A stretch of DNA of 64,000 bases from a virus. Below are positions 1-64,000 of the stretch, one piece after another (position 1 is the stretch's first letter; the number at the start of each line of letters is the position of its first letter). The stretch is taken from the IMG/VR virus record IMGVR_UViG_3300033144_002959, positions 29,709 through 93,708 of that record, one strand, 5' to 3'. The notes beneath the pieces were generated by a model. It was given only the letters and a program-made list of their open reading frames with translations. It did no database searches and was not told where the DNA came from. Made by a program: the position numbers and the translations under genes.

Positions 1-227
1 TCCACGATTCGTTCTTCAATAACAATGGTGCCTTCAGCAGCGTCAACGATAGCTGTCCATTTGACCTTCTCTTCTTCGCGAATCTCTTCTCTGACAGCTT
101 CAATCTCAGCTTCCTGCGAAGTCACCGCAGCGTTCCACCCCGCATCATAAATCGCACCGTGGCCCCATTTCATTCCGGCCAGTAATATAGTAGCCAATGC
201 CACGTATGCCCAAATTTTAAGACCCAT
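1..227 (-). CDS. Rz/i-spanin-like protein (runs off window edge)
   Basis: Hand-translated: MGLKIWAYVALATILLAGMKWGHGAIYDAGWNAAVTSQEAEIEAVREEIREEE...; one N-terminal hydrophobic helix then a charged coiled coil; start overlaps holin stop (TGATG); follows amidase and holin. Confidence 0.6.
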   Translation of the reverse strand, partial: MGLKIWAYVALATILLAGMKWGHGAIYDAGWNAAVTSQEAEIEAVREEIREEEKVKWTAIVDAAEGTIVIEERIV

Positions 228-532
228 CACCCGTCTCCAGATTGCTTACTCGATGAACCATTCCAATAACTCTGCGTTAATTCCTTCAACACTTTCGTCA
301 AGATACCCAGAATGATAGCGGGAAATCCTGCGGTTGCCGCTGCCGCCACCGACCCAACAATAGGGTCAGTCGGCAAGTCATCCCAGTTAACAGCCATAAA
401 CCACTCAACAACGAAATACCACGCAGCAATAAAAAACGTGTAGTACACAATCAGAATGATACGAGGCACCACCCGATAACAGTTAATCATGTCGGCAAAG
501 AACCGGCACATCTTTTCACGTTCAGGCGTCAT
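227..532 (-). CDS. Putative holin
   Basis: 101 aa with two hydrophobic segments (IILIVYYTFFIAAWYFVV; VAAAATAGFPAIILGIL), between endolysin and spanin-like gene. Confidence 0.6.
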   Translation of the reverse strand: MTPEREKMCRFFADMINCYRVVPRIILIVYYTFFIAAWYFVVEWFMAVNWDDLPTDPIVGSVAAAATAGFPAIILGILTKVLKELTQSYWNGSSSKQSGDG

Positions 533-543
533 CGTCTTTCCCC

Positions 544-1194
544 TTATTTAATGCCACTAGGGCGATCCTCCGGGGGCAAATTATGCAGCTGGTGTTTACG
601 GTCAGCCAACGTGTACATTGCGCTGCAAATGCCTGCACAAGCAGCCTCACGACGAGCTTGTATATTTTCAATCTGTGCAATGAAATCTGGCTCTAGGATC
701 AAACTCGCGCACCGCGTCTTCGCGAGAAAGTAATCGGGATTCTCGTCACCGTCAACATCACCGGGGAAGTCGATCACACCGGGCCTATCCATCTTGTACC
801 AACCTTCTTTGACCCCACGATTCTTTACCTGCATCGCACTGAAGATTTCTTTGTTGACAAACTTACCAGCCTCTCTGCCTGCACTAGAGCCGGGGTAAAA
901 CAAAGTTTCGCAACCGCTAATATTTGGGTCTCCCGCTGCATTGAAGTGCACTTCTATTGCGATATCAACGCCCTTGATCGCGTTAATCTGTTTGACCTTC
1001 TCTCGCAGCGATCCGGTATCAACTCGCTTCGGAATAAAATGGATATTAGGACTGCCCTGATCCCACGAACCAAGCAGCTCAATAATTTTGTCCTGCCACA
1101 ATACCGCCTCATCGTACTCGTTAGCTTCTTTGTACGACGCGCCCTTGGCGTCAGGGTTATGGCCTGCCGAAACCGCTACTGTAAAAGCTGTCAT
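544..1194 (-). CDS. Endolysin, N-acetylmuramoyl-L-alanine amidase (Amidase_3)
   Basis: Zn/catalytic motifs VAVSAGH, NEYD, IEVHFNA, GCETLF, LILEPDFI. Confidence 0.9.
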   Translation of the reverse strand: MTAFTVAVSAGHNPDAKGASYKEANEYDEAVLWQDKIIELLGSWDQGSPNIHFIPKRVDTGSLREKVKQINAIKGVDIAIEVHFNAAGDPNISGCETLFYPGSSAGREAGKFVNKEIFSAMQVKNRGVKEGWYKMDRPGVIDFPGDVDGDENPDYFLAKTRCASLILEPDFIAQIENIQARREAACAGICSAMYTLADRKHQLHNLPPEDRPSGIK

Positions 1195-1400
1195 CGTCTT
1201 AACAATTTCCTCAAGTTCACCAGCTCAGTATCGTGCCGGTGACAACAAGAATTCATGTACTCCAACTCCCACGATTGAGCATCTTTACCGCTTTCATCTT
1301 CGAACGCAAACGTGTTGGTTTCATTCTGCACAGATTGCAACTCGCCTCCGTGCATTTTAATGAACGCAGCCAACCCCAACTTTCTCGTCTCTACAATCAT
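1191..1400 (-). CDS. Small hypothetical protein (DUF5659-like)
   Basis: 69 aa; ETRKLGLAAFI...FAFED pattern; ATGA overlap with amidase. Confidence 0.5.
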   Translation of the reverse strand: MIVETRKLGLAAFIKMHGGELQSVQNETNTFAFEDESGKDAQSWELEYMNSCCHRHDTELVNLRKLLRR

Positions 1401-1408
1401 GTCTCAAC

Positions 1409-2788
1409 TCACTTTAATCCCAAGAATTTCGCTATCGTCAACAGCTTCGAAGGCTGTATCAACGCACTCGTATCAACCGTTGATCCCGTACTGTTATTCG
1501 TGAACTGCGAGTTACCCCGCACACTGATCGAGCCATCCGTACACGTTGCATCAAGCGTAACTTTGCCCTCCGATATATCCAGCGCCACCTTATCATCGGC
1601 ATGATCACAGTTGGTCAGCACAATCTCACCGCTGTACCCCCGCATATTCATAGTCGCCCCGATGCTCGATGCGTTCATACTAAATATCGGACTCTCTGCT
1701 CCAGAACCTTCCGCGTGCGGATTGTTGTCAAACATCACATCGCCAGCTACCGCAATTTCCAACGTGCCGTCTAAGTCACAGTTATGAAAATGCCCATCAA
1801 GACCAGTTACCGAAAGTAACGTGCAGCGATTTGCATCTATTCGCCCAGACATAGCCCCAGTCAGATCACAAGACTGAAACTCTGACTTATCGACATTCTG
1901 CCCGTTCAGGTCAATAACCGGCCCCCCAATCCCCAGAATCACAAAGTTCTTAATCAGCCTATCAACGGTCGCATCGGCCAGCACCACGAGCGATTTGATA
2001 TTGTTTGCTTCGGCATCGTCAATCGCATCTGACCAATTGTTGTACGGGGTTTGCTGATATCCATCACCGACCGGGATTGCTTCGGTATCGATAAATATCG
2101 ACCGCTGAACCTGACCATGAATGTCTTCGATCAGTGTCTGAACCGCGCCGGGGAATCCTACCAACGTTGAACCGGATGCTTTCTCCAATGTCAGATATGT
2201 GCCCACGCTTGGCACCGCCGGTTCAATAGTCACCGGTACAGCATCCACCGCCGTTGCATTTCCGCCGCCCAGAAAAACTGGCGTTACGTTGAACACCGAG
2301 TAATTATCGAGCACGTCATACGTATTTCCCAACCCACTCGTAGGTACTTTTACCAGCAACGTATTCAGGTCAACAACAGAATCGATTGAGACGATACTTC
2401 GATCATCCCAATTGATTATGAAACTGCCCCGCTTCACCAATGTAGCAACGAAATCCGCAGCCGTATCGATTACCTGAATCTTGCCACCAATCGGCGCAAC
2501 TGATCCGGTCGTAATCGCCCCAGTCTCCGCTGGAGTTTGCCGGTCTTCGAATTGCGCCTGATTATTTTGGAACTGGTACGTGATACCAACTAAAGCACCG
2601 CCACCCAAATCCTCTTTACCGGAAGCATTGATTAACTTGGATTCCGACATACCCCGGAAACCATCTTCGACTTTGCGAATCGTATCGACCATGTCTTGCG
2701 CATCAAATCTCGTACGCAAGTTTTTAATCACAGTTACCCGAGGATCGGCGTTAAAGTCTTGCTCGACGTCTTCCAGTGCGGTAGTCAT
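1409..2788 (-). CDS. Putative virion structural protein (beta-rich, probable beta-helix C-terminus)
   Basis: 459 aa ORF, T/G/D/V-rich, repetitive short beta-strands with Cys in C-terminal half; in late gene block. Confidence 0.55.
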   Translation of the reverse strand: MTTALEDVEQDFNADPRVTVIKNLRTRFDAQDMVDTIRKVEDGFRGMSESKLINASGKEDLGGGALVGITYQFQNNQAQFEDRQTPAETGAITTGSVAPIGGKIQVIDTAADFVATLVKRGSFIINWDDRSIVSIDSVVDLNTLLVKVPTSGLGNTYDVLDNYSVFNVTPVFLGGGNATAVDAVPVTIEPAVPSVGTYLTLEKASGSTLVGFPGAVQTLIEDIHGQVQRSIFIDTEAIPVGDGYQQTPYNNWSDAIDDAEANNIKSLVVLADATVDRLIKNFVILGIGGPVIDLNGQNVDKSEFQSCDLTGAMSGRIDANRCTLLSVTGLDGHFHNCDLDGTLEIAVAGDVMFDNNPHAEGSGAESPIFSMNASSIGATMNMRGYSGEIVLTNCDHADDKVALDISEGKVTLDATCTDGSISVRGNSQFTNNSTGSTVDTSALIQPSKLLTIAKFLGLK

Positions 2789-3456
2789 TAGGCTTGCCCG
2801 ATTTTGACCCCCAGTCCACGCAGCTCATTGTCACGTTGTATGCACAGCGAAGCCACGCCATTTAATTCAGCAATCGATTCGAACTCTTGCTTGATAATTT
2901 TATCAGCGGCATCGATAGCCTCACGAAACTTCTCGATCTGAACTTTCATCTGCTCCATATCGTAAGGCGGGAAATTGATGCGTACCGATTTGATCTGCTC
3001 GTACTGAGCAATCTGAGCTTCGCTTACTTCCGTCAGTACCGGCTCACGGTTTTGTTCTTTAGCCCGGATACGCTCAGCCCCGTTCGCACCCATGAGTTTG
3101 CAAAGCGAGCCATCGGGATCGAGCACTTTCAATTGTGCGTCACGATAACCGTCCATCGAAATCTTGCCTTGATAGTCCTGAATCTTCAGGCCCATTTCGC
3201 CTTTGAATTTCGTTTGCTGATCGACGTTAAGCTGACACTCTTGCATTCGGCTCTGCAAATAATCGACCTTTTGCTTCGGGTACTTGGCAATCAAGTCCTC
3301 GATTTTATTTTGCCGAATCGTATCGTGTACTAACGGCATCTGCGCCTTTACATCCGCAGCATTTTGCAAAGGCAAGTCTTCGATTTTCATCCCGCCAATG
3401 CGGATCGAAGCAATACCCTCTTCACCAATGTTCGACGTTACTTGTCCTACCGACAT
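2788..3456 (-). CDS. Coiled-coil hypothetical protein
   Basis: 222 aa, Q/K/E-rich heptads; RBS AGGGAG; coupled to next gene. Confidence 0.6.
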   Translation of the reverse strand: MSVGQVTSNIGEEGIASIRIGGMKIEDLPLQNAADVKAQMPLVHDTIRQNKIEDLIAKYPKQKVDYLQSRMQECQLNVDQQTKFKGEMGLKIQDYQGKISMDGYRDAQLKVLDPDGSLCKLMGANGAERIRAKEQNREPVLTEVSEAQIAQYEQIKSVRINFPPYDMEQMKVQIEKFREAIDAADKIIKQEFESIAELNGVASLCIQRDNELRGLGVKIGQA

Positions 3457-3479
3457 ATCTCTACTCCCTCTTAGGGACC

Positions 3480-3497
3480 GTGGCCCCGAAGGGCCAC
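3480..3497 (-). other. Stable RNA hairpin with C(UUCG)G tetraloop
   Basis: Minus strand GTGGCCC-TTCG-GGGCCAC in the 3457-3511 intergenic gap; no U-tract follows, so a stabiliser/processing hairpin rather than a clear terminator. Confidence 0.55.
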
Positions 3498-3511
3498 TAA
3501 TACCCTAGCTC

Positions 3512-6133
3512 TTAGACTGCAATTGTGTCTGCTGTACGTACGACCGTAATCGATGCGCCGCCGTCTCCAACAAGCTGATTGATATCGAATGGCAGAATGA
3601 CTTTGCCCTGCCGCACGTTACAAACTGTTGTGAAATCAGACGCCAATGTTTTGACAAAAGTATTCGACGTTGGATCACCAACTGCTTCAACATCCAGAAT
3701 CAAATCGTGAATGTTGTCAGCCGCCGCGTACGTCTGAATCAGCTTATTGATTTCATACGTGTTGCCAACATCGAAGTCATCCGGCGTACCGTAAAGCGGA
3801 CTGATATCCAGAGTTATATCGTCAAATACATTCGTGACTTCCCAAACGTGTGTCGTTTTGCCACCGAAAGTATTGCGAACCAGATCACCACGAACAACCG
3901 GCGTACCGCCTGTCGAGAACAACTGTCCTGTATCGATCAACTGAGTTGTGCTCGCACTTGTCACCGTTCCGGTATCGGAAGTTGGCACCACCAAATCAAA
4001 CTCTTCATCGGTGAAGTCCGTTGCAGCATATCGGTACCTGTGCTCTTCCAGCAAAGTCGTTTCAATGATTCTAATCCACGCTACAGGCGGAACCTCAACA
4101 TCCAACGTGCCCGCTACTCTTACGCGAACATCGCCTTGGTTGTTATAGCCGACCGCAGGCGCAGCCAAACCGCCATGCTGATCCTTATCAACAACGCCCA
4201 ACACCCCGGTATCCCGAGCTGCATACACCCGATCAAGTGCCAGCGTATTGCCAACCGAGTATGTAACCGTATTCGGCGGCGTCCGCAGTACACCCAGATC
4301 ATCCGTCAGAATGTAATTCTGCGTGTCATTGTCGTGGAACCCAGTGTAGTTAATGCAACGAGCACCGAACAACACCGTGCCTGTAAACGTGCCAAACGGC
4401 GCACCCTTGGGCGACGTGAACGTTTGAATGCCACCGCCCGCACCGGCAAAGAACAACGTTGCGCCAGCGCCATTTTCAACAATAACATCCGCCGCACCTT
4501 CATCGACAAGAATCGAGTTGTCAACCACAGCATCCAGTGAAGTCTGTTGATCCGTCAGTACGACATGCGCAGGTGTACGAGTATCGTGATTTGACATCGC
4601 TCGCGAGCCATAATTAGGCTGAGCCGCGATGATAATGTCCTCGCCTTCATCCACGTTGAACGTCGCATCCGAATCAACTTCGTACACAGCATCTGCACCA
4701 CGATAAACTTCACCATCGATATTGACACCAACACCAAACAGATCGGTCGAATTGCCACCTCGTCGAGTAACGTATTTCAGTCGCTCATAAGTCTTAGCTG
4801 CGGTTACACCGTTAGCACCCGGACCCTGCGAATCAATCTGGGCCGAATATGGCTCAACACCACCGACACCATCGTGATCAACTTCAATGTCGCCCAGCAC
4901 AATCGTTACCGATCCGCCTTCGCCAACTCCAGCATCAGTAGGCCCGCCCGTGTTAGACGCTGGCGCACCCGCTGTACCTGAAGCATCGCCATCCGCGCCT
5001 GTCGCGAAATCATATTCGGTAACTGCCGCCGCTGACAGATCGGTCAAATCACCGACGATGTAATACTCAAGCGTTGGCGTCGCACCTGATCCGCCGACTG
5101 TGATAATGCCTCGCGCTGTCGCCGCAGCCCACGATGCACCAACGTAAATACCATTACCCACTTCCCACGTATTCGAAGCGCCTGACAATGTCGTGCGTCG
5201 ATACCCAGTCGTGTTGTTAATATCTGGAGCTGAAGCGAGCGGGAGCGCTGAGAATCCACCTGCGATTACATTCAATCGGAAGTTGTCATATAGGGATGTG
5301 TATCTGCGTGAGAATACCTCCACGTCCCCACTCGCAATCGTTACGCCAGCGTCAATCACCTTAACGAGAATCGAAATAATTCCCAGAGAGACTGCTGCGT
5401 CAGTAGCCCACCACTGGAAATTGCCTTCCCAGTCTGTCAGCTTGATTCGATCCTGCACCATGTAAACTTCGGTGCCATTCGGGACACTACCAATCGCCTG
5501 AATCGCGGACCACTGGTTATTGCCGTCAAGGCCAATTTCGGTACTTACCAAATCAACCGTGCCCGCGCCGCCGTCAGTCGTGCACTCCAACGTGCCGGTA
5601 TCCAAATTAAAAATATCCCCCGTTACCGGCGTCGAATCATTCGGTCGAATCCAAACAATCGTGTCACCGTTCTGGGCAATTTCGAAATCCAGCAACGTAC
5701 CTTGATCGGTACCGTCTGTGATCTGCCTGCCAATATCGCCTGTTATAAAATTCGTACCAAGCCCCTGCGAGTACACCTTACGGAGTACACCATGACCATC
5801 GATATCAGTTTCGGGAGTCGAGAGTGACCAATCAGCTGTGATCGCACCCTCTTTGAGATATTCGGTTGAACTCTTCGGCATGAAAAAGTGATTGATCAGC
5901 GTAAATGAATTCGGCGTTACCGGAATCATCGGATTCGTAAAGCCCATCGCGATAAAGTCATCGGTCACTTCAGCGATTGCTGAGTAAAGCGTACGAGTAG
6001 AAATGACATTCTCTGTCGCTGGTGTCGCAGTCCTTCTCACCGTGCGCAGCCCTGTGTTTAATGTGGCTGGCACCGTTATTTCATCCTGAAATAAGATTTC
6101 CCAGTCGCCGCCTAAAATCGTGATAGTGGTCAT
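3512..6133 (-). CDS. Large putative virion structural protein
   Basis: 873 aa, T/G/D/V-rich beta-type composition; RBS TTGGAG; shares a TGxVT...IDT...VxRG module with 1409-2788. Confidence 0.65.
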   Translation of the reverse strand: MTTITILGGDWEILFQDEITVPATLNTGLRTVRRTATPATENVISTRTLYSAIAEVTDDFIAMGFTNPMIPVTPNSFTLINHFFMPKSSTEYLKEGAITADWSLSTPETDIDGHGVLRKVYSQGLGTNFITGDIGRQITDGTDQGTLLDFEIAQNGDTIVWIRPNDSTPVTGDIFNLDTGTLECTTDGGAGTVDLVSTEIGLDGNNQWSAIQAIGSVPNGTEVYMVQDRIKLTDWEGNFQWWATDAAVSLGIISILVKVIDAGVTIASGDVEVFSRRYTSLYDNFRLNVIAGGFSALPLASAPDINNTTGYRRTTLSGASNTWEVGNGIYVGASWAAATARGIITVGGSGATPTLEYYIVGDLTDLSAAAVTEYDFATGADGDASGTAGAPASNTGGPTDAGVGEGGSVTIVLGDIEVDHDGVGGVEPYSAQIDSQGPGANGVTAAKTYERLKYVTRRGGNSTDLFGVGVNIDGEVYRGADAVYEVDSDATFNVDEGEDIIIAAQPNYGSRAMSNHDTRTPAHVVLTDQQTSLDAVVDNSILVDEGAADVIVENGAGATLFFAGAGGGIQTFTSPKGAPFGTFTGTVLFGARCINYTGFHDNDTQNYILTDDLGVLRTPPNTVTYSVGNTLALDRVYAARDTGVLGVVDKDQHGGLAAPAVGYNNQGDVRVRVAGTLDVEVPPVAWIRIIETTLLEEHRYRYAATDFTDEEFDLVVPTSDTGTVTSASTTQLIDTGQLFSTGGTPVVRGDLVRNTFGGKTTHVWEVTNVFDDITLDISPLYGTPDDFDVGNTYEINKLIQTYAAADNIHDLILDVEAVGDPTSNTFVKTLASDFTTVCNVRQGKVILPFDINQLVGDGGASITVVRTADTIAV

Positions 6134-6209
6134 TCAAATCTCCAATTCAAAATACCACCCAAGCGGCGGCAAGGCTATTCTACGTGGCAGTGTAAAACCG
6201 CCACCCTGT

Positions 6210-8408
6210 TTAGTCATTAGCTGGATCGAATAATGCCAGCGAGTTGATATTCCAAGGCACCGTCGTTGTCAACCCCGCTGGCAGTACCTCCCTCTTCAAG
6301 TCCTGTCGAAAATACTTCGTCACGTCCAGCGTCGCAAAGCGGCCAGCAGCACCAAGGGTCGATGTACCGGCAACAGATACTCGTGCTCGTACGTAATAAA
6401 ACGGACCTTGGCTGTTGATTGTCGTGACTATCCATCCCGCCTCCGCGTCAAACTCATATATAAATTCACCAACTGATCCAAAATTCGGATTCGGGTCTGC
6501 ATCTGTAAACGTCAGCGCAACCCACGCACCATTCCAAAACTCCCAGACAATCGTCGGCTCGCCCGCCGTATGCGCCACCGACACTTCCAACTTGAACCGG
6601 ATCGTGCCATTAGGGCCATTTATAAATTGTTCACTATGGCCCAAGTAGTACGCATCATTGACGTCCTGCGGGTTATCCGGGGTCAGAGTCATGTCATCGT
6701 CGGTCGAGCTGTTTGCTTCCATTGTCTCGTCGGTTAGAACCGCGCCATCATCAGCAACCGCTGCATTCGGCAAACCGTTCTGAGCCGCCCGCACGATAAT
6801 ATCGACACCCGCACCAAACGCACCTTCGTAGTTGAACGTGGTCAGAGCAGCCACGCCATTTGAGTCAGCAAGAATTTCCGCGATCACATCCCCGACAGTC
6901 AGCGACCCAACCGTTTCGTTGGCTATGAACTTGACCGCCGCGCCTTCGGTCATTCCGTTCGCTTCGATGGTCTGCGCATTGGTGATCGTCAGATTCGACG
7001 GGCTAGACAGCGACGTAGTATCCGTCGTAATCGTGCCCGCCCCGTTTTGTAAATTGATTGTAATAAGAGCTGTGCTCGTAACCGGATCAACATCAATAAA
7101 AGCATCGGCAGTATCATCAGCGCCATAGCCACTGTTCTGCCAATTGTCGAAGTTGTACACGAACGGCCCTGCTCCAGTAGGACGCAACCTCACGCCGTAG
7201 CCTGAACCATCACTGTTGAACGTCAGATCGGTCAGGTCACTCCTGTTGTGCTGGGTTTCGTCAAGCAGCAGCGCCCCGGTGGCATCGTTCGATCCATTGA
7301 ACGTAACCTGATCCATGTTTACGAGGCCGGGGTCAACCTGATCGCAATTAACCAGAATCGTAGCAACCCAAAACTTATCCACGTCGTTTGCTACGTTGCA
7401 ATTGATTGCGCCAATATCAACCAACGTACAGCTATTCATCTGCACGAAATCCATATCGGCATCAGACATATCAAACTGTGCTCGCGTACTGACCCCCACG
7501 ATAACAACGCGAGTTATAACCCAAGAATTTATGCCGGTCGAATTACCTACCAACCTAAATGGGAAGTGCGTGTCGGCCACAATATGACCGCCCTGATTGT
7601 CTCCAATCCAAAACCACTGAGTATCTGTCGAAGTGAAATAGCTATCTGACGTCCCTGCCGGTGGATTCCCCCATTGAGTCGGCGCGAAAAATCCATACTC
7701 AGTACCCTTCGGGTTGTTAACCATTCCCAGACCAGCGGTAATATCATCAGCAGCCACATCGACCATCGTTTCAGGGGTGCCGACTGTGCCACCCTCAATC
7801 GTCAACGCATAACCAGTAACAGACGAGACACTGTTCAGGATGTAATAGATGCCATCGCACCAAGCATTTTTCGCCGTCGATACAGCTTTCACCAACCCAA
7901 ACGAGCCATACCCGATTTGCAGAACAGCGGTGTGATCCAGTCCCGCTTCTGTGCCGTTATAAACGAAGTGATCAGTGCCCGCTGACCCCGGCGCTGCCAC
8001 AATCACAGACACATCGAGCTTCATAACGCCAAATCGAAACTCGTAGGGGAACCCTGCGATATCAGCACCATTAACGGCATACCCTACGATGTCACCGCCA
8101 GCACCATCGGCCCCATCGCCAAACGCGATCAGCCCACCGACGTTCCCAAAAAGCTCTCCGAGGTTGTACTTGATAATCATGTAGATAGTCATGTCCGACA
8201 TATCTACGTTGAACGTACTTCCGGCCTGATCTTGGTCGAACAATAAAACCTCTTGTGCGTCAGCTACCTGAAACTCAATAGAGTTCGAGCCTTGAACAAC
8301 GGTACCAACAATGTTGCTCGTTCCTGTAGGCGCAGCGGACGTATCGCCACTGACATCAGCAGCAGCTTCGCAGTCCTGAAGTCGAGTTCTGTTGTCAACC
8401 AGACTCAT
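6210..8408 (-). CDS. Large putative virion structural protein
   Basis: 732 aa, acidic beta-rich; C-terminal IVWEFWNGAW...YYVRARV jelly-roll-like module. Confidence 0.65.
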   Translation of the reverse strand: MSLVDNRTRLQDCEAAADVSGDTSAAPTGTSNIVGTVVQGSNSIEFQVADAQEVLLFDQDQAGSTFNVDMSDMTIYMIIKYNLGELFGNVGGLIAFGDGADGAGGDIVGYAVNGADIAGFPYEFRFGVMKLDVSVIVAAPGSAGTDHFVYNGTEAGLDHTAVLQIGYGSFGLVKAVSTAKNAWCDGIYYILNSVSSVTGYALTIEGGTVGTPETMVDVAADDITAGLGMVNNPKGTEYGFFAPTQWGNPPAGTSDSYFTSTDTQWFWIGDNQGGHIVADTHFPFRLVGNSTGINSWVITRVVIVGVSTRAQFDMSDADMDFVQMNSCTLVDIGAINCNVANDVDKFWVATILVNCDQVDPGLVNMDQVTFNGSNDATGALLLDETQHNRSDLTDLTFNSDGSGYGVRLRPTGAGPFVYNFDNWQNSGYGADDTADAFIDVDPVTSTALITINLQNGAGTITTDTTSLSSPSNLTITNAQTIEANGMTEGAAVKFIANETVGSLTVGDVIAEILADSNGVAALTTFNYEGAFGAGVDIIVRAAQNGLPNAAVADDGAVLTDETMEANSSTDDDMTLTPDNPQDVNDAYYLGHSEQFINGPNGTIRFKLEVSVAHTAGEPTIVWEFWNGAWVALTFTDADPNPNFGSVGEFIYEFDAEAGWIVTTINSQGPFYYVRARVSVAGTSTLGAAGRFATLDVTKYFRQDLKREVLPAGLTTTVPWNINSLALFDPAND

Positions 8409-8806
8409 TACTGACCATGCCTAATCGCCAGCGCAATCGCTGCCGCTTCTGACGGATACAAATGCGTTTTCGCAACCGACTTGATTTTGTAAGTCTCTCC
8501 AGCTTCAGCATGTTCCATGTTGGAGTAGTCGGTGCTGCCAGTAATCAAAACGATGTCGCCCTGCGGAATATCGGCCATGCCTTTGGTACCGGTTGGTTCA
8601 AGGAATACTCGCGCACCATCGCCAGCAGCCGCCAGAGCTTCTTCCATCGTAGCGTGTTGCTCAAGCTGGAAGGCATCCAAACCGGGTATGAAAGGCACGA
8701 ACATAATCCGTTGAACCTCAAACGCACCCTTGATCTGTCGCCACAACTGGTACTCCGCCACTGACGGTAGCTGTGTCTGTTCCCATCTTGCGATTATCGT
8801 GATCAA
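8408..8806 (-). CDS. Minimal SPOUT-fold (TrmL/SpoU-like) methyltransferase-like protein
   Basis: VFLEPTG, DIVLITGS and KI...LYPSEAAAIAL align by eye with TrmL-type knot motifs (LMFGPE; SMNLSNAV); canonical residues diverged. Confidence 0.6.
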   Translation of the reverse strand: MITIIARWEQTQLPSVAEYQLWRQIKGAFEVQRIMFVPFIPGLDAFQLEQHATMEEALAAAGDGARVFLEPTGTKGMADIPQGDIVLITGSTDYSNMEHAEAGETYKIKSVAKTHLYPSEAAAIALAIRHGQ

Positions 8807-9354
8807 CTGGTCACCTTCGGTATCAAATGCTTATCCGGGCACCGACATTTTGCTTCCTTTACCGGGTACGGATAGGCCCCAGCAAGCATCGTCACCCGGT
8901 TTGTGTCCCCGTGAATCGCCTTGATACCGTGGATTGCGTGATCCTTCATGACCGCCGCCCAACCAACCTTCGGTTGAAAACAATCAATCTCATTCATGTC
9001 AGGATCGAGTATCGCCAACCCACCGCCAGACTCCGGCACTTGCAAATACAGGATCATCGTACGGCCATCCCACTGGTGCGTATGTGGCATTTTCAATTGC
9101 CACTCGGGATCATGCTTTGGCGGAGTGTGTTCGCATTTCTCCAGAGCTTGAATATCGGAAACCCAGTACAACCAGTGATCGACCTCATAGCCCATTTCGT
9201 CTTCGATAATTGACTTTGCGTAATCCTTAAAAACTTGCGGTACGTTATTCGTCTCACAGGTCTTATGCGCCCCAGACACGTTTGCTAGAACGTGCTCCCG
9301 CAGCATGTCCACCGGGCAATCCTTCCATTCAAAAACTTCGAATACGTTTTCCAT
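8803..9354 (-). CDS. 2OG-Fe(II) oxygenase-like protein (HxH type)
   Basis: PHTHQWD...ILYLQVPESGG...QPKVG...HGI...NRVT: HxH...H...R double-stranded beta-helix signature. Confidence 0.8.
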   Translation of the reverse strand: MENVFEVFEWKDCPVDMLREHVLANVSGAHKTCETNNVPQVFKDYAKSIIEDEMGYEVDHWLYWVSDIQALEKCEHTPPKHDPEWQLKMPHTHQWDGRTMILYLQVPESGGGLAILDPDMNEIDCFQPKVGWAAVMKDHAIHGIKAIHGDTNRVTMLAGAYPYPVKEAKCRCPDKHLIPKVTS

Positions 9355-9890
9355 TACCTATACCCCGTTGCAATAATCGTCATACGATCTGTTTCACCGA
9401 ACACTTCCTCAACGCCGTGCTCGCACCAACCATCCAGTACAACTGTCGTTCCCAACTCTGGCGTAACTCGACCTTTCTCGGTAACTGCATCGTCCTCAAA
9501 GACCACCGTATCGCCACCAGAATCAGGCAGCTGTACGTAATGCACGCACGTCAAACCATCCCACTGGTGATTGTGTGGAAAGCCTTTGGCCCAGCCCACT
9601 CGATTACTCACGTGGCCGGGGTGCACCATGCCAGTCCAGTACCGCCATTTCGCTTCGTCGTATTTGTAATCGACTGCATCCAAACAATCCCGGTAATGTT
9701 GCTTCAACTCTTCCGGTAATTTATTTCTATCAACGTCTCTCGCCGACGTGTTGTTGTCCACCGCATTGTCACGAACTACTTCCCGCAACAACTCAAGCGG
9801 AGACTCAGAGAAATCAAATACTTCCAGTACCGGAAAACAATCATCCGGTCTCCTGTGCCCAGTACCCATCGCAACTATTTCGTTCACCAT
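9354..9890 (-). CDS. 2OG-Fe(II) oxygenase-like protein (HxH type), paralogue of 8803-9354
   Basis: PHNHQWD...VHYVQLPDSGG...TPELG...HGV...DRMT. ORF track starts at 10043; ATG at 9890 chosen to avoid overlap with upstream gene. Confidence 0.8.
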   Translation of the reverse strand: MVNEIVAMGTGHRRPDDCFPVLEVFDFSESPLELLREVVRDNAVDNNTSARDVDRNKLPEELKQHYRDCLDAVDYKYDEAKWRYWTGMVHPGHVSNRVGWAKGFPHNHQWDGLTCVHYVQLPDSGGDTVVFEDDAVTEKGRVTPELGTTVVLDGWCEHGVEEVFGETDRMTIIATGYR

Positions 9891-9900
9891 CCAAGCTCTC

Positions 9901-10341
9901 TCACGTGTACGTAAAGCCCAAGCGGTCATCCCAGACTTTGTCAAAATCCGAAGTACCTCCGGCCCAGCGAAATTCAAAATCATCTTGACCGTCACCACCA
10001 GTAATGACATCGATCTTTTGAATGCGCCATGCGTTCGTGGCATCTAATGTCCCCGGCTGAGCCTGACCCTTGTAGATCACTGCTTCACCAACAAAATCAA
10101 CTCTCGTTGCAAATGGCACATCACTCTCCGCTGCGGGGCCTTGAACACCAACGTCGGATATAATAACGCTTCCGTCCTCGGCCTCGATAACCGTAGTCGT
10201 TTGTTCAACAGAAATTACTTCGGAATCATCCGGCTGGACAACTACCGTGGTCTCATCAACCTGCGTAATAACATCAGCAGCATCAACGTCATTGACGACA
10301 ACACTGCCATCGTCGTTGACAATTACTTGAAACTGAGCCAT
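9901..10341 (-). CDS. Putative virion protein
   Basis: 146 aa; V/D/T-rich N-terminal repeats, GVQGP, then IYKGQAQPG...AWRIQK...VWDDR module typical of phage late genes. Confidence 0.6.
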   Translation of the reverse strand: MAQFQVIVNDDGSVVVNDVDAADVITQVDETTVVVQPDDSEVISVEQTTTVIEAEDGSVIISDVGVQGPAAESDVPFATRVDFVGEAVIYKGQAQPGTLDATNAWRIQKIDVITGGDGQDDFEFRWAGGTSDFDKVWDDRLGFTYT

Positions 10342-10344
10342 GAC

Positions 10345-10719
10345 CTATGGCCTCGTGACGTTAGCGACTGACTTAACTTTTCCCTCAAGCAATCGAATCA
10401 CGCAGGTAACGTCGGAAATCAAAGTCATTTCCAAATCGTAAACGCCAGCAGCCCACGTAATGTCATCGGTTACATCCGCCCCAACCTCCAGTAGAATCCC
10501 ACCGTCAACACCGGATAACGTAATCGATCCTTCGTCAACGGCGGGAGCGGTGCTACGGAGCGCCAGAAGTATTGCGGTCGCGGCTGCACTTTCCCGAATG
10601 TGCATTTCTGCCGTGTAGTCACTGGTATCGATTGGATTGCCATCCGAATCATTCCACGTCAGCTGCTTGGAGAACTTGGCCCCGACTTCAAATGTTAAAG
10701 CTAACTTTCCAGCTGACAT
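10345..10719 (-). CDS. BppU/LtfC-like tail-fibre attachment domain protein
   Basis: GAKFSKQLTW...PIDTSDYTAEMHIR...GVYDLEM...RLLEGKV pattern. Confidence 0.6.
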   Translation of the reverse strand: MSAGKLALTFEVGAKFSKQLTWNDSDGNPIDTSDYTAEMHIRESAAATAILLALRSTAPAVDEGSITLSGVDGGILLEVGADVTDDITWAAGVYDLEMTLISDVTCVIRLLEGKVKSVANVTRP

Positions 10720-10730
10720 GAGCTACCCCT

Positions 10731-10746
10731 GTCCAATTGATTGGAC
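10731..10746. promoter_or_regulatory. 16-bp palindromic site, copy 1
   Basis: Exact GTCCAATTGATTGGAC in a 28-bp intergenic gap. Confidence 0.8.
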
Positions 10747-10747
10747 G

Positions 10748-11158
10748 CTAGTCCAGATAGTTTACTGCCAGTGTGTAAGTGATCGAATCCGTGTCCCCGT
10801 GCGTCAACACCACCCTCCACAAATAAGGCAGACCATCTTTCGCGACAAGATTCGCAACCGCTGTCAGGTCAGGGTGAACTTTGTAAATATTGAACACCGC
10901 TGTCGTCACCGCTACACCGGTCAAAATGTTGTACCACGTATCCGAGCCGTAATCGTACCCGTCGATGGTCGCTACAACAGACGGAGTTGACGTGATAGAC
11001 GTAGCATCCAACAGGATATGAGCACCACGAAACCGCTGATGATTCGTCAGGAACGGGTACTCCGGTGCCGGAGTGGCATTAGGTACATCGGTTACTGGCG
11101 TCTCTGTTCGTGCTGCGCTTGTTAGCAGAACAATTGATTGCTGTACTGGTCCGCTCAT
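10748..11158 (-). CDS. Small beta-sandwich virion protein
   Basis: 136 aa; homologous to C-terminus of 11209-12105. Confidence 0.6.
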   Translation of the reverse strand: MSGPVQQSIVLLTSAARTETPVTDVPNATPAPEYPFLTNHQRFRGAHILLDATSITSTPSVVATIDGYDYGSDTWYNILTGVAVTTAVFNIYKVHPDLTAVANLVAKDGLPYLWRVVLTHGDTDSITYTLAVNYLD

Positions 11159-11208
11159 TTCAATCCTCCGTCATTGGTAGCCATTAAACAACTACCACGT
11201 TAATTCCA

Positions 11209-12105
11209 CTAGAGCTTATATTCCACTGAATAAGTTACAAGAGTTGCATCCCCGTGCTCTACTCTCACCCGCCACATATATGGCAGGACATCATTAGCCG
11301 ACAAATTGGCCACGTCATTGAGATACGATCCCACTTTCAACCGCTGCTTAGTGTTTTTCGCCGTAATATTTGCGCCAGCCAGAATAAGATACCAAGTACC
11401 TGACCCAAAATCGTAGCCCTCTATAAAACAAGTCAGATCAAATGGTCCGCCAGCCTGCTCGGGTAAGTCAATAATTACGTCTGTCGGAGGCCCACCGCCC
11501 CCTCCTTTGCCTTTGCCGCCAGAGCCAGCACCGCCCTGCTTCGTCGCTGGCTGTGTAACTACCGCCGTCTGCGTCTCATCATATTCCGCCTCGGGAATAG
11601 GCACCCCTCCACCGGGATTCTTTGGATTCTTAATCTTAGTGCCTTGATCGTAAGGCGGCAGTGGTGGTGGTGGAGCAGGCTCACCCTCAAACGTTGCTAC
11701 CCATTCGTTGCCCGCTTCAGACCCCCAATAACTGTCCTTACTTGGAAACCAGTAATATGTCCCCGCCGTTGAACTGCCCTGATCCAAATCACCACCAGCG
11801 CCAACATCAGCAAAATCAAACACGACATCAGCCTCGCCACTCCGAGACAAAGTCAAAGTCAGAATTGAATCAAAATCCCACTCCGTAGGAGATTCATCAC
11901 CCGGATCAAACCACATTTCCGTGCCGCCACTGGAAGTGCGATCACTGATTTCCATCCACTCGATATTGCCCGGTGGTGTATCATCTTGTAGGTAAGCCGG
12001 ATCAGGGACAATGGACCCAGTAGGCAGGCTAATTTTTGTGTACCCGTAAGTCGTACCGGAGAAAAACGCTACCGTAATCGTGTATGCCTGTGTCTCAATG
12101 GCCAT
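11209..12105 (-). CDS. Two-domain virion protein with Pro/Gly-rich linker
   Basis: 298 aa; PAPPPPLPP and GGAGSGGKGKGGGGGPP linker; C-terminal domain duplicates 10748-11158. Confidence 0.6.
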   Translation of the reverse strand: MAIETQAYTITVAFFSGTTYGYTKISLPTGSIVPDPAYLQDDTPPGNIEWMEISDRTSSGGTEMWFDPGDESPTEWDFDSILTLTLSRSGEADVVFDFADVGAGGDLDQGSSTAGTYYWFPSKDSYWGSEAGNEWVATFEGEPAPPPPLPPYDQGTKIKNPKNPGGGVPIPEAEYDETQTAVVTQPATKQGGAGSGGKGKGGGGGPPTDVIIDLPEQAGGPFDLTCFIEGYDFGSGTWYLILAGANITAKNTKQRLKVGSYLNDVANLSANDVLPYMWRVRVEHGDATLVTYSVEYKL

Positions 12106-12114
12106 GCCTGCCTC

Positions 12115-13047
12115 CTAAGTCGTAACGATCAATTGGCCGCTAACATCAGTTGAAACCGGCGGAACACGTTGATGCAGTACCTGAACCCAACACGTTGTTA
12201 CCTGAACATTAGGATTTGTAGCCCGCCCTAGAACTTCAGTGACAATATTAGTCAATTGTGTGTCCGGGTTCGCCTCGGTACCAGCGATCTCTGCCCATAA
12301 TCGAGTCATACGCACGGTCGTATTCGTGCTTGCATTGATCAGTGCCGTATCACCATTGGTACCGACCCCGAAATAGTCAATATCAAGAACACCCCCGTGA
12401 GCGGTCCCCGAGCCTACCCCGGTCCATCCTGCCGCCGTGATTCGACTACCACTCGTATCCTCGAAATCAATCTCCCACCACGGAGGTTCGTTGAGGCCGT
12501 TAATACCGTCAATCCAATGCTTTGCTTGCACCGTAACCGTCGCGCCCGTACCGTTGACTCTGAATCGCATGTACTGCCAAACATCAGAAACCGCATCATT
12601 CCAGTACGGGAGCCTCATGGTGTACATATAGCGGGGCGCTTGCTGATTACCAGAAACATATCCATCGAGAAGTTCTGTTTGAACACCAGCGGCCCACCGA
12701 TTGATTTCCAACTGGCCGAACTGATCGACCATTAAATCGTAGCCTGCTTCGTTTCCACCAGAGCCACTGGCCCGAAGGAATAGATTTGGGCGAGTATGTT
12801 GGTCGGCTGAATTTCTGTAACGACAAATGATTTCAGAGTTCGCCCGGTTGGCGTCGCCGTCTATGTCATCCCACGAGGCGAGCTGAAGACCTGTCCCTGA
12901 CGCTGCCGCTTGAAACACCCGATCATCTTCAGCATCTGTCGGTGCTTCTATAGTCCACTCAGACATCGCCGCGAACCTTGCCGTGAAATCGGTTGCAAAG
13001 ATTCCCGTAGTACCTTCGTCGCTAAAGTCTTTTGCGTAAGTCGTCAT
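12115..13047 (-). CDS. Lectin/ConA-like fold tail protein
   Basis: 310 aa; LRASGSGGNEAGY, WQYMRFRV, AAGWTGVG, DIDYFGVGT shared with 22940-23839. Confidence 0.6.
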   Translation of the reverse strand: MTTYAKDFSDEGTTGIFATDFTARFAAMSEWTIEAPTDAEDDRVFQAAASGTGLQLASWDDIDGDANRANSEIICRYRNSADQHTRPNLFLRASGSGGNEAGYDLMVDQFGQLEINRWAAGVQTELLDGYVSGNQQAPRYMYTMRLPYWNDAVSDVWQYMRFRVNGTGATVTVQAKHWIDGINGLNEPPWWEIDFEDTSGSRITAAGWTGVGSGTAHGGVLDIDYFGVGTNGDTALINASTNTTVRMTRLWAEIAGTEANPDTQLTNIVTEVLGRATNPNVQVTTCWVQVLHQRVPPVSTDVSGQLIVTT

Positions 13048-14126
13048 GTCTCTAACGTAATCCCAAATTCTGCTGCGTCAATAGTAGTGTCAGACCAGTT
13101 CGCTGGCCCATTAGGATTCTGCTCAAATATCCCCGACACCATACGATACCTGTCTTGGTTAAAATGCGTTACATCCCCGTTAGACTCAGAAGTGCTGCTG
13201 CGACACAAAGCACTAATATCACGTCGCCCCGCATCCTCATTCCTGCCCAACATCTTAACCTGCACCCCATAAACTGTCGTGAAATTAGAAACAAGATTTG
13301 AGAACGTGTACAAATCGTCATCAAGTGCCGTGGCACTGCTAACGTACGAGGTTTCTTCATCCTGCTCCGCCTCATCTACCATTTCATAGTTGGTCAACCC
13401 AGAGAGTTGCGTGAAATCATTGCGGTTACCATCGCCATCAGGGTCCAACACTTCAATATGAATATCACCGAGAAAATCATTCCACGGAGAACCGCCCGTG
13501 GTGTCGAGGACATACAAATCAGCAAACTGAAACTCCACCGCTGCTTCAGGATAAAGTTCCAAATTAGTAGCCCACGCATTTACCGTAAACTGAGTATCCA
13601 CCGTGCTACCTGACATGATGTTTACGCCATCCAATCTAAGTTCATACGACCCGGCACTAGCGTCTATCGTCGTCTTGTATTCGATGTAGTGCCAACGACG
13701 ATCCAGATGAATGTCAGCCCGTACGCGATCAATCTCGTCATTAGCAGAATCCCCAGCATACAAAACAAATTCCTGATTGCCATTCAGATAAACACTCTGC
13801 TGCCATTCAGCGTTTCCGCTAGTTATACCATCCACGTCTATGAGTCCGAAAATCATAACAGGCAAAAACGGAATGAGGTTTGGGGTCTCATCTATTCGAA
13901 ACCTAAAGCCTAAAACTATCGATGTCATCCGGTCAGGTAATTGATATCCGGCATAAATATTCGTTGATGCCTCAGATAAAAAGCGCCCAGTCAACGGGTG
14001 CACATTATTAAGATCAGGCCCTGCGGTACCGCTCGACCACCGCAACCACATCTGCGTATTGAGCCGCCCATTAGCTTCAGACGATGCGTCAAATGTAGAC
14101 ATGCTATCCAGTAAAATTAGTGCCAT
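13044..14126 (-). CDS. LamG/ConA-like tail protein, paralogue 1
   Basis: WHYIEYK...YELRLDG, then DFLGD.H.E.L.PDGDG...NYEMVDE...AEFGITLET. Confidence 0.65.
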   Translation of the reverse strand: MALILLDSMSTFDASSEANGRLNTQMWLRWSSGTAGPDLNNVHPLTGRFLSEASTNIYAGYQLPDRMTSIVLGFRFRIDETPNLIPFLPVMIFGLIDVDGITSGNAEWQQSVYLNGNQEFVLYAGDSANDEIDRVRADIHLDRRWHYIEYKTTIDASAGSYELRLDGVNIMSGSTVDTQFTVNAWATNLELYPEAAVEFQFADLYVLDTTGGSPWNDFLGDIHIEVLDPDGDGNRNDFTQLSGLTNYEMVDEAEQDEETSYVSSATALDDDLYTFSNLVSNFTTVYGVQVKMLGRNEDAGRRDISALCRSSTSESNGDVTHFNQDRYRMVSGIFEQNPNGPANWSDTTIDAAEFGITLET

Positions 14127-14129
14127 CAG

Positions 14130-15170
14130 TTAACTCTCAATTGTGAATCCAAATTCTGCGGCATTTATCGCCGCTTCGTCCCATGCTGCCCCGCCATTAG
14201 GATCAACTTCATAAACTCCCTTTCCATCCGTAGGCATCATCCAACTAATCGACGCAGACTGAGAAGTTCCCTCAACTTCCGTGACATTACTCCGCGATAA
14301 AGTGCGCGCCATACGCACCCCAGCATCCGTCGTACGAAACATGGGCTTGACGTTGGCACAATAAATCGTATCCATCGTTAAAGTCAGATTGTCAAACGTG
14401 TACAGCTCGTCATCGCCTACTACTGACGACCACACATACGTCGTGTCGTCATCAGGATTGTTCCCGTCATCCACGGCTTCATAATTATTCAACCCACCCC
14501 CGACTCGCGTGAAGTTATTACGATTACCGTCACCATCGGGGTACAAGGTTTCTATGTAGCACGGCCCAAGCAAGTCATTATTAGTCAGCCCTGTCCCATC
14601 CAAGACATAAGCAAATGCACATCGGTATCCAGACTGCGCGTCGTTAATTGAACGAACTAATCCACATGACGCAACCGACCCTGCCTGTGTGTCTTGGCCA
14701 GTCAAGCTAATCCACGACTCACCATTCACCTCAAGATCAATCGTGCCAGTTGAAGCATGGACTAAAACCTTTGCTTCGATAAAATAATACACCCCATGAA
14801 TAAAAGTCTGTGGGTACACCGACCGACCGACTTCCGTACCGGTACCATCCCGTGCCGACACTGAGCCATCTTGATTTAACCGAAATTCAACGTGCGGACT
14901 TTCACCCTCATTAAACGAAAGAAAAATCCCGTTCACTGAAAAAGGCAGAAGATCGAACATTCGCAAATGACCAAAAATCACAGTCGTAGATAACGGGATA
15001 TAAAAATTTATTGATGTATTAGCCCCAGCCAAATCAAGCGAATTATTACTGGGCAGCACTGGGTCCGAACTCGCGACAACAGTGTACGAAGTTGCATCTA
15101 TCATTTCACTACGCTGCAATTGTGCTTTCGTTGAGCAGTAATCAAATGCCGTTGTTCTTAAAACTGCCAT
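14130..15170 (-). CDS. LamG/ConA-like tail protein, paralogue 2
   Basis: YYFIEAK...DLEVNG, NNDLLGPCYIETLYPDGDG...NYEAVDD...AEFGFTIES. Confidence 0.65.
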   Translation of the reverse strand: MAVLRTTAFDYCSTKAQLQRSEMIDATSYTVVASSDPVLPSNNSLDLAGANTSINFYIPLSTTVIFGHLRMFDLLPFSVNGIFLSFNEGESPHVEFRLNQDGSVSARDGTGTEVGRSVYPQTFIHGVYYFIEAKVLVHASTGTIDLEVNGESWISLTGQDTQAGSVASCGLVRSINDAQSGYRCAFAYVLDGTGLTNNDLLGPCYIETLYPDGDGNRNNFTRVGGGLNNYEAVDDGNNPDDDTTYVWSSVVGDDELYTFDNLTLTMDTIYCANVKPMFRTTDAGVRMARTLSRSNVTEVEGTSQSASISWMMPTDGKGVYEVDPNGGAAWDEAAINAAEFGFTIES

Positions 15171-15173
15171 AGT

Positions 15174-16202
15174 TTAGCTCTCTATCGTTACACCAAACTG
15201 AGCGCTGAGCAGACCGCCCTCAATCCACGCTGCTACGGTATCGGGGTCTTGCTCCCATACCTCATAGTACGTCCGCCACGACGGCCCTAGATACCAGTTA
15301 ATCGATCCCTCGTACGTTACCCCACCACTGCGAACCGCTGAACGCATAACACGAGTACCAAGACCCCCAGCAATTCTGCACTTATACCCGACCTTCACCC
15401 CGTAAATCGTGTCAACAGTCTGAACCGGGGCAGGGTAATCGTACAAATCGGTGTGGCCCACCGTGGAAGACTCTACGTAACTGGTATCCTCATCCGGTGG
15501 TGTTTCATCAATCATTTCATAATTCGTAAGGCCAGACAAAGGCGAGAAGTCATTGGAGAATCCGTCACCGTCAGCAAACAATGTCTCGACCCAGCAATCT
15601 CCTAGATAATCATTATTCTCTGTCCCGTTACCGTCGAGCACATACAGATCATCCCACCAGTTATCAAGATGTGCCGAGCTGCCAACCAACTGAAAATAGT
15701 CTACGTTTACAGGGGACGCACCATTGTTTGTGTCTTGGCCCGTTGCCGACAACGACGTAGTCACTTCGTCAACCCTAACTTCATAAGTTCCAAGCGTATC
15801 GTGCACTCGAAACTTAAACTCAAAGTAATACCACTGGTCTTGAACCAGCCCTAATCCACTCGTAACAGCTAACTGCGTTGTGCCACGATCAACTGCCAGC
15901 TCTCCCCCAGTCACATAGCGAAAAACCAAATGCTCAGTAATACCCTGCAACACCCGGATAAGATCATGACTTGGATCATTTTGCCATCGATGAGCGAACC
16001 CAACTATGATTGTTTCACTGTTATCTAACTGGGGCAACGGATACCCCACATCCAAAGAACTTGACGTCAACTCCAACGCCTTCCCAGACCCAGATCGACC
16101 AGTCACATATACCGTAGTGGACGTGCTGCCACCAAGCATTTCGTTACGTATGTCATCGAAGCTATCGCCCTCATCGAACCCATCCATAAACAGCAAAGTC
16201 AT
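15174..16202 (-). CDS. LamG/ConA-like tail protein, paralogue 3
   Basis: WYYFEFK...YEVRVD, NNDYLGDCWVETLFADGDG...NYEMIDE...AQFGVTIES. Confidence 0.65.
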   Translation of the reverse strand: MTLLFMDGFDEGDSFDDIRNEMLGGSTSTTVYVTGRSGSGKALELTSSSLDVGYPLPQLDNSETIIVGFAHRWQNDPSHDLIRVLQGITEHLVFRYVTGGELAVDRGTTQLAVTSGLGLVQDQWYYFEFKFRVHDTLGTYEVRVDEVTTSLSATGQDTNNGASPVNVDYFQLVGSSAHLDNWWDDLYVLDGNGTENNDYLGDCWVETLFADGDGFSNDFSPLSGLTNYEMIDETPPDEDTSYVESSTVGHTDLYDYPAPVQTVDTIYGVKVGYKCRIAGGLGTRVMRSAVRSGGVTYEGSINWYLGPSWRTYYEVWEQDPDTVAAWIEGGLLSAQFGVTIES

Positions 16203-17405
16203 CTAAGCATCCCGTGTCAAGGCCAGCGTGAAATACACGTTAGCAAGAGTTGCATCTGGAGTAACAGGGGCCTGAATCTCCAACAAGTCCCCACCTACAA
16301 AAGTCGTCTCAGATATGCCCACAAAAGTTGCCACCGTTCCCGAGATTGCAAACCGCAGAGTGCCGATGCTGCCACCATTTTTCTGCAAATCAAAATCGGT
16401 CTGCGCCGTAGCTGCGGTCTCTGCCTCAACTGATGAATTCGTTGCACCAGCCGGTAACGTAAGACTCGTAATACCAGACGGCATCGAAAAGCCAAGGCAA
16501 CGTTCACTCACTCCCGGTGCACCATTTTTCCAAGACCCCACAACAAATGGTTGCGTTCCGCCTGCAACCGCTCCTGCTAGGGAAAGCGCAAGCACATTCG
16601 TGCCATCACAAACCACCAGTGCGACCGACCCTTGAGTAACGACCACGCCAGTACCCGCTGCCGTCTTCACAGTGACATCGAATGATCCTGTCGTGTTATT
16701 GATAATGATGTACGGCTTCTCAAAATCAGGCACTTCCAAATCACGATCACCGGTCAACGTACCAGTCAATAAGAATACAGCGTGCTCCATGCCCTCAGCC
16801 GTCGTGAGCGTCACGTTAGCGCCCGAAATCGTTACCGGATGGATCAGGGTATGCCCACCTTCTCCAGCCTCTAAGCGTTGATCTAATTCTAGGTACGTTT
16901 GACTTCCCAAAACAGCACTGAGTTGAGCATTCTGATTTACCGTATCGCCCCAGACAACCGGGGGCTGGGTGATTGTGGTAAACGTGCTCGGAGACGTAAA
17001 CGCAATTGTATGAACAGCATCAGACGCTGTCGTATCAAAACTCCACGTGCCGAATGAATCGATGTGCGTGTAAAACGTGTCTGTCGCCTGCCCGGTAAAA
17101 TCCAAAGTGATGCCGGGACTGAATGTTGTGACCGTGGCATTACTTGGTCTCCATACTGACCCAGCCGTAACATCCAGCACCGCACCGCCAGCGTCAGTCG
17201 CAAGGACTCCGCCAGCCGACAATCTACCAACCGAAGCTCCAAATACAGCAGTCGCAAATCCGGGGTAATTAACTACCGCTCCAGCAGACCCAACAAGAGA
17301 CGCCTGAAGACTATCAATCGCCGACTTGATTATGGCGTAATTCGAATTGTGCTTTGAAATATAGTTGACGTCGCCAATCGCAAGAGTGTCAAGTGTAATG
17401 GTCAT
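16203..17405 (-). CDS. Tail fibre/spike-like protein
   Basis: 400 aa; LTGTLTGDRDL.VP...NNTTGSF.VTVKT...VVCDGTNV module common in phage tail fibres. Confidence 0.65.
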   Translation of the reverse strand: MTITLDTLAIGDVNYISKHNSNYAIIKSAIDSLQASLVGSAGAVVNYPGFATAVFGASVGRLSAGGVLATDAGGAVLDVTAGSVWRPSNATVTTFSPGITLDFTGQATDTFYTHIDSFGTWSFDTTASDAVHTIAFTSPSTFTTITQPPVVWGDTVNQNAQLSAVLGSQTYLELDQRLEAGEGGHTLIHPVTISGANVTLTTAEGMEHAVFLLTGTLTGDRDLEVPDFEKPYIIINNTTGSFDVTVKTAAGTGVVVTQGSVALVVCDGTNVLALSLAGAVAGGTQPFVVGSWKNGAPGVSERCLGFSMPSGITSLTLPAGATNSSVEAETAATAQTDFDLQKNGGSIGTLRFAISGTVATFVGISETTFVGGDLLEIQAPVTPDATLANVYFTLALTRDA

Positions 17406-17887
17406 GCAAATATCTCCAACAAAACTCCGCCCTCAAATCGACCCATTGACCCGTAAGCTGTATATCCATAACCGTCGCCGAGTGTTGACAGCTCACCGTA
17501 ATTCAAGGCCCGAATATAAAATGTTCGATCAATCGGTGTGTCGCTTGTGTACGTAGGCAACCCAAACTCAAAGTCTGGCACCGTCACTCCTACTTCAGTA
17601 CGAGTACCCGGCATTACTTTTGAAAATCCAGACACCGTCCATCGCTGCGCCGTACGTGTGAGCGTGACTGGTTGCCCTATTTGAGCGTACCGCAAATCAT
17701 TATTGCCTTGTGCTATAGCGACATCGTGCATCAAAAAATCTTCGCCGACATCTACATTGCACACGTATATTGAATTGCCTGCCTCATCCCCAAGCCACAG
17801 AACAGGGCGAGACGCAACCTTCCCTTCTATTGTGGTTTTTGCCCGATCAATATCGGCATCAATTATATTTGTAAGAATGCTGCCCAT
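17402..17887 (-). CDS. Tail tip protein
   Basis: 161 aa, coupled to neighbours on both sides; follows hub-like gene. Confidence 0.5.
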   Translation of the reverse strand: MGSILTNIIDADIDRAKTTIEGKVASRPVLWLGDEAGNSIYVCNVDVGEDFLMHDVAIAQGNNDLRYAQIGQPVTLTRTAQRWTVSGFSKVMPGTRTEVGVTVPDFEFGLPTYTSDTPIDRTFYIRALNYGELSTLGDGYGYTAYGSMGRFEGGVLLEIFA

Positions 17888-19362
17888 TACGATCTAAATC
17901 CTTTAAGGGTCAACGTCGCTGGTGAACCTCGGGTGAGATTCCTTTCGTAATCTGTAACGAATACCCGCGAGGTGTCAGGCAGCTCCACGATATCTCCCGG
18001 CTCAATACGTGGGTCATCAATAATTTGAGCATCCCAACTATTCTCCGACGCTATCCGGTACAACAATTCTCGAATCGCAACCTGCTGTGCGTGAGGCTCA
18101 TCAAAAATCAAATCGTTCTCATCGGTCTGCTGAGCTTCCATCCAATTCGGTGCCGCGTTGTCAAAAGCAATCGTCGCATTCTGCGTATGCACGAAGTCAA
18201 ACGGCTCACCAAAAATCTCATATTCCCCGGTACCAATGCTCATCATAATGAGCAGCAAAATACCCTCGGCTAGACCGCGAATAACTCGACCAACCGGAAC
18301 TGTGACGCCGCCACTAGCAATAAAGCCCACCACGACTACCAAATCAGGATACCAATCAAGGATCAACATAACCGCCAATGCAATCGTAGCCAACGTAGGC
18401 ACCCAATTATCGGTGACTACTAATATTTTCCCCTTAAACAAATCAAGCTGAGTGTAACTTTCCTCCGCAATATTCAACAGCGCATCATTCACCGACTGAT
18501 GAATAACCATTCGTGTATTCTTAGCTCGTTGCTTTTCGTCCTCAGACCAAGACACTATTTCTCGCTGCTGCAACTGATAAAACCCTGCCGTAATTCCGGT
18601 CCTGTCTAATGACGTTTCTGCCTGTACGACTTCAGTCAGATTTCGATCAAGCCATTTAATCCGGTATCGCGAAATTGCTGGACGTGACTTGCCACCGAGA
18701 ATGCGCTTCACTCTCTCTTGGGTCATTGCAATTGTTGCAATTCGATCTACTCTCCGATCATAAAATGTGATCTGCCCTTTCGCATTGGTGTAGGGCCAAC
18801 GACCCATCGCCATACCAACCTTCTCAAGAATTGACCACGGTTGTTGCTCAACAAACTGGACATTCGAATGAGGAACTGCTTCACCACCCAACGGGATTAC
18901 AAATTCATTCTCAGTAAGTCCTAGCTGCCGCAACACATCCTCGGCAACAGCGTTCAGCAACGTACCTTGTGGGTACCGACGTGTGGCTACTCTACCCTTA
19001 CGCCAAATACCAACACCGTCACGACTACGCGCCGTAATACTGATCGTCCGATTTCCCCTTTCTTCATTGAAATTGTTTATCTCGTCAACGAAACCAATCC
19101 AAAGAATTGCACTGTGCTCAGAAATTCTAATCGAATCACCGACCTTTGGCTGGCTTGCAGTGAACATGCCAGTCCCGTCCCACGTCATAGTGACTCTACA
19201 CTCAAACGCGCTATGTCTTGCTTGGGAAACAAAAGGTGTCAAGTCAAACGATGTACCCGTATCTTTGAGAACATCTATATAATCAACGGACTTATTATAA
19301 GTTTTGATCGTCACATTACGAGTAACGCTCGGGGCCGGTATTCTGGAAATATCTGTTCTCAC
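17887..19362 (-). CDS. Baseplate hub/Tal-like protein
   Basis: 491 aa; WIGFVDEI...ISITARSRDG N-terminus and DPRIEPGDIV C-terminus typical of hub proteins; internal hydrophobic segment. Confidence 0.65.
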   Translation of the reverse strand: MRTDISRIPAPSVTRNVTIKTYNKSVDYIDVLKDTGTSFDLTPFVSQARHSAFECRVTMTWDGTGMFTASQPKVGDSIRISEHSAILWIGFVDEINNFNEERGNRTISITARSRDGVGIWRKGRVATRRYPQGTLLNAVAEDVLRQLGLTENEFVIPLGGEAVPHSNVQFVEQQPWSILEKVGMAMGRWPYTNAKGQITFYDRRVDRIATIAMTQERVKRILGGKSRPAISRYRIKWLDRNLTEVVQAETSLDRTGITAGFYQLQQREIVSWSEDEKQRAKNTRMVIHQSVNDALLNIAEESYTQLDLFKGKILVVTDNWVPTLATIALAVMLILDWYPDLVVVVGFIASGGVTVPVGRVIRGLAEGILLLIMMSIGTGEYEIFGEPFDFVHTQNATIAFDNAAPNWMEAQQTDENDLIFDEPHAQQVAIRELLYRIASENSWDAQIIDDPRIEPGDIVELPDTSRVFVTDYERNLTRGSPATLTLKGFRS

Positions 19363-19901
19363 GAGGCTGGCCCAACTATCTGGTAAACCATTGTCACTGG
19401 TAGATCAATCCAACCTTGAAGGCTTATATCAGTAAACATAAATCCACGTTGACCACCTACCTGCATATCTTTGATCACTACATCGAATCCATTCGCTGTC
19501 ACGTAACTTGGCCACCACTGAATATAGTCCACTGTAGGGTCAGGGGGATTCTGGAAAAAACTGATCAAAACACGAAGCTGCGACATCGACATTGCAAGCC
19601 CACCCGGTGCAGTCCATATCTCTTTGCATTCCACGTCCTTGATGTTCCCCGCCCACAACGTGTTCTGACCAGAGCTAAGCGTTTTTGTGTTCTGCCAATC
19701 CGGCACAATAATCGCCTCACCATCCATATTGATCCACTGCTCTGGCAGGTAATCATAATCAAACGTGCCCAGCGTCGGGTGAATTAACCGACCTCTACCC
19801 TCTCCAGAAACCGCATTAGGAATTACTGCCACAGTAACTTCTGCTGTAGCCGAACTCTGGGCAGCGATTATGAACGCTGTGCTATTTGTGATGACTGCCA
19901 C
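19359..19901 (-). CDS. Tail tip (distal-tail-like) protein
   Basis: 180 aa directly upstream of hub gene; call rests on position. Confidence 0.45.
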   Translation of the reverse strand: MAVITNSTAFIIAAQSSATAEVTVAVIPNAVSGEGRGRLIHPTLGTFDYDYLPEQWINMDGEAIIVPDWQNTKTLSSGQNTLWAGNIKDVECKEIWTAPGGLAMSMSQLRVLISFFQNPPDPTVDYIQWWPSYVTANGFDVVIKDMQVGGQRGFMFTDISLQGWIDLPVTMVYQIVGPAS

Positions 19902-21931
19902 TACAAGTTCTCCTGCTGAGTCGTATCGATATACGTGTTGCCCTCTGAATCAACACCCAACAAATCATCCGGGTCAAGAGTCCACACTACCGTTTGACAG
20001 TATAGAACTTGCGATGCTGGAGCACCGCCCTCCCAATTATTGAATACCTTCAATTCATCGAATTTATTGGTCCCTGTCGTCGCTGTCGGTATTGCTTCAT
20101 TCGCTGTGAAATCCACCAAGGCCCCAGCCCCTGCTGTTTCCAAATGCCGTGCCTGATCATCAACCAATTCCCAAAGCAGAATGCCATCAATCCAAAATCG
20201 TTGTGCTGCACTTGCCCCAACATCTGTGTTGTTCGAATAAAACTGAAAGAAATGCCACGTGTCTGCCGAGATTAACCCCGAGCTATCCGCTGTAAAATTA
20301 TGGCGAGCGTCAGTCACCGTCTCATCAGGCCACGTCAACTCGTAACCTGTATGCGTAGAACCTGCACTATGCTTGAGCTTGATCGTTACGTAATTCGCCG
20401 TCTGATCGTTACCTAATCGAAACAACATCAAACCATTTGACGTTGTACTGAAATCGAATCCAGTCGGAAAATAGAACCAACCACCAAACCAGACTTGCCC
20501 GCCGAACAGCGTCTGAGCCGAAGTAGTTGGAACGATGTCTCCACCAAACGTACCGTCAGTCGGATTATCTGGCGTACCTGTCGTGCCCGAGGCAATGCCA
20601 ATTTCGCATGACCTAACCTTGCCAATTTTTAGAATCGTGACGTCCGAATTGCACCCACGCGGCTGAGTCGTTCCCTGTTCCCAATCTACCTGCTCAGCGA
20701 TAATTGTATTGACAGGTAGATTGGGTAGTGTGGGAAATTGATTAAAGTCCAAATCAATCTCTGGCGTCCAGACAGGAGGGCCATACCCACCTCCCGATCC
20801 CTCGCTCGGCTCAAACAAATCATCCGGTACAACTGCCGACACCGTAATCGTCTCGGCCCCGCCCGTAGCCAAGCCATCGTAAAATGCCTCAGCCCAACCG
20901 TCCACATCCGTGACCACCGTAACTGGAGCAACATCGCCCACACCTTCATCTGAGAACGTCACCTCTACGCCCGCCACGCCCTCTCCAGAGCTTCCAATCG
21001 CTTTGGTGAACACCTTGGTTACCGCGTTGACTCGCGGCTCTCTGACGGCCACTGGTTGCTGTAGGTGATGAACAATGGGCACTGGGCTAAACCCACGGAT
21101 GTAAGTCTGCTCAACTCCGCCTGACTGTGGCTGCAAATCACAAATCAATAATCGATGGTTGTGCCGGTCATAGCCATACAGCCTTGACGTATCCACCGAT
21201 CCCGCCAACTGAGGCCGATGCTTCGTCACGTGGACTATCTGATTGTTCAAATAGTTAAACGTAACTGCAACCCCAGTGCGATTGACAACCACGGCATACG
21301 GATTACCAATATCAAAAATTGATTGTGCTAGTCCACACGCATGTGTCGTTTCCCCAATCCGTGTCCAAGGATTATCGTTGTCATACGTCCTAACTTTGCC
21401 TTGCTGGGAATTACCATCAGGCGAAGTCACGTGTGAACATATCAATCGAGAAATCGGATCATAAAAAGATTCCGGCCCGCCCCCGTCACGATAGAACGCA
21501 GTAAATGGGTCGGTATCGTCATAGGCGGAAAATTTGAAAAGCGGTAAAGTGTCTGTAACCTGACCGCCCGGTTGGGTGCCGAACCGCAACCACACCGCCA
21601 AAAGATTAGTCCATATATATAAATTTCCGTCTCTGAATTCCCTTATAGCCGTAGTGTGGAGATACAAGCCAGAGGCACCTGTAACCGGCCCCTGCGATAT
21701 CTGCTCACCAGTAGTACCGTCCCACCGAAACATATGCCACGTAATACTGCCACCGGCACTAGCACGAACTCGGCTAAACAAAGCCACAGCCACACCGCTG
21801 GGAGCATCATTCGTCTTATACGAAAAAATGCTGTACGTATTATCAGCCAGCTCACCGTTCACAAGATTGTCCAGTAAAGCAGGGGCACTAATAGGAACCG
21901 GCGTCGTATTGTATGTCTCTCGATAGCCCAT
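19901..21931 (-). CDS. Tail protein with Big_1-like Ig domain and C-terminal polysaccharide-lyase-like jelly roll
   Basis: GEGVAGVEVTFS...TDVDGWAEAFY (Big_1-like); VWFGGWFYFPTGFDF...TWHFFQF...RFWIDG (lyase/ConA-like). Confidence 0.6.
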   Translation of the reverse strand: MGYRETYNTTPVPISAPALLDNLVNGELADNTYSIFSYKTNDAPSGVAVALFSRVRASAGGSITWHMFRWDGTTGEQISQGPVTGASGLYLHTTAIREFRDGNLYIWTNLLAVWLRFGTQPGGQVTDTLPLFKFSAYDDTDPFTAFYRDGGGPESFYDPISRLICSHVTSPDGNSQQGKVRTYDNDNPWTRIGETTHACGLAQSIFDIGNPYAVVVNRTGVAVTFNYLNNQIVHVTKHRPQLAGSVDTSRLYGYDRHNHRLLICDLQPQSGGVEQTYIRGFSPVPIVHHLQQPVAVREPRVNAVTKVFTKAIGSSGEGVAGVEVTFSDEGVGDVAPVTVVTDVDGWAEAFYDGLATGGAETITVSAVVPDDLFEPSEGSGGGYGPPVWTPEIDLDFNQFPTLPNLPVNTIIAEQVDWEQGTTQPRGCNSDVTILKIGKVRSCEIGIASGTTGTPDNPTDGTFGGDIVPTTSAQTLFGGQVWFGGWFYFPTGFDFSTTSNGLMLFRLGNDQTANYVTIKLKHSAGSTHTGYELTWPDETVTDARHNFTADSSGLISADTWHFFQFYSNNTDVGASAAQRFWIDGILLWELVDDQARHLETAGAGALVDFTANEAIPTATTGTNKFDELKVFNNWEGGAPASQVLYCQTVVWTLDPDDLLGVDSEGNTYIDTTQQENL

Positions 21932-22950
21932 CAGTACGTCACGCTCGCTTGAATCGTCGGGTTCACCCCACCCGTGAGCAATGTCCGGTATTGAATTTCA
22001 GCAACACCATCTTCGTCAGTCGTACTCTGCGGAGCTGTAGGCCCCAACAAATCCCCGTTGCCAACCGTAATACTCCAATCAACCAACCGGTCTGGTACCC
22101 CAGTACCAGCGTCATCCAGTAAAGTAGTCTGAATCGTGCTCACCCGCCCTTGCGTAATGGGGGTCAAAGCAATCGGTGCCGACAACGAATCAACTTCATT
22201 CTCATTCGACCAAATTCTCATTTCCTGATTGCCAGTGTTATCGTGCAACGAAATAAAAATATCGAACTTCGGTGAGTACAACACTGTCTCTGATGCTATT
22301 CCCAGAGTCTTACGGGGAAGTATCTCGGTCCTTCTCTGCCAATCGTAAGTTGCAATCGTACTAACCGAGTCATCGGTAGACAGATATATCAACCCATCCC
22401 GCCCCGGTATCATGCGATTCCAGATTCCAAGAGTGCCGAAGCCCGGATCAAATACGTACTCCGACACTAGATCGGCCTGTACTTCATCAAGAGCGCAAGA
22501 CGCCATTTCTGCCTGTGAAAAAGTAGGCGCTGCCCACGTAAGCCATCGATCAGGCAACCTAAATAGACCCACGTACGACCAGTCATTCGCAACCGTAAAC
22601 GCCTGCGCCTCTATCCACGATCCAGTCCACGGCTCCAAAGGGTACTCAGGTGTAGTCAAACCAAAACAAGCAATCGCGTTTTGAGTAATGTAATCGTAAC
22701 CCATCTTGCCTAAGCCGGGAGTGTTCGCCTTCTTATTCCTTACGTAAAAAACACCGTCAAGATTGACCACAATCATCGACCCCGGCCCCGCCCGTGCACC
22801 ATACCCAGAGACATTTGCAGCACCGATAATGCCATGATCATCCAGCCATATTGACGAAGCCTCTGTCAGCAACACGTCAAACCCAGCAGTATCATCATCA
22901 TTTGGGTCAGCTGTGCAAACGATTGGCCCTTGCAAAAGTTTAAGTACCAT
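21931..22950 (-). CDS. Tail protein with C-terminal Big_1-like Ig domain
   Basis: GTGVPDRLVDWSITVGNG...TTDEDGVAEIQY; ATG at 22950 with GAGG RBS (ORF track 22962). Confidence 0.6.
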   Translation of the reverse strand: MVLKLLQGPIVCTADPNDDDTAGFDVLLTEASSIWLDDHGIIGAANVSGYGARAGPGSMIVVNLDGVFYVRNKKANTPGLGKMGYDYITQNAIACFGLTTPEYPLEPWTGSWIEAQAFTVANDWSYVGLFRLPDRWLTWAAPTFSQAEMASCALDEVQADLVSEYVFDPGFGTLGIWNRMIPGRDGLIYLSTDDSVSTIATYDWQRRTEILPRKTLGIASETVLYSPKFDIFISLHDNTGNQEMRIWSNENEVDSLSAPIALTPITQGRVSTIQTTLLDDAGTGVPDRLVDWSITVGNGDLLGPTAPQSTTDEDGVAEIQYRTLLTGGVNPTIQASVTY

Positions 22951-23839
22951 ACGTGACCTCAATCGTCTTCACGCCTTCCGTACCGGGAAAATATGTGTTG
23001 TAGGCTCGACCAAGAGAATCCGTCTGATTGCTGGCAACATCTAACGAACCGTCACCAACTGTTATGGCCCAACCCAAAGACTTATTAGGTTCTCCCACAA
23101 ATACCAAATGCGAAGACGCGCTCAACTGCACCCGAGCCGGTGTCGCTGTCACCTCCGTAGCCCCAGCAGGTAAAACCTTGGGTAGCTGCGCCGGGGCACC
23201 GTCAGTACCAACTGCAACAAAATCAACTTCAATATCGTTAGAAAACCCAGCCCCAAATCCAGTCCACCCAACAGCCGTATGCGTGCCGTCAGTAGCTTCA
23301 AGGTTCCACGTACCGGGATTCTGATCGCCATAGGCCCACATCCGCCCTTTAATCGAGGTACCTTCCACCCGCAGCTGTGCCCAGTACCACGTGTTGATTA
23401 CCAGTGTCGGCCCAGTCCACGTATCAATAATGGTTTCAACCCCAGCACTCCATTCAGAAAGCTCCCACTCAGTCCCCAATTGTGCGTCTCGGAGTGCGTA
23501 GCCATTCTCACTGCCACCAGCACCGCTGGCACGAGCACCCATAATAAAATTGTCATCGACATCAGGGCCTTCAATGTACTGAAACAATACAAGCATGTCC
23601 GTGTCCGCAGACTGATGCACCTGCAAATCAAGCCTGTCCCACGCAAGCAGTAGCCCAATCCCAGTGGCCACTTTACCTTCAACATACAACACATTTGGCC
23701 CGATATTATTCGTCGTCGATGTATCGAAATAAGCAAGCTGTGGCGTACCGTGTACCGCCCAACGTGGCGTCCAATCTGGTATTGCCCCATTTACTGACGC
23801 CAAAAGCGGGTCCGTCATTGTTTGTGCTAAATGTCCCAT
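22940..23839 (-). CDS. Tail protein, ConA-like domain plus Big_1-like segment
   Basis: Paralogous to 12115-13047; C-terminal WAITVGDGSL...TDSLGRAYNTY; immediately after tape measure gene. Confidence 0.6.
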   Translation of the reverse strand: MGHLAQTMTDPLLASVNGAIPDWTPRWAVHGTPQLAYFDTSTTNNIGPNVLYVEGKVATGIGLLLAWDRLDLQVHQSADTDMLVLFQYIEGPDVDDNFIMGARASGAGGSENGYALRDAQLGTEWELSEWSAGVETIIDTWTGPTLVINTWYWAQLRVEGTSIKGRMWAYGDQNPGTWNLEATDGTHTAVGWTGFGAGFSNDIEVDFVAVGTDGAPAQLPKVLPAGATEVTATPARVQLSASSHLVFVGEPNKSLGWAITVGDGSLDVASNQTDSLGRAYNTYFPGTEGVKTIEVTYGT

Positions 23840-26800
23840 TATCTCGTCGCCAGTATCCTTCCAAATTCACGTTCCAGAACATCACGCATCATGGAATTTA
23901 ACGCATCGTCACTTACATTCAAGACAAGTTCTGTCGGTTGCTGTGTTGCTGCCCGCTGTTGACCCGATGCACTCGCACCCGCCCTAAGTTGAGCCTGCGT
24001 TGGTGAAGTACCAACTGAACCGCCATCCGCAAACCGTCGTTTCGGAGGTTTCGTAATTGATAGTCGCCTAGATACATCCACGGGTTCTGCAATGCCACGG
24101 TTAATTGCCTCCATCATTTGTACGCCGTACTGCCTAACCGACGCAGCTTTCATCACATATTCACCATCAGAAAGCATTGCCGGAATCGAATCACTGGTGC
24201 TAGTTCCCGGCCCACGTACACTGCCCCCCGGCCCGCCTCTAGCCAACTCGGGCACGCTGTCCTCCAGCTCGGGCACACTACCCACCGGCCCGCCTCTAGC
24301 TAAGTGAGGCACGCTGCCCCCCGGTTCATGTGCACTACCCTCCGGTCTATCGCCTACCAGCTTGGATACACCGTCTTCCGCCAGTCCTGCGGCTCCTGCG
24401 GCTCCTGCGGCTTTCACCGGTACACCGTCTTCCAACTTGGGTACGCTGCCCCCACGAGCACGAGTATGAGTATGAGTATGAGTATGGGTACTGCTTACCG
24501 GCCCGCCGCTCGCCAGCTCACGTATTCTGCTTACCAGCCCACCGCTCGCCAGCTGGGCCACATTGCGGCTCGGTCCACCGCTTGCCAACTTCAATACCCC
24601 ACCATCAGCCGCCTTAATAAATCCCCCTGTCGAGGGGGACGATATAAGACCGCCCTCAGAACTGCCCAAGAAACTAAACAACGAATCGACCAACCGCTTA
24701 GCCAACCGCTCTGCGATCAATCGCAGAATTGCTTTGCGTACACCCTGCACAAACTTTTCGAAGGCATCACTTAAACTACCGAAATTGTTCAATAAATCTT
24801 CGAAAAAGTCAGCAAGATTTGCTTCCAATAAAGTCTTAACACCCTGTTGAAATTCGGTCAGTTCGACCGTAGTGTTATCAAGAGTTAATTGCAATTCCTC
24901 CAAAAATCTCAGTAGCGCCGGGTCACCGGGGTCCAGTAACAACAATGCTTCAACTGCCGGAATCAATTCATCCCTAAGTGCACTGGCAGTAACGCGAGCA
25001 GCATCTGCAATTTTCTCCTGAGCCACAGCCTGCGAAATTGCACCGGCCTCAAGCCGTGCCGTCACCAAAGCAACCTGAGCGTCTTGATTAGCAATCAACC
25101 GCTCAAACGCTCTCTCGATCCCCTCGATACTGCCCTCGGCAATATCATCCGCGATTGCTTTGACCTGTGCTTCTGTTCGTATGCCAAGAGCCGTAAGCCG
25201 CCCAGTGATCGTTGTTTCTAACGTGTCAAACTCAAGCTCAAGTTGCTGTTTTCGAGCATCAGCCAAATTCAATGTTGCCTGCGAACTCGTTGCCGTCTCA
25301 CTGCTAGACGCCGCATCTTGTGCAAGTTTCACTCGATCAATACCGGCTTCGATTACAGCGAGCTTTGCATCAGTAAGTTTACGGGCATTCTCAAGCTGCA
25401 ACGCTGCAAGCTGTTTATCCGCCTCTAGTTGCCCGAGAACAATTCTTGATCGCGCATCCGCAAATTCCTGCTCATTGATTTCTCGCGCATCGAGCTGGCG
25501 TTGCAAGTCATCAGTAAGGGCTTCGTCCCCTGCCCGAATAGCATCAACATCCGCACGCGCCTGCGCCTCAGCCAACCTATTCTCAGCACCCGTTATCGAT
25601 ACCCTTGTTTTTGCCGCCGCTAATTTTTCTGCCGCAGACAGCTCAGCTGCTGCCGCCGACTCTTTATCCTTGGTTACCAAATCCTCAGCAAATAATGCTT
25701 GCTGTGCAACCGTCAATTTCTGGGCAAGAACCTGAATAATTTCCTTTTCTGTTTCAAGTTCTTTTACTTTGTTCTCTATCAAAATATTTTGTACACCGCC
25801 TATCACACTTCTCGCCGCAGACGCTGCCTTACTTATCACGCTCTCGTCGCCAAACACTGACTCTATCTGGAATCCAGTAACAGGCTCTTCTAGTTCTGCT
25901 CGCATATTCGCAATCGAACCAGTAAGCGCAACCACTTTTATTTCGGCCTCGTCCAGCTGTTCAAAATAAGATCGAATTCCTTCGATAGATACATCAACGT
26001 TTCCGATATTTATTTCAGATTTTTCTTTAAGTATGTCGAACTTATCTCCGACCTCTATGATCCGCGCTTCAAGCTCATCAACCTCGGCCTGCGCATCTTC
26101 AATATCAGACTCGGTCGTGAAAAGTTTCTGTAGAGGATTACCGACATCCTCCCTCAAAGTCAGCTGTTCTAATTTGTCTTTTGCCTCGTCCAGTTCTTTG
26201 TTTAATTGGTCAACGGCCCCCTCGGCAAGATCAAGAGCCTTAACTTTATCCAGCTCAGATAACGCTTCAAACGATTCGATAGAATCATCAACCGCTTCCG
26301 TCACTTCATCCATATCCGAAGCGAACGCAACCGCTGTTGAACTCAGCAACAGCAAACCAGTTACGATAAATCCAACCGGCCCCAGCATCGCCCTAGACGC
26401 GACAGTGAACACCCGCACAGCGGTTGTGGCCCTAGCCAAATTGATTCTTGCTAATCTCAAGCCACGATTAAAACCTGTGAGTGCCAGCTTTAAGACAGTG
26501 AACCCTTTACCCGCAACCAAAATCGTCGTAAACAATGCGGTCAACGCCACACCAAGCGCCGTGAGTGCCAACGTAACCTGTGCAATAGTTTGCGCCACTT
26601 CCGAAGTGGCTAGTAATTGCTGAAACGCAACAGCAAGATTTCCGATACCCACCACCATTGGTTCCAATATCGGAATAACCGCCTGACCAAGCTCAGTGAA
26701 TGCGTTACTTATTCGCGTAAGCGCCGTTTCAAGTTGCACACCAAACGACTGTTGAACGATATCAGCCGCTCTTGCTGCCGCACCAGCCGCCTCTTCCTGA

Positions 26801-27831
26801 TCCTTCAACGCCTGCGTAAATCTCTCAGCGGGTCCACCGCCAGCAGTGGTCAATTGTAGGATCGCTTGTACACCCTCAATTGATCCCAGCATCTTGATCA
26901 TTTGGGCTTCGCTGCCCTTCGCTGCTTTCCTTATTTGATCAAATGTCTTTTGCAGACCCTGTTTAGCAATAGCCTCTGAGACGCTACCAAACTCACCAAG
27001 AGCCTCGGTTACTTCCGGGGTATCTCGGGCAAGGCCCTGCAACGCTGCACGAATCTGAGTGGTTGCCACGGATGTCGGCGTACCTGAAAGAGTGATCGTT
27101 TGGATCGCCGCATTCAGCTCGGTGAAGTCAACGCTTAATGCGTTTGCCAACGGAGCAGCTTGGAATAGGAAATTAGACAACTCATCGATAGTTGTCGCGC
27201 CGCCTTTAACCGTCGTGAACAGAGAATCCGCAACCCGAGCTGCTTCCGTCCCTTCCAGATTAAACGCATTCAATACAGACGCCAAACCTTTGGTCACTGT
27301 CTCGACATCCGCAACGCCTGCACGGGCCAACGTAAGAGCTATGGCGAGACGTTCGTTTGCATCGGCACCAGCCTCCGCTCCGGTCGATATAGTTTGATAC
27401 AGGGCAGCTGCGACACGCGCACGGTCAACTCCGAACTCGTTTGACAGAGCAACTACTGACTTGCGTAACTCTTCGTTCGCTCTCGCAGACGGTGCAACCA
27501 ACGTTTCAATCTCAGCAATCTGGGTTTGGAATTCCCCAGCCGCTTTTGCCGCCGCCAGAAACGGGGCTGCGATTGCCGTACCGATAGCAGCAAGTGCAAG
27601 GCCCGAACTTCTCAGCTCATTGAATTCTATCGCCGCATCAGCGGCTTGGTCTTCGGTATTTTTAAGTTCTCGGTTGAGACCTTTGACGCCCTTTTCAGTT
27701 TCCCCAACATCAACGTCTTCCAGCTCTTCGCCTGCCTTAGCAGCAGCCGAAAAGTTTTTCTTGAGCTTAGTGATTCCAGCCTGCGTTAGATCACGCAGTT
27801 TGATCAGAATGTTTAAGGTCGAGTCAGCCAT
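23839..27831 (-). CDS. Tail tape measure protein (TP901-like core)
   Basis: 1330 aa, Ala-rich helical; ALYQTISTG, RVADSLFTTVKGGATTIDEL core; hydrophobic segments; GPGTSTSDSIPAMLSDGEYV C-terminal motif. Confidence 0.92.
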   Translation of the reverse strand: MADSTLNILIKLRDLTQAGITKLKKNFSAAAKAGEELEDVDVGETEKGVKGLNRELKNTEDQAADAAIEFNELRSSGLALAAIGTAIAAPFLAAAKAAGEFQTQIAEIETLVAPSARANEELRKSVVALSNEFGVDRARVAAALYQTISTGAEAGADANERLAIALTLARAGVADVETVTKGLASVLNAFNLEGTEAARVADSLFTTVKGGATTIDELSNFLFQAAPLANALSVDFTELNAAIQTITLSGTPTSVATTQIRAALQGLARDTPEVTEALGEFGSVSEAIAKQGLQKTFDQIRKAAKGSEAQMIKMLGSIEGVQAILQLTTAGGGPAERFTQALKDQEEAAGAAARAADIVQQSFGVQLETALTRISNAFTELGQAVIPILEPMVVGIGNLAVAFQQLLATSEVAQTIAQVTLALTALGVALTALFTTILVAGKGFTVLKLALTGFNRGLRLARINLARATTAVRVFTVASRAMLGPVGFIVTGLLLLSSTAVAFASDMDEVTEAVDDSIESFEALSELDKVKALDLAEGAVDQLNKELDEAKDKLEQLTLREDVGNPLQKLFTTESDIEDAQAEVDELEARIIEVGDKFDILKEKSEINIGNVDVSIEGIRSYFEQLDEAEIKVVALTGSIANMRAELEEPVTGFQIESVFGDESVISKAASAARSVIGGVQNILIENKVKELETEKEIIQVLAQKLTVAQQALFAEDLVTKDKESAAAAELSAAEKLAAAKTRVSITGAENRLAEAQARADVDAIRAGDEALTDDLQRQLDAREINEQEFADARSRIVLGQLEADKQLAALQLENARKLTDAKLAVIEAGIDRVKLAQDAASSSETATSSQATLNLADARKQQLELEFDTLETTITGRLTALGIRTEAQVKAIADDIAEGSIEGIERAFERLIANQDAQVALVTARLEAGAISQAVAQEKIADAARVTASALRDELIPAVEALLLLDPGDPALLRFLEELQLTLDNTTVELTEFQQGVKTLLEANLADFFEDLLNNFGSLSDAFEKFVQGVRKAILRLIAERLAKRLVDSLFSFLGSSEGGLISSPSTGGFIKAADGGVLKLASGGPSRNVAQLASGGLVSRIRELASGGPVSSTHTHTHTHTRARGGSVPKLEDGVPVKAAGAAGAAGLAEDGVSKLVGDRPEGSAHEPGGSVPHLARGGPVGSVPELEDSVPELARGGPGGSVRGPGTSTSDSIPAMLSDGEYVMKAASVRQYGVQMMEAINRGIAEPVDVSRRLSITKPPKRRFADGGSVGTSPTQAQLRAGASASGQQRAATQQPTELVLNVSDDALNSMMRDVLEREFGRILATR
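24220..24600 (-). repeat. Mosaic short-duplication tract inside the tape measure gene
   Basis: (GAGTAT)x4 encodes HTHTHTHT; (CCTGCGGCT)x3 encodes AAGAAGAAG; duplicated GGCCCGCCTCTAGC, TACACCGTCTTCC, CCGCTCGCCAGCT; repeated LASGG/LARGG peptides. Confidence 0.85.
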
Positions 27832-28129
27832 TCGTCAGTTCCTTAATGTAAGCCTTGAAGCCTTTCTTGTCAGCCCAAGCAGCGGCTCTGACATTTATGG
27901 CGAACGCAGCCCGCTCAGCATCTACACGTATTCTTGCCAACTCGACTAAACTGATTAACCTCCTGATCGGATATCGGAGCACTTTTTCATAATCGTGACC
28001 ATTGGCGATCAGGAATTCTGCTCCGGCTGCAAGTCCTTTAATCCACCGATCAAGGGATTCTGCACCTCGGCCAGACCCGTGTCGTTCAGCTTCCCGATGC
28101 TTTTGAGGATGCTTCCGGCCAGTTTTCCC
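27824..28129 (-). other. -1 programmed frameshift extension of tail assembly chaperone (GT-like)
   Basis: Slippery G GGA AAA at 28129-28123 in chaperone frame; -1 frame open to TGA at 27826-27824 (...WIKGLAAGAEFLIANGHDYEKVLRYPIRR...ELTNG), overlapping the TMP start. Confidence 0.8.
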
Positions 28130-28452
28130 AACGTCTCAATGTCCAGTGAAGACAAGTCCCATACCTCCTGAATGGCACGGAGCTGCACGCCTACCGGTAA
28201 TTTTCTGACCTGTTCCTCAAGATCATGCTCGTCAGCAGCGTACGCTATAGCTGCCGCCACAAATTGCGGGAACTCTTTCAATAAAATTTCAAAATCCGCC
28301 CCCGCTTCCGCACCAAACATTGCCTTCAATGCGTCCGTGTGGTTTTCCAGTAGCAACACAACATCCTCTAGTGAAAGCCCGCGCACCTGAAAATTCTGGT
28401 CCCCCGGACATTCAATCTCAACCTTTCGATCTACAAGGTCTCTTAAACTCAT
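28009..28452 (-). CDS. Tail assembly chaperone (G-like)
   Basis: 147 aa between tail tube and TMP; VRGLSLEDV motif; contains slippery site. Confidence 0.8.
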   Translation of the reverse strand: MSLRDLVDRKVEIECPGDQNFQVRGLSLEDVVLLLENHTDALKAMFGAEAGADFEILLKEFPQFVAAAIAYAADEHDLEEQVRKLPVGVQLRAIQEVWDLSSLDIETLGKLAGSILKSIGKLNDTGLAEVQNPLIGGLKDLQPEQNS

Positions 28453-28473
28453 TTCTCAACTCCCGTCTCTATT

Positions 28474-28512
28474 AAAACTAGGGGGACGTCCAATTGATTG
28501 GACAATCCCCCC
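28474..28512 (-). terminator. Terminator-like hairpin containing 16-bp palindrome copy 2 (28488-28503)
   Basis: Minus strand GGGGGATT-GTCCAATCAATTGGAC-GTCCCCC-TAGTTTT just after the tail tube gene. Confidence 0.65.
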
Positions 28513-28526
28513 AATCAATCACCCGC

Positions 28527-29303
28527 TTACGTTATTGTCGGGGCTTGCGTGATCTGGAAAAACTTCGATCCAACTGCCCGCGTTGCATCCGATAGCGCGT
28601 TACCCTCAACGGCCATCTGTGCAATCTCGTCATTGATCAAAGCCAGCTCGGCCAACGGTGTGATTTCCATCTTAAAGATATCAACCGTAACCGGGTTATC
28701 CAAGTCCGCCGTGTTCAACCCGTGGAACCGTGCCCAGCGAGTCGGATTCGCCGACACTGTCAAAGCGTCAACGGTCTCCTGAGCCACGTACGTGTAATCC
28801 GCCAACAGAGCCTGACCCTCGGTGATCGTACCCGTGCCTATGGGCCTGAACGCGCCTGCCGAAGCATCGAGTTCATAGTCGGTGTCGAGTACATACGTCA
28901 CAATTGCGCCGACATTTGTCAGCACAAAAGCCGCAACCTGAATGAAATCAAGCGGCGTCCACAGATCGATATAACCAGTTACCGCTTCGTCAGTCACGGT
29001 GCCTGCTATCACGTCAGCAGACGTACCCTTCAGGGAAATGGCCAAGTTCTCGGACTCAATCGATTCCATCGTCATGTTGACTGCGACACTAATCTCGGTG
29101 ATCAGCGTCAAGTCAACGGCTCGCTGGCCTGACTGGGATTCTTTGTGCTCAAACTCTGATATTTCATTACCGATAGTCAACGCGCTAACGTTTCCCACAG
29201 CTCTGAAACCCGAATTCGGCTCACCGGTCGTACCGTCTTTTGTTGCCAGCAACAGCACACCCTGACCGGAGAGGTAATTACTGGATTTTTCAGCAGTAGT
29301 CAT
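28527..29303 (-). CDS. Major tail (tube) protein
   Basis: YLSGQG...FRAVGNVSAL...EHKESQSGQR...ENLAISL.G; inserted Ig-like YVLDTDYELD domain; position before chaperone and TMP. Confidence 0.85.
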   Translation of the reverse strand: MTTAEKSSNYLSGQGVLLLATKDGTTGEPNSGFRAVGNVSALTIGNEISEFEHKESQSGQRAVDLTLITEISVAVNMTMESIESENLAISLKGTSADVIAGTVTDEAVTGYIDLWTPLDFIQVAAFVLTNVGAIVTYVLDTDYELDASAGAFRPIGTGTITEGQALLADYTYVAQETVDALTVSANPTRWARFHGLNTADLDNPVTVDIFKMEITPLAELALINDEIAQMAVEGNALSDATRAVGSKFFQITQAPTIT

Positions 29304-29356
29304 TTGCTTCTCCTAAAAGTTTTGACTCCAAGTCAGGCCACATGGCCGACCGGGTG

Positions 29357-29620
29357 TTAATCATCGTCCACTTCGGACGACGTTTCTTCATCAGCCTCAA
29401 CGGCTTCCTCTTCGGATTCAGTCTCTTCAACTGACCCCAACTCAACCGGCGTTTCTTCCGGGTTCTCTCTGTCAATGACGCCAACTTTCTTGGCGGCACC
29501 TCTTCGAATCAATTTATCAGCTCGCGATACCTGAGCGGCGAACCTGTCGCCCTTCGTGTAGTGCACGCCTCCCGCAGTCAAACTCTCAACCACGCATTCC
29601 ATTTCAACGTCTAACGACAT
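29357..29620 (-). CDS. Small neck-region protein with acidic tail
   Basis: GVHYTKGDRF...ADKLIRRGAA motif, E/D-rich C-terminus; ATG at 29620 with GGAG RBS. Confidence 0.55.
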   Translation of the reverse strand: MSLDVEMECVVESLTAGGVHYTKGDRFAAQVSRADKLIRRGAAKKVGVIDRENPEETPVELGSVEETESEEEAVEADEETSSEVDDD

Positions 29621-29663
29621 TTTAATTCTCCGCTTTGGTCGGTATCTTACCGCCACCAGTTCG

Positions 29664-30152
29664 TCACGTCAGCAACACAGTGGTTTCCCACCGCTGCACG
29701 TACGCAATTACACCCTCACTAAGTTGAGCCGGGGTCTCCATCACAAAAACCCAGAATCTATTCGCCTGCACTACCGGAACCTGATTAGCCCCTGTCCCTG
29801 TTAATGGTTTCGTCAGCTTGATTGCGTCCCGAATCTGTTCCAAAAATTCGGTTGTGTTCATTTTCACACCAGTTGCCTTGCTGATTTTTTCAACGCATTG
29901 CTGCCCGCCGATAATATAAATATCGATAGTCACAGTCGCAGCCAAGCCATGATGTCCTTGCTTACGCTCGCCTGCCCCGTGGCCCTTCATGTTGTTGTAC
30001 ACGACACCAATAGCAGGTACGCCGATCTTCGACTGCTCAGAAAGCAAATCATCGCCATCAAACATATAGATAATTTTATCTTTGATCGCAGTGATAGTCT
30101 GCATTTTCACAGTCAGATCAGTAATCAATTCGCTGATAATATCGTGAGCCAT
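29664..30152 (-). CDS. Putative tail terminator
   Basis: PAIGVVY motif; position between morphogenesis gene and tail tube; ATG at 30152 (ORF track 30194). Confidence 0.55.
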   Translation of the reverse strand: MAHDIISELITDLTVKMQTITAIKDKIIYMFDGDDLLSEQSKIGVPAIGVVYNNMKGHGAGERKQGHHGLAATVTIDIYIIGGQQCVEKISKATGVKMNTTEFLEQIRDAIKLTKPLTGTGANQVPVVQANRFWVFVMETPAQLSEGVIAYVQRWETTVLLT

Positions 30153-30153
30153 A

Positions 30154-30600
30154 TCAATTCTTTTTCGCAATGCGCTCCAGAATAGCTGCCGCAATAATCG
30201 AAGCAGTGTCAGCGTCGTCTCGGGTCACACCCATAAACGGCCTCTCGATTTCGCCGCCTTCACCAAAATGATGCTTAGCAGCATACGGAACATCAGTCGC
30301 AATCTCACCAACAGTGTCTGTCTTGCGAGCAAATTGAATTGAGTGGAATAGGGCACCCGTGTCAAACAAAGTACCACCACCTTCGCCAGATTCTTTTCTT
30401 CGTAGGCCGAACGTTGATGGAATCCACGGCTTGCCTTCCGGGTCTTGCTCGTCAAGGAAGTGTTTGCGTATGCGATCAAGAGTCGAAGCGCCGACCGCAT
30501 CCGTAATAGTCTGTTTAGTACGCTGAGAGTCAGTCATCAAATCGAGTTTTTTGAATAGATCAGTCAGACCAACAAACGTAATTTCTATATCACGTGCCAT
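30154..30600 (-). CDS. Phage virion morphogenesis protein (Mu G / P2 S family)
   Basis: F.DEQDPEGKPW, TLFDTGALFHSI, VPYAAKHHFG, IERPFMG. Confidence 0.85.
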   Translation of the reverse strand: MARDIEITFVGLTDLFKKLDLMTDSQRTKQTITDAVGASTLDRIRKHFLDEQDPEGKPWIPSTFGLRRKESGEGGGTLFDTGALFHSIQFARKTDTVGEIATDVPYAAKHHFGEGGEIERPFMGVTRDDADTASIIAAAILERIAKKN

Positions 30601-31265
30601 TAGCTCATCGGCTTCAGTGCAGACGGCAAATACCGGATGTATCGATTCACCAAACCTTCAATAGAAATACAACAACCGAGCGCATTTTTATCGGAGTCAT
30701 CGCACGGCACACCATTATCGAAAATGGCTTTCGAAATAATCTGTGCAGCTTCCGTCAGCCAGTCTGGTGTGTTTTCGTAGATAGTGCCGAACGAATCAGC
30801 TACCGCAGTGAACCCGGCATCATAGGTCACCGACAGAAAATACCTGTCGCCGGAAACTATCTGCAACGTGCCACTCAATACCTGATCAGTTCCGGTAATC
30901 AAGACCGTACCCTTGCTCTGATCGAGCACAACGAAATCATTATTGATAGCAGTAGCCGCAGCAAGATCACCGAGCTGTGTTGCATTTTTGATTGATAGAG
31001 CCGCAGTTGCCGTGATGACAAACCCCTGACTCAAATAGAAGCGCGGGAATTCCCCGACGAAAGGGAACTCCCCGGTGTCCACGTAGTACGTGTCCGTGAT
31101 TGCTAGATTTTGATCAAACTCCGTACGGATGATCGAAATAAGATGCAGCGTTGCCGCTTCAATAGACGCCTGAGCCTTTGCGGTTACTTCATCCGCAAGG
31201 TTCTCAACATCCCCTAGACCTGCGCGAATCGCGAAGTCTTCAACTGATACCAACTTAGCGACCAT
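30600..31265 (-). CDS. Head-tail adaptor-like protein
   Basis: LVSVEDF...IEAAT N-terminus and VTYDAGF...PDWLTEAA C-terminus of gp6/gp15-like adaptors. Confidence 0.7.
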   Translation of the reverse strand: MVAKLVSVEDFAIRAGLGDVENLADEVTAKAQASIEAATLHLISIIRTEFDQNLAITDTYYVDTGEFPFVGEFPRFYLSQGFVITATAALSIKNATQLGDLAAATAINNDFVVLDQSKGTVLITGTDQVLSGTLQIVSGDRYFLSVTYDAGFTAVADSFGTIYENTPDWLTEAAQIISKAIFDNGVPCDDSDKNALGCCISIEGLVNRYIRYLPSALKPMS

Positions 31266-31272
31266 GCTGCCC

Positions 31273-31644
31273 TCATACGGTTACTGCTTCCTCATCCTCG
31301 TCGGCGTCATCATTCTCACCGTCGTCTTCCTCACCGTCTTCATTCACAGCCGAGGGACTATCGTCATCGTCTGCCGGATCGGGATCAGTATCGGGACCGT
31401 CAACCTTGTTATCGTCATCTTCGACAACAGGAGTCGGCACGCCGCCCTTATTGATAGATTTTTTCGGAGCCTCAAACGCCGGAGCGTTATCGTCGGCAGC
31501 ACGTCGGAAGTAAAACACGTTCCGTTCGTTGTTCTGCGCCAGCAAATGCTTTGCAGCTTTTTTAGAGACTTCGTAAACAACGCCCCGGTTGTACACCTTG
31601 CCGCTGTGTACATAAGTCTTCGACAACATAAGTTCGATCTTCAC
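31273..31644 (-). CDS. Small head-associated protein with acidic tail
   Basis: GKVYNRGVVYEVSKKAAKHLL then D/E-rich tail; GTG start with GGGAG RBS. Confidence 0.6.
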   Translation of the reverse strand: MKIELMLSKTYVHSGKVYNRGVVYEVSKKAAKHLLAQNNERNVFYFRRAADDNAPAFEAPKKSINKGGVPTPVVEDDDNKVDGPDTDPDPADDDDSPSAVNEDGEEDDGENDDADEDEEAVTV

Positions 31645-31700
31645 CGCTTTCTCCCGTTATTAACGCAAGGGGGGACTACGCCCCCCACTCACGTTGGATA

Positions 31701-32750
31701 CTAGCCGATGACGGCAGCGTCCGCCACATCCACGTTGCCGTGGACAACGATACTGACCGTACTGGTCGCAGCCCAGTCCACCAGACCCGCGTTGTCGAGC
31801 AGTACCAGATTGTTCACCCGGTCCAGCGTTATCACGCCATCCCATGCTTCAACCAGACCGTCAGCCGTTGTGGTCACGTAAACCGAGGCACCTGTCGGTT
31901 CGAAGTTAAGATGCACAACCAGCAGACCAGCCGTTACTTCCTCAGCAGTCGGGACTCGCCCTTCATGCAGGCTAATGTTCGCGTTTGCATTTCGACCGTT
32001 GTACGTCGGCGTCGCGCTCCACGTATGGTTCGCATGGGCCTCTGCAAGCGTTACCGCACGAGAGCCACCCACCGTCGAGAACAGATACCCTGTCGTAGCG
32101 TTAACAGCAACAAAGCGCCAGCTCGGATTCTTGATTTTCGGTTGCCCGACAACCACGTTGCCGAAAGCGTTCGACGGAATGTCCAAATGCAAAGGACCGC
32201 GACCCACCAGAGTGTTCTGACCAACAATCGCTGCCAGTGCTGCCAAACCTGCAACAGCTGTTACCGCAACACTCGGAACAACGATGTGACCGGCTACCAG
32301 AGCCGTCGCTTCCTGAATCTCAATCGGATCAGTGCCTGTAGCGTGAGCCACAATGGTTGTACCAGCAACACCGCGATAGAACCCAACCGTATCGGTTGCC
32401 CCGGTTACCACGCTCGTCACGAGCGCAATTTCCAGTTCGACGGCAACGTAATCACCAACCGTCAACAGGCCAGTCGTGATACCTGTCTGCACAACTTCCT
32501 GATCGGTGTTATTCCAGAACGTCAGGATGTCATCGAGGGAGTCGGTGGACAAATCGACAATCGCGTAAATGTCGTCATCACCAGCCGCAGCTGTGCCAAT
32601 AGTGAAAAACTCGCGATCAACGAATACGCCGGTCGATACAAATGCGGCCATGTCAGGTTGCCCCTGCCCCATAGCCATACCAGCGAGCATGTGTGCTGCA
32701 CCTTTATTGGTGTGCACGTCGAGAAAATTAAATGGATTTTTCGTAGGCAT
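31701..32750 (-). CDS. Putative capsid decoration/head fibre protein
   Basis: 349 aa A/V/T/G-rich, directly after major capsid gene; AGGAG RBS. Confidence 0.55.
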   Translation of the reverse strand: MPTKNPFNFLDVHTNKGAAHMLAGMAMGQGQPDMAAFVSTGVFVDREFFTIGTAAAGDDDIYAIVDLSTDSLDDILTFWNNTDQEVVQTGITTGLLTVGDYVAVELEIALVTSVVTGATDTVGFYRGVAGTTIVAHATGTDPIEIQEATALVAGHIVVPSVAVTAVAGLAALAAIVGQNTLVGRGPLHLDIPSNAFGNVVVGQPKIKNPSWRFVAVNATTGYLFSTVGGSRAVTLAEAHANHTWSATPTYNGRNANANISLHEGRVPTAEEVTAGLLVVHLNFEPTGASVYVTTTADGLVEAWDGVITLDRVNNLVLLDNAGLVDWAATSTVSIVVHGNVDVADAAVIG

Positions 32751-32806
32751 ATCGGTCTCCTATTACGCCCCTTCACTTATCAGGCACCACGCCCAATACA
32801 TTTTTT

Positions 32807-32822
32807 GTCCAACCAATTGGAC
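32807..32822. promoter_or_regulatory. 16-bp palindromic site, copy 3 (1 mismatch)
   Basis: GTCCAACCAATTGGAC, extended by flanking T/A, intergenic after the capsid gene. Confidence 0.75.
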
Positions 32823-32829
32823 AGGACTG

Positions 32830-32878
32830 AAACTAAGAGCCTCGGGGGCGAGGGTGAACAAACCCCCAAGGCAACTCA
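32830..32878 (-). terminator. Probable terminator after major capsid gene
   Basis: Imperfect stem GCCTTGGGGG...CCCCCGAGGC followed by TCTTAGTTT on minus strand. Confidence 0.5.
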
Positions 32879-32887
32879 GGTTACTGC

Positions 32888-33832
32888 TTAGCCGATGTTC
32901 GTGTACTTAACAGTGGCTTCCTCTTCCTCGTACTTGAAGTCCATCCGCATCGTCAAGACAATGATATACACACGAGCACTGATGTCTTTATCAGTCTCAA
33001 TATGGATGTCCCTCTGGATGCCGAAAATCATATTCAGCGGATTGGTCGTTAAACCATTCGACGCTGGCATGAGGCTGGCAGGATCGACCGCGACGCCGAA
33101 CCCGAACACTGGTGATGTGCCCTGAATCTGCGCGTCTCCCAAAGCCGTCTCACGATTCGCAAGCGAGTCGCGATAAGCAATTTCGTTATCCACTGAACAG
33201 AAGTGGCGCATCGCAGCACGGTTGCGAAGGTACTGATCAGGCATCGCCTGAAGACCTTGCTTCCATGTGTCCTTACTGATTTCAGCACCAGCAACGTCCA
33301 CAACATTGGTAGTGGACTGAATCAGCCAGCCATCGAGCAATGCAAGGAACGGATCGCCTGATCCGACGTCTCCGAGCAACGCCAGCTCTTCAAGGTCAAG
33401 CGCAGCACGCTCGGCAATGAGAGTCATGATCGTGTCACGGATACCGCCAGACGTCGGCGTACCATTCGTGTCGGTGTGCATACCGATATTGCCGCGCTCG
33501 ATATTGTCTTCGATAACGTCATACGGCAACCGCACTTCTGCGATTACTTCAGACGTTGCCAGCAAGACCTGCTCGGTCGTCGGGGCTGATCGATCACCCA
33601 CCACGAGAGGTGTGTTCGAAACAGCAGGGTGCAAGATTCGACTGGAAAACTGAATCTTGTTGATCTGCCGCTGCGGACTCGACATCGTCACGACACGCGA
33701 TTGATTGAGGATTGTAGGCTGAACGAGCAGCTTACGAATAAACTGGTTCGACTGTTCGTCGTTCAGTAGGCCACCGCTTGATAGATCGCCAACCGACCAG
33801 TCCGCTTTTTGCATCAAGTCTTTGTTGTCCAT
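32888..33832 (-). CDS. Major capsid protein (HK97 fold)
   Basis: GGLLNDEQSNQFI, YDVIEDNIE, AALDLEELALLGD, LDGWL, NPLNMIFGIQRDI; follows protease and scaffold. Confidence 0.92.
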   Translation of the reverse strand: MDNKDLMQKADWSVGDLSSGGLLNDEQSNQFIRKLLVQPTILNQSRVVTMSSPQRQINKIQFSSRILHPAVSNTPLVVGDRSAPTTEQVLLATSEVIAEVRLPYDVIEDNIERGNIGMHTDTNGTPTSGGIRDTIMTLIAERAALDLEELALLGDVGSGDPFLALLDGWLIQSTTNVVDVAGAEISKDTWKQGLQAMPDQYLRNRAAMRHFCSVDNEIAYRDSLANRETALGDAQIQGTSPVFGFGVAVDPASLMPASNGLTTNPLNMIFGIQRDIHIETDKDISARVYIIVLTMRMDFKYEEEEATVKYTNIG

Positions 33833-33876
33833 TTCAACTCCAAGTTTTCTGAGAATATAACCGTTGGTCGGAAGAA

Positions 33877-35259
33877 TTACGCAGCGCTTTCGATATCGCC
33901 TGCAATCCTATCCAGCGAAGTTCCGCCCCAGAACTTTTCGTCCGAGGCTTCGCCTTTTGAACGATGGGTGCCAAGACTCTGGTCGGCGTTATCGCCGCCA
34001 TCACTATTTGACGGAACAGTACCCTTAACAGCTTTAGTCGCTTTCTCCGCAGCCTCCGCAGTCGCATCAACCTTCTCGGTCAACTTGTCCTGCTTCGATT
34101 TTAGATCGGCAACTTCAGTCCGTACTCCGCTTACAGCCTCCAGAACTGGGGCCAGTGCTGCTTTGATAATCGCAGCAATGTCCTGTTCACTCTCATCACT
34201 CTTCTCAGTTGACTTATCGTCATCCGATGCACTTTCGTCTTTCTTGTCGTCTGACTTCGAAGCGGTATCGCCTGCTTTGTCGTCAATGTCCAAATCCTCG
34301 ATGTGGACGCTCTTCAATTTCTTGCGGTCCTCATCGGTTAGTCCGCCGTCTTTCTGGACCGCCTCACCAGCGTCGTCGCCTGCGGCTGCGTCGCCCGCAC
34401 CGCCTGCGTCCGCGTCACCGGCATCAGCGTCCGCGTCACCGGCAGCATCGGCGTCATCAGCCGCCGCGCTGTCTCCGGCGTCATCGGCACCATCGTCTGC
34501 TCCGGCGTCAGCATCATCTTTACCAGCTTCGTCGTCCCCGGCATCAGCGTCTCCAGCGTCATCGCCTGCATCTGCCTGCGAATCAGCTTCGCCGGGTGCA
34601 GGAGTTTCCAGTTCCATTTCGTCAATCTTAAATGCCACTTCCGGCAAACCATCAACGAAGCTGAGGACATGATTGGTGTACGCATTTAACAACGTACCGA
34701 TACCATTACGTGCAGCCGTCTGATCCTCGGCAGTACGCAGTACATTCCGCATCGTCTCCATCATTACATCCGTCGCCACATGGACACCCGGAAGGAATGC
34801 CCCTTGGCTAAAATTCTCAGCAAAATCAGTACCTTCGGGAAAAGGATCGAACTGTTTCTTAACCTGCTCAGAGGCATTCAGAAACAACCCACCCATTTCG
34901 TTGAGCTTGATCAGAACCACCTGATCTTCCTCAAAGTCGCACTGCTTCAGGATAACCACGTCATCTTTCTCAACGCGATCATCAATCTTCAGGCCCAACT
35001 CTTTTAGCTTGGGGCCAAACTCTGCTTCGTGTTTCTGTTGAACCACGATGCCCGCGAGTACGCAGCCGGTAGCCTTTGACTCGGCACCGTCCTGCTTAAA
35101 CATTCTTGTCAAATTGATCATCAAGCTGCCCTCCACTGGGTCATCTGCTTTCATTACTCGAAACGGAATCCTACTGGCTGGTCGAGTGACCAACGAAATG
35201 AAATTGACATCTGCGTCTTCCATCGCGTTTGCCTTCACTTTGATGCGTCGTGTTGTCAT
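33877..35259 (-). CDS. Scaffold/prohead-protease-associated protein
   Basis: N-terminal VNFISLVTRPA motif, long D/A/G low-complexity linker, C-terminal coiled coil, directly before capsid gene. Confidence 0.7.
   Translation of the reverse strand: MTTRRIKVKANAMEDADVNFISLVTRPASRIPFRVMKADDPVEGSLMINLTRMFKQDGAESKATGCVLAGIVVQQKHEAEFGPKLKELGLKIDDRVEKDDVVILKQCDFEEDQVVLIKLNEMGGLFLNASEQVKKQFDPFPEGTDFAENFSQGAFLPGVHVATDVMMETMRNVLRTAEDQTAARNGIGTLLNAYTNHVLSFVDGLPEVAFKIDEMELETPAPGEADSQADAGDDAGDADAGDDEAGKDDADAGADDGADDAGDSAAADDADAAGDADADAGDADAGGAGDAAAGDDAGEAVQKDGGLTDEDRKKLKSVHIEDLDIDDKAGDTASKSDDKKDESASDDDKSTEKSDESEQDIAAIIKAALAPVLEAVSGVRTEVADLKSKQDKLTEKVDATAEAAEKATKAVKGTVPSNSDGGDNADQSLGTHRSKGEASDEKFWGGTSLDRIAGDIESAA
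34365..34600 (-). repeat. Degenerate DAG/DDAG coding repeats
   Basis: ADAGDDAGDADAGDDEAG...; direct repeat GCGTCCGCGTCACCGGCA twice. Confidence 0.75.
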
Positions 35260-35873
35260 GCTGCCCTTTCACTTACCACGTTCACTTCCTCAGCAATGCT
35301 ATATCGGTGCGTGTGCCCGTCCGCCGCTTCAGTCACGGTGCCTCGTTGAATCTTGTGGCTATGCCCAGCATTCGTCGCCGTACTGCCTCCGAGAAAATTA
35401 CCCTCATCGTCAAACTTCACCGTGTACCGGTGTGTATGACCATCGGCTTCGACGGTAACACCTCCGAGAACGTCTGGCACCTCAATCTCGATGACTTTTT
35501 CTTTCATGTGTACAAGGGCTTCCATCGAGAAACCGTTAATCTCGCCCGACTTGATAGCCTCCCACATGCCAGCATCAGGCACGTGCATCCCAATAACCCA
35601 CGCCTCGGGAATGTAGATAACGTCATCTTCGCGAGCAATAAACGACTCCACGACAGTAGACCCATTCAGATTATTGTCATGGTTTGTATCGCATTGATCA
35701 AGAATTTGCTTGGTCATAAAGAGGTGAGCCATCTTGCGAACCTCAACCGGAGTCATAAATTCGCCGTGGACATCGGGGACATTCGGAGCGTACACCTCGC
35801 CATAAACGATTTGCAGCTCGTCGTCCGTTTTGCGGATCAAGCATTCCATGAGACTGGATGCTAAGACCTCCAA
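35256..35873 (-). CDS. XkdF-like prohead protease with His-rich C-terminal repeats
   Basis: IVYGEVYAPNVPDVHGE, DTNH, VVESFIA, WEAIKSGEINGFS; tail has GHTH, GHSH, GHTH. Confidence 0.85.
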   Translation of the reverse strand: MEVLASSLMECLIRKTDDELQIVYGEVYAPNVPDVHGEFMTPVEVRKMAHLFMTKQILDQCDTNHDNNLNGSTVVESFIAREDDVIYIPEAWVIGMHVPDAGMWEAIKSGEINGFSMEALVHMKEKVIEIEVPDVLGGVTVEADGHTHRYTVKFDDEGNFLGGSTATNAGHSHKIQRGTVTEAADGHTHRYSIAEEVNVVSERAA

Positions 35874-35900
35874 CTACTCTTTGCAAATAATTGGACTAGA

Positions 35901-36197
35901 TTATTCGAATCGTTTTGCTCGCCAACCAACGGTTGCCAGCTCGATTGCCTCTTCATCCGTGGGCACGGGATCGATGGTTTTCAGATCGAATTTGTAGCCC
36001 ATGAAATTATCCCGAATGAAATCGTTGTCGTGAATCACCCACTCTCCCGCTTCAGGATCGAAGCGCCGGAACTCATTGACAGGGGGCTTCGCCGCAGTAT
36101 CGTACTCCCAGCGGAACAACAGGAACGGGGCCTCGGAATGCTTCGACAGCATGTACCGTACCTGCTTGATTCTCTTTTTTGTGACTATGTCTGTCAT
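35901..36197 (-). CDS. Putative immunity protein for the MuF toxin
   Basis: 98 aa, ATGA-coupled to toxin stop; position typical of polymorphic-toxin immunity genes. Confidence 0.65.
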   Translation of the reverse strand: MTDIVTKKRIKQVRYMLSKHSEAPFLLFRWEYDTAAKPPVNEFRRFDPEAGEWVIHDNDFIRDNFMGYKFDLKTIDPVPTDEEAIELATVGWRAKRFE

Positions 36198-37786
36198 CCG
36201 CTCGGTCCATTAAATTCCGCAATTAGCCCATCCATGAATTCCATAAAGTCTGGTCTCGTAATCCCCTCGGCGTTTTCGACCATTTCAGCAAACATCGCTT
36301 TAGCTGTGGGATCGTTTGGATTCATTTCCCGCCACACTACGTAAATGTCATGATTGATTTTCTTTACTTCTATAGAGATTGGGGTGTGAAACTGGACTTC
36401 AATCTGCAACCCTTGCGGCGTTATCAGGTTGACATTTACGCCCTTATACTCCGGGCGCGAATCCCACGTGGATTCGAAGGAAGCGTTTTTGTAGCCCAAG
36501 TTTCTGAACCTTTCCATCACAGCCCGAATATCATTTACGTAATCCTCCGGCTCAGCCAGAAACGTGTACCGCAATGAGTCCGATATTCTCGCTGCCGCTT
36601 GCTCTTCAGTGACCCCGTACTTTTCCATCTGATTGCGAATCTTGCGCCTCGTGGACTTCAAATCCTTCAAGCGGTTATAGATCAACGTTCCGTCTTCAAT
36701 CGTTACAAGCCCATCGATACCGGGAAACTGCATTTCTTTAGAAGGAAAATCCATATCCAGTTCATCAGCCAGTCGAACCACGTCTCCAGTAACCGTGCTA
36801 TCAGACTCCCTCGCCAGTGCGACCATATCCCTTGCCAATGCAGCGACTAATTTTTCCTGCTCTGCGGGGGTAAACTCTTCACCCGGCAGCTCTACTATAT
36901 TTTCATTGATCGGTGTGACGTCGGCTGGCTGAGTCACCGTAACCGTTCCCGCTTTCACAATCACGCCCCGACACAATGGGTGAAATGGTGGCGTATCCCA
37001 ACCCTTATCCTGAACCTGAGATTTCGTCATCTGAGCAAGCTGGGCAACAGACTTCTCATCCTGCTTCGGCCAAGGAGCCACAGATTTCATGTCATCAGGA
37101 TTCGTTGTGGACATCCAGTTTTCCAGCTTGGCCTGCGCCTGCGGAACATCGAACGTGCGCCCGTGCATAGTCCGACATACTGGACAGGTCCGCCCATCGA
37201 GACGTTCATTGATCTGGAATTTACTGATACCTCTTGAAGTCGCCTCTACGGTGTACCCCCAGCTGGCCAGTCGTGACGTATGCAAACTTGAACCGATATC
37301 AATAAACGACTTCCCATTTTGGTTAACGCTACTGACAAACTCTTGCGGAAACCCCGGCGTTGCATCTTTTTTAACCGTCGCATCTTGCTGATCCGCCCGC
37401 TCACGTCCCAACATTTCAACAGCCAACCGGCACACAGACTGGGTCGCGTTTTCTTCCATCATAATGACCAGATTATTCGCCGCCAGCTTTATCTCTTCCG
37501 GCCTGCCAGTCTCCATGAATATAGATTTTCTCGGGTCACGGCTTAACCGGCTGGCCCCAAACAACACCGCTTGCATACCAATAAATTCAGCAAACCTACG
37601 GTTGTCTTCCGCCGCTTTGGCCAGACTAAACCCTTCACACAGATCAACAGCCGCAGCGAAATCGCCTGCGTTTACCAGCTCAAGCACTTCTCGGGTAAGG
37701 GTGGCAATATCACCGCGCCACGAATTTTGGATTCGGTTGCTGAGTGATTGTTCTAAGACTAAAAAACTTTTAATGCTGACAGTCAT
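36194..37786 (-). CDS. MuF minor head protein fused to RelA/SpoT-like alarmone synthetase domain
   Basis: MuF: LDGRTCPVCRTMHG and PPFHPLCR. C-terminus: RLKDLKSTRRKI, SDSLRY, YKGVN, IEVQFHT, HDIY (SYN1-4-like). Confidence 0.85.
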   Translation of the reverse strand: MTVSIKSFLVLEQSLSNRIQNSWRGDIATLTREVLELVNAGDFAAAVDLCEGFSLAKAAEDNRRFAEFIGMQAVLFGASRLSRDPRKSIFMETGRPEEIKLAANNLVIMMEENATQSVCRLAVEMLGRERADQQDATVKKDATPGFPQEFVSSVNQNGKSFIDIGSSLHTSRLASWGYTVEATSRGISKFQINERLDGRTCPVCRTMHGRTFDVPQAQAKLENWMSTTNPDDMKSVAPWPKQDEKSVAQLAQMTKSQVQDKGWDTPPFHPLCRGVIVKAGTVTVTQPADVTPINENIVELPGEEFTPAEQEKLVAALARDMVALARESDSTVTGDVVRLADELDMDFPSKEMQFPGIDGLVTIEDGTLIYNRLKDLKSTRRKIRNQMEKYGVTEEQAAARISDSLRYTFLAEPEDYVNDIRAVMERFRNLGYKNASFESTWDSRPEYKGVNVNLITPQGLQIEVQFHTPISIEVKKINHDIYVVWREMNPNDPTAKAMFAEMVENAEGITRPDFMEFMDGLIAEFNGPSG

Positions 37787-39629
37787 CGGGACGCTCAGCT
37801 ATAGAACTGGCAGCTCCGACAAGTTCAACAGCCCCGATCATGTCATGATCCACAGCGGACATCATTTTCAGAGTGCAATACCCATCAAACCGTTGTCGCG
37901 TAACTGCATCCATCCGTTCAATAGTGGTCCGCATTAACTCAGTTTCGGTTGCGGATACTTCGTTAGTCAACTGTGCTCGGCACCATTGGCCAACCAAGTC
38001 CATCATATCGAACGTATCCATCGCTTCCTTGCGCGACGGGGGGGTCGCTGGCTGCGAGGTGTTAGGCGGATTCTCAACGCCTGCCGTGAGTGCTGGCGCT
38101 GGCTCACCGACCGGTGCCACTATAACCGGAGGTTCAGGCTCTTCCGGCTCGCTGTCATCTGGTACCAGTGTCATACCAACAATCTCATTGACTGCTCCGA
38201 CTCTGGTCTCTCTCGACAAGTCTTCGGCCACGATACCCAGCGCTTCCAACTTGGTCTGCACGTCATCAACCGTCAACGGTAGTGACCTGAAAATAAACTC
38301 ACCTTCAGGGTCCAGTTCGCGCATGATCGTGTTGTTGATTATCTCATCGAACTCATCGCGCTCTGGTTGAAACACTTGCGCCTCGGTCACCGTGTAACTG
38401 GCAAACGCAGTTGCGAAACTGTAGTCCTGCGCTTTGCCCACAAAGATAGGGGGCAAGCGGAATGACGAACGCACACGCTCTTCACATCGAGCATCGTAAT
38501 TCTCAAACATCGAATCCTGAATACGCTCAGAACCAAAACGCTCTACCGTCACACGCACGGTACCGGGCTTATCCAATGAGCCTCCCGACGCAGCCACTTC
38601 GACAATGCCTGCCCGGTGATAGCTCGATCCCTTGCCCGACATATATTGCTGCAACTGCTTACGCACTTCGGGGGTCAACTCACCGCCCTGAATGATAATC
38701 AGCGCCGGAGGCAAGCCGCCGCTATTAAAGAAATCCAGATTCAACTCTTCGGCTTTACGGCTACCCAGTACGCTCGGAATCTGATTGATCCAACGTGGCA
38801 CACCGTAAGGAGTTTTCGCATCCTCATACACTGTGAAATACAGCACTTCGGTTGCCCGGTCTTTTATGTCCAGCTTTTCCTCACTCCATTCCCCGGTGAG
38901 TCTATTCAGCTCGCGGCTCGCGCCGTACTCTTTGAAGTAAATCACCCGCTTGCTAATGATCTGAGCGAACCGCCGCTCTCGAACATTCATCACAACTTCC
39001 ATTTCCTGACCGTCGCGCTGCACTTTCTGCTCAACCAATACGGGTTCATCCAGCTTCACCAGCCGCATTTGATGCGCCGGGATATGCTTCAGAAACATCA
39101 GCTCACCATCGATTGAACGCAGCACTTCCATGAATGCGTAGCCGACCTGCTCCAGATCGCGCCGGGTCTCGCGCCTCAATGTGGTGAATGACGTGCGGGG
39201 AAACGGTTCCTTGAACCAGTCTTCCAGCTTTTCTTTCTCTGGATCATTTTTAGGTTCGTCGTTCTCTTCGGCTTCATCATCCCTTTCTATTTCCCAGCCG
39301 GTGCCATCGATATTGACTTCCATTGCAGCAATCATCTGGCCCAGCGTATTATTGCGCTGGCACAGCATGGTCAATTGCTGGGGCTGAAACGGGGGGCGCA
39401 GCACTTGCGCCTCGGGATCATTCTTACGGGGGTCGAAAAAGAATGCTTCAAACGCATCGTCTTTTTCCAACTGACTACCAGCCAGCACTGCCTTATCCTG
39501 CTTCGACACGGTACCGGTTTTTACAACGGTCATGTGCGATGCAGGATCGCCCTGCACACCCATCGCGTTACCGAGAGACACGACTTTAGTACTCGGCCCC
39601 TCTCCATCACCCTTGTATATGATTGACAT
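37770..39629 (-). CDS. Portal protein (PBSX/P2-like)
   Basis: DLEQVGYAFMEV.R, YGVPRW, FFNSGGLP, FRLPPIFVG, VFQPER; ATG at 39629. Confidence 0.9.
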   Translation of the reverse strand: MSIIYKGDGEGPSTKVVSLGNAMGVQGDPASHMTVVKTGTVSKQDKAVLAGSQLEKDDAFEAFFFDPRKNDPEAQVLRPPFQPQQLTMLCQRNNTLGQMIAAMEVNIDGTGWEIERDDEAEENDEPKNDPEKEKLEDWFKEPFPRTSFTTLRRETRRDLEQVGYAFMEVLRSIDGELMFLKHIPAHQMRLVKLDEPVLVEQKVQRDGQEMEVVMNVRERRFAQIISKRVIYFKEYGASRELNRLTGEWSEEKLDIKDRATEVLYFTVYEDAKTPYGVPRWINQIPSVLGSRKAEELNLDFFNSGGLPPALIIIQGGELTPEVRKQLQQYMSGKGSSYHRAGIVEVAASGGSLDKPGTVRVTVERFGSERIQDSMFENYDARCEERVRSSFRLPPIFVGKAQDYSFATAFASYTVTEAQVFQPERDEFDEIINNTIMRELDPEGEFIFRSLPLTVDDVQTKLEALGIVAEDLSRETRVGAVNEIVGMTLVPDDSEPEEPEPPVIVAPVGEPAPALTAGVENPPNTSQPATPPSRKEAMDTFDMMDLVGQWCRAQLTNEVSATETELMRTTIERMDAVTRQRFDGYCTLKMMSAVDHDMIGAVELVGAASSIAERPDDCQH

Positions 39630-39635
39630 GCGTCC

Positions 39636-39651
39636 GTCCAATTGATTGGAT
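39636..39651. promoter_or_regulatory. 16-bp palindromic site, copy 4 (1 mismatch)
   Basis: GTCCAATTGATTGGAT between the putative -10 box and the portal ATG. Confidence 0.75.
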
Positions 39652-39658
39652 AGAGCGC

Positions 39659-39688
39659 ATCATACAACGTTCATTCAAAAACGTGCAA
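39659..39688 (-). promoter_or_regulatory. Putative sigma70-like promoter of the structural operon
   Basis: TTGCAC-N18-TATGAT upstream of the portal gene. Confidence 0.5.
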
Positions 39689-39691
39689 TTT

Positions 39692-40192
39692 TTAGAACTT
39701 ATTGGGTTCTTTTGCCGTTTTTTGATTCAATTCGGATGCTAATGACAACGCCATGAATTGCTTACTCAGCTCGGTGACCTCCTTTTTGAGCACTTCGAAC
39801 GGGGATGGTCCGAGCAATTCAGTGTCCTCAACTCCCGCTTCGGCAAGCGTCATACCGGCTTCCATAAAGTACCTGCACATTTCTTGCAGCGAGTGAATGT
39901 GTTCCCTCATCGAATCAACATGGGCCTCACCAGTCTGAACTCCCTTCGGCCTCATCCCGGCGCTCCACATTTCCTGCATCAACGTATCGGCCTGATCGTA
40001 ATCCAGACTCAACGTTGGATCACCGGGGCTGTACATCGCGCCCGCCTCAACCGTAATTTCCTCGACCTCCTTAAAGCGCCGATGAAACGATTCACCATTG
40101 ACGCCCTCGCCCATCCAGTAAAAATCAATTTGCTGCGACATGATGTTTCGATTTACGAACCATCGCCACGTTTTGTTGTGTTGAAACTTCAT
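39692..40192 (-). CDS. Hypothetical protein
   Basis: 166 aa ORF collinear with neighbours. Confidence 0.6.
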   Translation of the reverse strand: MKFQHNKTWRWFVNRNIMSQQIDFYWMGEGVNGESFHRRFKEVEEITVEAGAMYSPGDPTLSLDYDQADTLMQEMWSAGMRPKGVQTGEAHVDSMREHIHSLQEMCRYFMEAGMTLAEAGVEDTELLGPSPFEVLKKEVTELSKQFMALSLASELNQKTAKEPNKF

Positions 40193-40234
40193 ATAGATTC
40201 TCTCAAATCAGGGGATACCAAGGGTAGGGGTACT

Positions 40235-40504
40235 TCATTTTAACGCAGGAGGCGCGCTCTCAGTGCCCCGTTTCAGGGCCAACCCCGTGTAATTACTAGG
40301 ATTTTGGCGATATCGTTCACAATCCTCTTTGAACGCTTCGAAGTGCGGCAACGCCTCTTTACGATTCTCCACCCAAATACTTGCCTTGTGAAACGGGTAA
40401 TCGTGATTCGAATAAAACGTCACTTTCATTTTCGTGTCCGACTGCCTGCGCATTACCATCCTGCCAATAAAATACATCGGCAACTTTTTCTTGCGCTTAC
40501 TCAT
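40235..40504 (-). CDS. Hypothetical protein
   Basis: 89 aa, overlaps upstream stop. Confidence 0.5.
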   Translation of the reverse strand: MSKRKKKLPMYFIGRMVMRRQSDTKMKVTFYSNHDYPFHKASIWVENRKEALPHFEAFKEDCERYRQNPSNYTGLALKRGTESAPPALK

Positions 40505-40751
40505 TCAGAGTTTCGTGAGCTGTCCTCAAATGAACCAACGTAACTTCGTGTAACGGTGCGCCACTGGTATGTGCCAACGCAAACGGCAACAGCGCCTGAC
40601 TCAATTCCTGATTACGAGAAATAAGGTCAGCCATTTTGTTCACCGCGTTTGCTGCTTGACTCTCCAGCTCGCCACGTAACATAGTGATTTCACCCTCCAG
40701 TATCTTTTTTGTTCCGAGTGGGTGCGTTTCAAAATCCAGATCGCCGCTCAT
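40497..40751 (-). CDS. Hypothetical protein
   Basis: 84 aa, ATGA-coupled. Confidence 0.55.
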   Translation of the reverse strand: MSGDLDFETHPLGTKKILEGEITMLRGELESQAANAVNKMADLISRNQELSQALLPFALAHTSGAPLHEVTLVHLRTAHETLNE

Positions 40752-40936
40752 ATAAACCCCTTTTCTGTTGCCACACTATCGTACAACTCAATCTTCGCAC
40801 TGCATCCCGGCTCCAGATCATCCTCCTGATCCAACACCTGACTCAACGGAATCCAGACCCGCTCGGTTTCAAACTCGACCAGCACCGCTTTCTCAGTCCG
40901 GTGCACCACGTGTATATCAATCCAGTGCGTCATCAT
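40748..40936 (-). CDS. Small beta-barrel phage protein
   Basis: TEKAVLV...VWIPLSQ motif; coupled to polymerase stop. Confidence 0.6.
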   Translation of the reverse strand: MMTHWIDIHVVHRTEKAVLVEFETERVWIPLSQVLDQEDDLEPGCSAKIELYDSVATEKGFI

Positions 40937-43251
40937 AATGGTAACTTCACAGTCTCTGCCAAATTGTTTAATCCGAACTCTACATCAACCGGGAAATCCA
41001 ACTGCGGTTTCCAACCGAATGCCCCCAACGGTAAATTCTCCATGACCTCTTTGATACGCCCAGCCCATTCCATATACTCATCCTCGGGCACGTAAAAACT
41101 CAAGCTGTCATGCGTGAACCCAAACATCCAAAGGTCTGGGTAACGCTTGTCCAGCTCTGCCATTGCCAGCAAACCCATGTCTGTCAACGTGGCCTGCACT
41201 CCAGTGTTCACTGCCTGCCGTTCACTCTGTGCCCGGATATCCTGCGCCCATGATTTGATCAATGGCAAATGTCTGATTCGACCCAGCGGAGACTCAATGT
41301 ATTTATGCTTACGGGCAAACGCTTTGGTCTCGTCATGCCACGGATGCAGCCGATCATACAGCCCAAAAAACGATTCTATGAATGCGTATGCTTCTTTGAG
41401 AGTCAGCGTCACCCCAAAAGATTTCTGTGCATAGTCCACAAAACCTTCCGCGCCCATCGTATAAATCAATCCGAAGTTTCCAGCTTTGCCCCCCTGCCTG
41501 ATATCAGCAATTGCCGGGTGTTTGATCGAAACCATTTCCATTGCTTCGGCCAGCTCCAGCCCATTCAACTGGGCACCGGTTTTCAAATGTAGATCGACGC
41601 CATCCTTGTACGATTGAATCATCGTCGGCTCATCAGCAATGCAGGCCACGATCCGTAACTCGCCCTGAGAGAAATCGACGTCCAGAATCACATAGCCTTC
41701 AGGCGGCACGTACACGCTTCTAAGCGGCTTTGCCCAGTCGGTATGCTTGGGTATCGTTTGGTACGCAGGTTCCTTTACAGACGTTCTCCCGGTACGTCCG
41801 CCGCTGTCATCAGCCTTTGTATCGTCGCCATGAAACAATCCACGAAAAAGCATATAGCTCGGGTGGAAACGGTCATCTGATCGCACGTGTTTCATGAACC
41901 CATCGATGTACGTGCTCTTAGTTTTGCTCGCCTTACTAAATTCCAGTAGCGCCGCAATGAATGGCCCAGCTGTTTTGTGTGTCTTGAACAATTCGAAGTG
42001 CGCCGCAGCTGTGCTCGGCTTGCCGGTCTTCGGCGTCATTATCTTTGGGGTGAGATTCAATCCCTGCCGAGTGAACAGAAAATCGGATACGATCTTTGGG
42101 CGACTGGGTCTCAGGTCTCGATAATGTTTATGCCGCAACGTGTACGGCAACATTTCAATCATAGCTTCCTGATTCGTTTCCAGAACCTGACTCACTTCCT
42201 CATCAAGTTCGTGGTACCGCTTCATGTCCACTACCATGCCGCGTTGTTCCATCTTGCGCACCGCATGTTGTGCCGGGTGCAGCAGCTTCTGATAGAACCG
42301 CAACAGCCGTGGTTGCTTGATCAACTGGCCACGCATCTTTTGTGCTACCTGAAGGCCAGCATCGGTATCGCCCCCAGCGTATTGAATGATGTCCGACTTC
42401 GGCACCAAATCCATTCGCGACTTATCGTACTTACGATTGAATTCGTCGTCATACCCGCCCATGCCCGTGTAAACTTTCGTGTGCAGGTTCAGGCTGTTGC
42501 TGCGGTTCTCTTGCAGCAACGATCCGACCAGTGTGGTGTCCAGTTTGAACGCACTGAAATCGTGAATGTCCCACTTACGCTCCAACCATAACGCATCGTA
42601 TTTGAAATTCGCGCCGTACAATTTAACCTCATTGCTAGAGCACAAGTAATCCAGCCACACCAATTCCTGCGCATCAGGCCAGCCAGCCTTATCGAAATAC
42701 ATGACGTAAGATTCACTCGGTGTAATCGTCAAACTCACTGCGACTATGTAAGCATCCGGGTCCATGTAATCCGTACCGACTGTTTCCAAATCAAGCGATA
42801 TCGGTACTGCCTTACCAGACAATTTGTAAGCTGCCTGAATCGTCTTCACGGGTTCCGCGAAACTCGTAACCTCTTTGTACACTCCGACAACCGGGTTCAA
42901 TGTTCCCTCGGTCATCAAGCGCATCGCGAGTTTCATATCCCAGAAGATTTCAGGACGTCTGGCGTAATCAAAAAAGGCCAGACTCGCGTCCCACGTCACG
43001 AGATACTGACCTGTATCTTTGCCAAGAATCACCCCACGCATACTGGTGATCGCTCGATTCTTCGGGGCGAACCCACGGGTCGCGAGTTCCTTGAGATTGT
43101 CTTTTCCGAATGCGAGACACACGTCTTTCGTCCCCATCTTTGTCGGAAACTTAGACACGCATTTATAAATGACCCCGGATTTTATAAGCCGGGGCCTGAC
43201 TAATTCTTTGAACGATTTGTCGTCGTAGTTAGCCCACGCTATTAGGGTCAA
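40933..43251 (-). CDS. polA: DNA polymerase family A with 3'-5' exonuclease
   Basis: ExoI LDLET, ExoII NFKYD, ExoIII YAGGD; motif A DFSQGELR, B RQGGKAGNFGLIY, C THDS. TTG start at 43251 after CATGGAGG (ORF track 43284). Confidence 0.95.
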   Translation of the reverse strand: MTLIAWANYDDKSFKELVRPRLIKSGVIYKCVSKFPTKMGTKDVCLAFGKDNLKELATRGFAPKNRAITSMRGVILGKDTGQYLVTWDASLAFFDYARRPEIFWDMKLAMRLMTEGTLNPVVGVYKEVTSFAEPVKTIQAAYKLSGKAVPISLDLETVGTDYMDPDAYIVAVSLTITPSESYVMYFDKAGWPDAQELVWLDYLCSSNEVKLYGANFKYDALWLERKWDIHDFSAFKLDTTLVGSLLQENRSNSLNLHTKVYTGMGGYDDEFNRKYDKSRMDLVPKSDIIQYAGGDTDAGLQVAQKMRGQLIKQPRLLRFYQKLLHPAQHAVRKMEQRGMVVDMKRYHELDEEVSQVLETNQEAMIEMLPYTLRHKHYRDLRPSRPKIVSDFLFTRQGLNLTPKIMTPKTGKPSTAAAHFELFKTHKTAGPFIAALLEFSKASKTKSTYIDGFMKHVRSDDRFHPSYMLFRGLFHGDDTKADDSGGRTGRTSVKEPAYQTIPKHTDWAKPLRSVYVPPEGYVILDVDFSQGELRIVACIADEPTMIQSYKDGVDLHLKTGAQLNGLELAEAMEMVSIKHPAIADIRQGGKAGNFGLIYTMGAEGFVDYAQKSFGVTLTLKEAYAFIESFFGLYDRLHPWHDETKAFARKHKYIESPLGRIRHLPLIKSWAQDIRAQSERQAVNTGVQATLTDMGLLAMAELDKRYPDLWMFGFTHDSLSFYVPEDEYMEWAGRIKEVMENLPLGAFGWKPQLDFPVDVEFGLNNLAETVKLPL

Positions 43252-43660
43252 CGACCTTCCTCCATGTTGCCTCAGCGGGATCACATTCCCACTTTCGGAC
43301 TACTCCTGAGTGTACCCGACTCGACGCTTGTAGAAAAGTTTTCACTGACTTAAATATCTCCGGCATTTTATAGTCCACTTTCGATCCATCGATCAGCATG
43401 ATATACGCCGGAACGTCCAGTCCGAAAAACACCAACATCAGATACAGGTCTCCGCGCACGTGCACGACCAGTGCAGATTGATTGCCTTTCTTTTTGTGCA
43501 TTGCTGCCACAATTTCCATCGGGCAACTCATTCGCATTGTCGGCACCATCGGTACCGACAGAGTGCCTTTACCTTTGACCGTACGCGCAGTCACACGTAA
43601 GTGCATTTTCAGCGCGTCCGCCATCCAGTACGAATGTTCTTTTGGTAACAGTTGATTCAT
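43229..43660 (-). CDS. Hypothetical protein
   Basis: ATGA-coupled to upstream ORF. Confidence 0.55.
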   Translation of the reverse strand: MNQLLPKEHSYWMADALKMHLRVTARTVKGKGTLSVPMVPTMRMSCPMEIVAAMHKKKGNQSALVVHVRGDLYLMLVFFGLDVPAYIMLIDGSKVDYKMPEIFKSVKTFLQASSRVHSGVVRKWECDPAEATWRKVVDPNSVG

Positions 43661-43950
43661 GTGATCGCCTTCCATTCGACTTTGTTTTTGTTTAGTTCAG
43701 TGGCACGAATCCGGCCCATCAAAACTCCGAGGTACGTCAGATCAAAATCAACCACCGCGAATTCTGTCCTGACCCCTTTACCCGTGTCCCCTTCCAGCCT
43801 AATGCCAGTAATCGCATTCGTTGCAGTCCAAACAATTTCCTCATTTTCGTCCAGACCGGGAAACGGATTACCGGTTGTTATCTGGTCGCCCTTTTCGAAT
43901 TTCCTAAGTGCAGTTGCATCCATGTCAAATACCTTACGTCCCTTCGCCAT
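43657..43950 (-). CDS. Hypothetical protein
   Basis: 97 aa, overlaps neighbours. Confidence 0.6.
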   Translation of the reverse strand: MAKGRKVFDMDATALRKFEKGDQITTGNPFPGLDENEEIVWTATNAITGIRLEGDTGKGVRTEFAVVDFDLTYLGVLMGRIRATELNKNKVEWKAIT

Positions 43951-44929
43951 TGATCACCCCAAGGTCAGGCATCGGAGTTTCAAATTCCAACCCTGTGCCC
44001 ATCAGTACCGCGCCCAGTGCTCGCTTCGCAATCAGCTCTTCAATGCCATTGAAGTGCACCGACGTGTACCCTTTTTGTATGTAGTCTTCATTGAATCCTG
44101 CCGCGACCAGCGGGTCTTTATGTTTGCCAACCGGCCCCTCGACTCGGATACTCAAATTCGAATTGCTCACCCATCGGGCAGCGAACTTTAGTTTCCCGGC
44201 AATGCCAATGCAGTGATACGTACTGGAATCACTCGTGGCTTTAACCGGCTGATACATCGTTGTCGCCTGCGACAGTTTCACCTTATCCATTTTCAGCGCA
44301 ACGTCTTTGTCCGTTGGAAATACTTCACTCACTTTCGGGCCGTGCACAATCTCATCTTTATCAGGGAACACGGTCACTTCATCGGACTGGTTGAACTGAG
44401 TGTCAACCAAATTTCCTAATTCAACCTGTCCCTTAATAAACGCAGTCCCCTCCATGCTCTCTTCGGCCTCAACGTCATCCAGCATTGCCGATGCCATGTG
44501 CTCTTTGAATACTTTGCCCTCGACAAATTCGCTTGAACTGATCGTGCCAATCTTGGGGCCGGTCTTCTCACCTTCCGCAGCCAACTGGTCAAGGTCTTTC
44601 CAGACTGCCGCTACTGACCCGGTTTTCTTCAGAGGCTTTTTCTTCAACTGTTTCAAGCAAATCGAAAGGGCACCGTTTATTTTCTTCGCCACTTCCTCTT
44701 GTGCAGCAACAGGCAAAATACCTTCCTTTGCCATTTTCAATATGCCGGATTTGATCGGCATATCTTTGACGATGCCATACTCGTGGTTACCGAACTCCAG
44801 CTTGGTGCCTGCGACATTAGCCTTACAGATAACGTCGTAATTTTTCAGTGACGATACCTGTTCAATAGACAACCCGAGACCGAACCATGCGTCCAGTTTC
44901 TCGGGGGTGTATTTGAAACTCAGTGCCAT
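43934..44929 (-). CDS. Hypothetical protein
   Basis: About 331 aa with own promoter and GACATGGAGGC RBS. Confidence 0.75.
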   Translation of the reverse strand: MALSFKYTPEKLDAWFGLGLSIEQVSSLKNYDVICKANVAGTKLEFGNHEYGIVKDMPIKSGILKMAKEGILPVAAQEEVAKKINGALSICLKQLKKKPLKKTGSVAAVWKDLDQLAAEGEKTGPKIGTISSSEFVEGKVFKEHMASAMLDDVEAEESMEGTAFIKGQVELGNLVDTQFNQSDEVTVFPDKDEIVHGPKVSEVFPTDKDVALKMDKVKLSQATTMYQPVKATSDSSTYHCIGIAGKLKFAARWVSNSNLSIRVEGPVGKHKDPLVAAGFNEDYIQKGYTSVHFNGIEELIAKRALGAVLMGTGLEFETPMPDLGVINGEGT

Positions 44930-44956
44930 CAATTGCCTCCATGTCTGTATATAATC

Positions 44957-44985
44957 ATTGTGCCTGATTGATGCACGTCTGTCAA
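44957..44985 (-). promoter_or_regulatory. Sigma70-like promoter
   Basis: TTGACA-gacgtgcatcaatcagg(17)-CACAAT. Confidence 0.7.
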
Positions 44986-44989
44986 ACTC

Positions 44990-45685
44990 TCACTTGACAT
45001 CAAGATCACCGAAAATACAGTGCTTCGCATTAACCGGATTGATCATTGCTTGCATCGCTTTGGTTGTTGTCCCAATCTTTTTTTTGCTGCCGAAAACCTT
45101 CGCGCCCTTGACTTCTTTACAGGCAAAATATTTCATTAAGAATTTGACCTGCGTCGTGGACTCGACCGCTTTCTTACAATAGTTTTTGCGTACATACGTG
45201 ATCGCATCAGGCTCATCAGTCATCACCGCGACCAATGCACTGAGCACAATCCCGGTTCTGCCGTGGCCTCCAATGCAACCAATGTGCACCTTCTGACCGT
45301 CACGAATCTGATCGGCCAACCAAGCAATCAACTCTATAAATTCATCGGAGTCTTTCGGCACCGACATATCTTTGATTTCATAATGAATAGCATGACCGTG
45401 CGCCCACGGAAACCGCTGCTTATGCTGCTTCATGCCGTAATCAAGACCAACGTAAATGTCAGCGTCATTGTGGATTGGGTATGAGCACGATCCGCCAAAC
45501 ACGAACCGGGTTCCACCTTCTGACAAATTCAATTCCAATGGTGGGTGACTTTCATAACAGCGTTTGAATTCGCCCCACTTGGTTTTTGATTTCGATTTCT
45601 GTGACTCCCACGTGGACGCAGCAGTCGAATCCCAATCGGGAGTCGAACTAATCGCCACAACTTTTCCTGATTTTTTAGTAGTCAC
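44990..45685 (-). CDS. Cys-based (PTP/DSP-like) phosphatase
   Basis: VHIGCIGGHGRTG (CX5R), IKDMSVP (WPD-loop equivalent), AVESTTQ. Confidence 0.88.
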   Translation of the reverse strand: MTTKKSGKVVAISSTPDWDSTAASTWESQKSKSKTKWGEFKRCYESHPPLELNLSEGGTRFVFGGSCSYPIHNDADIYVGLDYGMKQHKQRFPWAHGHAIHYEIKDMSVPKDSDEFIELIAWLADQIRDGQKVHIGCIGGHGRTGIVLSALVAVMTDEPDAITYVRKNYCKKAVESTTQVKFLMKYFACKEVKGAKVFGSKKKIGTTTKAMQAMINPVNAKHCIFGDLDVK

Positions 45686-46730
45686 GTGCCTTCACCGCCT
45701 TTTTAATTTTCACTCCGGGCATCACTTCGAAATACAACTTCTCGTGTGCCGCCTTTTTCGCCGCCGCTGCATCCTTCGCCGCCGCAACTTTCTCCAGCAC
45801 CGCTGCATTGGCAGCTTTGAATTTTGGATCGTTACCGAACTTTTGCATGTTCGCTGACTTATACTGATCGTATGTTTGAACCGCACCCAACGCTTCAACA
45901 ACGTCCCAGTCAACCCAACTGTCGTACTCTGTTTTTAGCAATGTCTCCATCGAGAACAGATCGCCCGAATGCGTATTTTGCACGTGTGTGCAAAACGGTG
46001 ACCCGGACTTAATGAGGTTTGGAATTTGCCCAGCTCTTTGGCAATCCAAAATCGTGTACAACTGGAATGCGTCATAGTGCGTGAACTGAAATCCTTTGTT
46101 AAAAATTGGCCCATTGTTATGCGCCAATGCGTAACCAATATCGAGCATCATTTCAACGCTGATTTTTCCGTTCACAGTATCGCGTATCGCTTCGGTGACA
46201 CTGCCCCACGGCTTGCCGCCATAACTCGATGACCAGCTCAACGTGTTAAATACGTCAACCAAATAATCCAGATACGGTCCCAACTTCAGATCACCACTGT
46301 AATTAAACAGAGCCTTCTGAGCACCGGACTTCACTTTTTTCGTAAAGTCCGCACACTGCGAACCATGTTTTTGGATCAACTGGTCTTCTTGCACATTCGT
46401 CAAATGCCGTGACTCACGAGTTGTCGTGATCAGAATGTACTGGAACAATCGCGACCCAGCGGAATTCAAAACTTCGTGGAATCGTTCAACCAATGGCAGC
46501 TTACTGCCCAATGGTTCATCGGGATCGTGCGCAGCTTCAATCTCACCCATCGCGTGCTGCAACAGATAAAATTCAAGCGCCTCGCTCTCAGGGCTTTTCT
46601 GCCCTGCCGAGTTAAGGTTCGCTTTCGCAGTCTTCCCGGCAACCGATAAAGGTACCTGCGACAAATCACGCGCCATCGTACCGGGGCGCTCACTCTTGTG
46701 GTATGCAATTGTGTCGTAATCGTGAATCAT
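45675..46730 (-). CDS. Hypothetical protein with RESRH / YGGKPW / HNNG motifs
   Basis: 351 aa from ATG 46730 with GACATGGAGGC RBS and own promoter; lies between two phosphatases. Confidence 0.75.
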   Translation of the reverse strand: MIHDYDTIAYHKSERPGTMARDLSQVPLSVAGKTAKANLNSAGQKSPESEALEFYLLQHAMGEIEAAHDPDEPLGSKLPLVERFHEVLNSAGSRLFQYILITTTRESRHLTNVQEDQLIQKHGSQCADFTKKVKSGAQKALFNYSGDLKLGPYLDYLVDVFNTLSWSSSYGGKPWGSVTEAIRDTVNGKISVEMMLDIGYALAHNNGPIFNKGFQFTHYDAFQLYTILDCQRAGQIPNLIKSGSPFCTHVQNTHSGDLFSMETLLKTEYDSWVDWDVVEALGAVQTYDQYKSANMQKFGNDPKFKAANAAVLEKVAAAKDAAAAKKAAHEKLYFEVMPGVKIKKAVKARDY

Positions 46731-46752
46731 CAAGCCTCCATGTCTTACCTTT

Positions 46753-46781
46753 AGTATGCCTGCGTGAACCGCGTTTGTCAA
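46753..46781 (-). promoter_or_regulatory. Sigma70-like promoter
   Basis: TTGACA-aacgcggttcacgcagg(17)-CATACT. Confidence 0.7.
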
Positions 46782-46783
46782 AT

Positions 46784-47338
46784 CTACTTATACGATCTGA
46801 CTATTTTCGCTAACCGTTTGACATCGAAATCTCGCACAAACTCTTCCTGTGCTTTTGTCTCGACAGCTTCCGGGCGATACATTGCACGGGCCTTACTAAC
46901 GTAATCGACCGTTCGAAAATCCCACCATCGCCGGGTCGATTCGTGCGCCACCTTAATCAGCAGTGCCACAAATAATCCTGTCCTGCCTCTGCCCCAACCG
47001 CAGCCCACAAACGGAATCAAACCGCCCTTCATCAGCACAATCGTGCTCAGCAAAGCGCTCTCAACCAGCTTCGTATTAGGGATGCCGAAATCTTTGATCG
47101 GACAATCGACCATGTACTTTGCTTTCATTTCCGCAGCCAACTTAATGCCGGGACTATCCTTCGGCTTCTCACTGTACGGCCCAGCCATAACCGGGGACAC
47201 ACCCCACGGAAATAGAATACCAAACGCTATTGTCTCAACCGCTGGGTGTCCAATTGATTGGACGCCTGCAAAATCGAACACGTCATCGTCTTCGATTTGG
47301 TATTCGATATCCACGTTATAGTTTTTCTTTTCTGACAC
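46784..47338 (-). CDS. Cys-based (PTP/DSP-like) phosphatase
   Basis: FVGCGWGRGRTG (CX5R), IKDFGIP, AVETKAQEEFV; GTG start at 47338 after CACGGAGG (ORF track 47437). Confidence 0.88.
   Translation of the reverse strand: MSEKKNYNVDIEYQIEDDDVFDFAGVQSIGHPAVETIAFGILFPWGVSPVMAGPYSEKPKDSPGIKLAAEMKAKYMVDCPIKDFGIPNTKLVESALLSTIVLMKGGLIPFVGCGWGRGRTGLFVALLIKVAHESTRRWWDFRTVDYVSKARAMYRPEAVETKAQEEFVRDFDVKRLAKIVRSYK
47248..47263. promoter_or_regulatory. 16-bp palindromic site, copy 5
   Basis: Exact GTCCAATTGATTGGAC inside the 5' part of the phosphatase gene. Confidence 0.75.
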
Positions 47339-47342
47339 TGCG

Positions 47343-47777
47343 CTACCTCCGTGCTTTGTGTCTGTTATTCGTATTTCCATTTTGCCTGCGTGACGCACGT
47401 TTGTCAACGCCGCTACAATCGGGGCATGGCCACTCACGCCTGTGTGAATTCTCGCACTCCGAAAGTTCGCAGTGCCCGTTGCAACTTACGCAAGCCTCAT
47501 ACACGACAAATTTCCGCGTATCGTCACAGCTCACACAATCCGGCTCATAAAAACTCAGGGACTCAAGCCTATTACGGTTCACCGTCAACAGCAGGTCGCC
47601 ATAGCGACGATTGCCCTCTGGGTGGGTGATGGGAGCGCTTAAATACACGGCCTCCCTGAGCCACGTCAGAGCGTCTGAGCCATCCTGCAAATCCATGTCT
47701 CGGACCCAGCCCAACAAACTCAACGGGATACTAATCCCCTGATTTTGCTGCTTTCTTTTTCCGATATACAACGCCAC
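47343..47777 (-). CDS. Hypothetical protein with CxxC zinc-finger repeats
   Basis: CVSC, CVSC.G, CPDCSG motifs. Confidence 0.65.
   Translation of the reverse strand: MALYIGKRKQQNQGISIPLSLLGWVRDMDLQDGSDALTWLREAVYLSAPITHPEGNRRYGDLLLTVNRNRLESLSFYEPDCVSCDDTRKFVVYEACVSCNGHCELSECENSHRREWPCPDCSGVDKRASRRQNGNTNNRHKARR
47379..47407 (-). promoter_or_regulatory. Sigma70-like promoter
   Basis: TTGACA-aacgtgcgtcacgcagg(17)-CAAAAT. Confidence 0.7.
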
Positions 47778-48045
47778 GATCTACTTTTATCCTCCGTGGT
47801 GCTTCGACAACCACCTTGACTCCATGCCGTTTAATATCTGCACCTGTTCCGGCACTCACCCTGACCTGCGGCAAAATTTCCGACGCACGTCGATCAGTAA
47901 CTTCATGCACCGTATGCAGGGCTGGCTGAAAAACTTTCAGATGGAAATTAAATTCGTGCCGAATATCGTGCAAAACCACGCGCACGTCGTCAACATAAAA
48001 ATCGTTGTACGGTTCATCGGGGTAAAGTTCCAATACCAATCCCAT
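47731..48045 (-). CDS. CsrA/RsmA-like RNA-binding protein (extended)
   Basis: GVKVVVEAPRRIKVDRGVVYRK resembles CsrA [22 protein letters not shown]; N-terminus MGLVLE resembles CsrA beta-1. Confidence 0.6.
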   Translation of the reverse strand: MGLVLELYPDEPYNDFYVDDVRVVLHDIRHEFNFHLKVFQPALHTVHEVTDRRASEILPQVRVSAGTGADIKRHGVKVVVEAPRRIKVDRGVVYRKKKAAKSGD

Positions 48046-48505
48046 CGTCTTCCTCCGTGTTCACGCTGATACTCAGCGCTGTTAATGCTCGCCGGGTTAC
48101 TCTCCATATGGAGCCACCCTTTGTACCGGGCCGAGCCTCTACCCGTTCGATCAAACCTTTGTGCATCAATACGATCAACTGACTACTCACGTCCGACGTA
48201 TTCTGGCCACTCACCCCGCACAAGTCCCGAGTCGTTACAGTCTTCGGGTACAACGATGCGACATGCCCTAAGCACTTTTTGAGTTTCGTACCCTGTTCAG
48301 GCATTCGAAACTCTTCCTTTTTCTGAGTGTGTATGCGGAAACCACCATCAGTAGTTTTCGCATAAACATAACGATGCAGTCCGCAAATGCAACGCTGAAT
48401 AATATCCATGTCCGTGATTTCGTACCAAGCATTGCCATGACATTTCGGGCACTCATCCCGTTCGTTCATCACTCGCGGTTGCTTTCGTACGATCCGTACA
48501 GCCAT
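48014..48505 (-). CDS. Zn-ribbon plus winged-helix DNA-binding protein
   Basis: CPKC...CICG, then VTTRDL...TSDVSSQLIVLMHKGLIERV...WRVT. Confidence 0.7.
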   Translation of the reverse strand: MAVRIVRKQPRVMNERDECPKCHGNAWYEITDMDIIQRCICGLHRYVYAKTTDGGFRIHTQKKEEFRMPEQGTKLKKCLGHVASLYPKTVTTRDLCGVSGQNTSDVSSQLIVLMHKGLIERVEARPGTKGGSIWRVTRRALTALSISVNTEEDDGIGIGTLPR

Positions 48506-48511
48506 ATACCC

Positions 48512-50650
48512 TCACTTGAACACGTCAAATACCAAGCGATTTTTGGATACAGCCTTTGGCTTTACCCGCACCGGAGTACCGGCTTTCTCCATCATTTCGA
48601 ACAGCTTAGTCGCGACGTGCTCGCCTCCGATTTCTTTGGCGAACCCTTCATCAATCTCGACTATACCATCGCTTTCAAGTAATTCCTCAATTGTTTCAAC
48701 ACGTGACACCACCTTCCAACCCGCATCACGTAATTTGTTGACCTGATCTGGCGTCGAAAAACTAGACGGAACTATGATCACTTTTTCTTTCAGTTTCTGC
48801 CAATTCAAATTCATCAACGCCTTTATTCGATCATGCGTTTCCGCTTCATTGACCGAATTGTTAGGTGGCCCAACCAGATTCCAAAGCATCTTGTCGGCAT
48901 CCAACCTGTTCTCTCCGGGCAACGTCAAATCAATGTAGCACTCAACAATATCGGTGTCGGCTTCCGCCTTCATCAGAAATTGTGTGAACTGTCCAAGGTC
49001 TGATCCCCCGGTCGCAATGTATCGATTGTCCAGCACCTTGCTATCGTGCGACGTCTTGACCATAACCTTATCGGTCGCATCAATCGCCCAACCTAAAACA
49101 GTTTTCGCGTAATCGTCAACGTCGCCTTTCGTAAGCACCAACGGTTGTAACCAGACTTTACCGCTGGCACCGTCAATCGTAATCTTTGGCCAACCAGATA
49201 TCTCCGGCAAGTCTATGCAACCAACAACACAATGTTTTTCAAGTGATCGCCCGACAACCGCTGCATGACTGGTCGCTCCCCCGGTTCGTGTCAGGATGCC
49301 GACACTCGCTGCCATGCCCCCAAAATCTTCTGGCGTCGTTTCATCCGTGACCAGTATCACCGGCTTATCCGCACCGAGCATCTTAGCTTCCTCAGCACTG
49401 GTAACAACGCTACCAACAACCAGACCACCACCAGCGGCGATACCCTGATAATCCGGCTCAGGAACTTCGCCCTTGATCCGAACTTTTTTCATTGCCATGT
49501 ACTGCTTGGCGCTAACTCGACTGACCGCTTCCTCTTTGGAAATCAATCCGCCCTTCGCCATGTCATGTGCAATTCTGAATGCTGCCTTGCCGCTTCGCTT
49601 GCCAACTCTGCACTGGAGCATCCAAAGTTTACCGTCTTCAACAGTGAACTCGATATCCATCATTTCTTTGTAATGCTTCTCAAGCGTCATGGCGATATCA
49701 TCCAGTTCTTTCGCAATGTCCGCATTCCAAACAGCCATGCCCGTTAAATCGAGCGGAGTAGTAGTGCCAGCAACAACGTCTTCGCCCTGAGCGTTCACAA
49801 GGAACTCACCCATCATTGCGTTTTTGCCTGTTGCTGGGTCGCGAGTAAACGCAACACCGGAACATGACTCATCGTTCATGTTGCCATACACCATCATTTG
49901 AATGTTGACCGCAGTACCCAAGTCATTATCCATGTCGTGCAACTCCCGGTATTCTTTCGCTCGCTTGCTGTCCCACGAGTTGAACACCGCAGTAATCGAT
50001 CCGATCAACTGATCACGCAAGGTGTCGGGAAAGTCGGTGCCAAATCGTTTCGCGTAATGCGTCTCAAACTTAATAACCGCTTTGGTCAAATGCTTGACAC
50101 TCTTCACCGTCTCCGCATCGGAACTCGGTGACGATTTCAAATTATATTTGTAGCCCTTGATGAAATCCCACAACTGACCGAACCCATGCAAGCCCTTAAC
50201 CGTTGTGGCGTACTGAGAAATCTGACGACGTCTGCAATCAAGCGCTGAGCATTCGCCCAGTCGCGATTTCCAGTCATCAAGATTGTCGGACGTCAGCCCG
50301 ATATTCAACAGGGTATCCATCATACCCGGCATCGAAAACTTACCGCCAGATCGCACAGAAAACAGCGGCTCATAGCCAACCGTCTTCGTGATTTTTTCCA
50401 GCGCCGGAAGCACATACTTATCAACTAACATTTCGACATACTTATTTTTTTCAAAGTTGCCGGTCATGTCGTTTCGATATGAATTACATGCCAGTGTCGG
50501 AATCGTGATCCCGTAAGGTACAGGCATACCCAGCTTGGCCATTTCAGCAAGGTTCGCGCCCTTGCCACCAAGCAGGTCTGACATTGAAGCATCGCCTTCG
50601 GTGAAACCATTCACCGAACCGAATTGATAAATTACTTGACCTTCTGCCAT
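48512..50650 (-). CDS. Pyruvate phosphate dikinase-like protein lacking the pyruvate-binding barrel
   Basis: GGKGANLAEM, SVRSG..SMPGMMDT, NAQGEDVVAG, DIEFT, GGATSHAAVV present; 712 aa; canonical C-terminal motifs not seen. Confidence 0.9.
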   Translation of the reverse strand: MAEGQVIYQFGSVNGFTEGDASMSDLLGGKGANLAEMAKLGMPVPYGITIPTLACNSYRNDMTGNFEKNKYVEMLVDKYVLPALEKITKTVGYEPLFSVRSGGKFSMPGMMDTLLNIGLTSDNLDDWKSRLGECSALDCRRRQISQYATTVKGLHGFGQLWDFIKGYKYNLKSSPSSDAETVKSVKHLTKAVIKFETHYAKRFGTDFPDTLRDQLIGSITAVFNSWDSKRAKEYRELHDMDNDLGTAVNIQMMVYGNMNDESCSGVAFTRDPATGKNAMMGEFLVNAQGEDVVAGTTTPLDLTGMAVWNADIAKELDDIAMTLEKHYKEMMDIEFTVEDGKLWMLQCRVGKRSGKAAFRIAHDMAKGGLISKEEAVSRVSAKQYMAMKKVRIKGEVPEPDYQGIAAGGGLVVGSVVTSAEEAKMLGADKPVILVTDETTPEDFGGMAASVGILTRTGGATSHAAVVGRSLEKHCVVGCIDLPEISGWPKITIDGASGKVWLQPLVLTKGDVDDYAKTVLGWAIDATDKVMVKTSHDSKVLDNRYIATGGSDLGQFTQFLMKAEADTDIVECYIDLTLPGENRLDADKMLWNLVGPPNNSVNEAETHDRIKALMNLNWQKLKEKVIIVPSSFSTPDQVNKLRDAGWKVVSRVETIEELLESDGIVEIDEGFAKEIGGEHVATKLFEMMEKAGTPVRVKPKAVSKNRLVFDVFK

Positions 50651-50677
50651 TTATGCCTCCCTGTCTTTGGTACCCTC

Positions 50678-50706
50678 ATTGTCTCAAACGTGGGTACGTT
50701 TGTCAA
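50678..50706 (-). promoter_or_regulatory. Sigma70-like promoter of the dikinase gene
   Basis: TTGACA-aacgtacccacgtttga(17)-GACAAT. Confidence 0.7.
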
Positions 50707-50894
50707 ATTCTATTGATCGTCGCACCCAGCCCCTCGGCTACCTCGACCAGTGTAGAAATTTCCAACTCACTGAAACCATCAATCTCAACATGCACCTGAC
50801 TGTCTTCAGTCCACCAAATGTATTTGTCGAGTACAGCTTCCTCAATGAACAGCGCCTCATTCGTGTTACTCGGAAAGAAGATATTCAGTTGCAT
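50703..50894 (-). CDS. Hypothetical protein
   Basis: 63 aa from ATG 50894. Confidence 0.45.
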   Translation of the reverse strand: MQLNIFFPSNTNEALFIEEAVLDKYIWWTEDSQVHVEIDGFSELEISTLVEVAEGLGATINRI

Positions 50895-51417
50895 ACCCAG
50901 CGTACCCCGCAAAGTTATCCAACGTCACGATGTCCAGTTTGAAATGCGTGTCCGTCTTATTCAAAACCTCGCGCCATTTTGTTGTGCGAAGTATATTCAA
51001 TCGTTTCGTCGGTGCCGGAATTTCATACGGCGTCGTGCCTTGGATACCGTAGCGCAAAACATCGTACGCCTCAACCGATCCTTCGCCCTGCTCAAGCGCA
51101 ATGAACACCGTCCGATAGTGCGGAAATACTCGGATGATTGACGTCCAGTCTCCGGCCCTCTCGCTGAAACCCACAGCTGCCTGATATGTCGAGTGCAAGT
51201 AGTTGAATGCGTCCCGCAATTTTACTTCGTGCCGACTACTCACGTTCATATGTTTTCGAATCGCTTCCTGAGTGGTCGTATCGATCACCATTGCGTTCAC
51301 AACTTCACGGATTTTCTCGCGGTTAAATTGCACCAGCTGATCGTGATAATAAATCAGCCCGTTCCACGTGCTCGCGGAATTCGGTGCTTTCAATGCTTGG
51401 GTCAAATCGTATTTCAA
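50866..51417 (-). CDS. Hypothetical protein
   Basis: 183 aa, TTG start with CACGGAGG RBS. Confidence 0.65.
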   Translation of the reverse strand: MKYDLTQALKAPNSASTWNGLIYYHDQLVQFNREKIREVVNAMVIDTTTQEAIRKHMNVSSRHEVKLRDAFNYLHSTYQAAVGFSERAGDWTSIIRVFPHYRTVFIALEQGEGSVEAYDVLRYGIQGTTPYEIPAPTKRLNILRTTKWREVLNKTDTHFKLDIVTLDNFAGYAGYATEYLLSE

Positions 51418-51434
51418 TCTAGCCTCCGTGACTA

Positions 51435-52040
51435 TTACTCTACTATTGCATAGTGAAACCGCTTTGTCAAATAGACTTTATGCTCATTTGAATCCAGCGC
51501 CATCCACAGCTTGTAATCCCTATCGAAATATCGGTGCACTGCTTGCAACAACTCAGTGTCGTAAAAATCAGGCCAGTGATAATAACCATGCTGCGGTTTG
51601 TAAGGCATTTTCATCGACACCCCGAGCCAGTCCGACAAAGCCCCTTTCGCCAACCACTGCATACGCTCAAGCTGCCCGACCCATATCAGACCATCGGCAC
51701 CACTCAAATGCCCAGCAAGTTCGTTCGTCTGTGGCCGGATATGAGCATTAAAGCTGTCAGGGTCTTGGGCCAATACCCACCGGCACCACTCTGGGAAATC
51801 GACGTGCGGCCCAAACTTCGATATACCGTCGAGAGTAGATGTCTCAATCTTTGGCCTAACAAGATGATTCCAACACGACACCAACCTGTGTGCTGGGTTA
51901 CGGACCACGGTCACATAACGATGTTCAGGAAACTGGTGTGGCCCCCAATGCTTTCCTGCGAACGCCTTTCGAATATTCGATGACCCGCACTTCATCAATC
52001 CAATAGCTGTGACTGCTCCGCATTCTATGGGGACTGACAC
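51435..52040 (-). CDS. Sulfotransferase family 2-like protein
   Basis: MKCGSSNI (5'-PSB), VVRNPAHRLVSCW (3'-PB), HIRPQ, VGQLE, FYD...YFDRDY. Confidence 0.82.
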   Translation of the reverse strand: MSVPIECGAVTAIGLMKCGSSNIRKAFAGKHWGPHQFPEHRYVTVVRNPAHRLVSCWNHLVRPKIETSTLDGISKFGPHVDFPEWCRWVLAQDPDSFNAHIRPQTNELAGHLSGADGLIWVGQLERMQWLAKGALSDWLGVSMKMPYKPQHGYYHWPDFYDTELLQAVHRYFDRDYKLWMALDSNEHKVYLTKRFHYAIVE

Positions 52041-52041
52041 T

Positions 52042-52467
52042 TCACACGCTGCACTCTTCGACTGGATTGCCGGATTCTATGCAGCGCAAATACCTGAGTC
52101 GCTTCTGTAAATCAGCCCGGTATTCAATCAACACTTCCAGCTCTAAGTCTTGATCGGCATTACGTTCTGACAAATTATTCAGATACCTAATCTGCAAATT
52201 CAACCGGCTCAAATCAATTTCAGCATCTGCAATTTCCCGGTGTCGCCGCTCGTCAACAAGGTCTTCGCCGTATTCCTTGAGCACCTGTAATTGCGCCTCT
52301 TGCGTTTCAGACGCCTCGGCCTCAGTGACAACCCACTCGTCAACCGCTTCCCACATTCCAGCGATTGCAAAGTACGCAGCAATAATCGCCGCCGCTCCAG
52401 TCGATACCGACGTCAGCCATTTCCATGTTTCACTGAGACTGCCCCAGTGCTGCTTAACTGATTTCAT
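52042..52467 (-). CDS. Membrane-anchored coiled-coil protein
   Basis: Hydrophobic AAAIIAAYFAIAGMW then heptads; terminal C...C. Confidence 0.6.
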   Translation of the reverse strand: MKSVKQHWGSLSETWKWLTSVSTGAAAIIAAYFAIAGMWEAVDEWVVTEAEASETQEAQLQVLKEYGEDLVDERRHREIADAEIDLSRLNLQIRYLNNLSERNADQDLELEVLIEYRADLQKRLRYLRCIESGNPVEECSV

Positions 52468-52476
52468 CGTGCCCCC

Positions 52477-52492
52477 GTCCAATCAATTGGAC
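52477..52492. promoter_or_regulatory. 16-bp palindromic site, copy 6
   Basis: Exact reverse orientation GTCCAATCAATTGGAC, intergenic, 9 nt before an ATG. Confidence 0.8.
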
Positions 52493-52496
52493 TCGA

Positions 52497-52805
52497 CTAC
52501 TCAATCGTAACGGATAAATCTGCCACGGCTTCAGGAGCTGACAAAATCTGCTCCGACGTTACTTCAGCAGTATCCGAGCGCCGAGCCTCGGTATCCACAA
52601 CAACAGCCCGAAAGATATACGTGCCCGGTGCTAGATCAGCCACCACATGCTCAACATCAGGCGGAGGTACCTGAGCCAGACCAGAAAAATTCTCGCCGCC
52701 ATCAGCACTCATGCTGATTTCAAGATGCTCAATTTGTGCCTCGGGTAATGCCTCGCCGAGAACTCGTTTTGTTGGCCATGTCCACGCTAATCTTGCTGTG
52801 CTCAT
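52497..52805 (-). CDS. Fibronectin type III-like domain protein
   Basis: ARLAWTWP...ADLAPGTYIFRAVVVDTEARRS. Confidence 0.7.
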   Translation of the reverse strand: MSTARLAWTWPTKRVLGEALPEAQIEHLEISMSADGGENFSGLAQVPPPDVEHVVADLAPGTYIFRAVVVDTEARRSDTAEVTSEQILSAPEAVADLSVTIE

Positions 52806-52951
52806 TGCTCTATCTCCACTGTAAAGTTCGTGACCGGCATTGGAGTCTTATCCCGCGAATGTGGCGGACGATTCCGTTGCCTGACTACCTGTTCGCGAAT
52901 CCAGTCGCGTACTCTTTTCAAGAATCCCTTCAGTCGATTGATCAGTGACAT
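52802..52951 (-). CDS. Small hypothetical protein (49 aa, below ORF track cut-off)
   Basis: MSLINRLKGFLKRVRDWIREQVVRQRNRPPHSRDKTPMPVTNFTVEIEQ; fills the gap and overlaps both neighbours. Confidence 0.5.
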   Translation of the reverse strand: MSLINRLKGFLKRVRDWIREQVVRQRNRPPHSRDKTPMPVTNFTVEIEQ

Positions 52952-54072
52952 ACTGCCACAACCATCACGGGTTCTGTGTTTCCCGTGATCGTAACGTCAG
53001 CCACAGGAACGCTGTAGCCGGTGAATGGAAGAAAATTAAACAGCCCTTTCACCATACTGTTTTCGTCGCACTCCGTGCCAACCGGTACCGTGCCAATAAT
53101 AAACGCCACGAAGTTACCGCCTGATTGCGCCACTGTGTAAGCCTTATCATCCGACACTTCCAGCGGACCAATTACTTGAAACGCATCATTAGAAAATACC
53201 GATTCGACACCCTCGGTGTTATACGCCGTTGACACGTAGCGATACTCACCCGGAGGCAACCAGTCACCCGTCCACGATGTAACCGTTGGGTCTTCGGTGT
53301 CGTGCACCTGACGAAAAATACGCACCCCTGCAAGATTCTCCAGCGGAGTACCGTCTTCATTTTCAATCGGCAGCGTCCAACTTATCGTCGGTGGATTATT
53401 CGTGCCCGGAGGCACAGTAGGATTTTCACAAGCAGGGTCAATGCCCTGATCCCAGCTCCCCGTATTATCTAACGGCACGTTCGCATTGATAGTGCCAACA
53501 ACATCAACTGAACAGCCATTGTATGACTGAGACAAATCATAAGTTCGCAGCTTGAAGGTGCCATTAGAAGGCTGGCTTCCATCAACCTGTGCGCCGTACA
53601 CTCCGTTGACTATGTCCGGGTCAGGGAAAACAGTTGTCGGGGTTGTCTGCCAATCGTGAATCCTGACCACGCCATCAACGAGTACAGCGTAACCTGACTG
53701 GTCCCACGTGATTACAATTTTAACTTCGACGCCGTTCGCTGGCAGACCCCACCGTGTTCTGTATAACCTGCGTTCGTCAGCGTCGTTGTACCACTCGCCG
53801 TGTATGCCATCGTCCCAAACCCAAACACCCAAATGATTCGGTATGTCCAGTATTCTCAGGGAGTCACCCGTGGTATGCAGCTGCCCCGGCGTAAAATCAA
53901 TCTCAAGCCTACCGACTGACTGCCCGAACGTTTCAAGGTCCGATGCGGATAACGCGACAACGCCATCGCCTTCATTCCACACGCGCTCAAAATAAGGTAG
54001 CAATTCCTCTTGTGCTTGTGCCCCAAACGCTAGGCCGCACAGCGCAACAATGACCCAGTATCTATTCATCAT
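52942..54072 (-). CDS. Exported protein with ConA-like and FN3-like domains
   Basis: Signal peptide ending AQA; ITWD...VLVDG; ISWTLPIENEDGTPLENLAG...GEYRYVSTAYNTEGVES.FSN. Confidence 0.75.
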   Translation of the reverse strand: MMNRYWVIVALCGLAFGAQAQEELLPYFERVWNEGDGVVALSASDLETFGQSVGRLEIDFTPGQLHTTGDSLRILDIPNHLGVWVWDDGIHGEWYNDADERRLYRTRWGLPANGVEVKIVITWDQSGYAVLVDGVVRIHDWQTTPTTVFPDPDIVNGVYGAQVDGSQPSNGTFKLRTYDLSQSYNGCSVDVVGTINANVPLDNTGSWDQGIDPACENPTVPPGTNNPPTISWTLPIENEDGTPLENLAGVRIFRQVHDTEDPTVTSWTGDWLPPGEYRYVSTAYNTEGVESVFSNDAFQVIGPLEVSDDKAYTVAQSGGNFVAFIIGTVPVGTECDENSMVKGLFNFLPFTGYSVPVADVTITGNTEPVMVVAVCH

Positions 54073-54400
54073 TATCCCCGAATCTTGATTGTACCTCTTC
54101 GCTTTCTACGCTGACTTTCGCGTAGCTCTCTGCCGAACTGTGGAAGGATATTTCCGTGACCTTTGGTTTTGTTACCGTAACCGGGGCCACACCCTTGTTG
54201 AAAGCCACGACTATCGCGTCCTCGATTGCCGCCTTGCTCAACTTCAGCAGCACTCCGCCCTTCATGTGCAGCGTCATCACGTGTTCTGCTTGAATGCTGT
54301 GGAACGAGACTTCCTCGATCTGAGACACCGGATTCCACCCTTCCTCCAGTGCGTTTTCGATCATTGATGTTACTTCTTTTTTTGAAAATGGAATTTTCAT
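54062..54400 (-). CDS. Hypothetical protein with internal duplication
   Basis: EEVSFHS / TEISFHS repeat; ATG at 54400. Confidence 0.55.
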   Translation of the reverse strand: MKIPFSKKEVTSMIENALEEGWNPVSQIEEVSFHSIQAEHVMTLHMKGGVLLKLSKAAIEDAIVVAFNKGVAPVTVTKPKVTEISFHSSAESYAKVSVESEEVQSRFGDNDE

Positions 54401-54698
54401 TAAGACCCCTGCTCTCCAAATCAGCAACCATCAGCTGCTTCAACTCTTTCCACTGATCCTCAGACCTGCACCCCGGCCTCGATGGATGCCACTTCGCTGC
54501 TACAAAATCCGCATCAACATCTGGCTTCGGCGACTCAACCGCTTGAAAATATCGTAAACAATACGACCGTATAAGCCCATACGTTCGATGGCCTTCACGC
54601 GCTTCCGCAACCCGCTGTTGCATTCGCTCTTGCAAATCTCTCGGACAATGCCTGCCATTTACTCGGTCGTCATTACCGGAGTTAGTGTCATCTGGCAT
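54072..54698 (-). CDS. Hypothetical protein (3' half overlaps 54062-54400 in another frame)
   Basis: 208 aa ORF; N-terminal half fills an otherwise empty gap. Confidence 0.4.
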   Translation of the reverse strand: MPDDTNSGNDDRVNGRHCPRDLQERMQQRVAEAREGHRTYGLIRSYCLRYFQAVESPKPDVDADFVAAKWHPSRPGCRSEDQWKELKQLMVADLESRGLNENSIFKKRSNINDRKRTGGRVESGVSDRGSLVPQHSSRTRDDAAHEGRSAAEVEQGGNRGRDSRGFQQGCGPGYGNKTKGHGNILPQFGRELRESQRRKRRGTIKIRG

Positions 54699-54719
54699 CC
54701 CGCCCTTTACGACCTGTCG

Positions 54720-54914
54720 TCAACAGGTTATTGGATCAACGTCAAACTCTCCACTCTGGGGCGCTGAGCAATCTTCTCTTGGCGGTCCCGTTCCTGTCTT
54801 GCAATAGAACGTGACTTCATCTGGCGGCTCACCGCAAATGTAAGCGTCGGCTTCCTGCTTGGCACATCCCGATAGGGCACTCAGCGAAATTACAATCAGT
54901 AAGTACTTGAACAT
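54720..54914 (-). CDS. Small lipoprotein
   Basis: MFKYLLIVISLSALSGC lipobox; AGGAGG RBS; four further Cys. Confidence 0.7.
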   Translation of the reverse strand: MFKYLLIVISLSALSGCAKQEADAYICGEPPDEVTFYCKTGTGPPREDCSAPQSGEFDVDPITC

Positions 54915-54937
54915 AACCCCCTCCTGTGCAGACCACC

Positions 54938-55270
54938 TTAATCGAACCACGTTTCCCACTCAACCTTGTGGTAAATATCGTACAGGCTCGCACCCATCCG
55001 ACGCATGTAAATTTTAGCGGCACACTTGCGACCCATATCTTCGAACCGAAAAAATTGGTGGTGCCCGTTGCCCCAGTAAAATTCGTCTTTGTGATATCTA
55101 CCAACAGCTATGACGTCGCCCGGTGTGACCATTGGGGACGGTGGCATAAGCGTCTGTCCGTTTTTGCCGGTGACTGTAAACTGGTACGGATCGATATTGA
55201 CCTGCACGTAAACAATCGTGTTGTCGAGTGGACCCCCAACCAACATTCGATGCACATGCTCCCAGCTCAT
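54938..55270 (-). CDS. Hypothetical protein
   Basis: LVGGPLD N-terminal motif; ATGA-coupled. Confidence 0.6.
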   Translation of the reverse strand: MSWEHVHRMLVGGPLDNTIVYVQVNIDPYQFTVTGKNGQTLMPPSPMVTPGDVIAVGRYHKDEFYWGNGHHQFFRFEDMGRKCAAKIYMRRMGASLYDIYHKVEWETWFD

Positions 55271-55953
55271 GCAGTCTTCGCGAGGTACTGATCCATGTGA
55301 GCAGTGCTGCAAAACAGCACCCCAGCCTGCCTACGATGCTCTGTAATGAACTGACCACAGCACCGGCACCTGTCGTTACGGATCGGTGTCACGTTGCTTG
55401 GAAGCGCTTTCAGGCCCTCTGGTGCGTCGTGACCGTCTTCCTCTGCGGCCTTGCAAACCAGCCAATTGATGAACAGCTCAATCGGGATATTCAGAATGTC
55501 ACCTTCCTTGGCCCCCAGCTTGCCGACGTCAGCGATAAACGCCTCCAACAGATCACTGGCAGTCAGGTACTTATTCAGGATTCTCGGATCGAGTCTCGGA
55601 TTCTGTGGCGGTGGTGAACTACCGAAGCCAGCATTGCCACCACTGGTTCCGCCGTATATCGTAATGCCAGTATTCGTGGTCGTCTGCGGAGTGCCTGTAG
55701 AAATCAAAAATGTATTGTCATCAAGCTGACTCACCGCAGCTGTCTGCCCGGTGTCGTTTCCAATCGACAGCATATGCTGCGTCGCTGTCGCCATCGTCGC
55801 ATTCGTGCCTGCGTGTATAAACGCTGCCATGTCAGGTTGCTCCATCCATTGAAATCTTTTTGTTTGGCCATTCGGCACATTCATACAAAACCGGGGCTTC
55901 GGCGGCGGCGGTTGCGGACGTTGCGGGGCATTGCATGAATAGCAATTGGTCAC
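55267..55953 (-). CDS. Hypothetical protein with terminal zinc-finger-like motifs
   Basis: CYSC at N-terminus; CRCCG...FCSTAH at C-terminus. Confidence 0.6.
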   Translation of the reverse strand: MTNCYSCNAPQRPQPPPPKPRFCMNVPNGQTKRFQWMEQPDMAAFIHAGTNATMATATQHMLSIGNDTGQTAAVSQLDDNTFLISTGTPQTTTNTGITIYGGTSGGNAGFGSSPPPQNPRLDPRILNKYLTASDLLEAFIADVGKLGAKEGDILNIPIELFINWLVCKAAEEDGHDAPEGLKALPSNVTPIRNDRCRCCGQFITEHRRQAGVLFCSTAHMDQYLAKTA

Positions 55954-56357
55954 GTATATTTATCCAGAAACCGCTCGCGAATATGCTGGTGTGCCGACGT
56001 CGTTTTTATGTTCTCAGTCTCAGCAGACCACATCGTTTCAGTCGGGGCGTCAATCCATTCGGTTTCCCCCTTACGATCTGTATGCGACCAACGGTCCCCG
56101 GTCATCACTCCATCCTTCACAACTCGGAAATGAATATGCCCACAGTGCGGACAAATAATCCTGTGGTTACCGTTCACATCGAAATTGATTTTCGCAACGA
56201 TTACCTTGTGGCACTCGCTGCATTTTTCCTCCGTACGAACAATGCCTTTCCCCTTCAGGTTAAAACCGTCTAACTCTAGCTCACCGTCTTTCATGTCCAG
56301 AACACCCAATACGTTACGGCCCAAAATACGATACCAACTGCAAAACCTACCAAGCAA
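55950..56357 (-). CDS. Zn-ribbon protein
   Basis: CSEC...CPHCGH; start uncertain (possibly 56294). Confidence 0.6.
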   Translation of the reverse strand: MLGRFCSWYRILGRNVLGVLDMKDGELELDGFNLKGKGIVRTEEKCSECHKVIVAKINFDVNGNHRIICPHCGHIHFRVVKDGVMTGDRWSHTDRKGETEWIDAPTETMWSAETENIKTTSAHQHIRERFLDKYT

Positions 56358-56393
56358 CCACTACCGGGCGGAAATTTATCGTCATCAAAATCG

Positions 56394-56726
56394 TCATACA
56401 TCGGCAAACTCCATTACTGCGATGTGCGTTCCTTCTGGGTCAACCACTTCCGTCTTATGAATCTGGAACAATCCTCCGAGCGTCCAGTCACAGCCGCGCC
56501 CCTCCACGTAGCGACCGATGCACGAGAAGAAAAACTTATCCCTCCCATTCTCAACTCGGTTATCAACAAACTCACGAAATGTCTGAACCTCTTCACACAC
56601 CGGGCACTGAAATTTCCAGTGGTGCATGTCTTCGCCGAATTTCTCCGTACCCTCGGCCTGCCACTCGGCAAAGCTAATCGTTCGCCGCTCGACCTTGCTG
56701 GGTTTTGCCTTTCCGTTCCCTGTCAT
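56394..56726 (-). CDS. VVA0879-like zinc-binding phage protein
   Basis: W.AEG..KFG...WKFQCPVC...CIGRY...GCDWTLGGLF. Confidence 0.7.
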   Translation of the reverse strand: MTGNGKAKPSKVERRTISFAEWQAEGTEKFGEDMHHWKFQCPVCEEVQTFREFVDNRVENGRDKFFFSCIGRYVEGRGCDWTLGGLFQIHKTEVVDPEGTHIAVMEFADV

Positions 56727-56804
56727 TGAATACCGCCTCGTAAAAAATCATGGCCACTGCCCCGACTGACAACAGCCCCAACAAAATTGCGACCACGATC
56801 CAGA

Positions 56805-57266
56805 TCAGAAATCTGCCAGTGTGACGACCATCATCTTCAGCTCGCGAATACGAACCGGCTCCAGATACTCGGTACGGTCTTTGACCTCTTTATCCACAAC
56901 CTCCGCACGATACGCATTGTGTTTCGTAATCAATTCCTTGATTTCGATTTCAAAAAACAATTCCTGATCATCCTGATCCGTCAGAATCTCTTTGCTGTCG
57001 TAAAGCAAACTCTGCTCAATGTCGATCCGGTCATCGGGATCAACCACAAACACACGCACTAATCTCTTGCCACTCATACCCTCTTCCTCAAAGTCATCGT
57101 CAACAGCCTGTTTCAAATGCTGATCAACTTTCTGAAAAATATCCGCGCCCACCGGGGCCGGATTATTAAATTGCAGTCGCCTGACATGCCCTTCCGGGTC
57201 TGCGGTCTGCGCCGTTGTCGTTACGTACGCCGTGTGAGAACTAATCTCTGGCATTTCTTGGTTCAT
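56805..57266 (-). CDS. Hypothetical protein
   Basis: ATGA-coupled; 153 aa. Confidence 0.65.
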   Translation of the reverse strand: MNQEMPEISSHTAYVTTTAQTADPEGHVRRLQFNNPAPVGADIFQKVDQHLKQAVDDDFEEEGMSGKRLVRVFVVDPDDRIDIEQSLLYDSKEILTDQDDQELFFEIEIKELITKHNAYRAEVVDKEVKDRTEYLEPVRIRELKMMVVTLADF

Positions 57267-57841
57267 GATGCGTCTTGCTCCCTGTAGCACTCACCCGGTT
57301 CACAGTCATAACTGCACTTCTGCCCATCGTGTGCACAATGCGTCTGTCGATATCGTGTTACTTTTTCAGCCGGAGTCTTCGCCAACACTTGCTTGAGCTG
57401 TTTGCTAATAGCCTCGAAATCCATGTCTGCCCCAGCCGGTTGCTGTAAAAACCCCATCACAAATTTCTGAATATCGGTCATGTCTTTTGCCTTACTAAGT
57501 TGCTCTACTGTCGAAGCAAAATCCCGACCAGCCATCTGTGCGCCAAGAGCATCCATAAACATAGGCAAAAATTCCCCAATAGAACCGGCGTCAACCGGCA
57601 CTAACTCACCGTCTGTGGTTTTACGCATAAGCCGTGGCTGATTCTTTCGGAAGGTCTCGACCTGAGCCTTGAACATATCGCGTTCTTTTTTCAACCGTGC
57701 AATCACCGCGTCCAGCTCTCTGGTCTGATCCTTTAACAATGCGTTTTCCTGAATCGTTCCGGCAGGATCAGCATTCGTTTCCAGATCGTGAATGTACTGC
57801 CGCACCCGTTCCGGCAACGCATTGATTTCATCAGGTGTCAT
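57263..57841 (-). CDS. Hypothetical coiled-coil protein
   Basis: INALPERVRQYIHDLETNADP N-terminus; Cys cluster at C-terminus. Confidence 0.65.
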   Translation of the reverse strand: MTPDEINALPERVRQYIHDLETNADPAGTIQENALLKDQTRELDAVIARLKKERDMFKAQVETFRKNQPRLMRKTTDGELVPVDAGSIGEFLPMFMDALGAQMAGRDFASTVEQLSKAKDMTDIQKFVMGFLQQPAGADMDFEAISKQLKQVLAKTPAEKVTRYRQTHCAHDGQKCSYDCEPGECYREQDAS

Positions 57842-57847
57842 GTCGTC

Positions 57848-58345
57848 TTATTTCCCCAATTCGCTAATAGCTCGCTTCATCTTGTCGAGAATCATACGCC
57901 CAACAGTGCCAGCTTTCGCGATTGGTTCGACGCGCTCAAATGGGCGTCTGTGCATACTACGATGTTTAGCAACCTTCTCAGCCGCCGACATGATGTGCTC
58001 TGCGGATGCGTGTCTGGCACCGTCTCTGGCACCAACAGCGATCACTGCATCCCACGGGAACGGCGTCTTGTCATGCCACACCCACGGCGTTTGGAAATCA
58101 TCGTCTTTAACCCCGTGGAAACTGAAGGCTTTTTTGAAACCCAGTTCACGCATGGTGTCACGATATTCAAAAACCGTTTCACCCGACAAATCGAAAACGG
58201 AATATACAACTCGACCATCTTCGGTTGATTCCACAAAAAGCATTGAACCGTCTTCATGCTCGGCCCAACAACCCATCGCCAGCTCATCGTTATTTTTTGA
58301 TTTGCCCGACTTGTCTTTAAGTCCCGGTACGTCTCGTGTTGACAC
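57848..58345 (-). CDS. Hypothetical protein
   Basis: GTG start with CACGGAGG RBS and own promoter. Confidence 0.7.
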   Translation of the reverse strand: MSTRDVPGLKDKSGKSKNNDELAMGCWAEHEDGSMLFVESTEDGRVVYSVFDLSGETVFEYRDTMRELGFKKAFSFHGVKDDDFQTPWVWHDKTPFPWDAVIAVGARDGARHASAEHIMSAAEKVAKHRSMHRRPFERVEPIAKAGTVGRMILDKMKRAISELGK

Positions 58346-58375
58346 AGCTTCCTCCGTGATTTTATTTGGTCAGAC

Positions 58376-58404
58376 ACCATAGCCTGACTGTTCTAATTTG
58401 TCAA
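58376..58404 (-). promoter_or_regulatory. Sigma70-like promoter
   Basis: TTGACA-aattagaacagtcaggc(17)-TATGGT. Confidence 0.65.
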
Positions 58405-58616
58405 ATGCCACGGCGAAACGTACCCATACTATCCAATTGATTGGACGGATGCGGTTCCCCGAATCCCTTACACGCTCCACACCTGTGCCGCTCTTTGTAT
58501 CGGCCTGCACGAATATTGAAGACGTCTTCGGCCCCACGTTGTTTCGGGTTCGCCATGCCTGAGCCTTTGCAATATTGACAAACGACTACGTCACCTGTTG
58601 TCGTGTACGTTGTCAT
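58401..58616 (-). CDS. DnaJ-type zinc-finger microprotein
   Basis: CQYCKGSG and CGACKGFG. Confidence 0.6.
   Translation of the reverse strand: MTTYTTTGDVVVCQYCKGSGMANPKQRGAEDVFNIRAGRYKERHRCGACKGFGEPHPSNQLDSMGTFRRGI
58431..58446. promoter_or_regulatory. 16-bp palindromic site, copy 7 (1 mismatch)
   Basis: ATCCAATTGATTGGAC, 26 bp upstream of a TTGACA -35 box. Confidence 0.75.
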
Positions 58617-59634
58617 CGTGCATCGTCATTTCGAAATCTTTTTTCACCACGCCCAGCTTACGGTCACCACGCCAATGTGGCTTCACCCAAATGACTTTAC
58701 CTGACTGTAAATGCCGTGGGAATCCTCGTACTTGGTGCAATCGTTTTCTCGGTTGCTCGGCGTGATACCCAACCTGTTGCGGAGCTGGCAAATCAATCTC
58801 CAACTCACAAACAAAATGTTCGAACATCGGGCGCTCCCATCTTTTCTTTTTATGCAGCGGCTTAGTTCGCATCCCGACCTTGTGCGCTATACCGTGCTGA
58901 CGCCGCCTGAGCATCCCTGCAAGTCCGAAACTCGCCAGCCAGTTCACTATGCACACCCTGACCAATTCGATCACGTTAGCGCCCTTCTGCGTGACCTCGA
59001 CATTCGATGCCATCGCATTCAAAAATGTGGTCTCGGATAACAGCGCCCCTTTGTTGAAATGAATCTCAACCGGGCACATGCTCAGCCGTTCGTTCGCCCT
59101 GATTTTTCCGTTTTCCATTTCGACGCCGACCGGCCTGTAAAAACACATCGATACCGATATGAATTTCTCGCCTTCCTCGACGCCAAGTTCCGGGTACGCC
59201 TTCAACTTATCGGGTGACCTCGGGTCATCGTCTTCTGCCGTGGTCTCCATCAGGCTGATCACAACGTCATCATCGCCTAACCCAGTCAGCACCAACGTGC
59301 ACCACTCGTATGGCAAATGCAGCGGTCGCGTATTCAACAGATAGTTGATTTCATCGTCATACTGAATTTGCATTTCACGAATGGTGTCTATGTCCAATGA
59401 GAACTTCACCGAGCTGCGTACCACTGTTGCCAGCCACGCATCCACCACCGCCATTTCTCGGATCGTTGTATTCGCATCCCCGGTCTGTTTGAACAACGTG
59501 TTGTTGAACAAATAGTGCGGTGGCTTCGGCATGTACTTTTCAGTCGTGATCAATTTCTCGACACGCTCCAAGTGCATCAGCCACTCGTAAAATGCCGGGG
59601 GTAAATACCCCGGCTTAGCTCGCTTCCGCTTCAA
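58591..59634 (-). CDS. Hypothetical phage protein with HxVRG...WVKPHWRG motif
   Basis: 347 aa; basic C-terminal RLHQVRGFPR...WVKPHWRGD motif. Confidence 0.7.
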   Translation of the reverse strand: MKRKRAKPGYLPPAFYEWLMHLERVEKLITTEKYMPKPPHYLFNNTLFKQTGDANTTIREMAVVDAWLATVVRSSVKFSLDIDTIREMQIQYDDEINYLLNTRPLHLPYEWCTLVLTGLGDDDVVISLMETTAEDDDPRSPDKLKAYPELGVEEGEKFISVSMCFYRPVGVEMENGKIRANERLSMCPVEIHFNKGALLSETTFLNAMASNVEVTQKGANVIELVRVCIVNWLASFGLAGMLRRRQHGIAHKVGMRTKPLHKKKRWERPMFEHFVCELEIDLPAPQQVGYHAEQPRKRLHQVRGFPRHLQSGKVIWVKPHWRGDRKLGVVKKDFEMTMHDDNVHDNR

Positions 59635-60007
59635 CGATTGCCCCCTGTTTCAGAAATCCTGCGATCAACGTAGTCGATTGAGTATCGCTGTACCCGAAGT
59701 TTCTCAACTCCTGCACCCAGCCTCGACGTGTCGCCTCGGAAGCATTACCGAGCAACAACTTCTCAATAGCCTTGCCTCGCATACTGCCCACCTGAAACCT
59801 TGGTGCTACCTCGGGGACCAATACCAACATCGCATTCTGGTCACGCCGTGGTGGCGCGAGTTTCCTCTTTTTCTTGGCCTTCGGTTTAGCGAGCGGTGAA
59901 TCACTCTCACCGTATTCCATAATCGCTGCACCCGATGCGAGTGCGAATTGGACTATCTCAGTCCCGACCTTTATGTCCTGCGCGAGCAGGGTGATTTTCG
60001 TAGCCAT
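59615..60007 (-). CDS. Hypothetical protein
   Basis: 130 aa, CAGGAGG RBS. Confidence 0.65.
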   Translation of the reverse strand: MATKITLLAQDIKVGTEIVQFALASGAAIMEYGESDSPLAKPKAKKKRKLAPPRRDQNAMLVLVPEVAPRFQVGSMRGKAIEKLLLGNASEATRRGWVQELRNFGYSDTQSTTLIAGFLKQGAIVEAEAS

Positions 60008-60022
60008 AATTACCTCCTGATT

Positions 60023-60439
60023 TCATGGCATTAAAATTCGTACTCTCCCTCCGATACGCTTCGCGTACCTGACTGATGCCCACGTGCCCGACCGCTGAAT
60101 TTCTTTCGGCTGAGCTGGGGCAGCAATTAAAAAATCTGACTCTTTTACAATCATGTGATTGCGATCCAAATATGGCAACGGCGAACGTACCTGCTTTACC
60201 GGCAACTCCAACAGCATGTCCGCCATCAATCGTTTGTCTGTCGGCGGATGCGCGATTATTCGATGTATGCCTAACAACCATTTCGCGAAGTCATGAAACT
60301 CACGGTCTGCACCAACACAACAACCGTGGTGCACTTCCTCAATGCCCTCATGCTCGTGAAATGACAGCATCGTCTTAATAAGCCCAACCTTCTGCCGATC
60401 AGACAAGCCATCGCGAGTACCGGTAAAGCCTAAGATCAT
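60023..60439 (-). CDS. SLOG-superfamily (YspA/DprA-like) protein
   Basis: ILGFTGTR, HHGCCVGAD, LDRNHMIV, SGTWASVRYA. Confidence 0.82.
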   Translation of the reverse strand: MILGFTGTRDGLSDRQKVGLIKTMLSFHEHEGIEEVHHGCCVGADREFHDFAKWLLGIHRIIAHPPTDKRLMADMLLELPVKQVRSPLPYLDRNHMIVKESDFLIAAPAQPKEIQRSGTWASVRYAKRIGGRVRILMP

Positions 60440-60675
60440 TCGCCTTTCCTCACTTCGAATAACCAGTTGAGCCTATCAGACCAGAACATCAAACGCTTCT
60501 GTCGTTCCAGTACCGCTCGCGGATTTTCCCGGCGTCTCTTGCGCCAGTAATACCGTGACGAACTGCATCGGCTACATAGCCCACGCATCTGATTTCCTTT
60601 TGGATACTCACCGTCCAGTGGAACAATAAGCCGCCCACACTTAGGGGTATCGCAAAGATTTTTTCTTCGTGCCAT
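60436..60675 (-). CDS. Small basic zinc-finger protein
   Basis: CDTPKC...GLCSRC; CAAGGAGG RBS. Confidence 0.6.
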   Translation of the reverse strand: MARRKNLCDTPKCGRLIVPLDGEYPKGNQMRGLCSRCSSSRYYWRKRRRENPRAVLERQKRLMFWSDRLNWLFEVRKGE

Positions 60676-60707
60676 CGTCTAGCCTCCTTGTCGAAACTGG
60701 TCGTGAC

Positions 60708-60736
60708 ACCTTAATGTGTTTGGTCTGGTTTGTCAA
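60708..60736 (-). promoter_or_regulatory. Sigma70-like promoter
   Basis: TTGACA-aaccagaccaaacacat(17)-TAAGGT. Confidence 0.6.
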
Positions 60737-61145
60737 ATGGAGGATCGATCATTTCCAGAGCGATCTTGTACTTCGCAGCCAGCTTCGGTGGCGGAGCATT
60801 CCCAAGGTTCACCATCAGATCGGCGCTCTTCACGAACACGGCCAAATCGTTTTTCCTGACCCTGTCTATATATTCGAAATACGTCTCGTCTTCCCTTTTG
60901 GTAATCGCGTCAACTGCCTCAACGATCACATCGTCAAAGAACAATCTCAGGCCATCAAGGGTGACTTCCGTATCCTCAACCACATCATGCAAATAGGCCA
61001 CAGTCACTTGTGCGTCCGTTGCCCCGGTAGCCTTAACCAGCGTAGCAACCTCTTCGACATGCCTCTCAAAATAAGGCTTGCCCTTATAAAGTTTCCCGGT
61101 CCCATCATGCGCCAGCTTGGCAATAAATGCCGCTTTCAATTTCAT
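60711..61145 (-). CDS. Small alarmone hydrolase-like HD-domain protein (Mesh1/SAH-like)
   Basis: LAH, KPYFERH, YLHDVVEDT, VDAITK, VKSAD..N. Confidence 0.85.
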   Translation of the reverse strand: MKLKAAFIAKLAHDGTGKLYKGKPYFERHVEEVATLVKATGATDAQVTVAYLHDVVEDTEVTLDGLRLFFDDVIVEAVDAITKREDETYFEYIDRVRKNDLAVFVKSADLMVNLGNAPPPKLAAKYKIALEMIDPPFDKPDQTH

Positions 61146-61147
61146 TG

Positions 61148-61330
61148 TTACCTCTCTTCGTTGCCGAACGTCTCCATCCAGTACAACACAACTTCCTTGG
61201 CTTCCGCCTTGTCAACGTCGAACTCGCTCTCGACGTACGCGCCAGCACCAAACATATTCGTGGCACCGGACTCCCTCAGTCCATCCAGATAAACCAATCG
61301 TTCATCGGTCACACTCTCTGGTCTCGTCAT
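61148..61330 (-). CDS. Small hypothetical protein (LRESGxTNMF family)
   Basis: YLDGLRESGATNMFGA; ATG at 61330 with GACATGGAGGC RBS. Confidence 0.7.
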   Translation of the reverse strand: MTRPESVTDERLVYLDGLRESGATNMFGAGAYVESEFDVDKAEAKEVVLYWMETFGNEER

Positions 61331-61353
61331 TTTTCTGCCTCCATGTCTTCTGA

Positions 61354-61593
61354 TTAAACGTACACCGGCATCTTCGCAACGGTGCACACCACAACAGGCT
61401 TCAGCTTGTACAGGAATTCTTTCCCGCACTCTTCGCAGTCCACCTTGCCTTCACCCTTCAGTCCCGCACCATCTTCGTTTTTGTACGGGGACTCATTCGC
61501 CATTGCCGAAAACGGGGCATACGATATTTCCATTCCGTCTCCAGTGTGGTCGCAGTACGGGCATGTCATCGTAACTTCATTTTTCCCAGTCAT
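61354..61593 (-). CDS. Zn-ribbon protein
   Basis: CPYC...CEECGKEF; ATG at 61593 with GACATGGAGGC RBS. Confidence 0.65.
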   Translation of the reverse strand: MTGKNEVTMTCPYCDHTGDGMEISYAPFSAMANESPYKNEDGAGLKGEGKVDCEECGKEFLYKLKPVVVCTVAKMPVYV

Positions 61594-61607
61594 ACCTGCC
61601 TCCATGT

Positions 61608-62438
61608 CTAACTCAAAACTGCAACTCGGTTAACCATTGTTTCGTTAACCCCCTTGTAATCTCCGTGCTTTTTGACAGTGGCCTTGAACCGGATTTCGTC
61701 ACCGGCTTTCGGCTCCCACTTGTATCCAGAATAAAACGTGGCAAGTCTGTGCCCGCCTGAATCAATCATCTTGACCAACGTGCTGCCACCGTAATCGCTA
61801 TCGATCAACATGGTGGAAACAATCGTGGCTTCGAACTCATAACGCTTTTTCAATTCCCCGAAGTGATCATCAACTGAAACCAGCACCGCTCCGTGGTTTT
61901 CCAAGAAAGTATTCAACGCCAGATTTCGTAATTCGTCGGACGGAAAGGTGAAGTTCTCACGAGTTGCCATCCACTCCAGATAGCCCCGGTCAAACTTGTT
62001 AACCTCGACCCATGTCTTGCCAGCATACTTGCCGCCACCAAAAGTACCCAGCGGGTACCGGGTCAAATTGATCATCGTCCAGTAATCGTTATTCTCCGTG
62101 CGTTCGTTGGACTCGATTGCCAGCGCGTATGTGCGTTCCGCCATTTCCTCAGCGCTCGCTCGCGTCAGCTTTCTCATTTCCTCTTCCATGCCTTCGCGCT
62201 CGGTGATCATCGGAATGCCCATCGCCTTGCCAGCTTCGTTGGCTTTTTCCCACGCCAGATCAGCTGTGTTCGCGAGGTTCCTGTGATGAAAAGACCGAAC
62301 GGTCTTGTCCATGTATCCGCCTGCACCGCCAACCCAGCGTTCGTGCAGGTAGGTTTCACGCAGGGTCCAGAACCCAAACGTGGCACCGATGCCTATGAAT
62401 AGCACCGGAGAAAAAGAATTTGCAGAGCCGTTTTTCAT
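61608..62438 (-). CDS. Hypothetical protein with C-terminal OB-like domain
   Basis: GGKYAGK...YLEW motif; SDYG...GDEIRFKATVKKH.DYKGV.ET.VNR C-terminus. Confidence 0.7.
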   Translation of the reverse strand: MKNGSANSFSPVLFIGIGATFGFWTLRETYLHERWVGGAGGYMDKTVRSFHHRNLANTADLAWEKANEAGKAMGIPMITEREGMEEEMRKLTRASAEEMAERTYALAIESNERTENNDYWTMINLTRYPLGTFGGGKYAGKTWVEVNKFDRGYLEWMATRENFTFPSDELRNLALNTFLENHGAVLVSVDDHFGELKKRYEFEATIVSTMLIDSDYGGSTLVKMIDSGGHRLATFYSGYKWEPKAGDEIRFKATVKKHGDYKGVNETMVNRVAVLS

Positions 62439-62465
62439 ACTGCCTCCATGTCAATCTACACCCCA

Positions 62466-62494
62466 ATTATCGCACAATGGGTACGTATTGTCCA
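62466..62494 (-). promoter_or_regulatory. Sigma70-like promoter
   Basis: TGGACA-atacgtacccattgtgc(17)-GATAAT; the -35 box is itself a palindrome half-site. Confidence 0.65.
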
Positions 62495-62501
62495 ATGATT
62501 T

Positions 62502-62517
62502 GTCCAATCAATTGGAC
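62502..62517. promoter_or_regulatory. 16-bp palindromic site, copy 8
   Basis: Exact GTCCAATCAATTGGAC with flanking T/A, 7 bp upstream of the -35 box. Confidence 0.8.
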
Positions 62518-62625
62518 AGTAAAATCGACCCTCGCTCCCCGCCGTACCGCTCTAGGTTTCGGGCTATGCTTCTCAGGTCGATCCATCCGGGCAAGTAGTC
62601 CATTACGGGGGTCGCCCGGTTCGTG

Positions 62626-62823
62626 CTATGTCTCTTCGTAACCGTCAAACCAGTCACCACGCTCGTTGGTAATCCGCACTCGGTCTGCTCTGGTGCAGGT
62701 ATTGGAGCTGGTCTCTGGGTCACTACAATGGGCCTGCGCCTCTTCCAGCGTTAGCCCGGACTTGATCGTCCGGTTGAAATGCCGCGACTCTTCGCGAGCG
62801 TACATTCTTATGACTTTGTACAT
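62626..62823 (-). CDS. Small hypothetical protein
   Basis: GLTLEEAQAHC.DPETSS...WFDGY; coupled to upstream gene. Confidence 0.65.
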   Translation of the reverse strand: MYKVIRMYAREESRHFNRTIKSGLTLEEAQAHCSDPETSSNTCTRADRVRITNERGDWFDGYEET

Positions 62824-63203
62824 TACGCTGCCGCCTTGGTTTCGGCCATCACTTCCTTCAGGCTTCCGCCGCTGTAATACAAATCCCGCTCGATGCCTAA
62901 CCCAAGCGGCCCCTTGTATGCCTCAAGTTCTGAGAGCAAAACGTAACCCAGCTCAGCACACACCGGATCGCCAAGATTGGCGAAACCAAACATATGCCAG
63001 TCAGCAGGATTCTCGGTTTCGTAATCCGGCTCACCATTCACTGTTGCCAGCGGGGTGGCCCGTGTCACGTACCAAGTCGCAGCACCAACCGGATTGAAAT
63101 ACTTGACTGCTATCTCATCGGTCGTGTTGCCATCCTCCGACTCAAGAAACGCCAGATCAGCTACCTTCAGCTTTTTGGCAATTGCCTTAGTCATTAGCTT
63201 CAT
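62823..63203 (-). CDS. DUF2958-like protein
   Basis: VKYFNPVGAATWYVT, MFGFANLG, ELGYVLLSEL, IERDLYY. Confidence 0.8.
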   Translation of the reverse strand: MKLMTKAIAKKLKVADLAFLESEDGNTTDEIAVKYFNPVGAATWYVTRATPLATVNGEPDYETENPADWHMFGFANLGDPVCAELGYVLLSELEAYKGPLGLGIERDLYYSGGSLKEVMAETKAAA

Positions 63204-63211
63204 GCTTCCTC

Positions 63212-63481
63212 CTACAGATAATTTTCGTCGCCATCAAATTTGATGTGGACAGCCCCGGCGTTGGGCATCCCATAATCATCGACCGGCTCAAAGCCTTCAT
63301 AATCTCCGTACAGCCAGCCGTGATAATAGGCATTGTCATCGTCATCGTAGAGCGTGAAGCCCTTCGGATTGGCGCTGACATTTTCGTCCAGATCACGTGG
63401 ACCCTCGACACCAACAGCAGAATATTTGTTGCCACCGTCAAGGTAGTCTTTATCGATTTTCCATCGATAGGTAGCGGTCAT
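63212..63481 (-). CDS. Hypothetical protein
   Basis: FTLYDDDDNAYYHG...PVDDYGMPNAGA; coupled. Confidence 0.65.
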   Translation of the reverse strand: MTATYRWKIDKDYLDGGNKYSAVGVEGPRDLDENVSANPKGFTLYDDDDNAYYHGWLYGDYEGFEPVDDYGMPNAGAVHIKFDGDENYL

Positions 63482-63678
63482 TACGCTGCCACCGGGAACG
63501 GCCCAGCCGCCTCATCCAGATCAACTACCGCAGTCAACTCCAGCACGTTGTCTCGTGCATAACGTGCCGCAACTGCGTTAGCTCGCGCACTGCCGAATGC
63601 TTCAAACTCAACCACTGGGCGCGGCGTCTCTGGCGCAACAGGCGTAACGTATTCGTAAAACGCTGTGTATTTGCTCAT
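63481..63678 (-). CDS. Hypothetical protein
   Basis: 65 aa, GGAGG RBS. Confidence 0.55.
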   Translation of the reverse strand: MSKYTAFYEYVTPVAPETPRPVVEFEAFGSARANAVAARYARDNVLELTAVVDLDEAAGPFPVAA

Positions 63679-63689
63679 GATTACCTCCC

Positions 63690-63812
63690 CTAAAAAACGA
63701 ACGTGTTTGTGACAGCCGATGCGATTGCTAAAACCGCAACCGTAAGCGGGAGCGCGGCCATCGTTAGCGCTATCACCGCCAGCTTAAATCTCAGTAGAAA
63801 TGAAATACTCAT
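63690..63812 (-). CDS. Hydrophobic microprotein (40 aa)
   Basis: MSISFLLRFKLAVIALTMAALPLTVAVLAIASAVTNTFVF; GACATGGAGGC RBS. Confidence 0.55.
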   Translation of the reverse strand: MSISFLLRFKLAVIALTMAALPLTVAVLAIASAVTNTFVF

Positions 63813-63826
63813 ACTTGCCTCCATGT

Positions 63827-63991
63827 CTAACTAACGAAAAATGCAATAACCGGTATCACGGCTATCGTCGCCGCAACAAATCCAACAATCATCGCGACCT
63901 CAAAATTGGACACCGCGAACTCAACGCCCTCAGCCGCAGCAGCAGCATTAACAGCGTCATTCGCCAACCAGTATTCATAAGGATTATTCAT
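63827..63991 (-). CDS. Membrane microprotein (54 aa)
   Basis: MNNPYEYW...VAMIVGFVAATIAVIPVIAFFVS; GGAGGC RBS at window edge. Confidence 0.55.
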   Translation of the reverse strand: MNNPYEYWLANDAVNAAAAAEGVEFAVSNFEVAMIVGFVAATIAVIPVIAFFVS

Positions 63992-64000
63992 TTTGCCTCC

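Follow-up and report, generated by a model that had tools for sequence, protein, structure and literature searches.

A Predicted SPOUT-Fold Protein Co-varying With a Tail-Fibre/Spike-Like Domain and a Separately Distributed HxH Oxygenase Pair in an Uncultivated Phage

Genomic Setting and Gene Content

The DNA analyzed in this study (the window) is a 64,000-nucleotide stretch of IMG/VR record IMGVR_UViG_3300033144_002959, the complete 93.7-kb genome of an uncultivated phage. A late tail-fibre operon on its minus strand contains two oxygenase-like genes (OxyA and OxyB), a SPOUT-like gene and the gene of a 732-aa protein (Table 1). An earlier note, made from the sequence alone, had placed the first three of these (the trio) among virion genes and far from replication genes. 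Both statements were borne out: a tape measure, tail-fibre PHROGs and an LtfC-like protein are encoded upstream and an Amidase_3 endolysin downstream, and the DNA polymerase lies ~31 kb away. The three coupled reading frames were likewise recovered at the positions and on the strand originally called.

Translational coupling within the trio and to the 732-aa gene is real. OxyA and OxyB share one base (TAATG), as do the SPOUT and 732-aa genes (likewise TAATG), and OxyB and the SPOUT gene overlap by four bases (TTGA); a gap of 10 bases precedes OxyA. A consensus scan of positions 6000-12300 gave no promoter-like site on the minus strand. The GC and GC3 of the oxygenase genes are the same as those of neighbouring genes, and there is therefore no compositional sign of recent acquisition. 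Among GenBank phages, no match was found for the DNA of this region or for the SPOUT protein, OxyA, the 732-aa protein and an 873-aa protein.

Table 1. Features of the locus (window coordinates).
Feature	Position	Strand	Description
Terminator-like hairpin	6153..6171	-	Directly after the 732-aa gene; from a consensus scan alone, weak evidence
732-aa protein, variable C-terminal part	6210..7118	-	
732-aa protein, N-terminal ~430 aa	7119..8408	-	Tail-fibre/spike-like; domain co-occurring with the SPOUT gene
Loop motif I-x-G-G-T-x-G-T-P-E-T-x-x-D-x-x-x-D-D	7743..7799	-	Residues 204-222 of the 732-aa protein; invariant in the alignment
SPOUT-like gene	8408..8806	-	132 aa, TTG start; predicted alpha/beta-knot, TrmL/YibK-like; acidic, without SpoU sequence motifs
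OxyB	8803..9354	-	183 aa; OxyA paralogue; PHTHQWDG, distal H, R-x-T
OxyA	9354..9890	-	178 aa, ATG at 9890; predicted P4H-like 2OG-Fe(II)-oxygenase fold; H106-x-H108 ... H158 ... R169-x-T
146-aa gene	9901..10341	-	Upstream of OxyA; left boundary of the oxygenase insertion

The Oxygenase Pair

OxyA and OxyB had been described as tandem paralogous HxH oxygenases, which is confirmed by their 29% identity over 167 residues (E = 1e-24) and by the motifs PHNHQWDG (9555-9578) and PHTHQWDG (9064-9087). Their family, with 77 cluster representatives at 50% identity, consists of proteins that are very small (~150-190 aa) unlike P4Hs, and the two window copies score 23.2 bits (OxyA) and 18.7 bits (OxyB) against PF13640, below its gathering cut-off of 27. 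PF13640 is matched by 37 of 62 relatives at E<=0.01 (best 1.7e-7) and Cupin_2 by three. In an unbiased structural search with the OxyA model, the best 50 matches were all classical 2OG dioxygenases, the closest being prolyl hydroxylases, including the viral enzyme of PBCV-1; thiol dioxygenases were absent among the neighbours listed, which does not exclude them. The 2OG-Fe(II)-oxygenase superfamily fold assigned earlier to both paralogues is right, and the double-stranded beta-helix is of the classical 2OG dioxygenase type.

Only H106, H108, H158 and R169 are invariant across the 62 sequences; the nearby D111 varies and no carboxylate ligand is conserved. In an HMM alignment to PDB 9ei6, a chain annotated as a prolyl 4-hydroxylase alpha-subunit domain protein, H-x-H falls on H-K-D. 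Judged from these alignments, a His occupies the usual Asp/Glu metal-ligand position (HxH...H), and the classical carboxylate ligand is missing. R169, located 11 residues past H158 and followed by x-T/S, is in the classical position for the 2OG C5-carboxylate. The phage proteins share with P4Hs (PBCV-1 vCPH, 5c5t; P. putida P4H, 4iw3; PHD2) and with the uncharacterised PF13759-type structures 2rg4 and 3bvc the double-stranded beta-helix with N-terminal helices, the distal His and Arg-x-Thr in classical positions, and a GG(E/D)(L/T) turn that follows the first two ligands. Different from P4Hs, His replaces the carboxylate ligand (HxH) in 62/62 relatives.

The metal ligands of CDO are His86, His88 and His140, and the H-x-H ... 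H pattern fits 3-His cupin/thiol dioxygenases of the CDO, ADO and PCO type, although the Pfam matches are mostly to 2OG families. HxH is a cupin-type signature that is rare among 2OG enzymes, with JMJD8 as a named exception (PMC2938197), and a 3-His site engineered into human P4H (D414H) abolished activity (PMC2767507), so OxyA and OxyB may not be 2OG hydroxylases at all. They might instead be cupin- or thiol-dioxygenase-like proteins with another co-substrate, or non-catalytic metal binders. The invariant H-x-H...H and the few Cupin_2 matches would agree with this; the invariant Arg at the 2OG position, the uniformly 2OG structural neighbours and the more frequent PF13640 matches argue against it, and we regard it as a serious but minority alternative. 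If these proteins are working 2OG oxygenases, they contain naturally the 3-His set whose engineered counterpart killed human P4H. The family offers a natural setting in which to examine how strictly P4H-like enzymes are bound by the 2-His-1-carboxylate rule.

Marine cyanophages and other marine phages carry multi-copy 2OG-Fe(II) oxygenase genes scattered through their genomes (PMC9146016; PMC11288001). Similar to these, the HxH oxygenases occur as several diverged copies per genome outside DNA-repair genes; unlike them, the HxH family has no BLAST-level relative in 50,697 GenBank phage records, with queries that included two distant relatives. No oxygenase relative was found in IMG/VR, whether the query was an alignment, a single protein or a degenerate DNA pattern.

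The SPOUT-Like Protein

SPOUT proteins are known almost exclusively for RNA methylation. TrmL, YibK and CspR (PDB 6qkv, 4jal, 8w9u), the minimal SPOUT tRNA Cm34/Um34 2'-O-methyltransferases of the SpoU-TrmH class, are single-domain alpha/beta-knot proteins, and the phage protein has the same strand and helix order over its whole chain. Its length of 132 aa, versus the database call of 98 aa, is backed by ~60 full-length homologues and by the predicted structure, in which strand 1 spans residues 2-7. In the AF2 model (pLDDT 95), an alpha/beta fold ends in a C-terminal half (three loops and the last helix) that forms the deep trefoil knot of the SPOUT superfamily, and the structural neighbours are all RNA methyltransferases. 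By predicted structure and neighbours, the TrmL-like fold proposed earlier is right, and the modelled TrmL-type knot is complete.

Different from TrmL, to which identity is 10-15%, the phage protein gives no HMM or profile signal. No Pfam match was obtained at E<=1, a profile search found no SPOUT chain among PDB sequences, and hhalign against E. coli TrmL returned a probability of 1.6%. With PF00588 (SpoU_methylase) the complete phage genome gave no match, whereas 14 of 14 control genomes did. Sequence membership in the SpoU/TrmH-TrmL class (PF00588) is thus not indicated by these searches. No relatives of the family were found in GTDB species genomes, and among BFVD viral structures the model had two matches only, both giant-virus rRNA-methylase-like and none from phage.

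In a by-eye alignment anchored on predicted strands, G90-S-T-D-Y-S-N96 faces motif 2 of TrmL (G100-P-E-T-R-G) and H115-L-Y117 faces motif 3 (S130-M-N132), with GxExxG becoming G-(N/S)-T-x-x-x-N and S-x-N becoming H-L-Y. The first Gly of motif 2 is the sole survivor of SpoU motifs 1-3 in this alignment, and none of the catalytic and SAM-contacting side chains N14, E102, S130 and N132 is retained. Motif 1 consists of a conserved Asn/Arg in helix 1, where the phage family has a near-invariant R23 that could, but need not, match the motif-1 Arg. The phage protein keeps the glycine ending strand 4 and the small-residue-rich C-terminal helix (AAAIALA) of TrmL, and differs from it in being ~25 residues shorter, with a shortened alpha2-alpha3 basic tRNA-binding region.

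The earlier remark that the protein lacks GxE and basic RNA-binding residues holds for the family as well as for the window protein: 61 members have a median pI of 4.9 and a median net charge of -6, and the window protein has a pI of 5.1 with 5 Lys and 5 Arg. TrmL requires R20, K42, R43, R45, R46, R59, R104 and R129 (PMC3763551), and in contrast to TrmL the phage family has no basic RNA-binding surface. Conservation in the family is strongest in the three knot loops (FLEP, G-x-T-x-x-x-N and Y...AAAIALA), the same three that build the SAM pocket in TrmL (PMC3763551). This pattern would be as compatible with loops that still bind a ligand or catalyse a reaction as with loops that only maintain the fold.

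Gene Distribution in Related Loci

A family HMM detected the oxygenases in 0/52 related IMG/VR loci, versus 46/52 for the SPOUT gene (47/55 of all loci scanned), and one close relative (L021) carries both oxygenases and no SPOUT gene. Because the oxygenases and the SPOUT gene are distributed separately, the trio is not one unit, an outcome that the earlier note had itself listed among those counting against its cassette. The OxyB homologues of L021 and L022 are 55% and 71% identical to the window protein, and in L022 an extra 128-aa ORF lies between OxyB and the SPOUT gene. A homologue of the 146-aa gene abuts the SPOUT gene in the oxygenase-free L005 and L009 and lies ~0.2 kb upstream of it in the oxygenase-free L003 and L012; the oxygenases occupy the place between these two genes in the window, L020 and L021 (the last itself without the SPOUT gene). 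Their genomic context is known from three close relatives, and they are a separate insertion found only in the closest relatives of this phage.

In 30 of 36 related contigs, the SPOUT gene adjoins or runs into the start of a gene homologous to the 732-aa N-terminal domain (N-domain). All 17 loci retrieved with the SPOUT query have an N-domain gene directly downstream; an independent search with the N-domain retrieved 35 loci, in 29 of which the SPOUT gene ends at -14 to 0 nt relative to the start, apart from one at +28. Unlike TrmL, the phage SPOUT gene always stands ahead of a tail-fibre/spike gene. In distant loci, conservation of the 732-aa protein is restricted to residues 1 to ~400-460, and its C-terminal part is replaced in L007, L008, L010, L015 and L019. 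The SPOUT gene and the N-domain are the only genes in ~16 kb recognisably akin to the window in L007, L015 and L019, with one further unrelated match at the far edge in L010.

The reverse exchange is seen in L021, in which a 930-aa protein keeps the 732-aa C-terminal part behind a different N-terminus and the SPOUT gene is missing. The loop T-P-E-T is kept in 29/29 SPOUT-linked loci and is degenerate (TPLN or TPIT) in six SPOUT-less loci, and the SPOUT-less clade L051/L052/L055 has lost the otherwise invariant TPET...D loop; the losses in L021 and in this clade amount to just two independent events, and the correlation of loop and SPOUT gene comes from that single clade. The SPOUT gene co-varies with the N-domain and is missing where the domain is swapped or GTPET has decayed. 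Common descent is part of the reason why the two lie side by side in a syntenic structural module. Searches with the 732-aa protein against Pfam, PHROGs, PDB sequences and the Atlas were uninformative, and no fused SPOUT-fibre protein was found among longer proteins, which is weak evidence. Complex prediction from alignments for residues 1-310 with the SPOUT protein scored 0.00 ("no answer"), which speaks neither for nor against binding.

Proposed Functions

We favour, at a probability of about 0.55, the reading that the fibre/spike N-domain has the SPOUT protein as its dedicated partner and that the oxygenases are independent accessory genes. The protein would have kept a knotted TrmL-type fold while losing the basic surface for RNA binding along with the SpoU motifs, and it would serve the domain formed by the first ~430 residues of the 732-aa protein, presumably by binding it as an assembly factor or attachment adaptor and not by methylating RNA. 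Near-equal amounts of the two proteins are expected from their translational coupling. The two genes would be inherited as a module around which flanking genes and the fibre C-terminus are exchanged. The oxygenases, with a P4H-like double-stranded beta-helix that retains the HxH...H site and the 2OG-type arginine, would have been inserted between the 146-aa and SPOUT genes in the closest relatives only. They may be lineage-specific accessory metallo-oxygenases, like the multi-copy enzymes of marine phages, with no obligatory link to the SPOUT protein. If the partner role is true, a family that keeps the knot without the RNA-enzyme signature and is tied to a receptor-binding-type protein would widen the roles of the SPOUT fold. 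It would also be an unannotated but recognisable component of tail-fibre modules, which would help in annotating phage host-range modules and in engineering them.

Alternatively, the SPOUT protein could be an active SAM-dependent methyltransferase whose substrate is the N-domain, for example its G-T-P-E-T loop or conserved N-terminus. The same co-occurrence data would be consistent with this, as would the clustering of invariant residues in the loops of the TrmL SAM pocket (PMC3763551) and the loss of TPET...D exactly where the SPOUT gene is absent. According to a review, a single SPOUT enzyme that acts on a protein is known (PMC9508554). Yeast Sfm1 is the one so reported, and the phage enzyme would then similarly have turned the fold on a non-RNA target. 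No sequence or specific structural relationship between the two proteins emerged in this analysis, Sfm1 being absent among the listed neighbours, although not thereby excluded. However, the roughly equal amounts implied by coupling would be unusual for a catalyst, the four SpoU side chains are replaced in the by-eye alignment, and the loop correlation is that of one clade. Methylation of the 732-aa protein is less likely than a partner or assembly role, and on the whole unlikely; if true, only Sfm1 would precede the phage protein as a SPOUT enzyme acting on a protein.

It is improbable that the SPOUT protein is a divergent RNA methyltransferase (2'-O- or base-modifying) that targets host RNA or the phage's own tRNA or structured RNAs and is encoded beside the fibre gene by mere synteny. 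Its structural neighbours are all RNA methyltransferases and the minimal TrmL functions without an extension domain (PMC3763551), but the family is acidic, the K42-R46 region is shortened and uncharged, and a single glycine is left of the SpoU motifs. Sequence-level signal to any SPOUT family is absent (Pfam, PDB-sequence, hhalign), and co-loss with a fibre N-domain would be unexpected for an RNA enzyme. Host tRNA, one of the targets suggested in the earlier note, is unlikely for a family of this charge without the basic patch that TrmL needs (PMC3763551).

Although the window has the trio side by side and coupled, the oxygenases are structurally nearest to prolyl hydroxylases and a poly-Pro stretch does exist (11653-11679, within a 298-aa protein), the proposal of a late hydroxylate-then-methylate cassette acting on that linker in virion proteins or on host tRNA is very improbable, being already largely refuted by the gene distribution and disfavoured by the ORF that separates OxyB from the SPOUT gene in L022 and by the lack of the linker in the homologous proteins of the oxygenase-bearing L020 and L021. 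A row of three coupled enzyme-like genes is not necessarily a pathway, and comparative gene distribution split them cleanly here.

It is doubtful that two stronger claims hold jointly, namely that the SPOUT protein is an obligate tailspike/fibre N-domain partner (as a non-catalytic subunit or a GTPET-loop methyltransferase) and that a natural 3-His prolyl-hydroxylase fold is a working 2OG oxygenase. On this joint reading, the SPOUT partnership would extend across a widespread group of uncultivated phages of marine or sediment origin.

Genomic Context of the Oxygenase and SPOUT Genes

The source record of the window is a complete 93.7-kb IMG/VR virus with direct terminal repeats, and the genes of the window lie on the minus strand throughout. 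In the order of transcription, genes for a DNA polymerase, a portal, a MuF-like head protein, a major capsid protein, and a 1330-aa tape measure are followed by tail and tail-fibre PHROG families, three phrog_2448 paralogues, and small genes encoding 310, 298, 136, 124 (LtfC-like/phrog_1084), and 146 aa. The oxygenase-like genes OxyA and OxyB and the SPOUT gene (together the trio) come next, and downstream of them are genes for proteins of 732, 873, 222, and 459 aa and then for an Amidase_3 endolysin, a gene order that places the trio in the distal part of the late operon, where the fibre/spike genes lie. On the coding strand between 6000 and 12300, no promoter-like sites were found, and the sole sensibly placed terminator-like hairpin follows the 732-aa gene; both observations are weak evidence.

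The ORFs and motifs of the trio are as described in the earlier note, its translational coupling is borne out by overlapping stop/start junctions (TAATG, TTGA, and TAATG), and the 132-aa length of the third gene, which uses a TTG start, is backed by ~60 full-length homologues. Upstream, the phrog_2448 paralogues (342, 346, and 360 aa) stand in tandem directly past a tail-fibre PHROG protein. The 136-aa protein is paralogous to a stretch of ~90 residues at the C-terminus of the 298-aa protein, and the domain common to both is of the G-Y-D-F/Y-G-S-x-T-W-Y type; this pair is also present in the metagenome contigs L020 and L021, with the homologue of the 298-aa protein in split or rebuilt form.

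Positions of features in the window and in related loci
Feature	Locus	Position	Remark
Amidase_3 endolysin	Window	544-1194	E 4e-12; end of structural operon, four genes past 732-aa gene
SPOUT gene	Window	8408-8806 (minus)	132 aa, TrmL-like
OxyB	Window	8803-9354 (minus)	183 aa
OxyA	Window	9354-9890 (minus)	178 aa
136-aa protein	Window	10748-11158
298-aa protein, C-terminal ~90 residues	Window	11209-11500
phrog_2448 paralogues	Window	13044-16202
930-aa chimeric fibre protein	L021	7286-10078	Both oxygenases before it, no SPOUT gene
Additional 128-aa ORF	L022	561-947
Small protein in SPOUT position	L051	2784-2990	Directly before fibre gene
Small protein in SPOUT position	L052	2719-2994	Directly before fibre gene
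Small protein in SPOUT position	L055	2733-2993	Directly before fibre gene
Large protein upstream of fibre gene	L051	146-2770
Large protein upstream of fibre gene	L052	765-2678
Large protein upstream of fibre gene	L055	756-2678

Linkage of the SPOUT Gene with the Fibre N-Domain

The 732-aa protein is tail-fibre/spike-like, with an N-terminal domain of ~430 aa (N-domain) and a variable C-terminal part. Its homologue starts at, or overlaps, the SPOUT stop codon in all 17 IMG/VR loci retrieved with the SPOUT alignment. The converse search with the 732-aa alignment yielded 35 loci, 29 of which carry a SPOUT-family gene before the fibre start (HMM E 1e-13 to 1e-61), at a distance of -14 to 0 nt except for one at +28 nt whose start is ambiguous. 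When both searches are pooled, the SPOUT and fibre pair is present in 30 of 36 distinct contigs, as well as in the window and the metagenome contig L022, where a divergent SPOUT copy has an ATGA overlap with the fibre gene. The L022 homologue has FIAP in place of the family motif FLEP, and the additional ORF of this contig lies between the OxyB and SPOUT homologues.

In three loci (L007, L015, and L019), the SPOUT and fibre genes are the only ones within ~16 kb with detectable similarity to the window, and conservation of the fibre protein is limited to residues 1 to ~400-460; L010 is the same save for one unrelated match at its far edge. The unit thus consists of the SPOUT gene and the fibre N-domain, with exchange of its flanks and of the C-terminal part between loci.

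Synteny is kept in L021, which has both oxygenases and shares the last ~290 residues of the 732-aa protein (67% identity), and the SPOUT gene is absent. The fibre protein of this contig has an unrelated ~640-aa N-terminal part in place of the N-domain, and is a clean case of N-domain swapping. In one clade (L051-L053 and L055-L057), an unrelated small protein of 68-91 aa occupies the SPOUT position, and the otherwise invariant N-domain loop G-T-P-E-T-x-x-D reads S-T-P-L-N or G-T-P-I-T in exactly the sequences of this clade. These two independent events, which are suggestive and not statistical, hint that SPOUT loss tracks N-domain swap or loop decay. The small proteins of L051, L052, and L055 have a helix-turn-helix-like N-terminus, with a weak Phage_Cox match (E 0.03) in one of the three. 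In the same loci, the fibre proteins and the large proteins encoded before them end in a common motif, (D/E)-R-N/V-Y/F-x-N-P, which may represent a common C-terminal module or a processing site.

Fold and Possible Role of the SPOUT-Fold Protein

The AlphaFold2 model of the 132-aa protein (61-sequence alignment; pLDDT 95.1, pTM 0.90) has a predicted SPOUT fold, in agreement with the earlier assignment, and its top Foldseek matches are exclusively SpoU-class methyltransferases (TM 0.75). Full-length sequential superposition of the model on knotted chains points to a knot. Language-model look-alikes with a Pfam family, which we take as a lead only, are all SPOUT-type (SpoU_methylase, Trm56, DUF531, DUF2122, and Methyltrn_RNA_4). 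Judged by sequence, the protein is not recognizable as a SpoU enzyme: it has no match in Pfam, a PF00588 search of the whole phage genome gave no match, a profile search of PDB sequences recovered no SPOUT chain, and hhalign against Escherichia coli TrmL gave a probability of 1.6%. Neither GenBank phages nor GTDB species genomes contain the family, and a SPOUT-fold search in BFVD gave no phage counterpart.

TrmL was compared by eye on predicted strands, using its E. coli sequence together with the residue roles given in PMC3763551. In this alignment, only the glycine ending strand 4 survives in the 132-aa protein; G-P-E-T-R-G is replaced by G-S-T-D-Y-S-N and S130-M-N132 by H-L-Y, and the tRNA-binding segment K42-R46 is shorter and uncharged. 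Together with the acidity of the family (median pI 4.9, net charge -6), this agrees with the previously noted lack of GxE and basic RNA-binding residues. The invariant residues of the family (FLEP, G90, N96, A121, A125, and L126) belong to the threaded helix or to one of the three knot loops, the elements that form the SAM pocket in TrmL (PMC3763551), and the protein may therefore bind a ligand.

We infer that the SPOUT-fold protein would act on or with the fibre N-domain. Translational coupling, the lost RNA-enzyme signature, and acidity favor stoichiometric binding, by which it would serve as a chaperone or an adaptor. Activity as a protein methyltransferase, with which the strong conservation of the knot loops is consistent, appears rather unlikely. 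A literature search found no paper tying SPOUT-fold proteins to phage tail modules.

Putative Oxygenases as a Proposed Accessory Pair

The putative oxygenases OxyA and OxyB are tandem paralogues, as proposed (29% identity, E 1e-24). A profile built from both and their close homologues retrieved 77 proteins, nearly all of 150-190 aa, from 1.84 billion database representatives (E<=1e-3). Among 62 aligned sequences exactly four residues are invariant, namely H106, H108, H158, and R169 (OxyA numbering), and the aspartate of the WDG motif highlighted earlier is variable. PF13640 is matched by 37 of these 62 relatives and PF13759 by 16, with OxyA and OxyB scoring slightly under the Pfam cut-off. The OxyA model (pLDDT 93.4) matches PBCV-1 collagen prolyl hydroxylase, PHD2, Pseudomonas putida P4H, Tpa1, and the uncharacterized structures 3bvc and 2rg4, and with the PF13640 matches it bears out the 2OG-oxygenase-type fold claimed for the pair. 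In the HMM alignment to PDB 9ei6, annotated as a P4H alpha-subunit domain protein, H-x-H falls on H-K-D. Structural matches, invariant residues, and this alignment indicate that the family has a P4H-like fold in which the 2OG-type arginine is kept and the site comprises three histidines. HxH is a cupin-type signature unusual among 2OG enzymes, with JMJD8 as a named exception (PMC2938197), and the D414H variant of human P4H is inactive (PMC2767507).

The earlier note envisaged a hydroxylate-then-methylate cassette acting on virion proteins, with a poly-Pro linker as a target, or on host tRNA. Conservation of the trio as a unit did not hold, with oxygenase-family HMM matches in none of 52 IMG/VR loci, and the poly-Pro linker is not conserved in oxygenase-bearing relatives. 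Outside the window, the HMM matches came from just three contigs, all metagenomic and close to the window (L020, L021, and L022), where the family always directly follows the homologue of the 146-aa gene. Oxygenase-less relatives have this homologue a short way upstream of the SPOUT gene, and in L005 and L009 the two abut; the pair thus looks like an insertion at the 146-aa/SPOUT junction; GC and GC3 gave no sign of recent transfer. In our reading, OxyA and OxyB are an accessory pair independent of the SPOUT gene. Marine phages are known to carry multiple, scattered copies of 2OG oxygenases without an assigned role (PMC9146016), and OxyA and OxyB are the only copies in the genome of the window. 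For a SPOUT homologue (P0030) and an oxygenase-family protein (P0094), the records give the same sources and the same length of the longest contig, 14,382 bp, which may represent a further co-occurrence of the two families.

Follow-up and report, generated by a model that had tools for sequence, protein, structure and literature searches.

Dispersed palindromes in other replicons

The closest published parallels to the repeat described here are the KorB-OB system of plasmid RK2 and the 17-bp repeats of the Cluster O mycobacteriophages. On the IncP-1 plasmid RK2 the palindromic operator OB occurs around the whole replicon, at distances from promoters that range from nil to kilobases, and KorB depends on its ParB N-terminal CTPase domain in order to clamp and slide, with KorA serving as the lock (PMC11790492). 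Cluster O phages carry more than 30 copies of a 17-bp dyad repeat, 5'-TGTTCGGNNNCCGAACA, with invariant 7-bp inverted arms; many are intergenic and others are located near the 5' ends of genes, their orientation is unbiased, and no lysogeny functions are known for these phages (PMC4351075). As far as the same source describes them, the stoperators of Cluster A phages (L5 gp71) are asymmetric, are oriented with transcription and serve a temperate immunity repressor (PMC4351075).

The palindrome examined here is found throughout a phage genome from IMG/VR (record IMGVR_UViG_3300033144_002959), of which a stretch of 64,000 nucleotides, the window, was analysed site by site. It resembles KorB-OB in that one palindrome is repeated around the replicon at variable distances from promoters and in that a candidate binder aligns, by predicted fold only, to the KorB DNA-binding domain (1r71, Z 7.4); global control of many operons is the shared feature that we propose. 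The word itself is unrelated to OB, the replicon is a phage of 94 kb with nearly all genes on one strand, and the CTPase clamp domain of KorB is lacking from both the candidate and this genome. With the Cluster O repeats the sites share invariant inverted arms, genome-wide copies, unbiased orientation, and intergenic as well as 5'-proximal coding locations, whereas the sequence, the spacer (3 nt in Cluster O) and the host phylum have nothing in common. Unlike in Cluster O, where no protein has been suggested to bind the repeat, the present word varies by lineage at syntenic locations, and a candidate for its binder can be named. Stoperators, to the extent that the source treats them, are similar in being many copies of a short site in short intergenic spaces genome-wide, where binding blocks transcription. 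The sites here are symmetric, with a 7:7 orientation, and neither repressor nor integrase was found among the proteins scanned; the stoperator analogy drawn in the initial annotation thus fails on orientation, the word being a near-perfect palindrome.

Sequence and copy number of the palindrome

The window holds five exact and three one-mismatch copies of GTCCAAT-(TG/CA)-ATTGGAC, all at the positions initially annotated. Dinucleotide shuffles led to an expectation of 0.01 exact and 0.27 one-mismatch copies, and the observed counts were reached in none of 100 shuffles, which rules out a chance origin. The genome is complete (93.7 kb, direct terminal repeats, CheckV 100%), and a scan of its whole length gave 14 copies that have no more than one mismatch, while variants of the word were found in relatives, which carry 17–49 copies of a dispersed palindrome per genome. 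The 16-mer of this phage is GTCCAATTGATTGGAC and its counterpart in relatives is GTGCAATTAATTGCAC. Without exception the centre is a pyrimidine-purine step (TG, CA or TA). Nearly all genes lie on one strand, and the orientation of the centre relative to transcription is 7:7. A single palindromic site of 13–16 bp repeated across the replicon, a trait of KorB/ParB-type systems, is therefore present in this phage.

Among the matches listed from a scan of 185,579 species' genomes there were scattered single copies near the chance rate, and two to four copies occurred only in a few small phage-like contigs. No high-copy bacterial chromosome was among those matches, and a repeated element of the host (REP, uptake sequence) was rejected as the source. 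A megablast search with 20 kb against GenBank phages gave no match. Searches of the published literature with motif strings returned only primers and unrelated matches, and the papers on phages DLP3 and RcZahn do not mention the repeat.

Location and spacing of the copies

About 10 of the 14 sites (at least nine) are intergenic, in a genome with approximately 10% non-coding DNA (P=1e-6), and the intergenic copies usually lie 0–25 nt past a stop codon. Within the window, six copies had been annotated as intergenic and two as coding; from the gene calls the copy at 47248 is the only clearly coding one, the remaining seven being intergenic. The sites are spaced more evenly than random placement would give (CV 0.55 versus 0.91, P=0.015), with a smallest gap of 3.2 kb (P=0.0006), and the gaps of 4–8 kb noted earlier for the 28–62 kb stretch are correct. 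Spacing in G003, G004, DLP5 and VH2 is likewise even (CV 0.40–0.55 versus about 0.95, P<=1e-4).

Two exact copies sit directly between a stop codon and the next ribosome-binding site. The first (10731..10746) lies 1 nt past the stop of ORF 10748-11158(-) and is followed by an AGGGG Shine-Dalgarno sequence and, 11 nt on, the ATG of ORF 10345-10719(-); the second (52477..52492), 4 nt past the stop codon of ORF 52497-52805(-), precedes a GGGGG Shine-Dalgarno sequence and an ATG 9 nt on. The exact copy at 28488..28503, between ORF 28527-29303(-) and ORF 28009-28452(-), is the central part of a hairpin with a G5/C5 extension (-26.4 kcal/mol, z -3.8) that is followed by a U-run, in agreement with the terminator stem initially proposed for one copy. 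A one-mismatch copy, altered at an inner position, is located at 32807..32822, in the gap between the major capsid gene (32888-33832), which ends 65 nt ahead of it, and the next gene, 56 nt further on; it has a syntenic site in relatives. The exact copy at 47248..47263 is inside the phosphatase gene (46784-47338, -) and encodes VQSIG.

The degenerate copy reported at 35881 was also found (35881..35896, TTGCAAATAATTGGAC), with three mismatches over the 14 specified positions. It is a hybrid, one half being of the TGCAAT type found in relatives and the other of this phage's own type. The copy is probably real, as judged from sequence and position: the prohead protease gene (35256-35873) follows at a distance of 7 nt, and nine of 10 relatives have a pre-protease site.

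Of note, the one-mismatch copy at 39636..39651 covers the point where portal transcription is predicted to start. It follows a TATGAT -10 box at a distance of 7 nt and precedes the portal ATG (39629) by 6 nt, so that its annotated placement between -10 box and ATG holds. The predicted portal/late promoter, TTGCAC-N18-TATGAT (39659..39688, -), is read from sequence; it stands at the head of the structural block and is the only promoter-like site found there, a promoter scan having given no other strong one in the block. Its -10 region, GTTGTATnnT, is conserved in relatives, and the arrangement of -10 box, site and ATG recurs in at least 10 of them. Two further copies are placed just upstream of -35 boxes, as had been observed: a one-mismatch copy (58431..58446) 26 nt upstream of the promoter TTGACA-N17-TATGGT (58376-58404, -), and an exact copy (62502..62517) 7 nt upstream of the promoter-like TGGACA-N17-GATAAT (62466-62494, -), in which the -35 hexamer doubles as an extra half-site. 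A site lies close to only three to four of the approximately 17 sigma70-type promoters that were predicted, and the distance between site and promoter varies. The word is therefore not a general promoter element, and an activator site was rejected on the same two grounds.

Conservation and lineage variants

The palindrome is found in related genomes at the same places, namely before the portal gene, before the protease gene, after the capsid gene and inside the phosphatase gene, which confirms that the sites are conserved. In more distant relatives the word is TGCAAT-NN-ATTGCA, carried among others by the cultured phages Stenotrophomonas DLP5, Vibrio VH2_2019, Rhodobacter RcZahn and Rhizobium TM16, and one lineage has TTTGAT-N6-ATCAAA at the same places. 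Genome G006 carries a different word, yet its sites are syntenic before the portal, before the protease and after the capsid gene. Syntenic sites thus outlast 40–60% protein divergence and even a change of word. Changes of word between lineages are symmetric across both arms, and the G-to-C change within the half-site is unique to this phage. Asymmetric variants also recur in both orientations, TGAAAT in G001/G002 and TGCAGT in VH2. The copy inside the phosphatase gene (47248) is identical letter for letter in four diverged genomes, while the adjacent protein sequence is unconserved.

Duplex DNA site or RNA hairpin

Ten genomes contained 167 perfect sites and 118 with one mismatch. Of the latter, 95 break the stem of a potential hairpin and 23 give a G.U pair, and compensatory double changes numbered only four; compensatory pairing, a trait of structured RNA, is almost absent. 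Because of these stem-breaking variants and the scarcity of compensatory doubles, duplex DNA bound by a dimer is favoured over an RNA hairpin, and on the sequence comparisons we consider the word quite likely to be a protein-binding duplex site.

Were the word instead to act in RNA, as a hairpin of 6–7 bp in either orientation, it could end or stabilise the upstream message, attenuate read-through, or mark processing before the next ribosome-binding site. Such a role would accord with copies lying 0–25 nt past the upstream stop codon here and in relatives, with the two copies that directly precede a Shine-Dalgarno sequence and ATG, with the terminator-like hairpin at 28488, and with the possible pairing of the portal copy to the region of the start codon (-13.9 kcal/mol, z -3.9). 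Symmetric changes between lineages also keep the pairing, and the core alone can fold (-7 to -8 kcal/mol). However, a core of about -7 kcal/mol has z values of only -0.9 to -2.5 at most sites, 80% of the one-mismatch sites break the stem, and a recurrent stem-breaking variant makes up one third to one half of the sites in G001/G002 and VH2 with the same placement. A plain hairpin would not need a conserved sequence, yet the sequence is kept across hosts of 38–61% GC, and both versions of the loop are exactly complementary to each other, as duplex recognition predicts. No Rfam family was matched. The copy at 28488 does resemble a Rho-independent terminator, with its GC-extended hairpin and U-run directly after a gene, but it is the only one of eight window copies that combines a strong stem with a U-run, and terminators have no single fixed sequence that recurs throughout a genome or in phages with different hosts. 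The RNA alternative raised in the initial annotation is weakened overall, although some copies, such as this one, may act in RNA, and we regard a general RNA role as unlikely.

Candidate binding proteins

The duplex-site reading calls for a binder. Outside the window, the complete genome encodes a 274-aa protein (G000 6222-7046, minus strand; L082:6225-7046:-) that is present in all 11 genomes examined. Its AF2 model (pLDDT 84.7) predicts a Lys-rich tail followed by a DNA-binding domain, with no CTPase domain. Residues 35-166 align to the ParB DNA-binding domain-parS complex 6s6h_B (Z 8.2, 116 aligned), and the model also matches Spo0J 1vz0 (Z 7.5) and the KorB DNA-binding domain-operator complex 1r71_A (Z 7.4, 106 aligned); these scores, over 105–116 residues, are moderate for a helical domain. 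Further fold matches include KorB 8qa8, VirB, SopB and P1 ParB, while the best match is Raf1, values of Z 7–8 again being moderate for an all-helical domain. By its predicted fold the candidate carries a ParB/KorB-type helix-turn-helix DNA-binding domain, and its C-terminal part looks like a ribbon-helix-helix. The link to ParB/KorB comes from fold comparison only: the 42 homologs matched no Pfam family, and a sequence-profile search against PDB gave nothing.

In nine of 11 genomes, and at approximately 20 further loci, the genome's own variant of the motif lies upstream of the candidate gene. In the phage examined here the closest copy is 456 nt ahead of the start codon of the candidate and 404 nt ahead of its promoter, hence at neither. 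Its candidate protein is altered where the predicted recognition helix starts (Y92R, R93S and Y97H); at least 90% of the 42 homologs keep R93 and Y97. From sequence these changes match the unique G-to-C half-site change, a correspondence that is suggestive only. The G006 candidate is altered in the otherwise invariant GWxKLKE, although its recognition helix is canonical and its word quite different, and several homologs have a canonical helix alongside inner-position variants of the motif. With hand-assigned classes and kinship ignored, residue changes and motif class showed no significant association (Fisher P=0.13). That the 274-aa protein binds the word is a plausible but tentative proposal.

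A true ParB/KorB CTPase clamp loading at parS-like centromeres, for partition of a plasmid-prophage or for silencing at a distance, would be a different matter. DLP5 is reported, as far as that source describes it, to persist as a phagemid (PMC5834331), a ParB N-domain protein is encoded beside terS/terL in every TGCAAT-type genome examined, and KorB itself loads at dispersed palindromic OB sites that may be kilobases from promoters (PMC11790492). Against this, the complete genome has no ParB_N domain, neither as a PF02195 match in six frames nor with a family-specific HMM, and G006 lacks it as well. The helix-turn-helix of the ParB_N protein in relatives is acidic and differs between subgroups with an identical word, and the protein was rejected as the binder on these absences and this lack of conservation. 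No integrase, CI-type repressor or partition gene was found in a scan covering about 60% of the small ORFs, and neither a KorA-type partner nor a ParA ATPase was seen among the proteins scanned. The earlier suggestion to look for ParB or repressor genes outside the window yielded no ParB_N domain and, among the proteins scanned, no repressor; it did yield the ParB/KorB-fold candidate. We consider a clamp of this kind highly unlikely.

Other binders are also highly unlikely. The Zn-ribbon/wHTH protein (48014..48505, -) that was initially named as the binder has 68–82% identity in close relatives and a weak wHTH match, a MerR-type protein of the replication module scores above the Pfam cut-off (MerR_1), and a terS-like protein has one site inside its gene. 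Genomes with an identical word should have the binder in common, and for this reason all three are disfavoured. The Zn-ribbon/wHTH protein has no detectable homolog in motif-bearing G001, G002, G005, RcZahn, VH2 and TM16, yet G006, where the motif is lacking, encodes it; four motif-bearing genomes (G001, G002, G005 and RcZahn) have no MerR-type protein; and the N-terminus of the terS-like protein is unconserved among genomes with the same word. No XRE/Cro-type or CI-type repressor helix-turn-helix (PF01381) was found in this genome. Five universal proteins, the 185-aa helicase-neighbour, the 105-aa RecA-neighbour, and those of 196, 252 (SSB-like) and 332 aa, gave no DNA-binding signal with Pfam, PHROGs or PDB profiles, and no gene was found that is in all motif genomes but missing from G006.

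Proposed role of the sites

Orientation independence, stem-breaking half-site variants, the conserved coding copy and the syntenic, lineage-wise variants make one protein at a dispersed palindrome, read across early, late and replication regions, the best-supported reading. In this the initial interpretation of a global operator, roadblock or organiser is supported, while its named binder is not. On balance we favour, with modest confidence in the statement as a whole and leaving the identity of the binder aside, that the word is a duplex site for a symmetric dimer of one phage protein and that its 14 copies form an even, genome-wide array. The likeliest binder would be the 274-aa ParB/KorB-fold protein. 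Bound to the 16-bp word as duplex DNA, the dimer would act locally as operator or roadblock. Occupancy of the portal site would gate late expression, because this site covers the predicted transcription start for the one promoter that stands at the head of the 40-kb structural block; other sites would be occupied right after stop codons, between transcription units. Since the sites tile the genome evenly, the same protein may also organise DNA as KorB or ParB do. That transcription control is the main role is close to evenly poised, slightly short of favoured.

Copies at module boundaries in both orientations could also stem from boundary or linker sequences that recombination, or a small selfish element, has spread, and spaces between genes are the easiest location for any strict 16-mer, but the coding copy exact in four diverged genomes, the survival of syntenic sites through 40–60% protein divergence and change of word, the even spacing, and the absence of a high-copy host genome among the matches listed make non-functional copies scarcely credible.

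Significance

To our knowledge, the Cluster O repeats have been unexplained since 2015, and control by such a lattice is known from a plasmid (KorB on RK2) and has been worked out for no lytic-type phage. If one protein reads the even lattice, this would be such a mode of genome-wide control or organisation. A broader and rather doubtful generalisation is that a large family of 80–100 kb one-strand phages with many hosts carries an orphan ParB/KorB-type protein without a clamp together with an even palindrome lattice, protein and word co-evolving. If this is true, the lattice serves as the gate of the late operon and insulates one transcription unit from the next, perhaps also ordering the DNA when it is replicated or packaged; sister lineages would have private specificities, and the G-to-C half-site change with R93S would represent a switch of specificity that arose naturally. 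Word and protein, in this phage as in others, come in natural variants that offer ready specificity swaps, and cultured members (Stenotrophomonas, Vibrio natriegens, Rhodobacter, Rhizobium) make the question directly testable. In a family whose regulation is unannotated, the sites also serve as a practical marker of gene-module boundaries and of the late promoter.

Copy number and genomic setting of the palindrome

The window covers positions 29709-93708 of a complete virus record (93,708 bp), which has 114-bp direct terminal repeats, a GC content of about 50% and long ORFs that are essentially all on the minus strand (~61 kb vs 6 kb). Within the window, GTCCAATNNATTGGAC is matched exactly at 10731, 28488, 47248, 52477 and 62502 and with one mismatch at 32807, 39636 and 58431, bearing out the eight sites reported in the initial annotation. 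Dinucleotide-preserving shuffles gave 0.01 exact and 0.27 one-mismatch copies, and 0 of 100 shuffles reached the observed counts. The complete genome contains 14 copies (≤1 mismatch), each with TG or CA at its centre. The palindrome is a real and conserved feature.

Coding sequence makes up ~90-95% of the genome, yet 9-10 of the 14 copies are intergenic (P ~1e-6). Several copies (10731, 52477 and one outside the window) start 1-4 nt past a stop codon, in one the stop codon falls at the middle of the site, and two are immediately followed by a Shine-Dalgarno sequence and ATG. The 39636 copy lies 7 nt past a TATGAT -10 box and 6 nt ahead of the portal ATG; those at 58431 and 62502 precede -35 hexamers by 26 and 7 nt, and the 28488 copy forms the core of a hairpin (-26.4 kcal/mol) with a U-run. 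The promoter, portal and terminator settings first described were thereby recovered, but among the copies described as coding only that at 47248 is clearly so in the window. It is located inside a phosphatase gene whose true start is probably the GTG at 47338, preceded by a GGAGG. The TG/CA centre points with transcription as often as against it (7:7).

The over-long call of the phosphatase ORF overlaps a Cys-rich ORF (47343-47777, minus strand; ≤144 aa, four CxxC) between the CsrA-like and phosphatase genes, which has homologs in the relative G004 and in phages RHph_TM16 (TM16), RcZahn and DLP5, where the annotation reads 'transcriptional repressor'. Both belong to a block (43934-50650, minus strand), most of which is conserved in all eleven genomes, comprising a PPDK-like kinase, the Zn-ribbon/wHTH protein, the CsrA-like protein, the Cys-rich protein, the phosphatase, a 368-aa protein, a second phosphatase and a 332-aa protein, with motif sites at its internal boundaries.

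A simple scan of the whole genome returned ~17 sigma70-type promoters sharing TTGACAAACGTG, with the extended consensus TTGACAAACGTGc..CA....GG-cAtAcT, which by this consensus looks like a phage-specific promoter family. Examples on the minus strand of the window are 58376-58404, 51400-51435, 50640-50671, 46710-46746 and 44915-44950. These promoters occur in the early and replication regions, the scan finding none within the 40-kb structural block, and only 3-4 of the ~17 have a motif site nearby. As read from the sequence, the structural block is headed by a single promoter-like site, which precedes portal and has the motif as its start region.

Gaps between sites are even, with a coefficient of variation (CV) of 0.55 compared to 0.91 for random placement (P=0.015) and 0.92 for random gene ends (P=0.019), and no gap is shorter than 3,164 bp (P=0.0006). 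In relatives the gap CV is 0.40-0.48 (G003, G004, DLP5 and Vibrio phage VH2_2019 (VH2); P ≤2e-4) or 0.55-0.69 (G005 and G001; P 0.001-0.006). Because gaps are even both here and in relatives, the sites tile the genome rather than clustering at one control region. The array is conserved, symmetric, evenly spaced and positioned at gene-module boundaries.

Conservation of sites and divergence of the word among relatives

Relatives came from scanning IMG/VR for the exact word and from searching with the portal protein. Close relatives, with 35-94% protein identity, carry the same word at the same places, ahead of portal, behind the capsid gene and within the phosphatase gene. The phosphatase copy encodes VQSIG, and its 16 bases do not differ among four genomes whose residues on either side are unrelated; because the bases are kept amid such flanks, this comparison shows that selection at the copy acts on DNA, not protein. 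Two contigs of a Bacteroidetes MAG bin, JADKBL010000048.1 (L180/L193) and JADKBL010000013.1 (L167/L195), have 4 and 2 exact copies among the matches listed and are probably related phage. They are not evidence for the host, since promoters in this phage are of the TTGACA/TATAAT type.

More distant relatives, with genomes of 38-61% GC, use TGCAAT-NN-ATTGCA, from which the word of this phage differs by a single symmetric G-to-C change. Copies at ≤1 mismatch number 49 and 46 in G001 and G002 (isolate-derived records), 24 each in G003 and G004, 22 in G005, 35 in Stenotrophomonas phage DLP5, 34 in VH2 and 19 in Rhodobacter phage RcZahn, while Rhizobium phage TM16 has 17 copies of exact TGCAA-N4-TTGCA with varying inner bases. 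Further loci have private half-site variants (GGCAAT, GGAAAT, TGAAAT, TGCACT, TGCAAC). A site precedes the protease gene in 9 of 10 relatives; here that position holds the degenerate copy at 35881, a hybrid of this phage's and the common types.

G006 (IMGVR_UViG_3300009788_000003, loci L088-L092), a related complete phage, is without the TGCAAT-type word. Instead, TTTGAT-CTTAGT-ATCAAA occurs ~18 times, in either orientation, at positions syntenic with the sites of the other genomes (ahead of protease, ahead of the gene for the 274-aa protein discussed below and behind the polymerase gene), and five of the copies are 6-8 nt upstream of TTGACAAATAA promoters. By sequence comparison this suggests that the former word was lost in a wholesale change of specificity.

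Duplex DNA or RNA

It is possible that the word acts in RNA at individual sites, for instance as the 28488 terminator or through base-pairing to the start codon of portal. A hairpin of 6-7 bp (about -7 to -8 kcal/mol) can form from the core, although for most sites this is only weakly better than shuffles, and an Rfam search of the sites gave no match. Symmetric changes between lineages keep pairing and therefore do not discriminate between DNA and RNA; the discriminating data are variation within genomes. Across ten genomes, 167 sites are perfect and 23 have one mismatch giving G.U, but 95 one-mismatch sites break a stem pair and compensatory doubles number only 4. A third to half of sites carry a recurrent half-site variant that breaks the stem (TGAAAT in G001/G002, TGCAGT in VH2), equally frequently in both orientations. 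Every site centre is a pyrimidine-purine step (TG, CA or TA), and the two loop versions are exact complements. Stem-breaking variants, such a centre and complementary loops are sequence patterns that characterise a duplex site recognised by a symmetric dimer.

Candidate binding proteins

Genomes with an identical word should share its binder. The Zn-ribbon/wHTH protein (48014-48505, minus strand), proposed initially as the local candidate, does not hold up in this role: it occurs only in this clade, G004, DLP5 and G006 and was not found in six motif-bearing relatives (G001, G002, G005, RcZahn, VH2 and TM16). MerR-type and terS-like proteins both fail the same comparison, and this genome has no XRE-type HTH. 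A ParB N-domain protein was set aside as well, being absent from this genome and G006 and having a helix-turn-helix that differs between subgroups with the same word. The gene for this protein immediately adjoins terS/terL on the upstream side in all TGCAAT-type genomes examined (G001-G005, DLP5, RcZahn, TM16 and VH2; e.g. L085:1-933), and is missing from exactly the two genomes with changed words.

The sole DNA-binding-looking protein among those present in all eleven genomes is a 274-aa protein encoded outside the window (6222-7046 of the complete genome, minus strand; L082:6225-7046:-). Pfam and PDB sequence searches gave no match. An AF2 model from 42 homologs was confident (pLDDT 84.7), and its helical domain (residues 25-159) matched the ParB DBD-parS complex 6s6h_B (Z 8.2, 116 residues aligned), Spo0J (Z 7.5) and the KorB DBD-operator complex 1r71_A (Z 7.4, 106 residues), scores that are moderate for helical domains. 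Raf1 was the top fold match, and weaker ones were KorB 8qa8, VirB, SopB, P1 ParB and Noc. Residues 176-217, an extended segment and two helices (TFKVHxDQKE...VALE), look like a ribbon-helix-helix from their pattern. The protein also has a Lys-rich tail; in relatives from alphaproteobacterial phages it has an extra acidic N-terminal extension of 130 aa, and G001, G002 and G005 encode shorter paralogs besides.

In 9 of 11 genomes and ~20 more loci, the gene is preceded by a copy of that genome's own motif variant. In this phage the protein is altered where the predicted recognition helix begins (Y92R, R93S and Y97H); R93 and Y97 are kept in ≥90% of homologs. In G006 the protein is changed in an otherwise invariant GWxKLKE. 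These observations point to the 274-aa protein as the binder. Against this, when altered residues were compared by hand with altered words, the association was non-significant (5/5/9/29, P=0.13), the G006 protein retains the canonical recognition helix despite its different word, and several homologs with a canonical helix accompany inner-position motif variants. The protein is a tentative candidate binder, somewhat less likely than not.

Proposed role and relation to known systems

From its sequence features the array is most likely a protein-binding operator lattice. The general idea of one protein on dispersed operator sites, advanced in the initial annotation, is retained without the protein named there. 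A dimer would occupy each site. Bound at the portal promoter, it would mask the transcription start and gate the structural block, and bound past stop codons and ahead of promoters it would halt or insulate transcription. The array may also serve replication or packaging, since the candidate gene lies in a replication-recombination module.

The closest described phage feature is the 17-bp dyad repeats of Cluster O mycobacteriophages, present in >30 copies without fixed orientation and with no known function (PMC4351075). Stoperators are asymmetric and oriented, in contrast to the symmetric sites found here. The repeat is not described in the papers on DLP3, DLP5 and RcZahn, nor the motif strings in the literature covered, which takes in journals incompletely. 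Among systems that have been worked out, the closest is KorB, which acts over RK2 from scattered OB sites (PMC11790492). The candidate lacks the CTPase domain that is a feature of KorB, so sliding is not expected and the array is not a member of the KorB-OB system. By analogy with KorB, the even tiling suggests that the dimer must reach the whole chromosome, and the array can be tested directly in cultured relatives.

Follow-up and report, generated by a model that had tools for sequence, protein, structure and literature searches.

The Apk2-IapK-Aph1 system and its relatives

The closest described counterpart of the locus reported here is the Apk2-IapK-Aph1 system of temperate phages with genomes of 33-52 kb (PMC10083569, PMC12226406). 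In these phages, the portal gene is directly followed by that of a toxin joining an N-terminal MuF domain to a SYNTH domain; next comes a small gene that overlaps the toxin gene, and the gene for an Aph1-type HD hydrolase stands third in the operon. The papers that defined MuF polymorphic toxins call them specific to temperate phages and leave open both their carriage in the virion and their role in infection (PMC12226406, PMC10083569). Related domains are also known from bacterial proteins. SaEAS, an exported synthetase of Streptomyces albidoflavus (PDB 8vx3; PMC12691689), carries a Sec signal peptide and is linked neither to an immunity gene nor to a phage. Tas1 (Apk1) of Pseudomonas aeruginosa, whose partner is Tis1 (PDB 6ox6), is delivered through a PAAR/T6SS domain. 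The XopAD/SKWP type III effectors are plant-pathogen proteins of 2,000 aa with a C-terminal Rel-like domain, and XopAD- and MuF-linked synthetases are listed side by side in the survey that covers SaEAS (PMC12691689). Fusions of MuF with RelA/SpoT domains have been predicted to be delivered together with the phage DNA (PMC5512222).

The present locus is a variant of Apk2-IapK-Aph1 and not a new kind of system. Like the published system, it has a MuF-SYNTH fusion immediately downstream of the portal, then a small gene that overlaps the fusion gene, and an Aph1-type HD hydrolase in the same genome. Unlike the Apk2 phages, the phage that carries it has a 94-kb genome, its own replisome, no integrase that could be found, and a MuF domain of the Delepquintavirus/SIO-2-like type. 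The product of the small gene is 98 aa long and comes from a distinct, rare family that does not match IapK or Tis1_ImmP significantly in sequence, and the hydrolase gene is unlinked from the cassette instead of being the third gene of an operon.

The window analysed is a stretch of 64,000 nt (positions 29,709 to 93,708) of IMG/VR record IMGVR_UViG_3300033144_002959, the complete 94-kb genome of an uncultured phage from hydrothermal-vent samples. The genes of the locus all lie on the minus strand. The portal gene (37770..39641; PF04860, phrog_12) is directly upstream of the gene for the 530-aa fusion protein (P0001; 36194..37786), which was defined by its open reading frame and translation and by PHROG, Pfam and NCBIfam matches. 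The gene for a 98-aa partner protein (P0002; 35901..36197) starts within the stop of the fusion gene in an ATGA overlap, and a gene for an XkdF-type prohead protease (35256..35873, with an alternative ATG start at 35849; PF14550, 2.4e-25; phrog_15223, 8e-74) follows. The gene order portal, fusion, protease, scaffold and capsid is the same as in DLP5 and in the Apk2 phages. No internal promoter is claimed, and promoter and terminator sites in 33500-40300 were no more numerous than in shuffled sequence. The sequence-only reading of this DNA had listed the two open reading frames, the ATGA overlap and a series of motifs in the fusion protein, and had placed the pair between portal and protease. 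Every one of these was found where it had been put, including CPVC (residues 201-204), PPFHPLCR (266-273), RLKDLKSTRRK (372-382), DSLRY (403-407), YKGVN (447-451) and EVQFHT (463-468), and the family matches of the two flanking genes confirmed the location.

The MuF-SYNTH fusion protein

Residues 1-275 of the fusion protein (36962..37786) form the conserved carrier part. This region matched phrog_30193 at 1.8e-26, together with phrog_9907, 115, 4728, 2841 and 241, all of which are annotated as minor head protein or head morphogenesis. The matches to PF04233 (15.5 bits; cut-off 29.6) and TIGR01641 (24.7 bits; cut-off 39.65) were below threshold, and a related protein (P0008) passed PF04233 with 30.9 bits. 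On the basis of the PHROG families, the sub-threshold Pfam and TIGR matches and the synteny, the N-terminal domain is assigned as a MuF-type, SPP1 gp7-like minor head protein. Its identity was 74-82% in the close relatives L001 and L002 and 53-55% in L012-L017. The domain is followed by an acidic linker (residues 276-359; 36710..36961) with a pI of 4.05 and a long helix at model residues 8-43 of the AF2 model.

The remaining residues, 360-530 (36197..36709), form the SYNTH domain, which AF2 modelled with a pLDDT of 90.9. In a Foldseek search with this model, SaEAS was the closest solved structure (8vx3; 4e-11, TM 0.69/0.77), followed by Tas1 (2e-6), SAS1/2 and, lower, CapRel (2.8e-5) and FaRel (2.4e-3). 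Forty PDB chains matched at E<=1e-3, and among the matches listed all were alarmone synthetases, RSH enzymes or toxSAS. A phmmer comparison with 8vx3 (E 1.4e-8) aligned D403 with the D121A position of the crystal, and the ATP-site residues D121, R124, N169, E182 and Q184 of SaEAS correspond to D403, R406, N451, E463 and Q465 of the phage protein. The Syn1-Syn4 residues are intact, the key positions being K374/K382, D403, R406, Y447-K448-G449-x-N451, E463 and Q465. In 39 homologues with a mean column identity of only 20%, D403, R406, Y447, G449, E463 and Q465 were invariant, and K448 and N451 nearly so. The strongest curated-family match was to the XopAD C-terminus of NCBIfam (NF041399; 2.2e-22, residues 310-492), which at 78 bits is far under the cut-off of that family (2000); all that the phage protein has in common with these effectors is their terminal catalytic domain. 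The RelA_SpoT family PF04607 scored 12.8 bits on the domain (E 0.15; cut-off 27), and a six-frame search of the whole genome with this family found nothing. Judged by its modelled fold and its catalytic residues, the C-terminal domain is a RelA/SpoT-type synthetase. These features, with the minor-head PHROG matches and the synteny, bear out the MuF-synthetase fusion that had been proposed from the letters alone.

The closest characterised relatives of the domain were, in order, pneumococcal Apk2, SaEAS and Tas1. A SYNTH profile built for the phage clade scored the Apk2 toxin domain at 117.8 bits, SaEAS at 79.6 bits (E 2.1e-21) and Tas1 at 23 bits, the last having the same toxin fold and weak sequence similarity; a direct comparison with pneumococcal Apk2 gave 28% identity (3e-17). 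With Apk2 as the top characterised scorer, the profile placed the domain in the Apk2-type class, as had been proposed. The enzyme most likely moves pyrophosphate from ATP to the 3'-OH of adenine nucleotides to give (p)ppApp, and a guanine or dual acceptor is possible. The product is not readable from the sequence, since SaEAS has dual specificity and favours guanine acceptors (PMC12691689), and the specificity of Apk2 did not shift in published motif swaps (PMC12226406). It is conceivable, if rather doubtful, that the product is (p)ppGpp, or both alarmones, instead of (p)ppApp alone, and that a stringent-like state is imposed by the injected or late activity of the enzyme. The guanylate preference of the best solved-structure match, the XopAD-type C-terminus as the strongest NCBIfam match, and the (p)ppGpp-only activity of VpEAS and AaEAS in the same survey (PMC12691689) would all agree with this. 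However, the Apk2 toxin domain, which outscored SaEAS on the clade profile, is reported to make only (p)ppApp (PMC12226406), and the phage hydrolase considered below is closest to Aph1, which is described as a (p)ppApp hydrolase. In addition, T7 infection is restricted by (p)ppGpp (PMC13483052), so that (p)ppGpp synthesis could harm the phage.

The SYNTH fold is also shared by enzymes that target tRNA, and CapRel and FaRel were among the Foldseek matches. The phage genome contains RtcB and tRNA genes, which makes tRNA conflicts relevant to this phage. A tRNA 3'-CCA pyrophosphokinase like FaRel2, PhRel2 or CapRel, blocking translation without free alarmones, is nevertheless very unlikely. Nucleotide-making enzymes were much nearer to the domain, both by structure (SaEAS) and on the profile (Apk2); the acidic character of the domain (pI 5.07, net charge -6) makes it ill suited to be a tRNA binder; and an Aph1-type nucleotide hydrolase is encoded in the same genome.

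The partner gene and the exchange of cassettes

In related phages, linker, SYNTH domain and small gene are swapped as one unit with identical breakpoints, and this unit corresponds to a cassette at 35902..36961, directly upstream of the protease gene. Homology by blastn to L002, L013 and L017 ended at 36956-36962 and restarted at 35829-35902, the restart point for L002 and L013 being 35896-35902; the linker falls inside the replaced region. The replacement payloads, as assigned by Pfam, are ART (ADP-ribosyltransferase) in L002, Zeta in L013 and Zeta+ART in L017. Across relatives of the fusion protein, the modules carried were ART, Zeta, a zincin or ParB-like ones. The swaps for ART and Zeta cassettes had escaped the sequence-only reading. 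The exchange of a whole cassette at fixed breakpoints is the behaviour of a polymorphic toxin. Four interchangeable payloads (SYNTH, ART, Zeta and Zeta+ART) are traded at one fixed junction right after the HPLCRG motif, and this junction is the boundary between MuF carrier and cargo. By analogy, the fusion resembles the polyvalent and MuF-fused phage effectors (PMC5512222) and T4 Alt, as a putative capsid-borne enzyme acting on entry. It differs from the long polyvalent proteins in that it bears just one payload domain and has a partner gene dedicated to it, an arrangement typical of toxin-immunity cassettes.

The partner gene moves together with the toxin domain rather than with MuF or the protease. 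In the window and in L001, L003, L004 and L005, it was always directly behind the SYNTH domain described here (five loci, a count that leaves out the distant homologues P0045, P0046, P0049 and P0051). It was conserved in this position down to 36-39% identity (L005), was absent where the toxin was ART or Zeta, and is under purifying selection (dN/dS 0.10-0.16). The family is rare, with five real clusters among 1.84 billion representatives. Its seven aligned homologues are too divergent for pattern scans, and scans of viral contigs with P0045, P0046 and P0048 gave no matches. The strict co-inheritance with the synthetase, and the loss of the gene whenever the toxin domain is swapped, support the earlier proposal of a coupled immunity gene and make the 98-aa protein a candidate inhibitor of the SYNTH domain.

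When the 98-aa protein was compared with Pfam, PHROG and NCBIfam, there were zero matches. PF24154 (Tis1_ImmP) had no match anywhere in the genome even at E 10, comparison with a single IapK sequence gave no significant match, and a Foldseek search of PDB with the AF2 model of the partner (pLDDT 82.6) found nothing at E<=1e-3. Three weak, independent signals from sequence and model tie the partner to the Tis1/IapK immunity fold. Tis1 (6ox6_B) was at structural rank 3 of 48,161 chains, with a Z of 3.8 that unrelated chains also reached and that by itself lacks significance. Among ESM clusters that carry a Pfam family, the nearest was Tis1_ImmP (score 0.75), and the hhalign score against the IapK family was reached by 3 of 200 shuffles (p ~0.015).

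With a sequence that is not significantly homologous to known immunity proteins and a weak structural match, the partner could also be a chaperone, a packaging adaptor or another toxin-specific accessory factor; full-length T6SS Tas1-like effectors require chaperones (PMC10083569). We consider such a role unlikely, because the gene travels with the toxin domain, the three signals point specifically to Tis1/IapK, and small putative immunity genes lie behind 89% of 191 MuF toxins according to a figure cited in PMC10083569.

The hydrolase, the phage and the proposed delivery

About 23 kb upstream of the cassette, among non-structural genes, an HD-domain protein of 144 aa (P0052; 60711..61145, minus strand) is encoded behind the ribosome-binding site AGAGAGG. 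The protein carries an LHDVVEDTE motif (HD...ED metal site) and matched PF13328 (HD_4) with 27.2 bits, exactly equal to the cut-off, and phrog_990 at 2.2e-34. Its best PDB match was the (p)ppApp hydrolase 7smg (2.2e-10), and it is 39% identical (1e-16) to Aph1 of the pneumococcal prophage IPP32. By these matches it is an Aph1-like alarmone hydrolase, which had been missed when the DNA was read without searches.

The best E-values of the hydrolase among cultured phages were to the Aph1 genes of Apk2-carrying Mannheimia and Aggregatibacter phages. Of the seven viral relatives nearest to it, four have a SYNTH gene within 4 kb, and chance co-occurrence of both rare genes in one genome would be roughly 1%. 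These observations argue for a link with the cassette. The other reading, less probable and still to be taken seriously, is that the hydrolase is independent of the cassette and degrades host alarmones as an anti-stringent-response or anti-defence factor, alarmones being known to restrict phage infection (PMC13483052). Aph1-like hydrolases are present in 448 of 50,697 GenBank phages (~0.9%), most of them without a SYNTH gene, so the hydrolase may have nothing to do with the cassette. Its distance from the cassette and its non-structural neighbours point in the same direction, as do the three viral contigs that carry its closest relatives, none of which has a SYNTH gene. One complete 335-kb phage has an Aph1-like hydrolase and no SYNTH gene. 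For relatives with ART or Zeta and for the close SYNTH relatives, the contigs are fragments (8-34% complete) and gave no match to the hydrolase.

The phage genome encodes its own replisome. A 783-aa open reading frame upstream of the locus is a family-A DNA polymerase, and the terminase large subunit gene lies at genome positions 863-2782. No tyrosine or serine integrase, ParA, ParB or HTH_3 (CI-type) repressor was found in the genome, and a megablast search of GenBank phages with the locus gave zero matches. Pattern-limited scans of 185,579 bacterial species genomes with the capsid protein and with the partner family gave no hit, which argues only weakly against prophage copies. Among cultured phages, Delepquintavirus DLP3 and DLP5 are the nearest relatives in the head module; they are without integrase yet form lysogens, and DLP5 was isolated as a phagemid (PMC7326821). 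Since these integrase-less relatives are temperate, the label 'lytic' is unproven for the present phage. The sequence-only reading had called the presence of the system in a phage with no visible integrase notable; the absence itself held, but the point is weaker next to relatives that form lysogens without one.

The locus is probably a MuF-family polymorphic toxin of the Apk2 type, with a coupled inhibitor, delivery in the virion, (p)ppApp as its product and clean-up by the Aph1-like hydrolase. The MuF domain would be a portal-associated minor head protein that bears the pyrophosphokinase at its C-terminus. The translationally coupled 98-aa protein would be produced alongside the enzyme at a late stage of infection and most likely binds and blocks it in the manner of Tis1 and IapK, so that the producing cell would not be poisoned before assembly. 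By analogy with SPP1 gp7 and T4 Alt, we infer that MuF takes a few copies of the enzyme into the capsid, from which they would leave together with the DNA. The minor capsid protein gp7 is cited in PMC10083569 as binding the portal and the phage DNA before injection. The ejected enzyme would drain ATP/ADP and shut off host metabolism, and the hydrolase would then break down the product.

A toxin that is not delivered with the DNA could instead work within the cell that makes it or from there, say as a competition factor freed by lysis or as a benefit to episomal lysogeny. MuF toxins have been described as temperate-phage features with unknown role (PMC12226406, PMC10083569), and the lysogens of DLP3 and DLP5 and the phagemid state of DLP5 would fit such a benefit. 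This is improbable, however, as an enzyme that acts in the cytoplasm has no evident way into other cells once released to the medium, and the binding of gp7 to portal and DNA argues for delivery. The lysogeny markers searched for in the genome and the scan of bacterial genomes for the capsid protein and partner family, all negative, speak against a lysogenic benefit.

Under virion delivery, a more tentative scenario is that this replisome-encoding phage is virulent and that the capsid-delivered synthetase serves as a timed host shutoff, collapsing the adenine-nucleotide pool. The unlinked hydrolase, expressed from the non-structural region, could then restore the pool, the late-made, divergent Tis1-like inhibitor could silence new enzyme until packaging, and sister phages could reload the MuF slot with ART or Zeta. 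The lineage puts the logic of MuF toxins in phages of ~94 kb with their own replisome and no detectable lysogeny genes, and it adds a partner family that is new and two presumed antidotes encoded apart from each other. If the scenario is true, MuF polymorphic toxins would be infection tools of lytic phages, beyond being features of temperate phages, and a cultured relative, if found, would allow a direct test of MuF toxins as infection effectors.

The MuF-synthetase fusion and its genomic setting

The viral sequence is a single record of 93,708 bp, of which the window is the right-hand 64 kb; IMG/VR rates this record as 100% complete and assigns it direct terminal repeats. Hydrothermal-vent metagenome runs contain the stretch. 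An exact 114-bp repeat was found at both genome ends (G000:C1:1-114 and 93595-93708). It more probably reflects overlapping assembly ends of a circular or permuted genome than physical termini, and the order of gene entry is thus not readable from the genome ends. The minus strand carries nearly all genes. The sequence-only reading had described two coupled genes in the head operon, and both ORFs exist: a fusion gene encoding 530 aa at 36194-37786 (-) and a partner gene encoding 98 aa at 35901-36197 (-), whose ATG overlaps the TGA of the fusion gene. All six motifs that it quoted were located in place, and the neighbours it named are present, with the portal gene upstream of the fusion gene (PF04860, phrog_12) and an XkdF-type prohead protease downstream of the partner gene (PF14550, 2.4e-25), followed by an acidic scaffold-like protein and the major capsid protein (phrog_1623, 1.4e-98). 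A family-A DNA polymerase of 783 aa (40933-43284, -; phrog_17, 5.6e-105) precedes the portal block. Only ~1.3 kb, with four small genes of unknown function, separates its gene from the portal gene downstream; replication genes are thus interleaved with head genes. The large terminase subunit is encoded at genome positions 863-2782, far from the portal and head genes. Outside the window, the replication region carries an RtcB-type tRNA/RNA ligase gene (G000:C1:16707-17897, -; locus L008; phrog_1075, 4.7e-138), which suggests repair of tRNA damage inflicted by the host.

Residues 1-275 of the fusion match minor-head or head-morphogenesis phage families, namely phrog_30193 (1.8e-26) and five annotated PHROGs, and also match Pfam Phage_Mu_F and TIGR01641 with scores below the cut-offs of these models. 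Among cultured phages, this part has its nearest homologues in DLP5, DLP3 and Summit of Stenotrophomonas (31-32% identity) and in SIO-2-type Vibrio phages of ~81 kb, in each case encoded directly after the portal. In DLP5, a ParB-like nuclease domain occupies the corresponding slot. The DLP5 protein in this slot (locus L079, 1892-3232) belongs to the pair of 'ParB-domain proteins' cited to explain phagemid maintenance of DLP3 and DLP5; more probably, it is a ParB-like nuclease that the virion carries as payload, and not a partition protein.

The Pfam RelA_SpoT model scored 12.8 bits against residues ~360-530, and the domain was not recognised. The exported alarmone synthetase SaEAS (8vx3) was matched by phmmer at 1.4e-8, with D403 aligned to the D121A position of the 8vx3 crystal construct, and in NCBIfam the SYNTH domain matched the C-terminus of XopAD-type effectors (2.2e-22). 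An AlphaFold2 model of residues 300-530, made from 39 homologues, had a pLDDT of 90.9. When this model was searched with Foldseek, 40 PDB chains were returned at E<=1e-3, and those among the matches listed were alarmone synthetases, RSH enzymes or toxSAS, in the order SaEAS (4e-11), Tas1 (2e-6), SAS1/SAS2, then CapRel and FaRel. Residues D403, R406, Y447, G449, E463 and Q465 were invariant across the 39 homologues, and K448 and N451 nearly invariant, with a mean column identity of only 20%. The proposed fusion is borne out by PHROG families for its MuF part and by phmmer, NCBIfam, the model, Foldseek and the invariant residues for its SYNTH part: a MuF-type head domain is covalently joined to a SYNTH domain with intact catalytic residues. 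A profile built from phage clade sequences alone gave 117.8 bits for the toxin domain of pneumococcal Apk2, 79.6 for SaEAS and 23 for Tas1 over the same profile positions, and the SYNTH domain is acidic (pI 5.07). Based on the homology evidence, the profile ranking with Apk2 highest and the acidic pI, the domain was read as a putatively active nucleotide 3'-pyrophosphokinase of the Apk2 kind. Both Apk2 toxin domains tested experimentally, from pneumococcus and M. haemolytica, made (p)ppApp as their sole product (PMC12226406), and (p)ppApp is predicted as the most likely product here.

Cassette exchange and the 98-aa partner

The MuF N-domain recurs on eight viral contigs (53-82% identity), joined there to C-terminal parts that differ. 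The payload of L001 is SYNTH with a 98-aa gene, while L002 carries an ADP-ribosyltransferase (ART; L002:6886-7716; PF03496, 1.3e-11) with no small gene. A Zeta toxin is present in L013, L014 and L016 (L013:4880-5812; PF06414, 2e-24), and unrelated ORFs of 92 and 59 aa come after it; L015 and L017 combine Zeta and ART in one 936-aa protein (L017:4880-6757) with a further small ORF behind it. When the window was compared at the DNA level with L002, L013 and L017, similarity ended at 36956-36962 in all three cases, just past PPFHPLCRG at residue ~276. It restarted immediately beyond the partner stop in L002 and L013 (35896-35902) and at 35829 in L017. Because similarity stops and restarts at these borders, the linker, the SYNTH domain and the partner were exchanged as a single unit. 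Polymorphic toxin-immunity systems are defined by such exchange of a toxin and a small gene as one unit. The joint exchange argues that the partner serves the toxin rather than head assembly, and it is the strongest new evidence of this analysis.

The small ORFs after the sister payloads differ (92, 59 or ~79-96 aa) and matched no family; they are candidate antidotes of new kinds. More distant SYNTH relatives, the metagenomic proteins P0008 and P0009, are polyvalent. These are the nearest SYNTH relatives outside this lineage; P0008 (904 aa) has MuF-SYNTH followed by a HEYGH zincin-like domain, and P0009 (585 aa) a ParB-like (DGHHR) domain followed by SYNTH.

The partner had no match in Pfam, PHROG or NCBIfam. 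An exhaustive phmmer search against 1.84 billion representative proteins gave seven clusters, five of which were real relatives (91-106 aa); the other two were rejected as repeat-protein artefacts. The ATGA overlap claimed from sequence was confirmed, and wherever the context is visible (the window, L001, L003, L004 and L005) the gene is positioned directly behind the SYNTH domain and ahead of the protease. The L005 partner, only 36-39% identical, retains the ATGA overlap with the upstream stop. The dN/dS of 0.10-0.16 (against L001 and L004) showed that the partner is a genuine protein under constraint. AlphaFold2 folds it (pLDDT 82.6) into a small beta-sheet and two helices, and Foldseek found no significant PDB match to the resulting model. 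In an exhaustive structural comparison with this model, Tis1 (6ox6_B), the immunity protein of Tas1, ranked third of 48,161 chains (Z 3.8, rmsd 3.1 A, 64 of 76 Tis1 residues aligned). In the ESM Atlas, Tis1_ImmP was the nearest cluster bearing a Pfam family (score 0.75), which is a lead only, and the Tis1_ImmP HMM found no match. Alignment of the partner profile with a profile of three IapK proteins from Apk2 phages scored 17.1, a value reached by 3 of 200 column-shuffled controls (mean 10.3 +/- 2.4), and the aligned segment includes an F-[DE]-P-x(3)-E-W stretch common to both. These three signals are each weak and none is decisive alone; all indicate one family. Homology of the partner to Tis1/IapK is probable though unproven, and the partner is a candidate inhibitor of the SYNTH domain.

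An Aph1-like hydrolase

A third component, missing from the sequence-only account, was found in a six-frame HD_4 (PF13328) search. The gene for this Aph1-like hydrolase of 144 aa (60711-61145, -) has a good ribosome-binding site, and the protein contains the metal-site motif LHDVVEDTE. Among solved structures, the protein comes closest to Aph1, a (p)ppApp hydrolase (7smg, 2.2e-10), with small alarmone hydrolases and Rel hydrolase domains behind, and it is 39% identical (1e-16) to Aph1 of the pneumococcal prophage IPP32, where the gene sits in an apk2-iapK-aph1 operon. Among cultured phages, the best E-values were to Aph1 genes of Apk2-carrying Mannheimia and Aggregatibacter phages. Relatives were present at 61 uncultured viral loci; at four of the seven closest, a SYNTH gene lies no more than 4 kb away. 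No SYNTH gene was found on the three contigs with the closest relatives, one of them a complete 335-kb phage; sister-phage contigs are fragmentary. Such hydrolases occur in about 0.9% of GenBank phages, most of them without a SYNTH gene. A functional tie between the hydrolase and the cassette is not proven.

Locus L022 (63656-64348, -), on a complete 107.6-kb record (IMGVR_UViG_3300031867_000021), has an Aph1-like gene 45% identical to that of this genome and, less than 4 kb from it, a 555-aa SYNTH protein (8.8e-35 against the clade profile). The hydrolase studied here has four small genes around it, at 60023-60675 and 61148-61605 (-); their products, a 138-aa protein that begins with MILGFTGTRDG, a Cys-rich protein of 79 aa and two others of 93 and 83 aa, had no match in Pfam.

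Lifestyle, known systems and proposed mechanism

Proteins encoded by the genome include a DNA polymerase, two helicases, a DnaB-like helicase with its loader, a primase, a UvsX-like recombinase, an exonuclease, thymidylate synthase, RtcB and the large terminase. The phage had been described as polymerase-encoding with no visible integrase; the polymerase was found (phrog_17), and six-frame HMM searches of the genome revealed no tyrosine integrase, serine recombinase, ParB, ParA or HTH_3 repressor. No member of the partner family and no copy of the capsid protein turned up when 185,579 species genomes were scanned by pattern. In GenBank phages, the SYNTH domain occurred only in records of <=52 kb, from temperate phages of Streptococcus and Pasteurellaceae and in Ralstonia records, which makes the 94-kb setting unusual. 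The nearest cultured relatives of the head module are DLP3 and DLP5. Both are Delepquintavirus phages of ~96 kb that establish stable lysogens despite lacking an integrase; the DLP5 isolate was a phagemid, and similar behaviour was suggested for DLP3 (PMC7326821). Thus, the phage is not called lytic.

The MuF-alarmone synthetase toxin class is already known. MuF-RelA/SpoT fusions were predicted earlier by Zhang/Aravind and Iyer et al. (PMC3482391, PMC5512222), the Apk2-IapK-Aph1 system was characterised previously (PMC10083569, PMC12226406), and 39 of 1,369 candidate exported alarmone synthetases in a survey were MuF/SPP1-linked (PMC12691689). In contrast to these systems, the present locus lies in another type of phage, has another MuF subtype and a partner from a separate, rare family, and its hydrolase is unlinked from the operon; exchange with ART and Zeta payloads is here documented at one fixed junction.

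An Apk2-like pyrophosphokinase with intact catalytic residues is attached covalently to a portal-adjacent MuF protein, a small constrained protein is co-translated and co-inherited with the fusion, and an Aph1-like hydrolase is present in the genome. SPP1 gp7 is a low-copy capsid protein that binds portal and DNA prior to injection, and T4 Alt is an injected enzyme (both as cited in PMC10083569 and PMC5512222). Since these proteins behave so, we propose by analogy that the fusion would be packaged in the virion and ejected along with the DNA. If its turnover were like that of Apk1/SaEAS, about 1e5 per minute (PMC12691689), a few fusion molecules could, as a rough estimate, use up the ATP pool of the cell within minutes. 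The partner would silence freshly made enzyme late in infection, and the hydrolase would clear the product of the enzyme.
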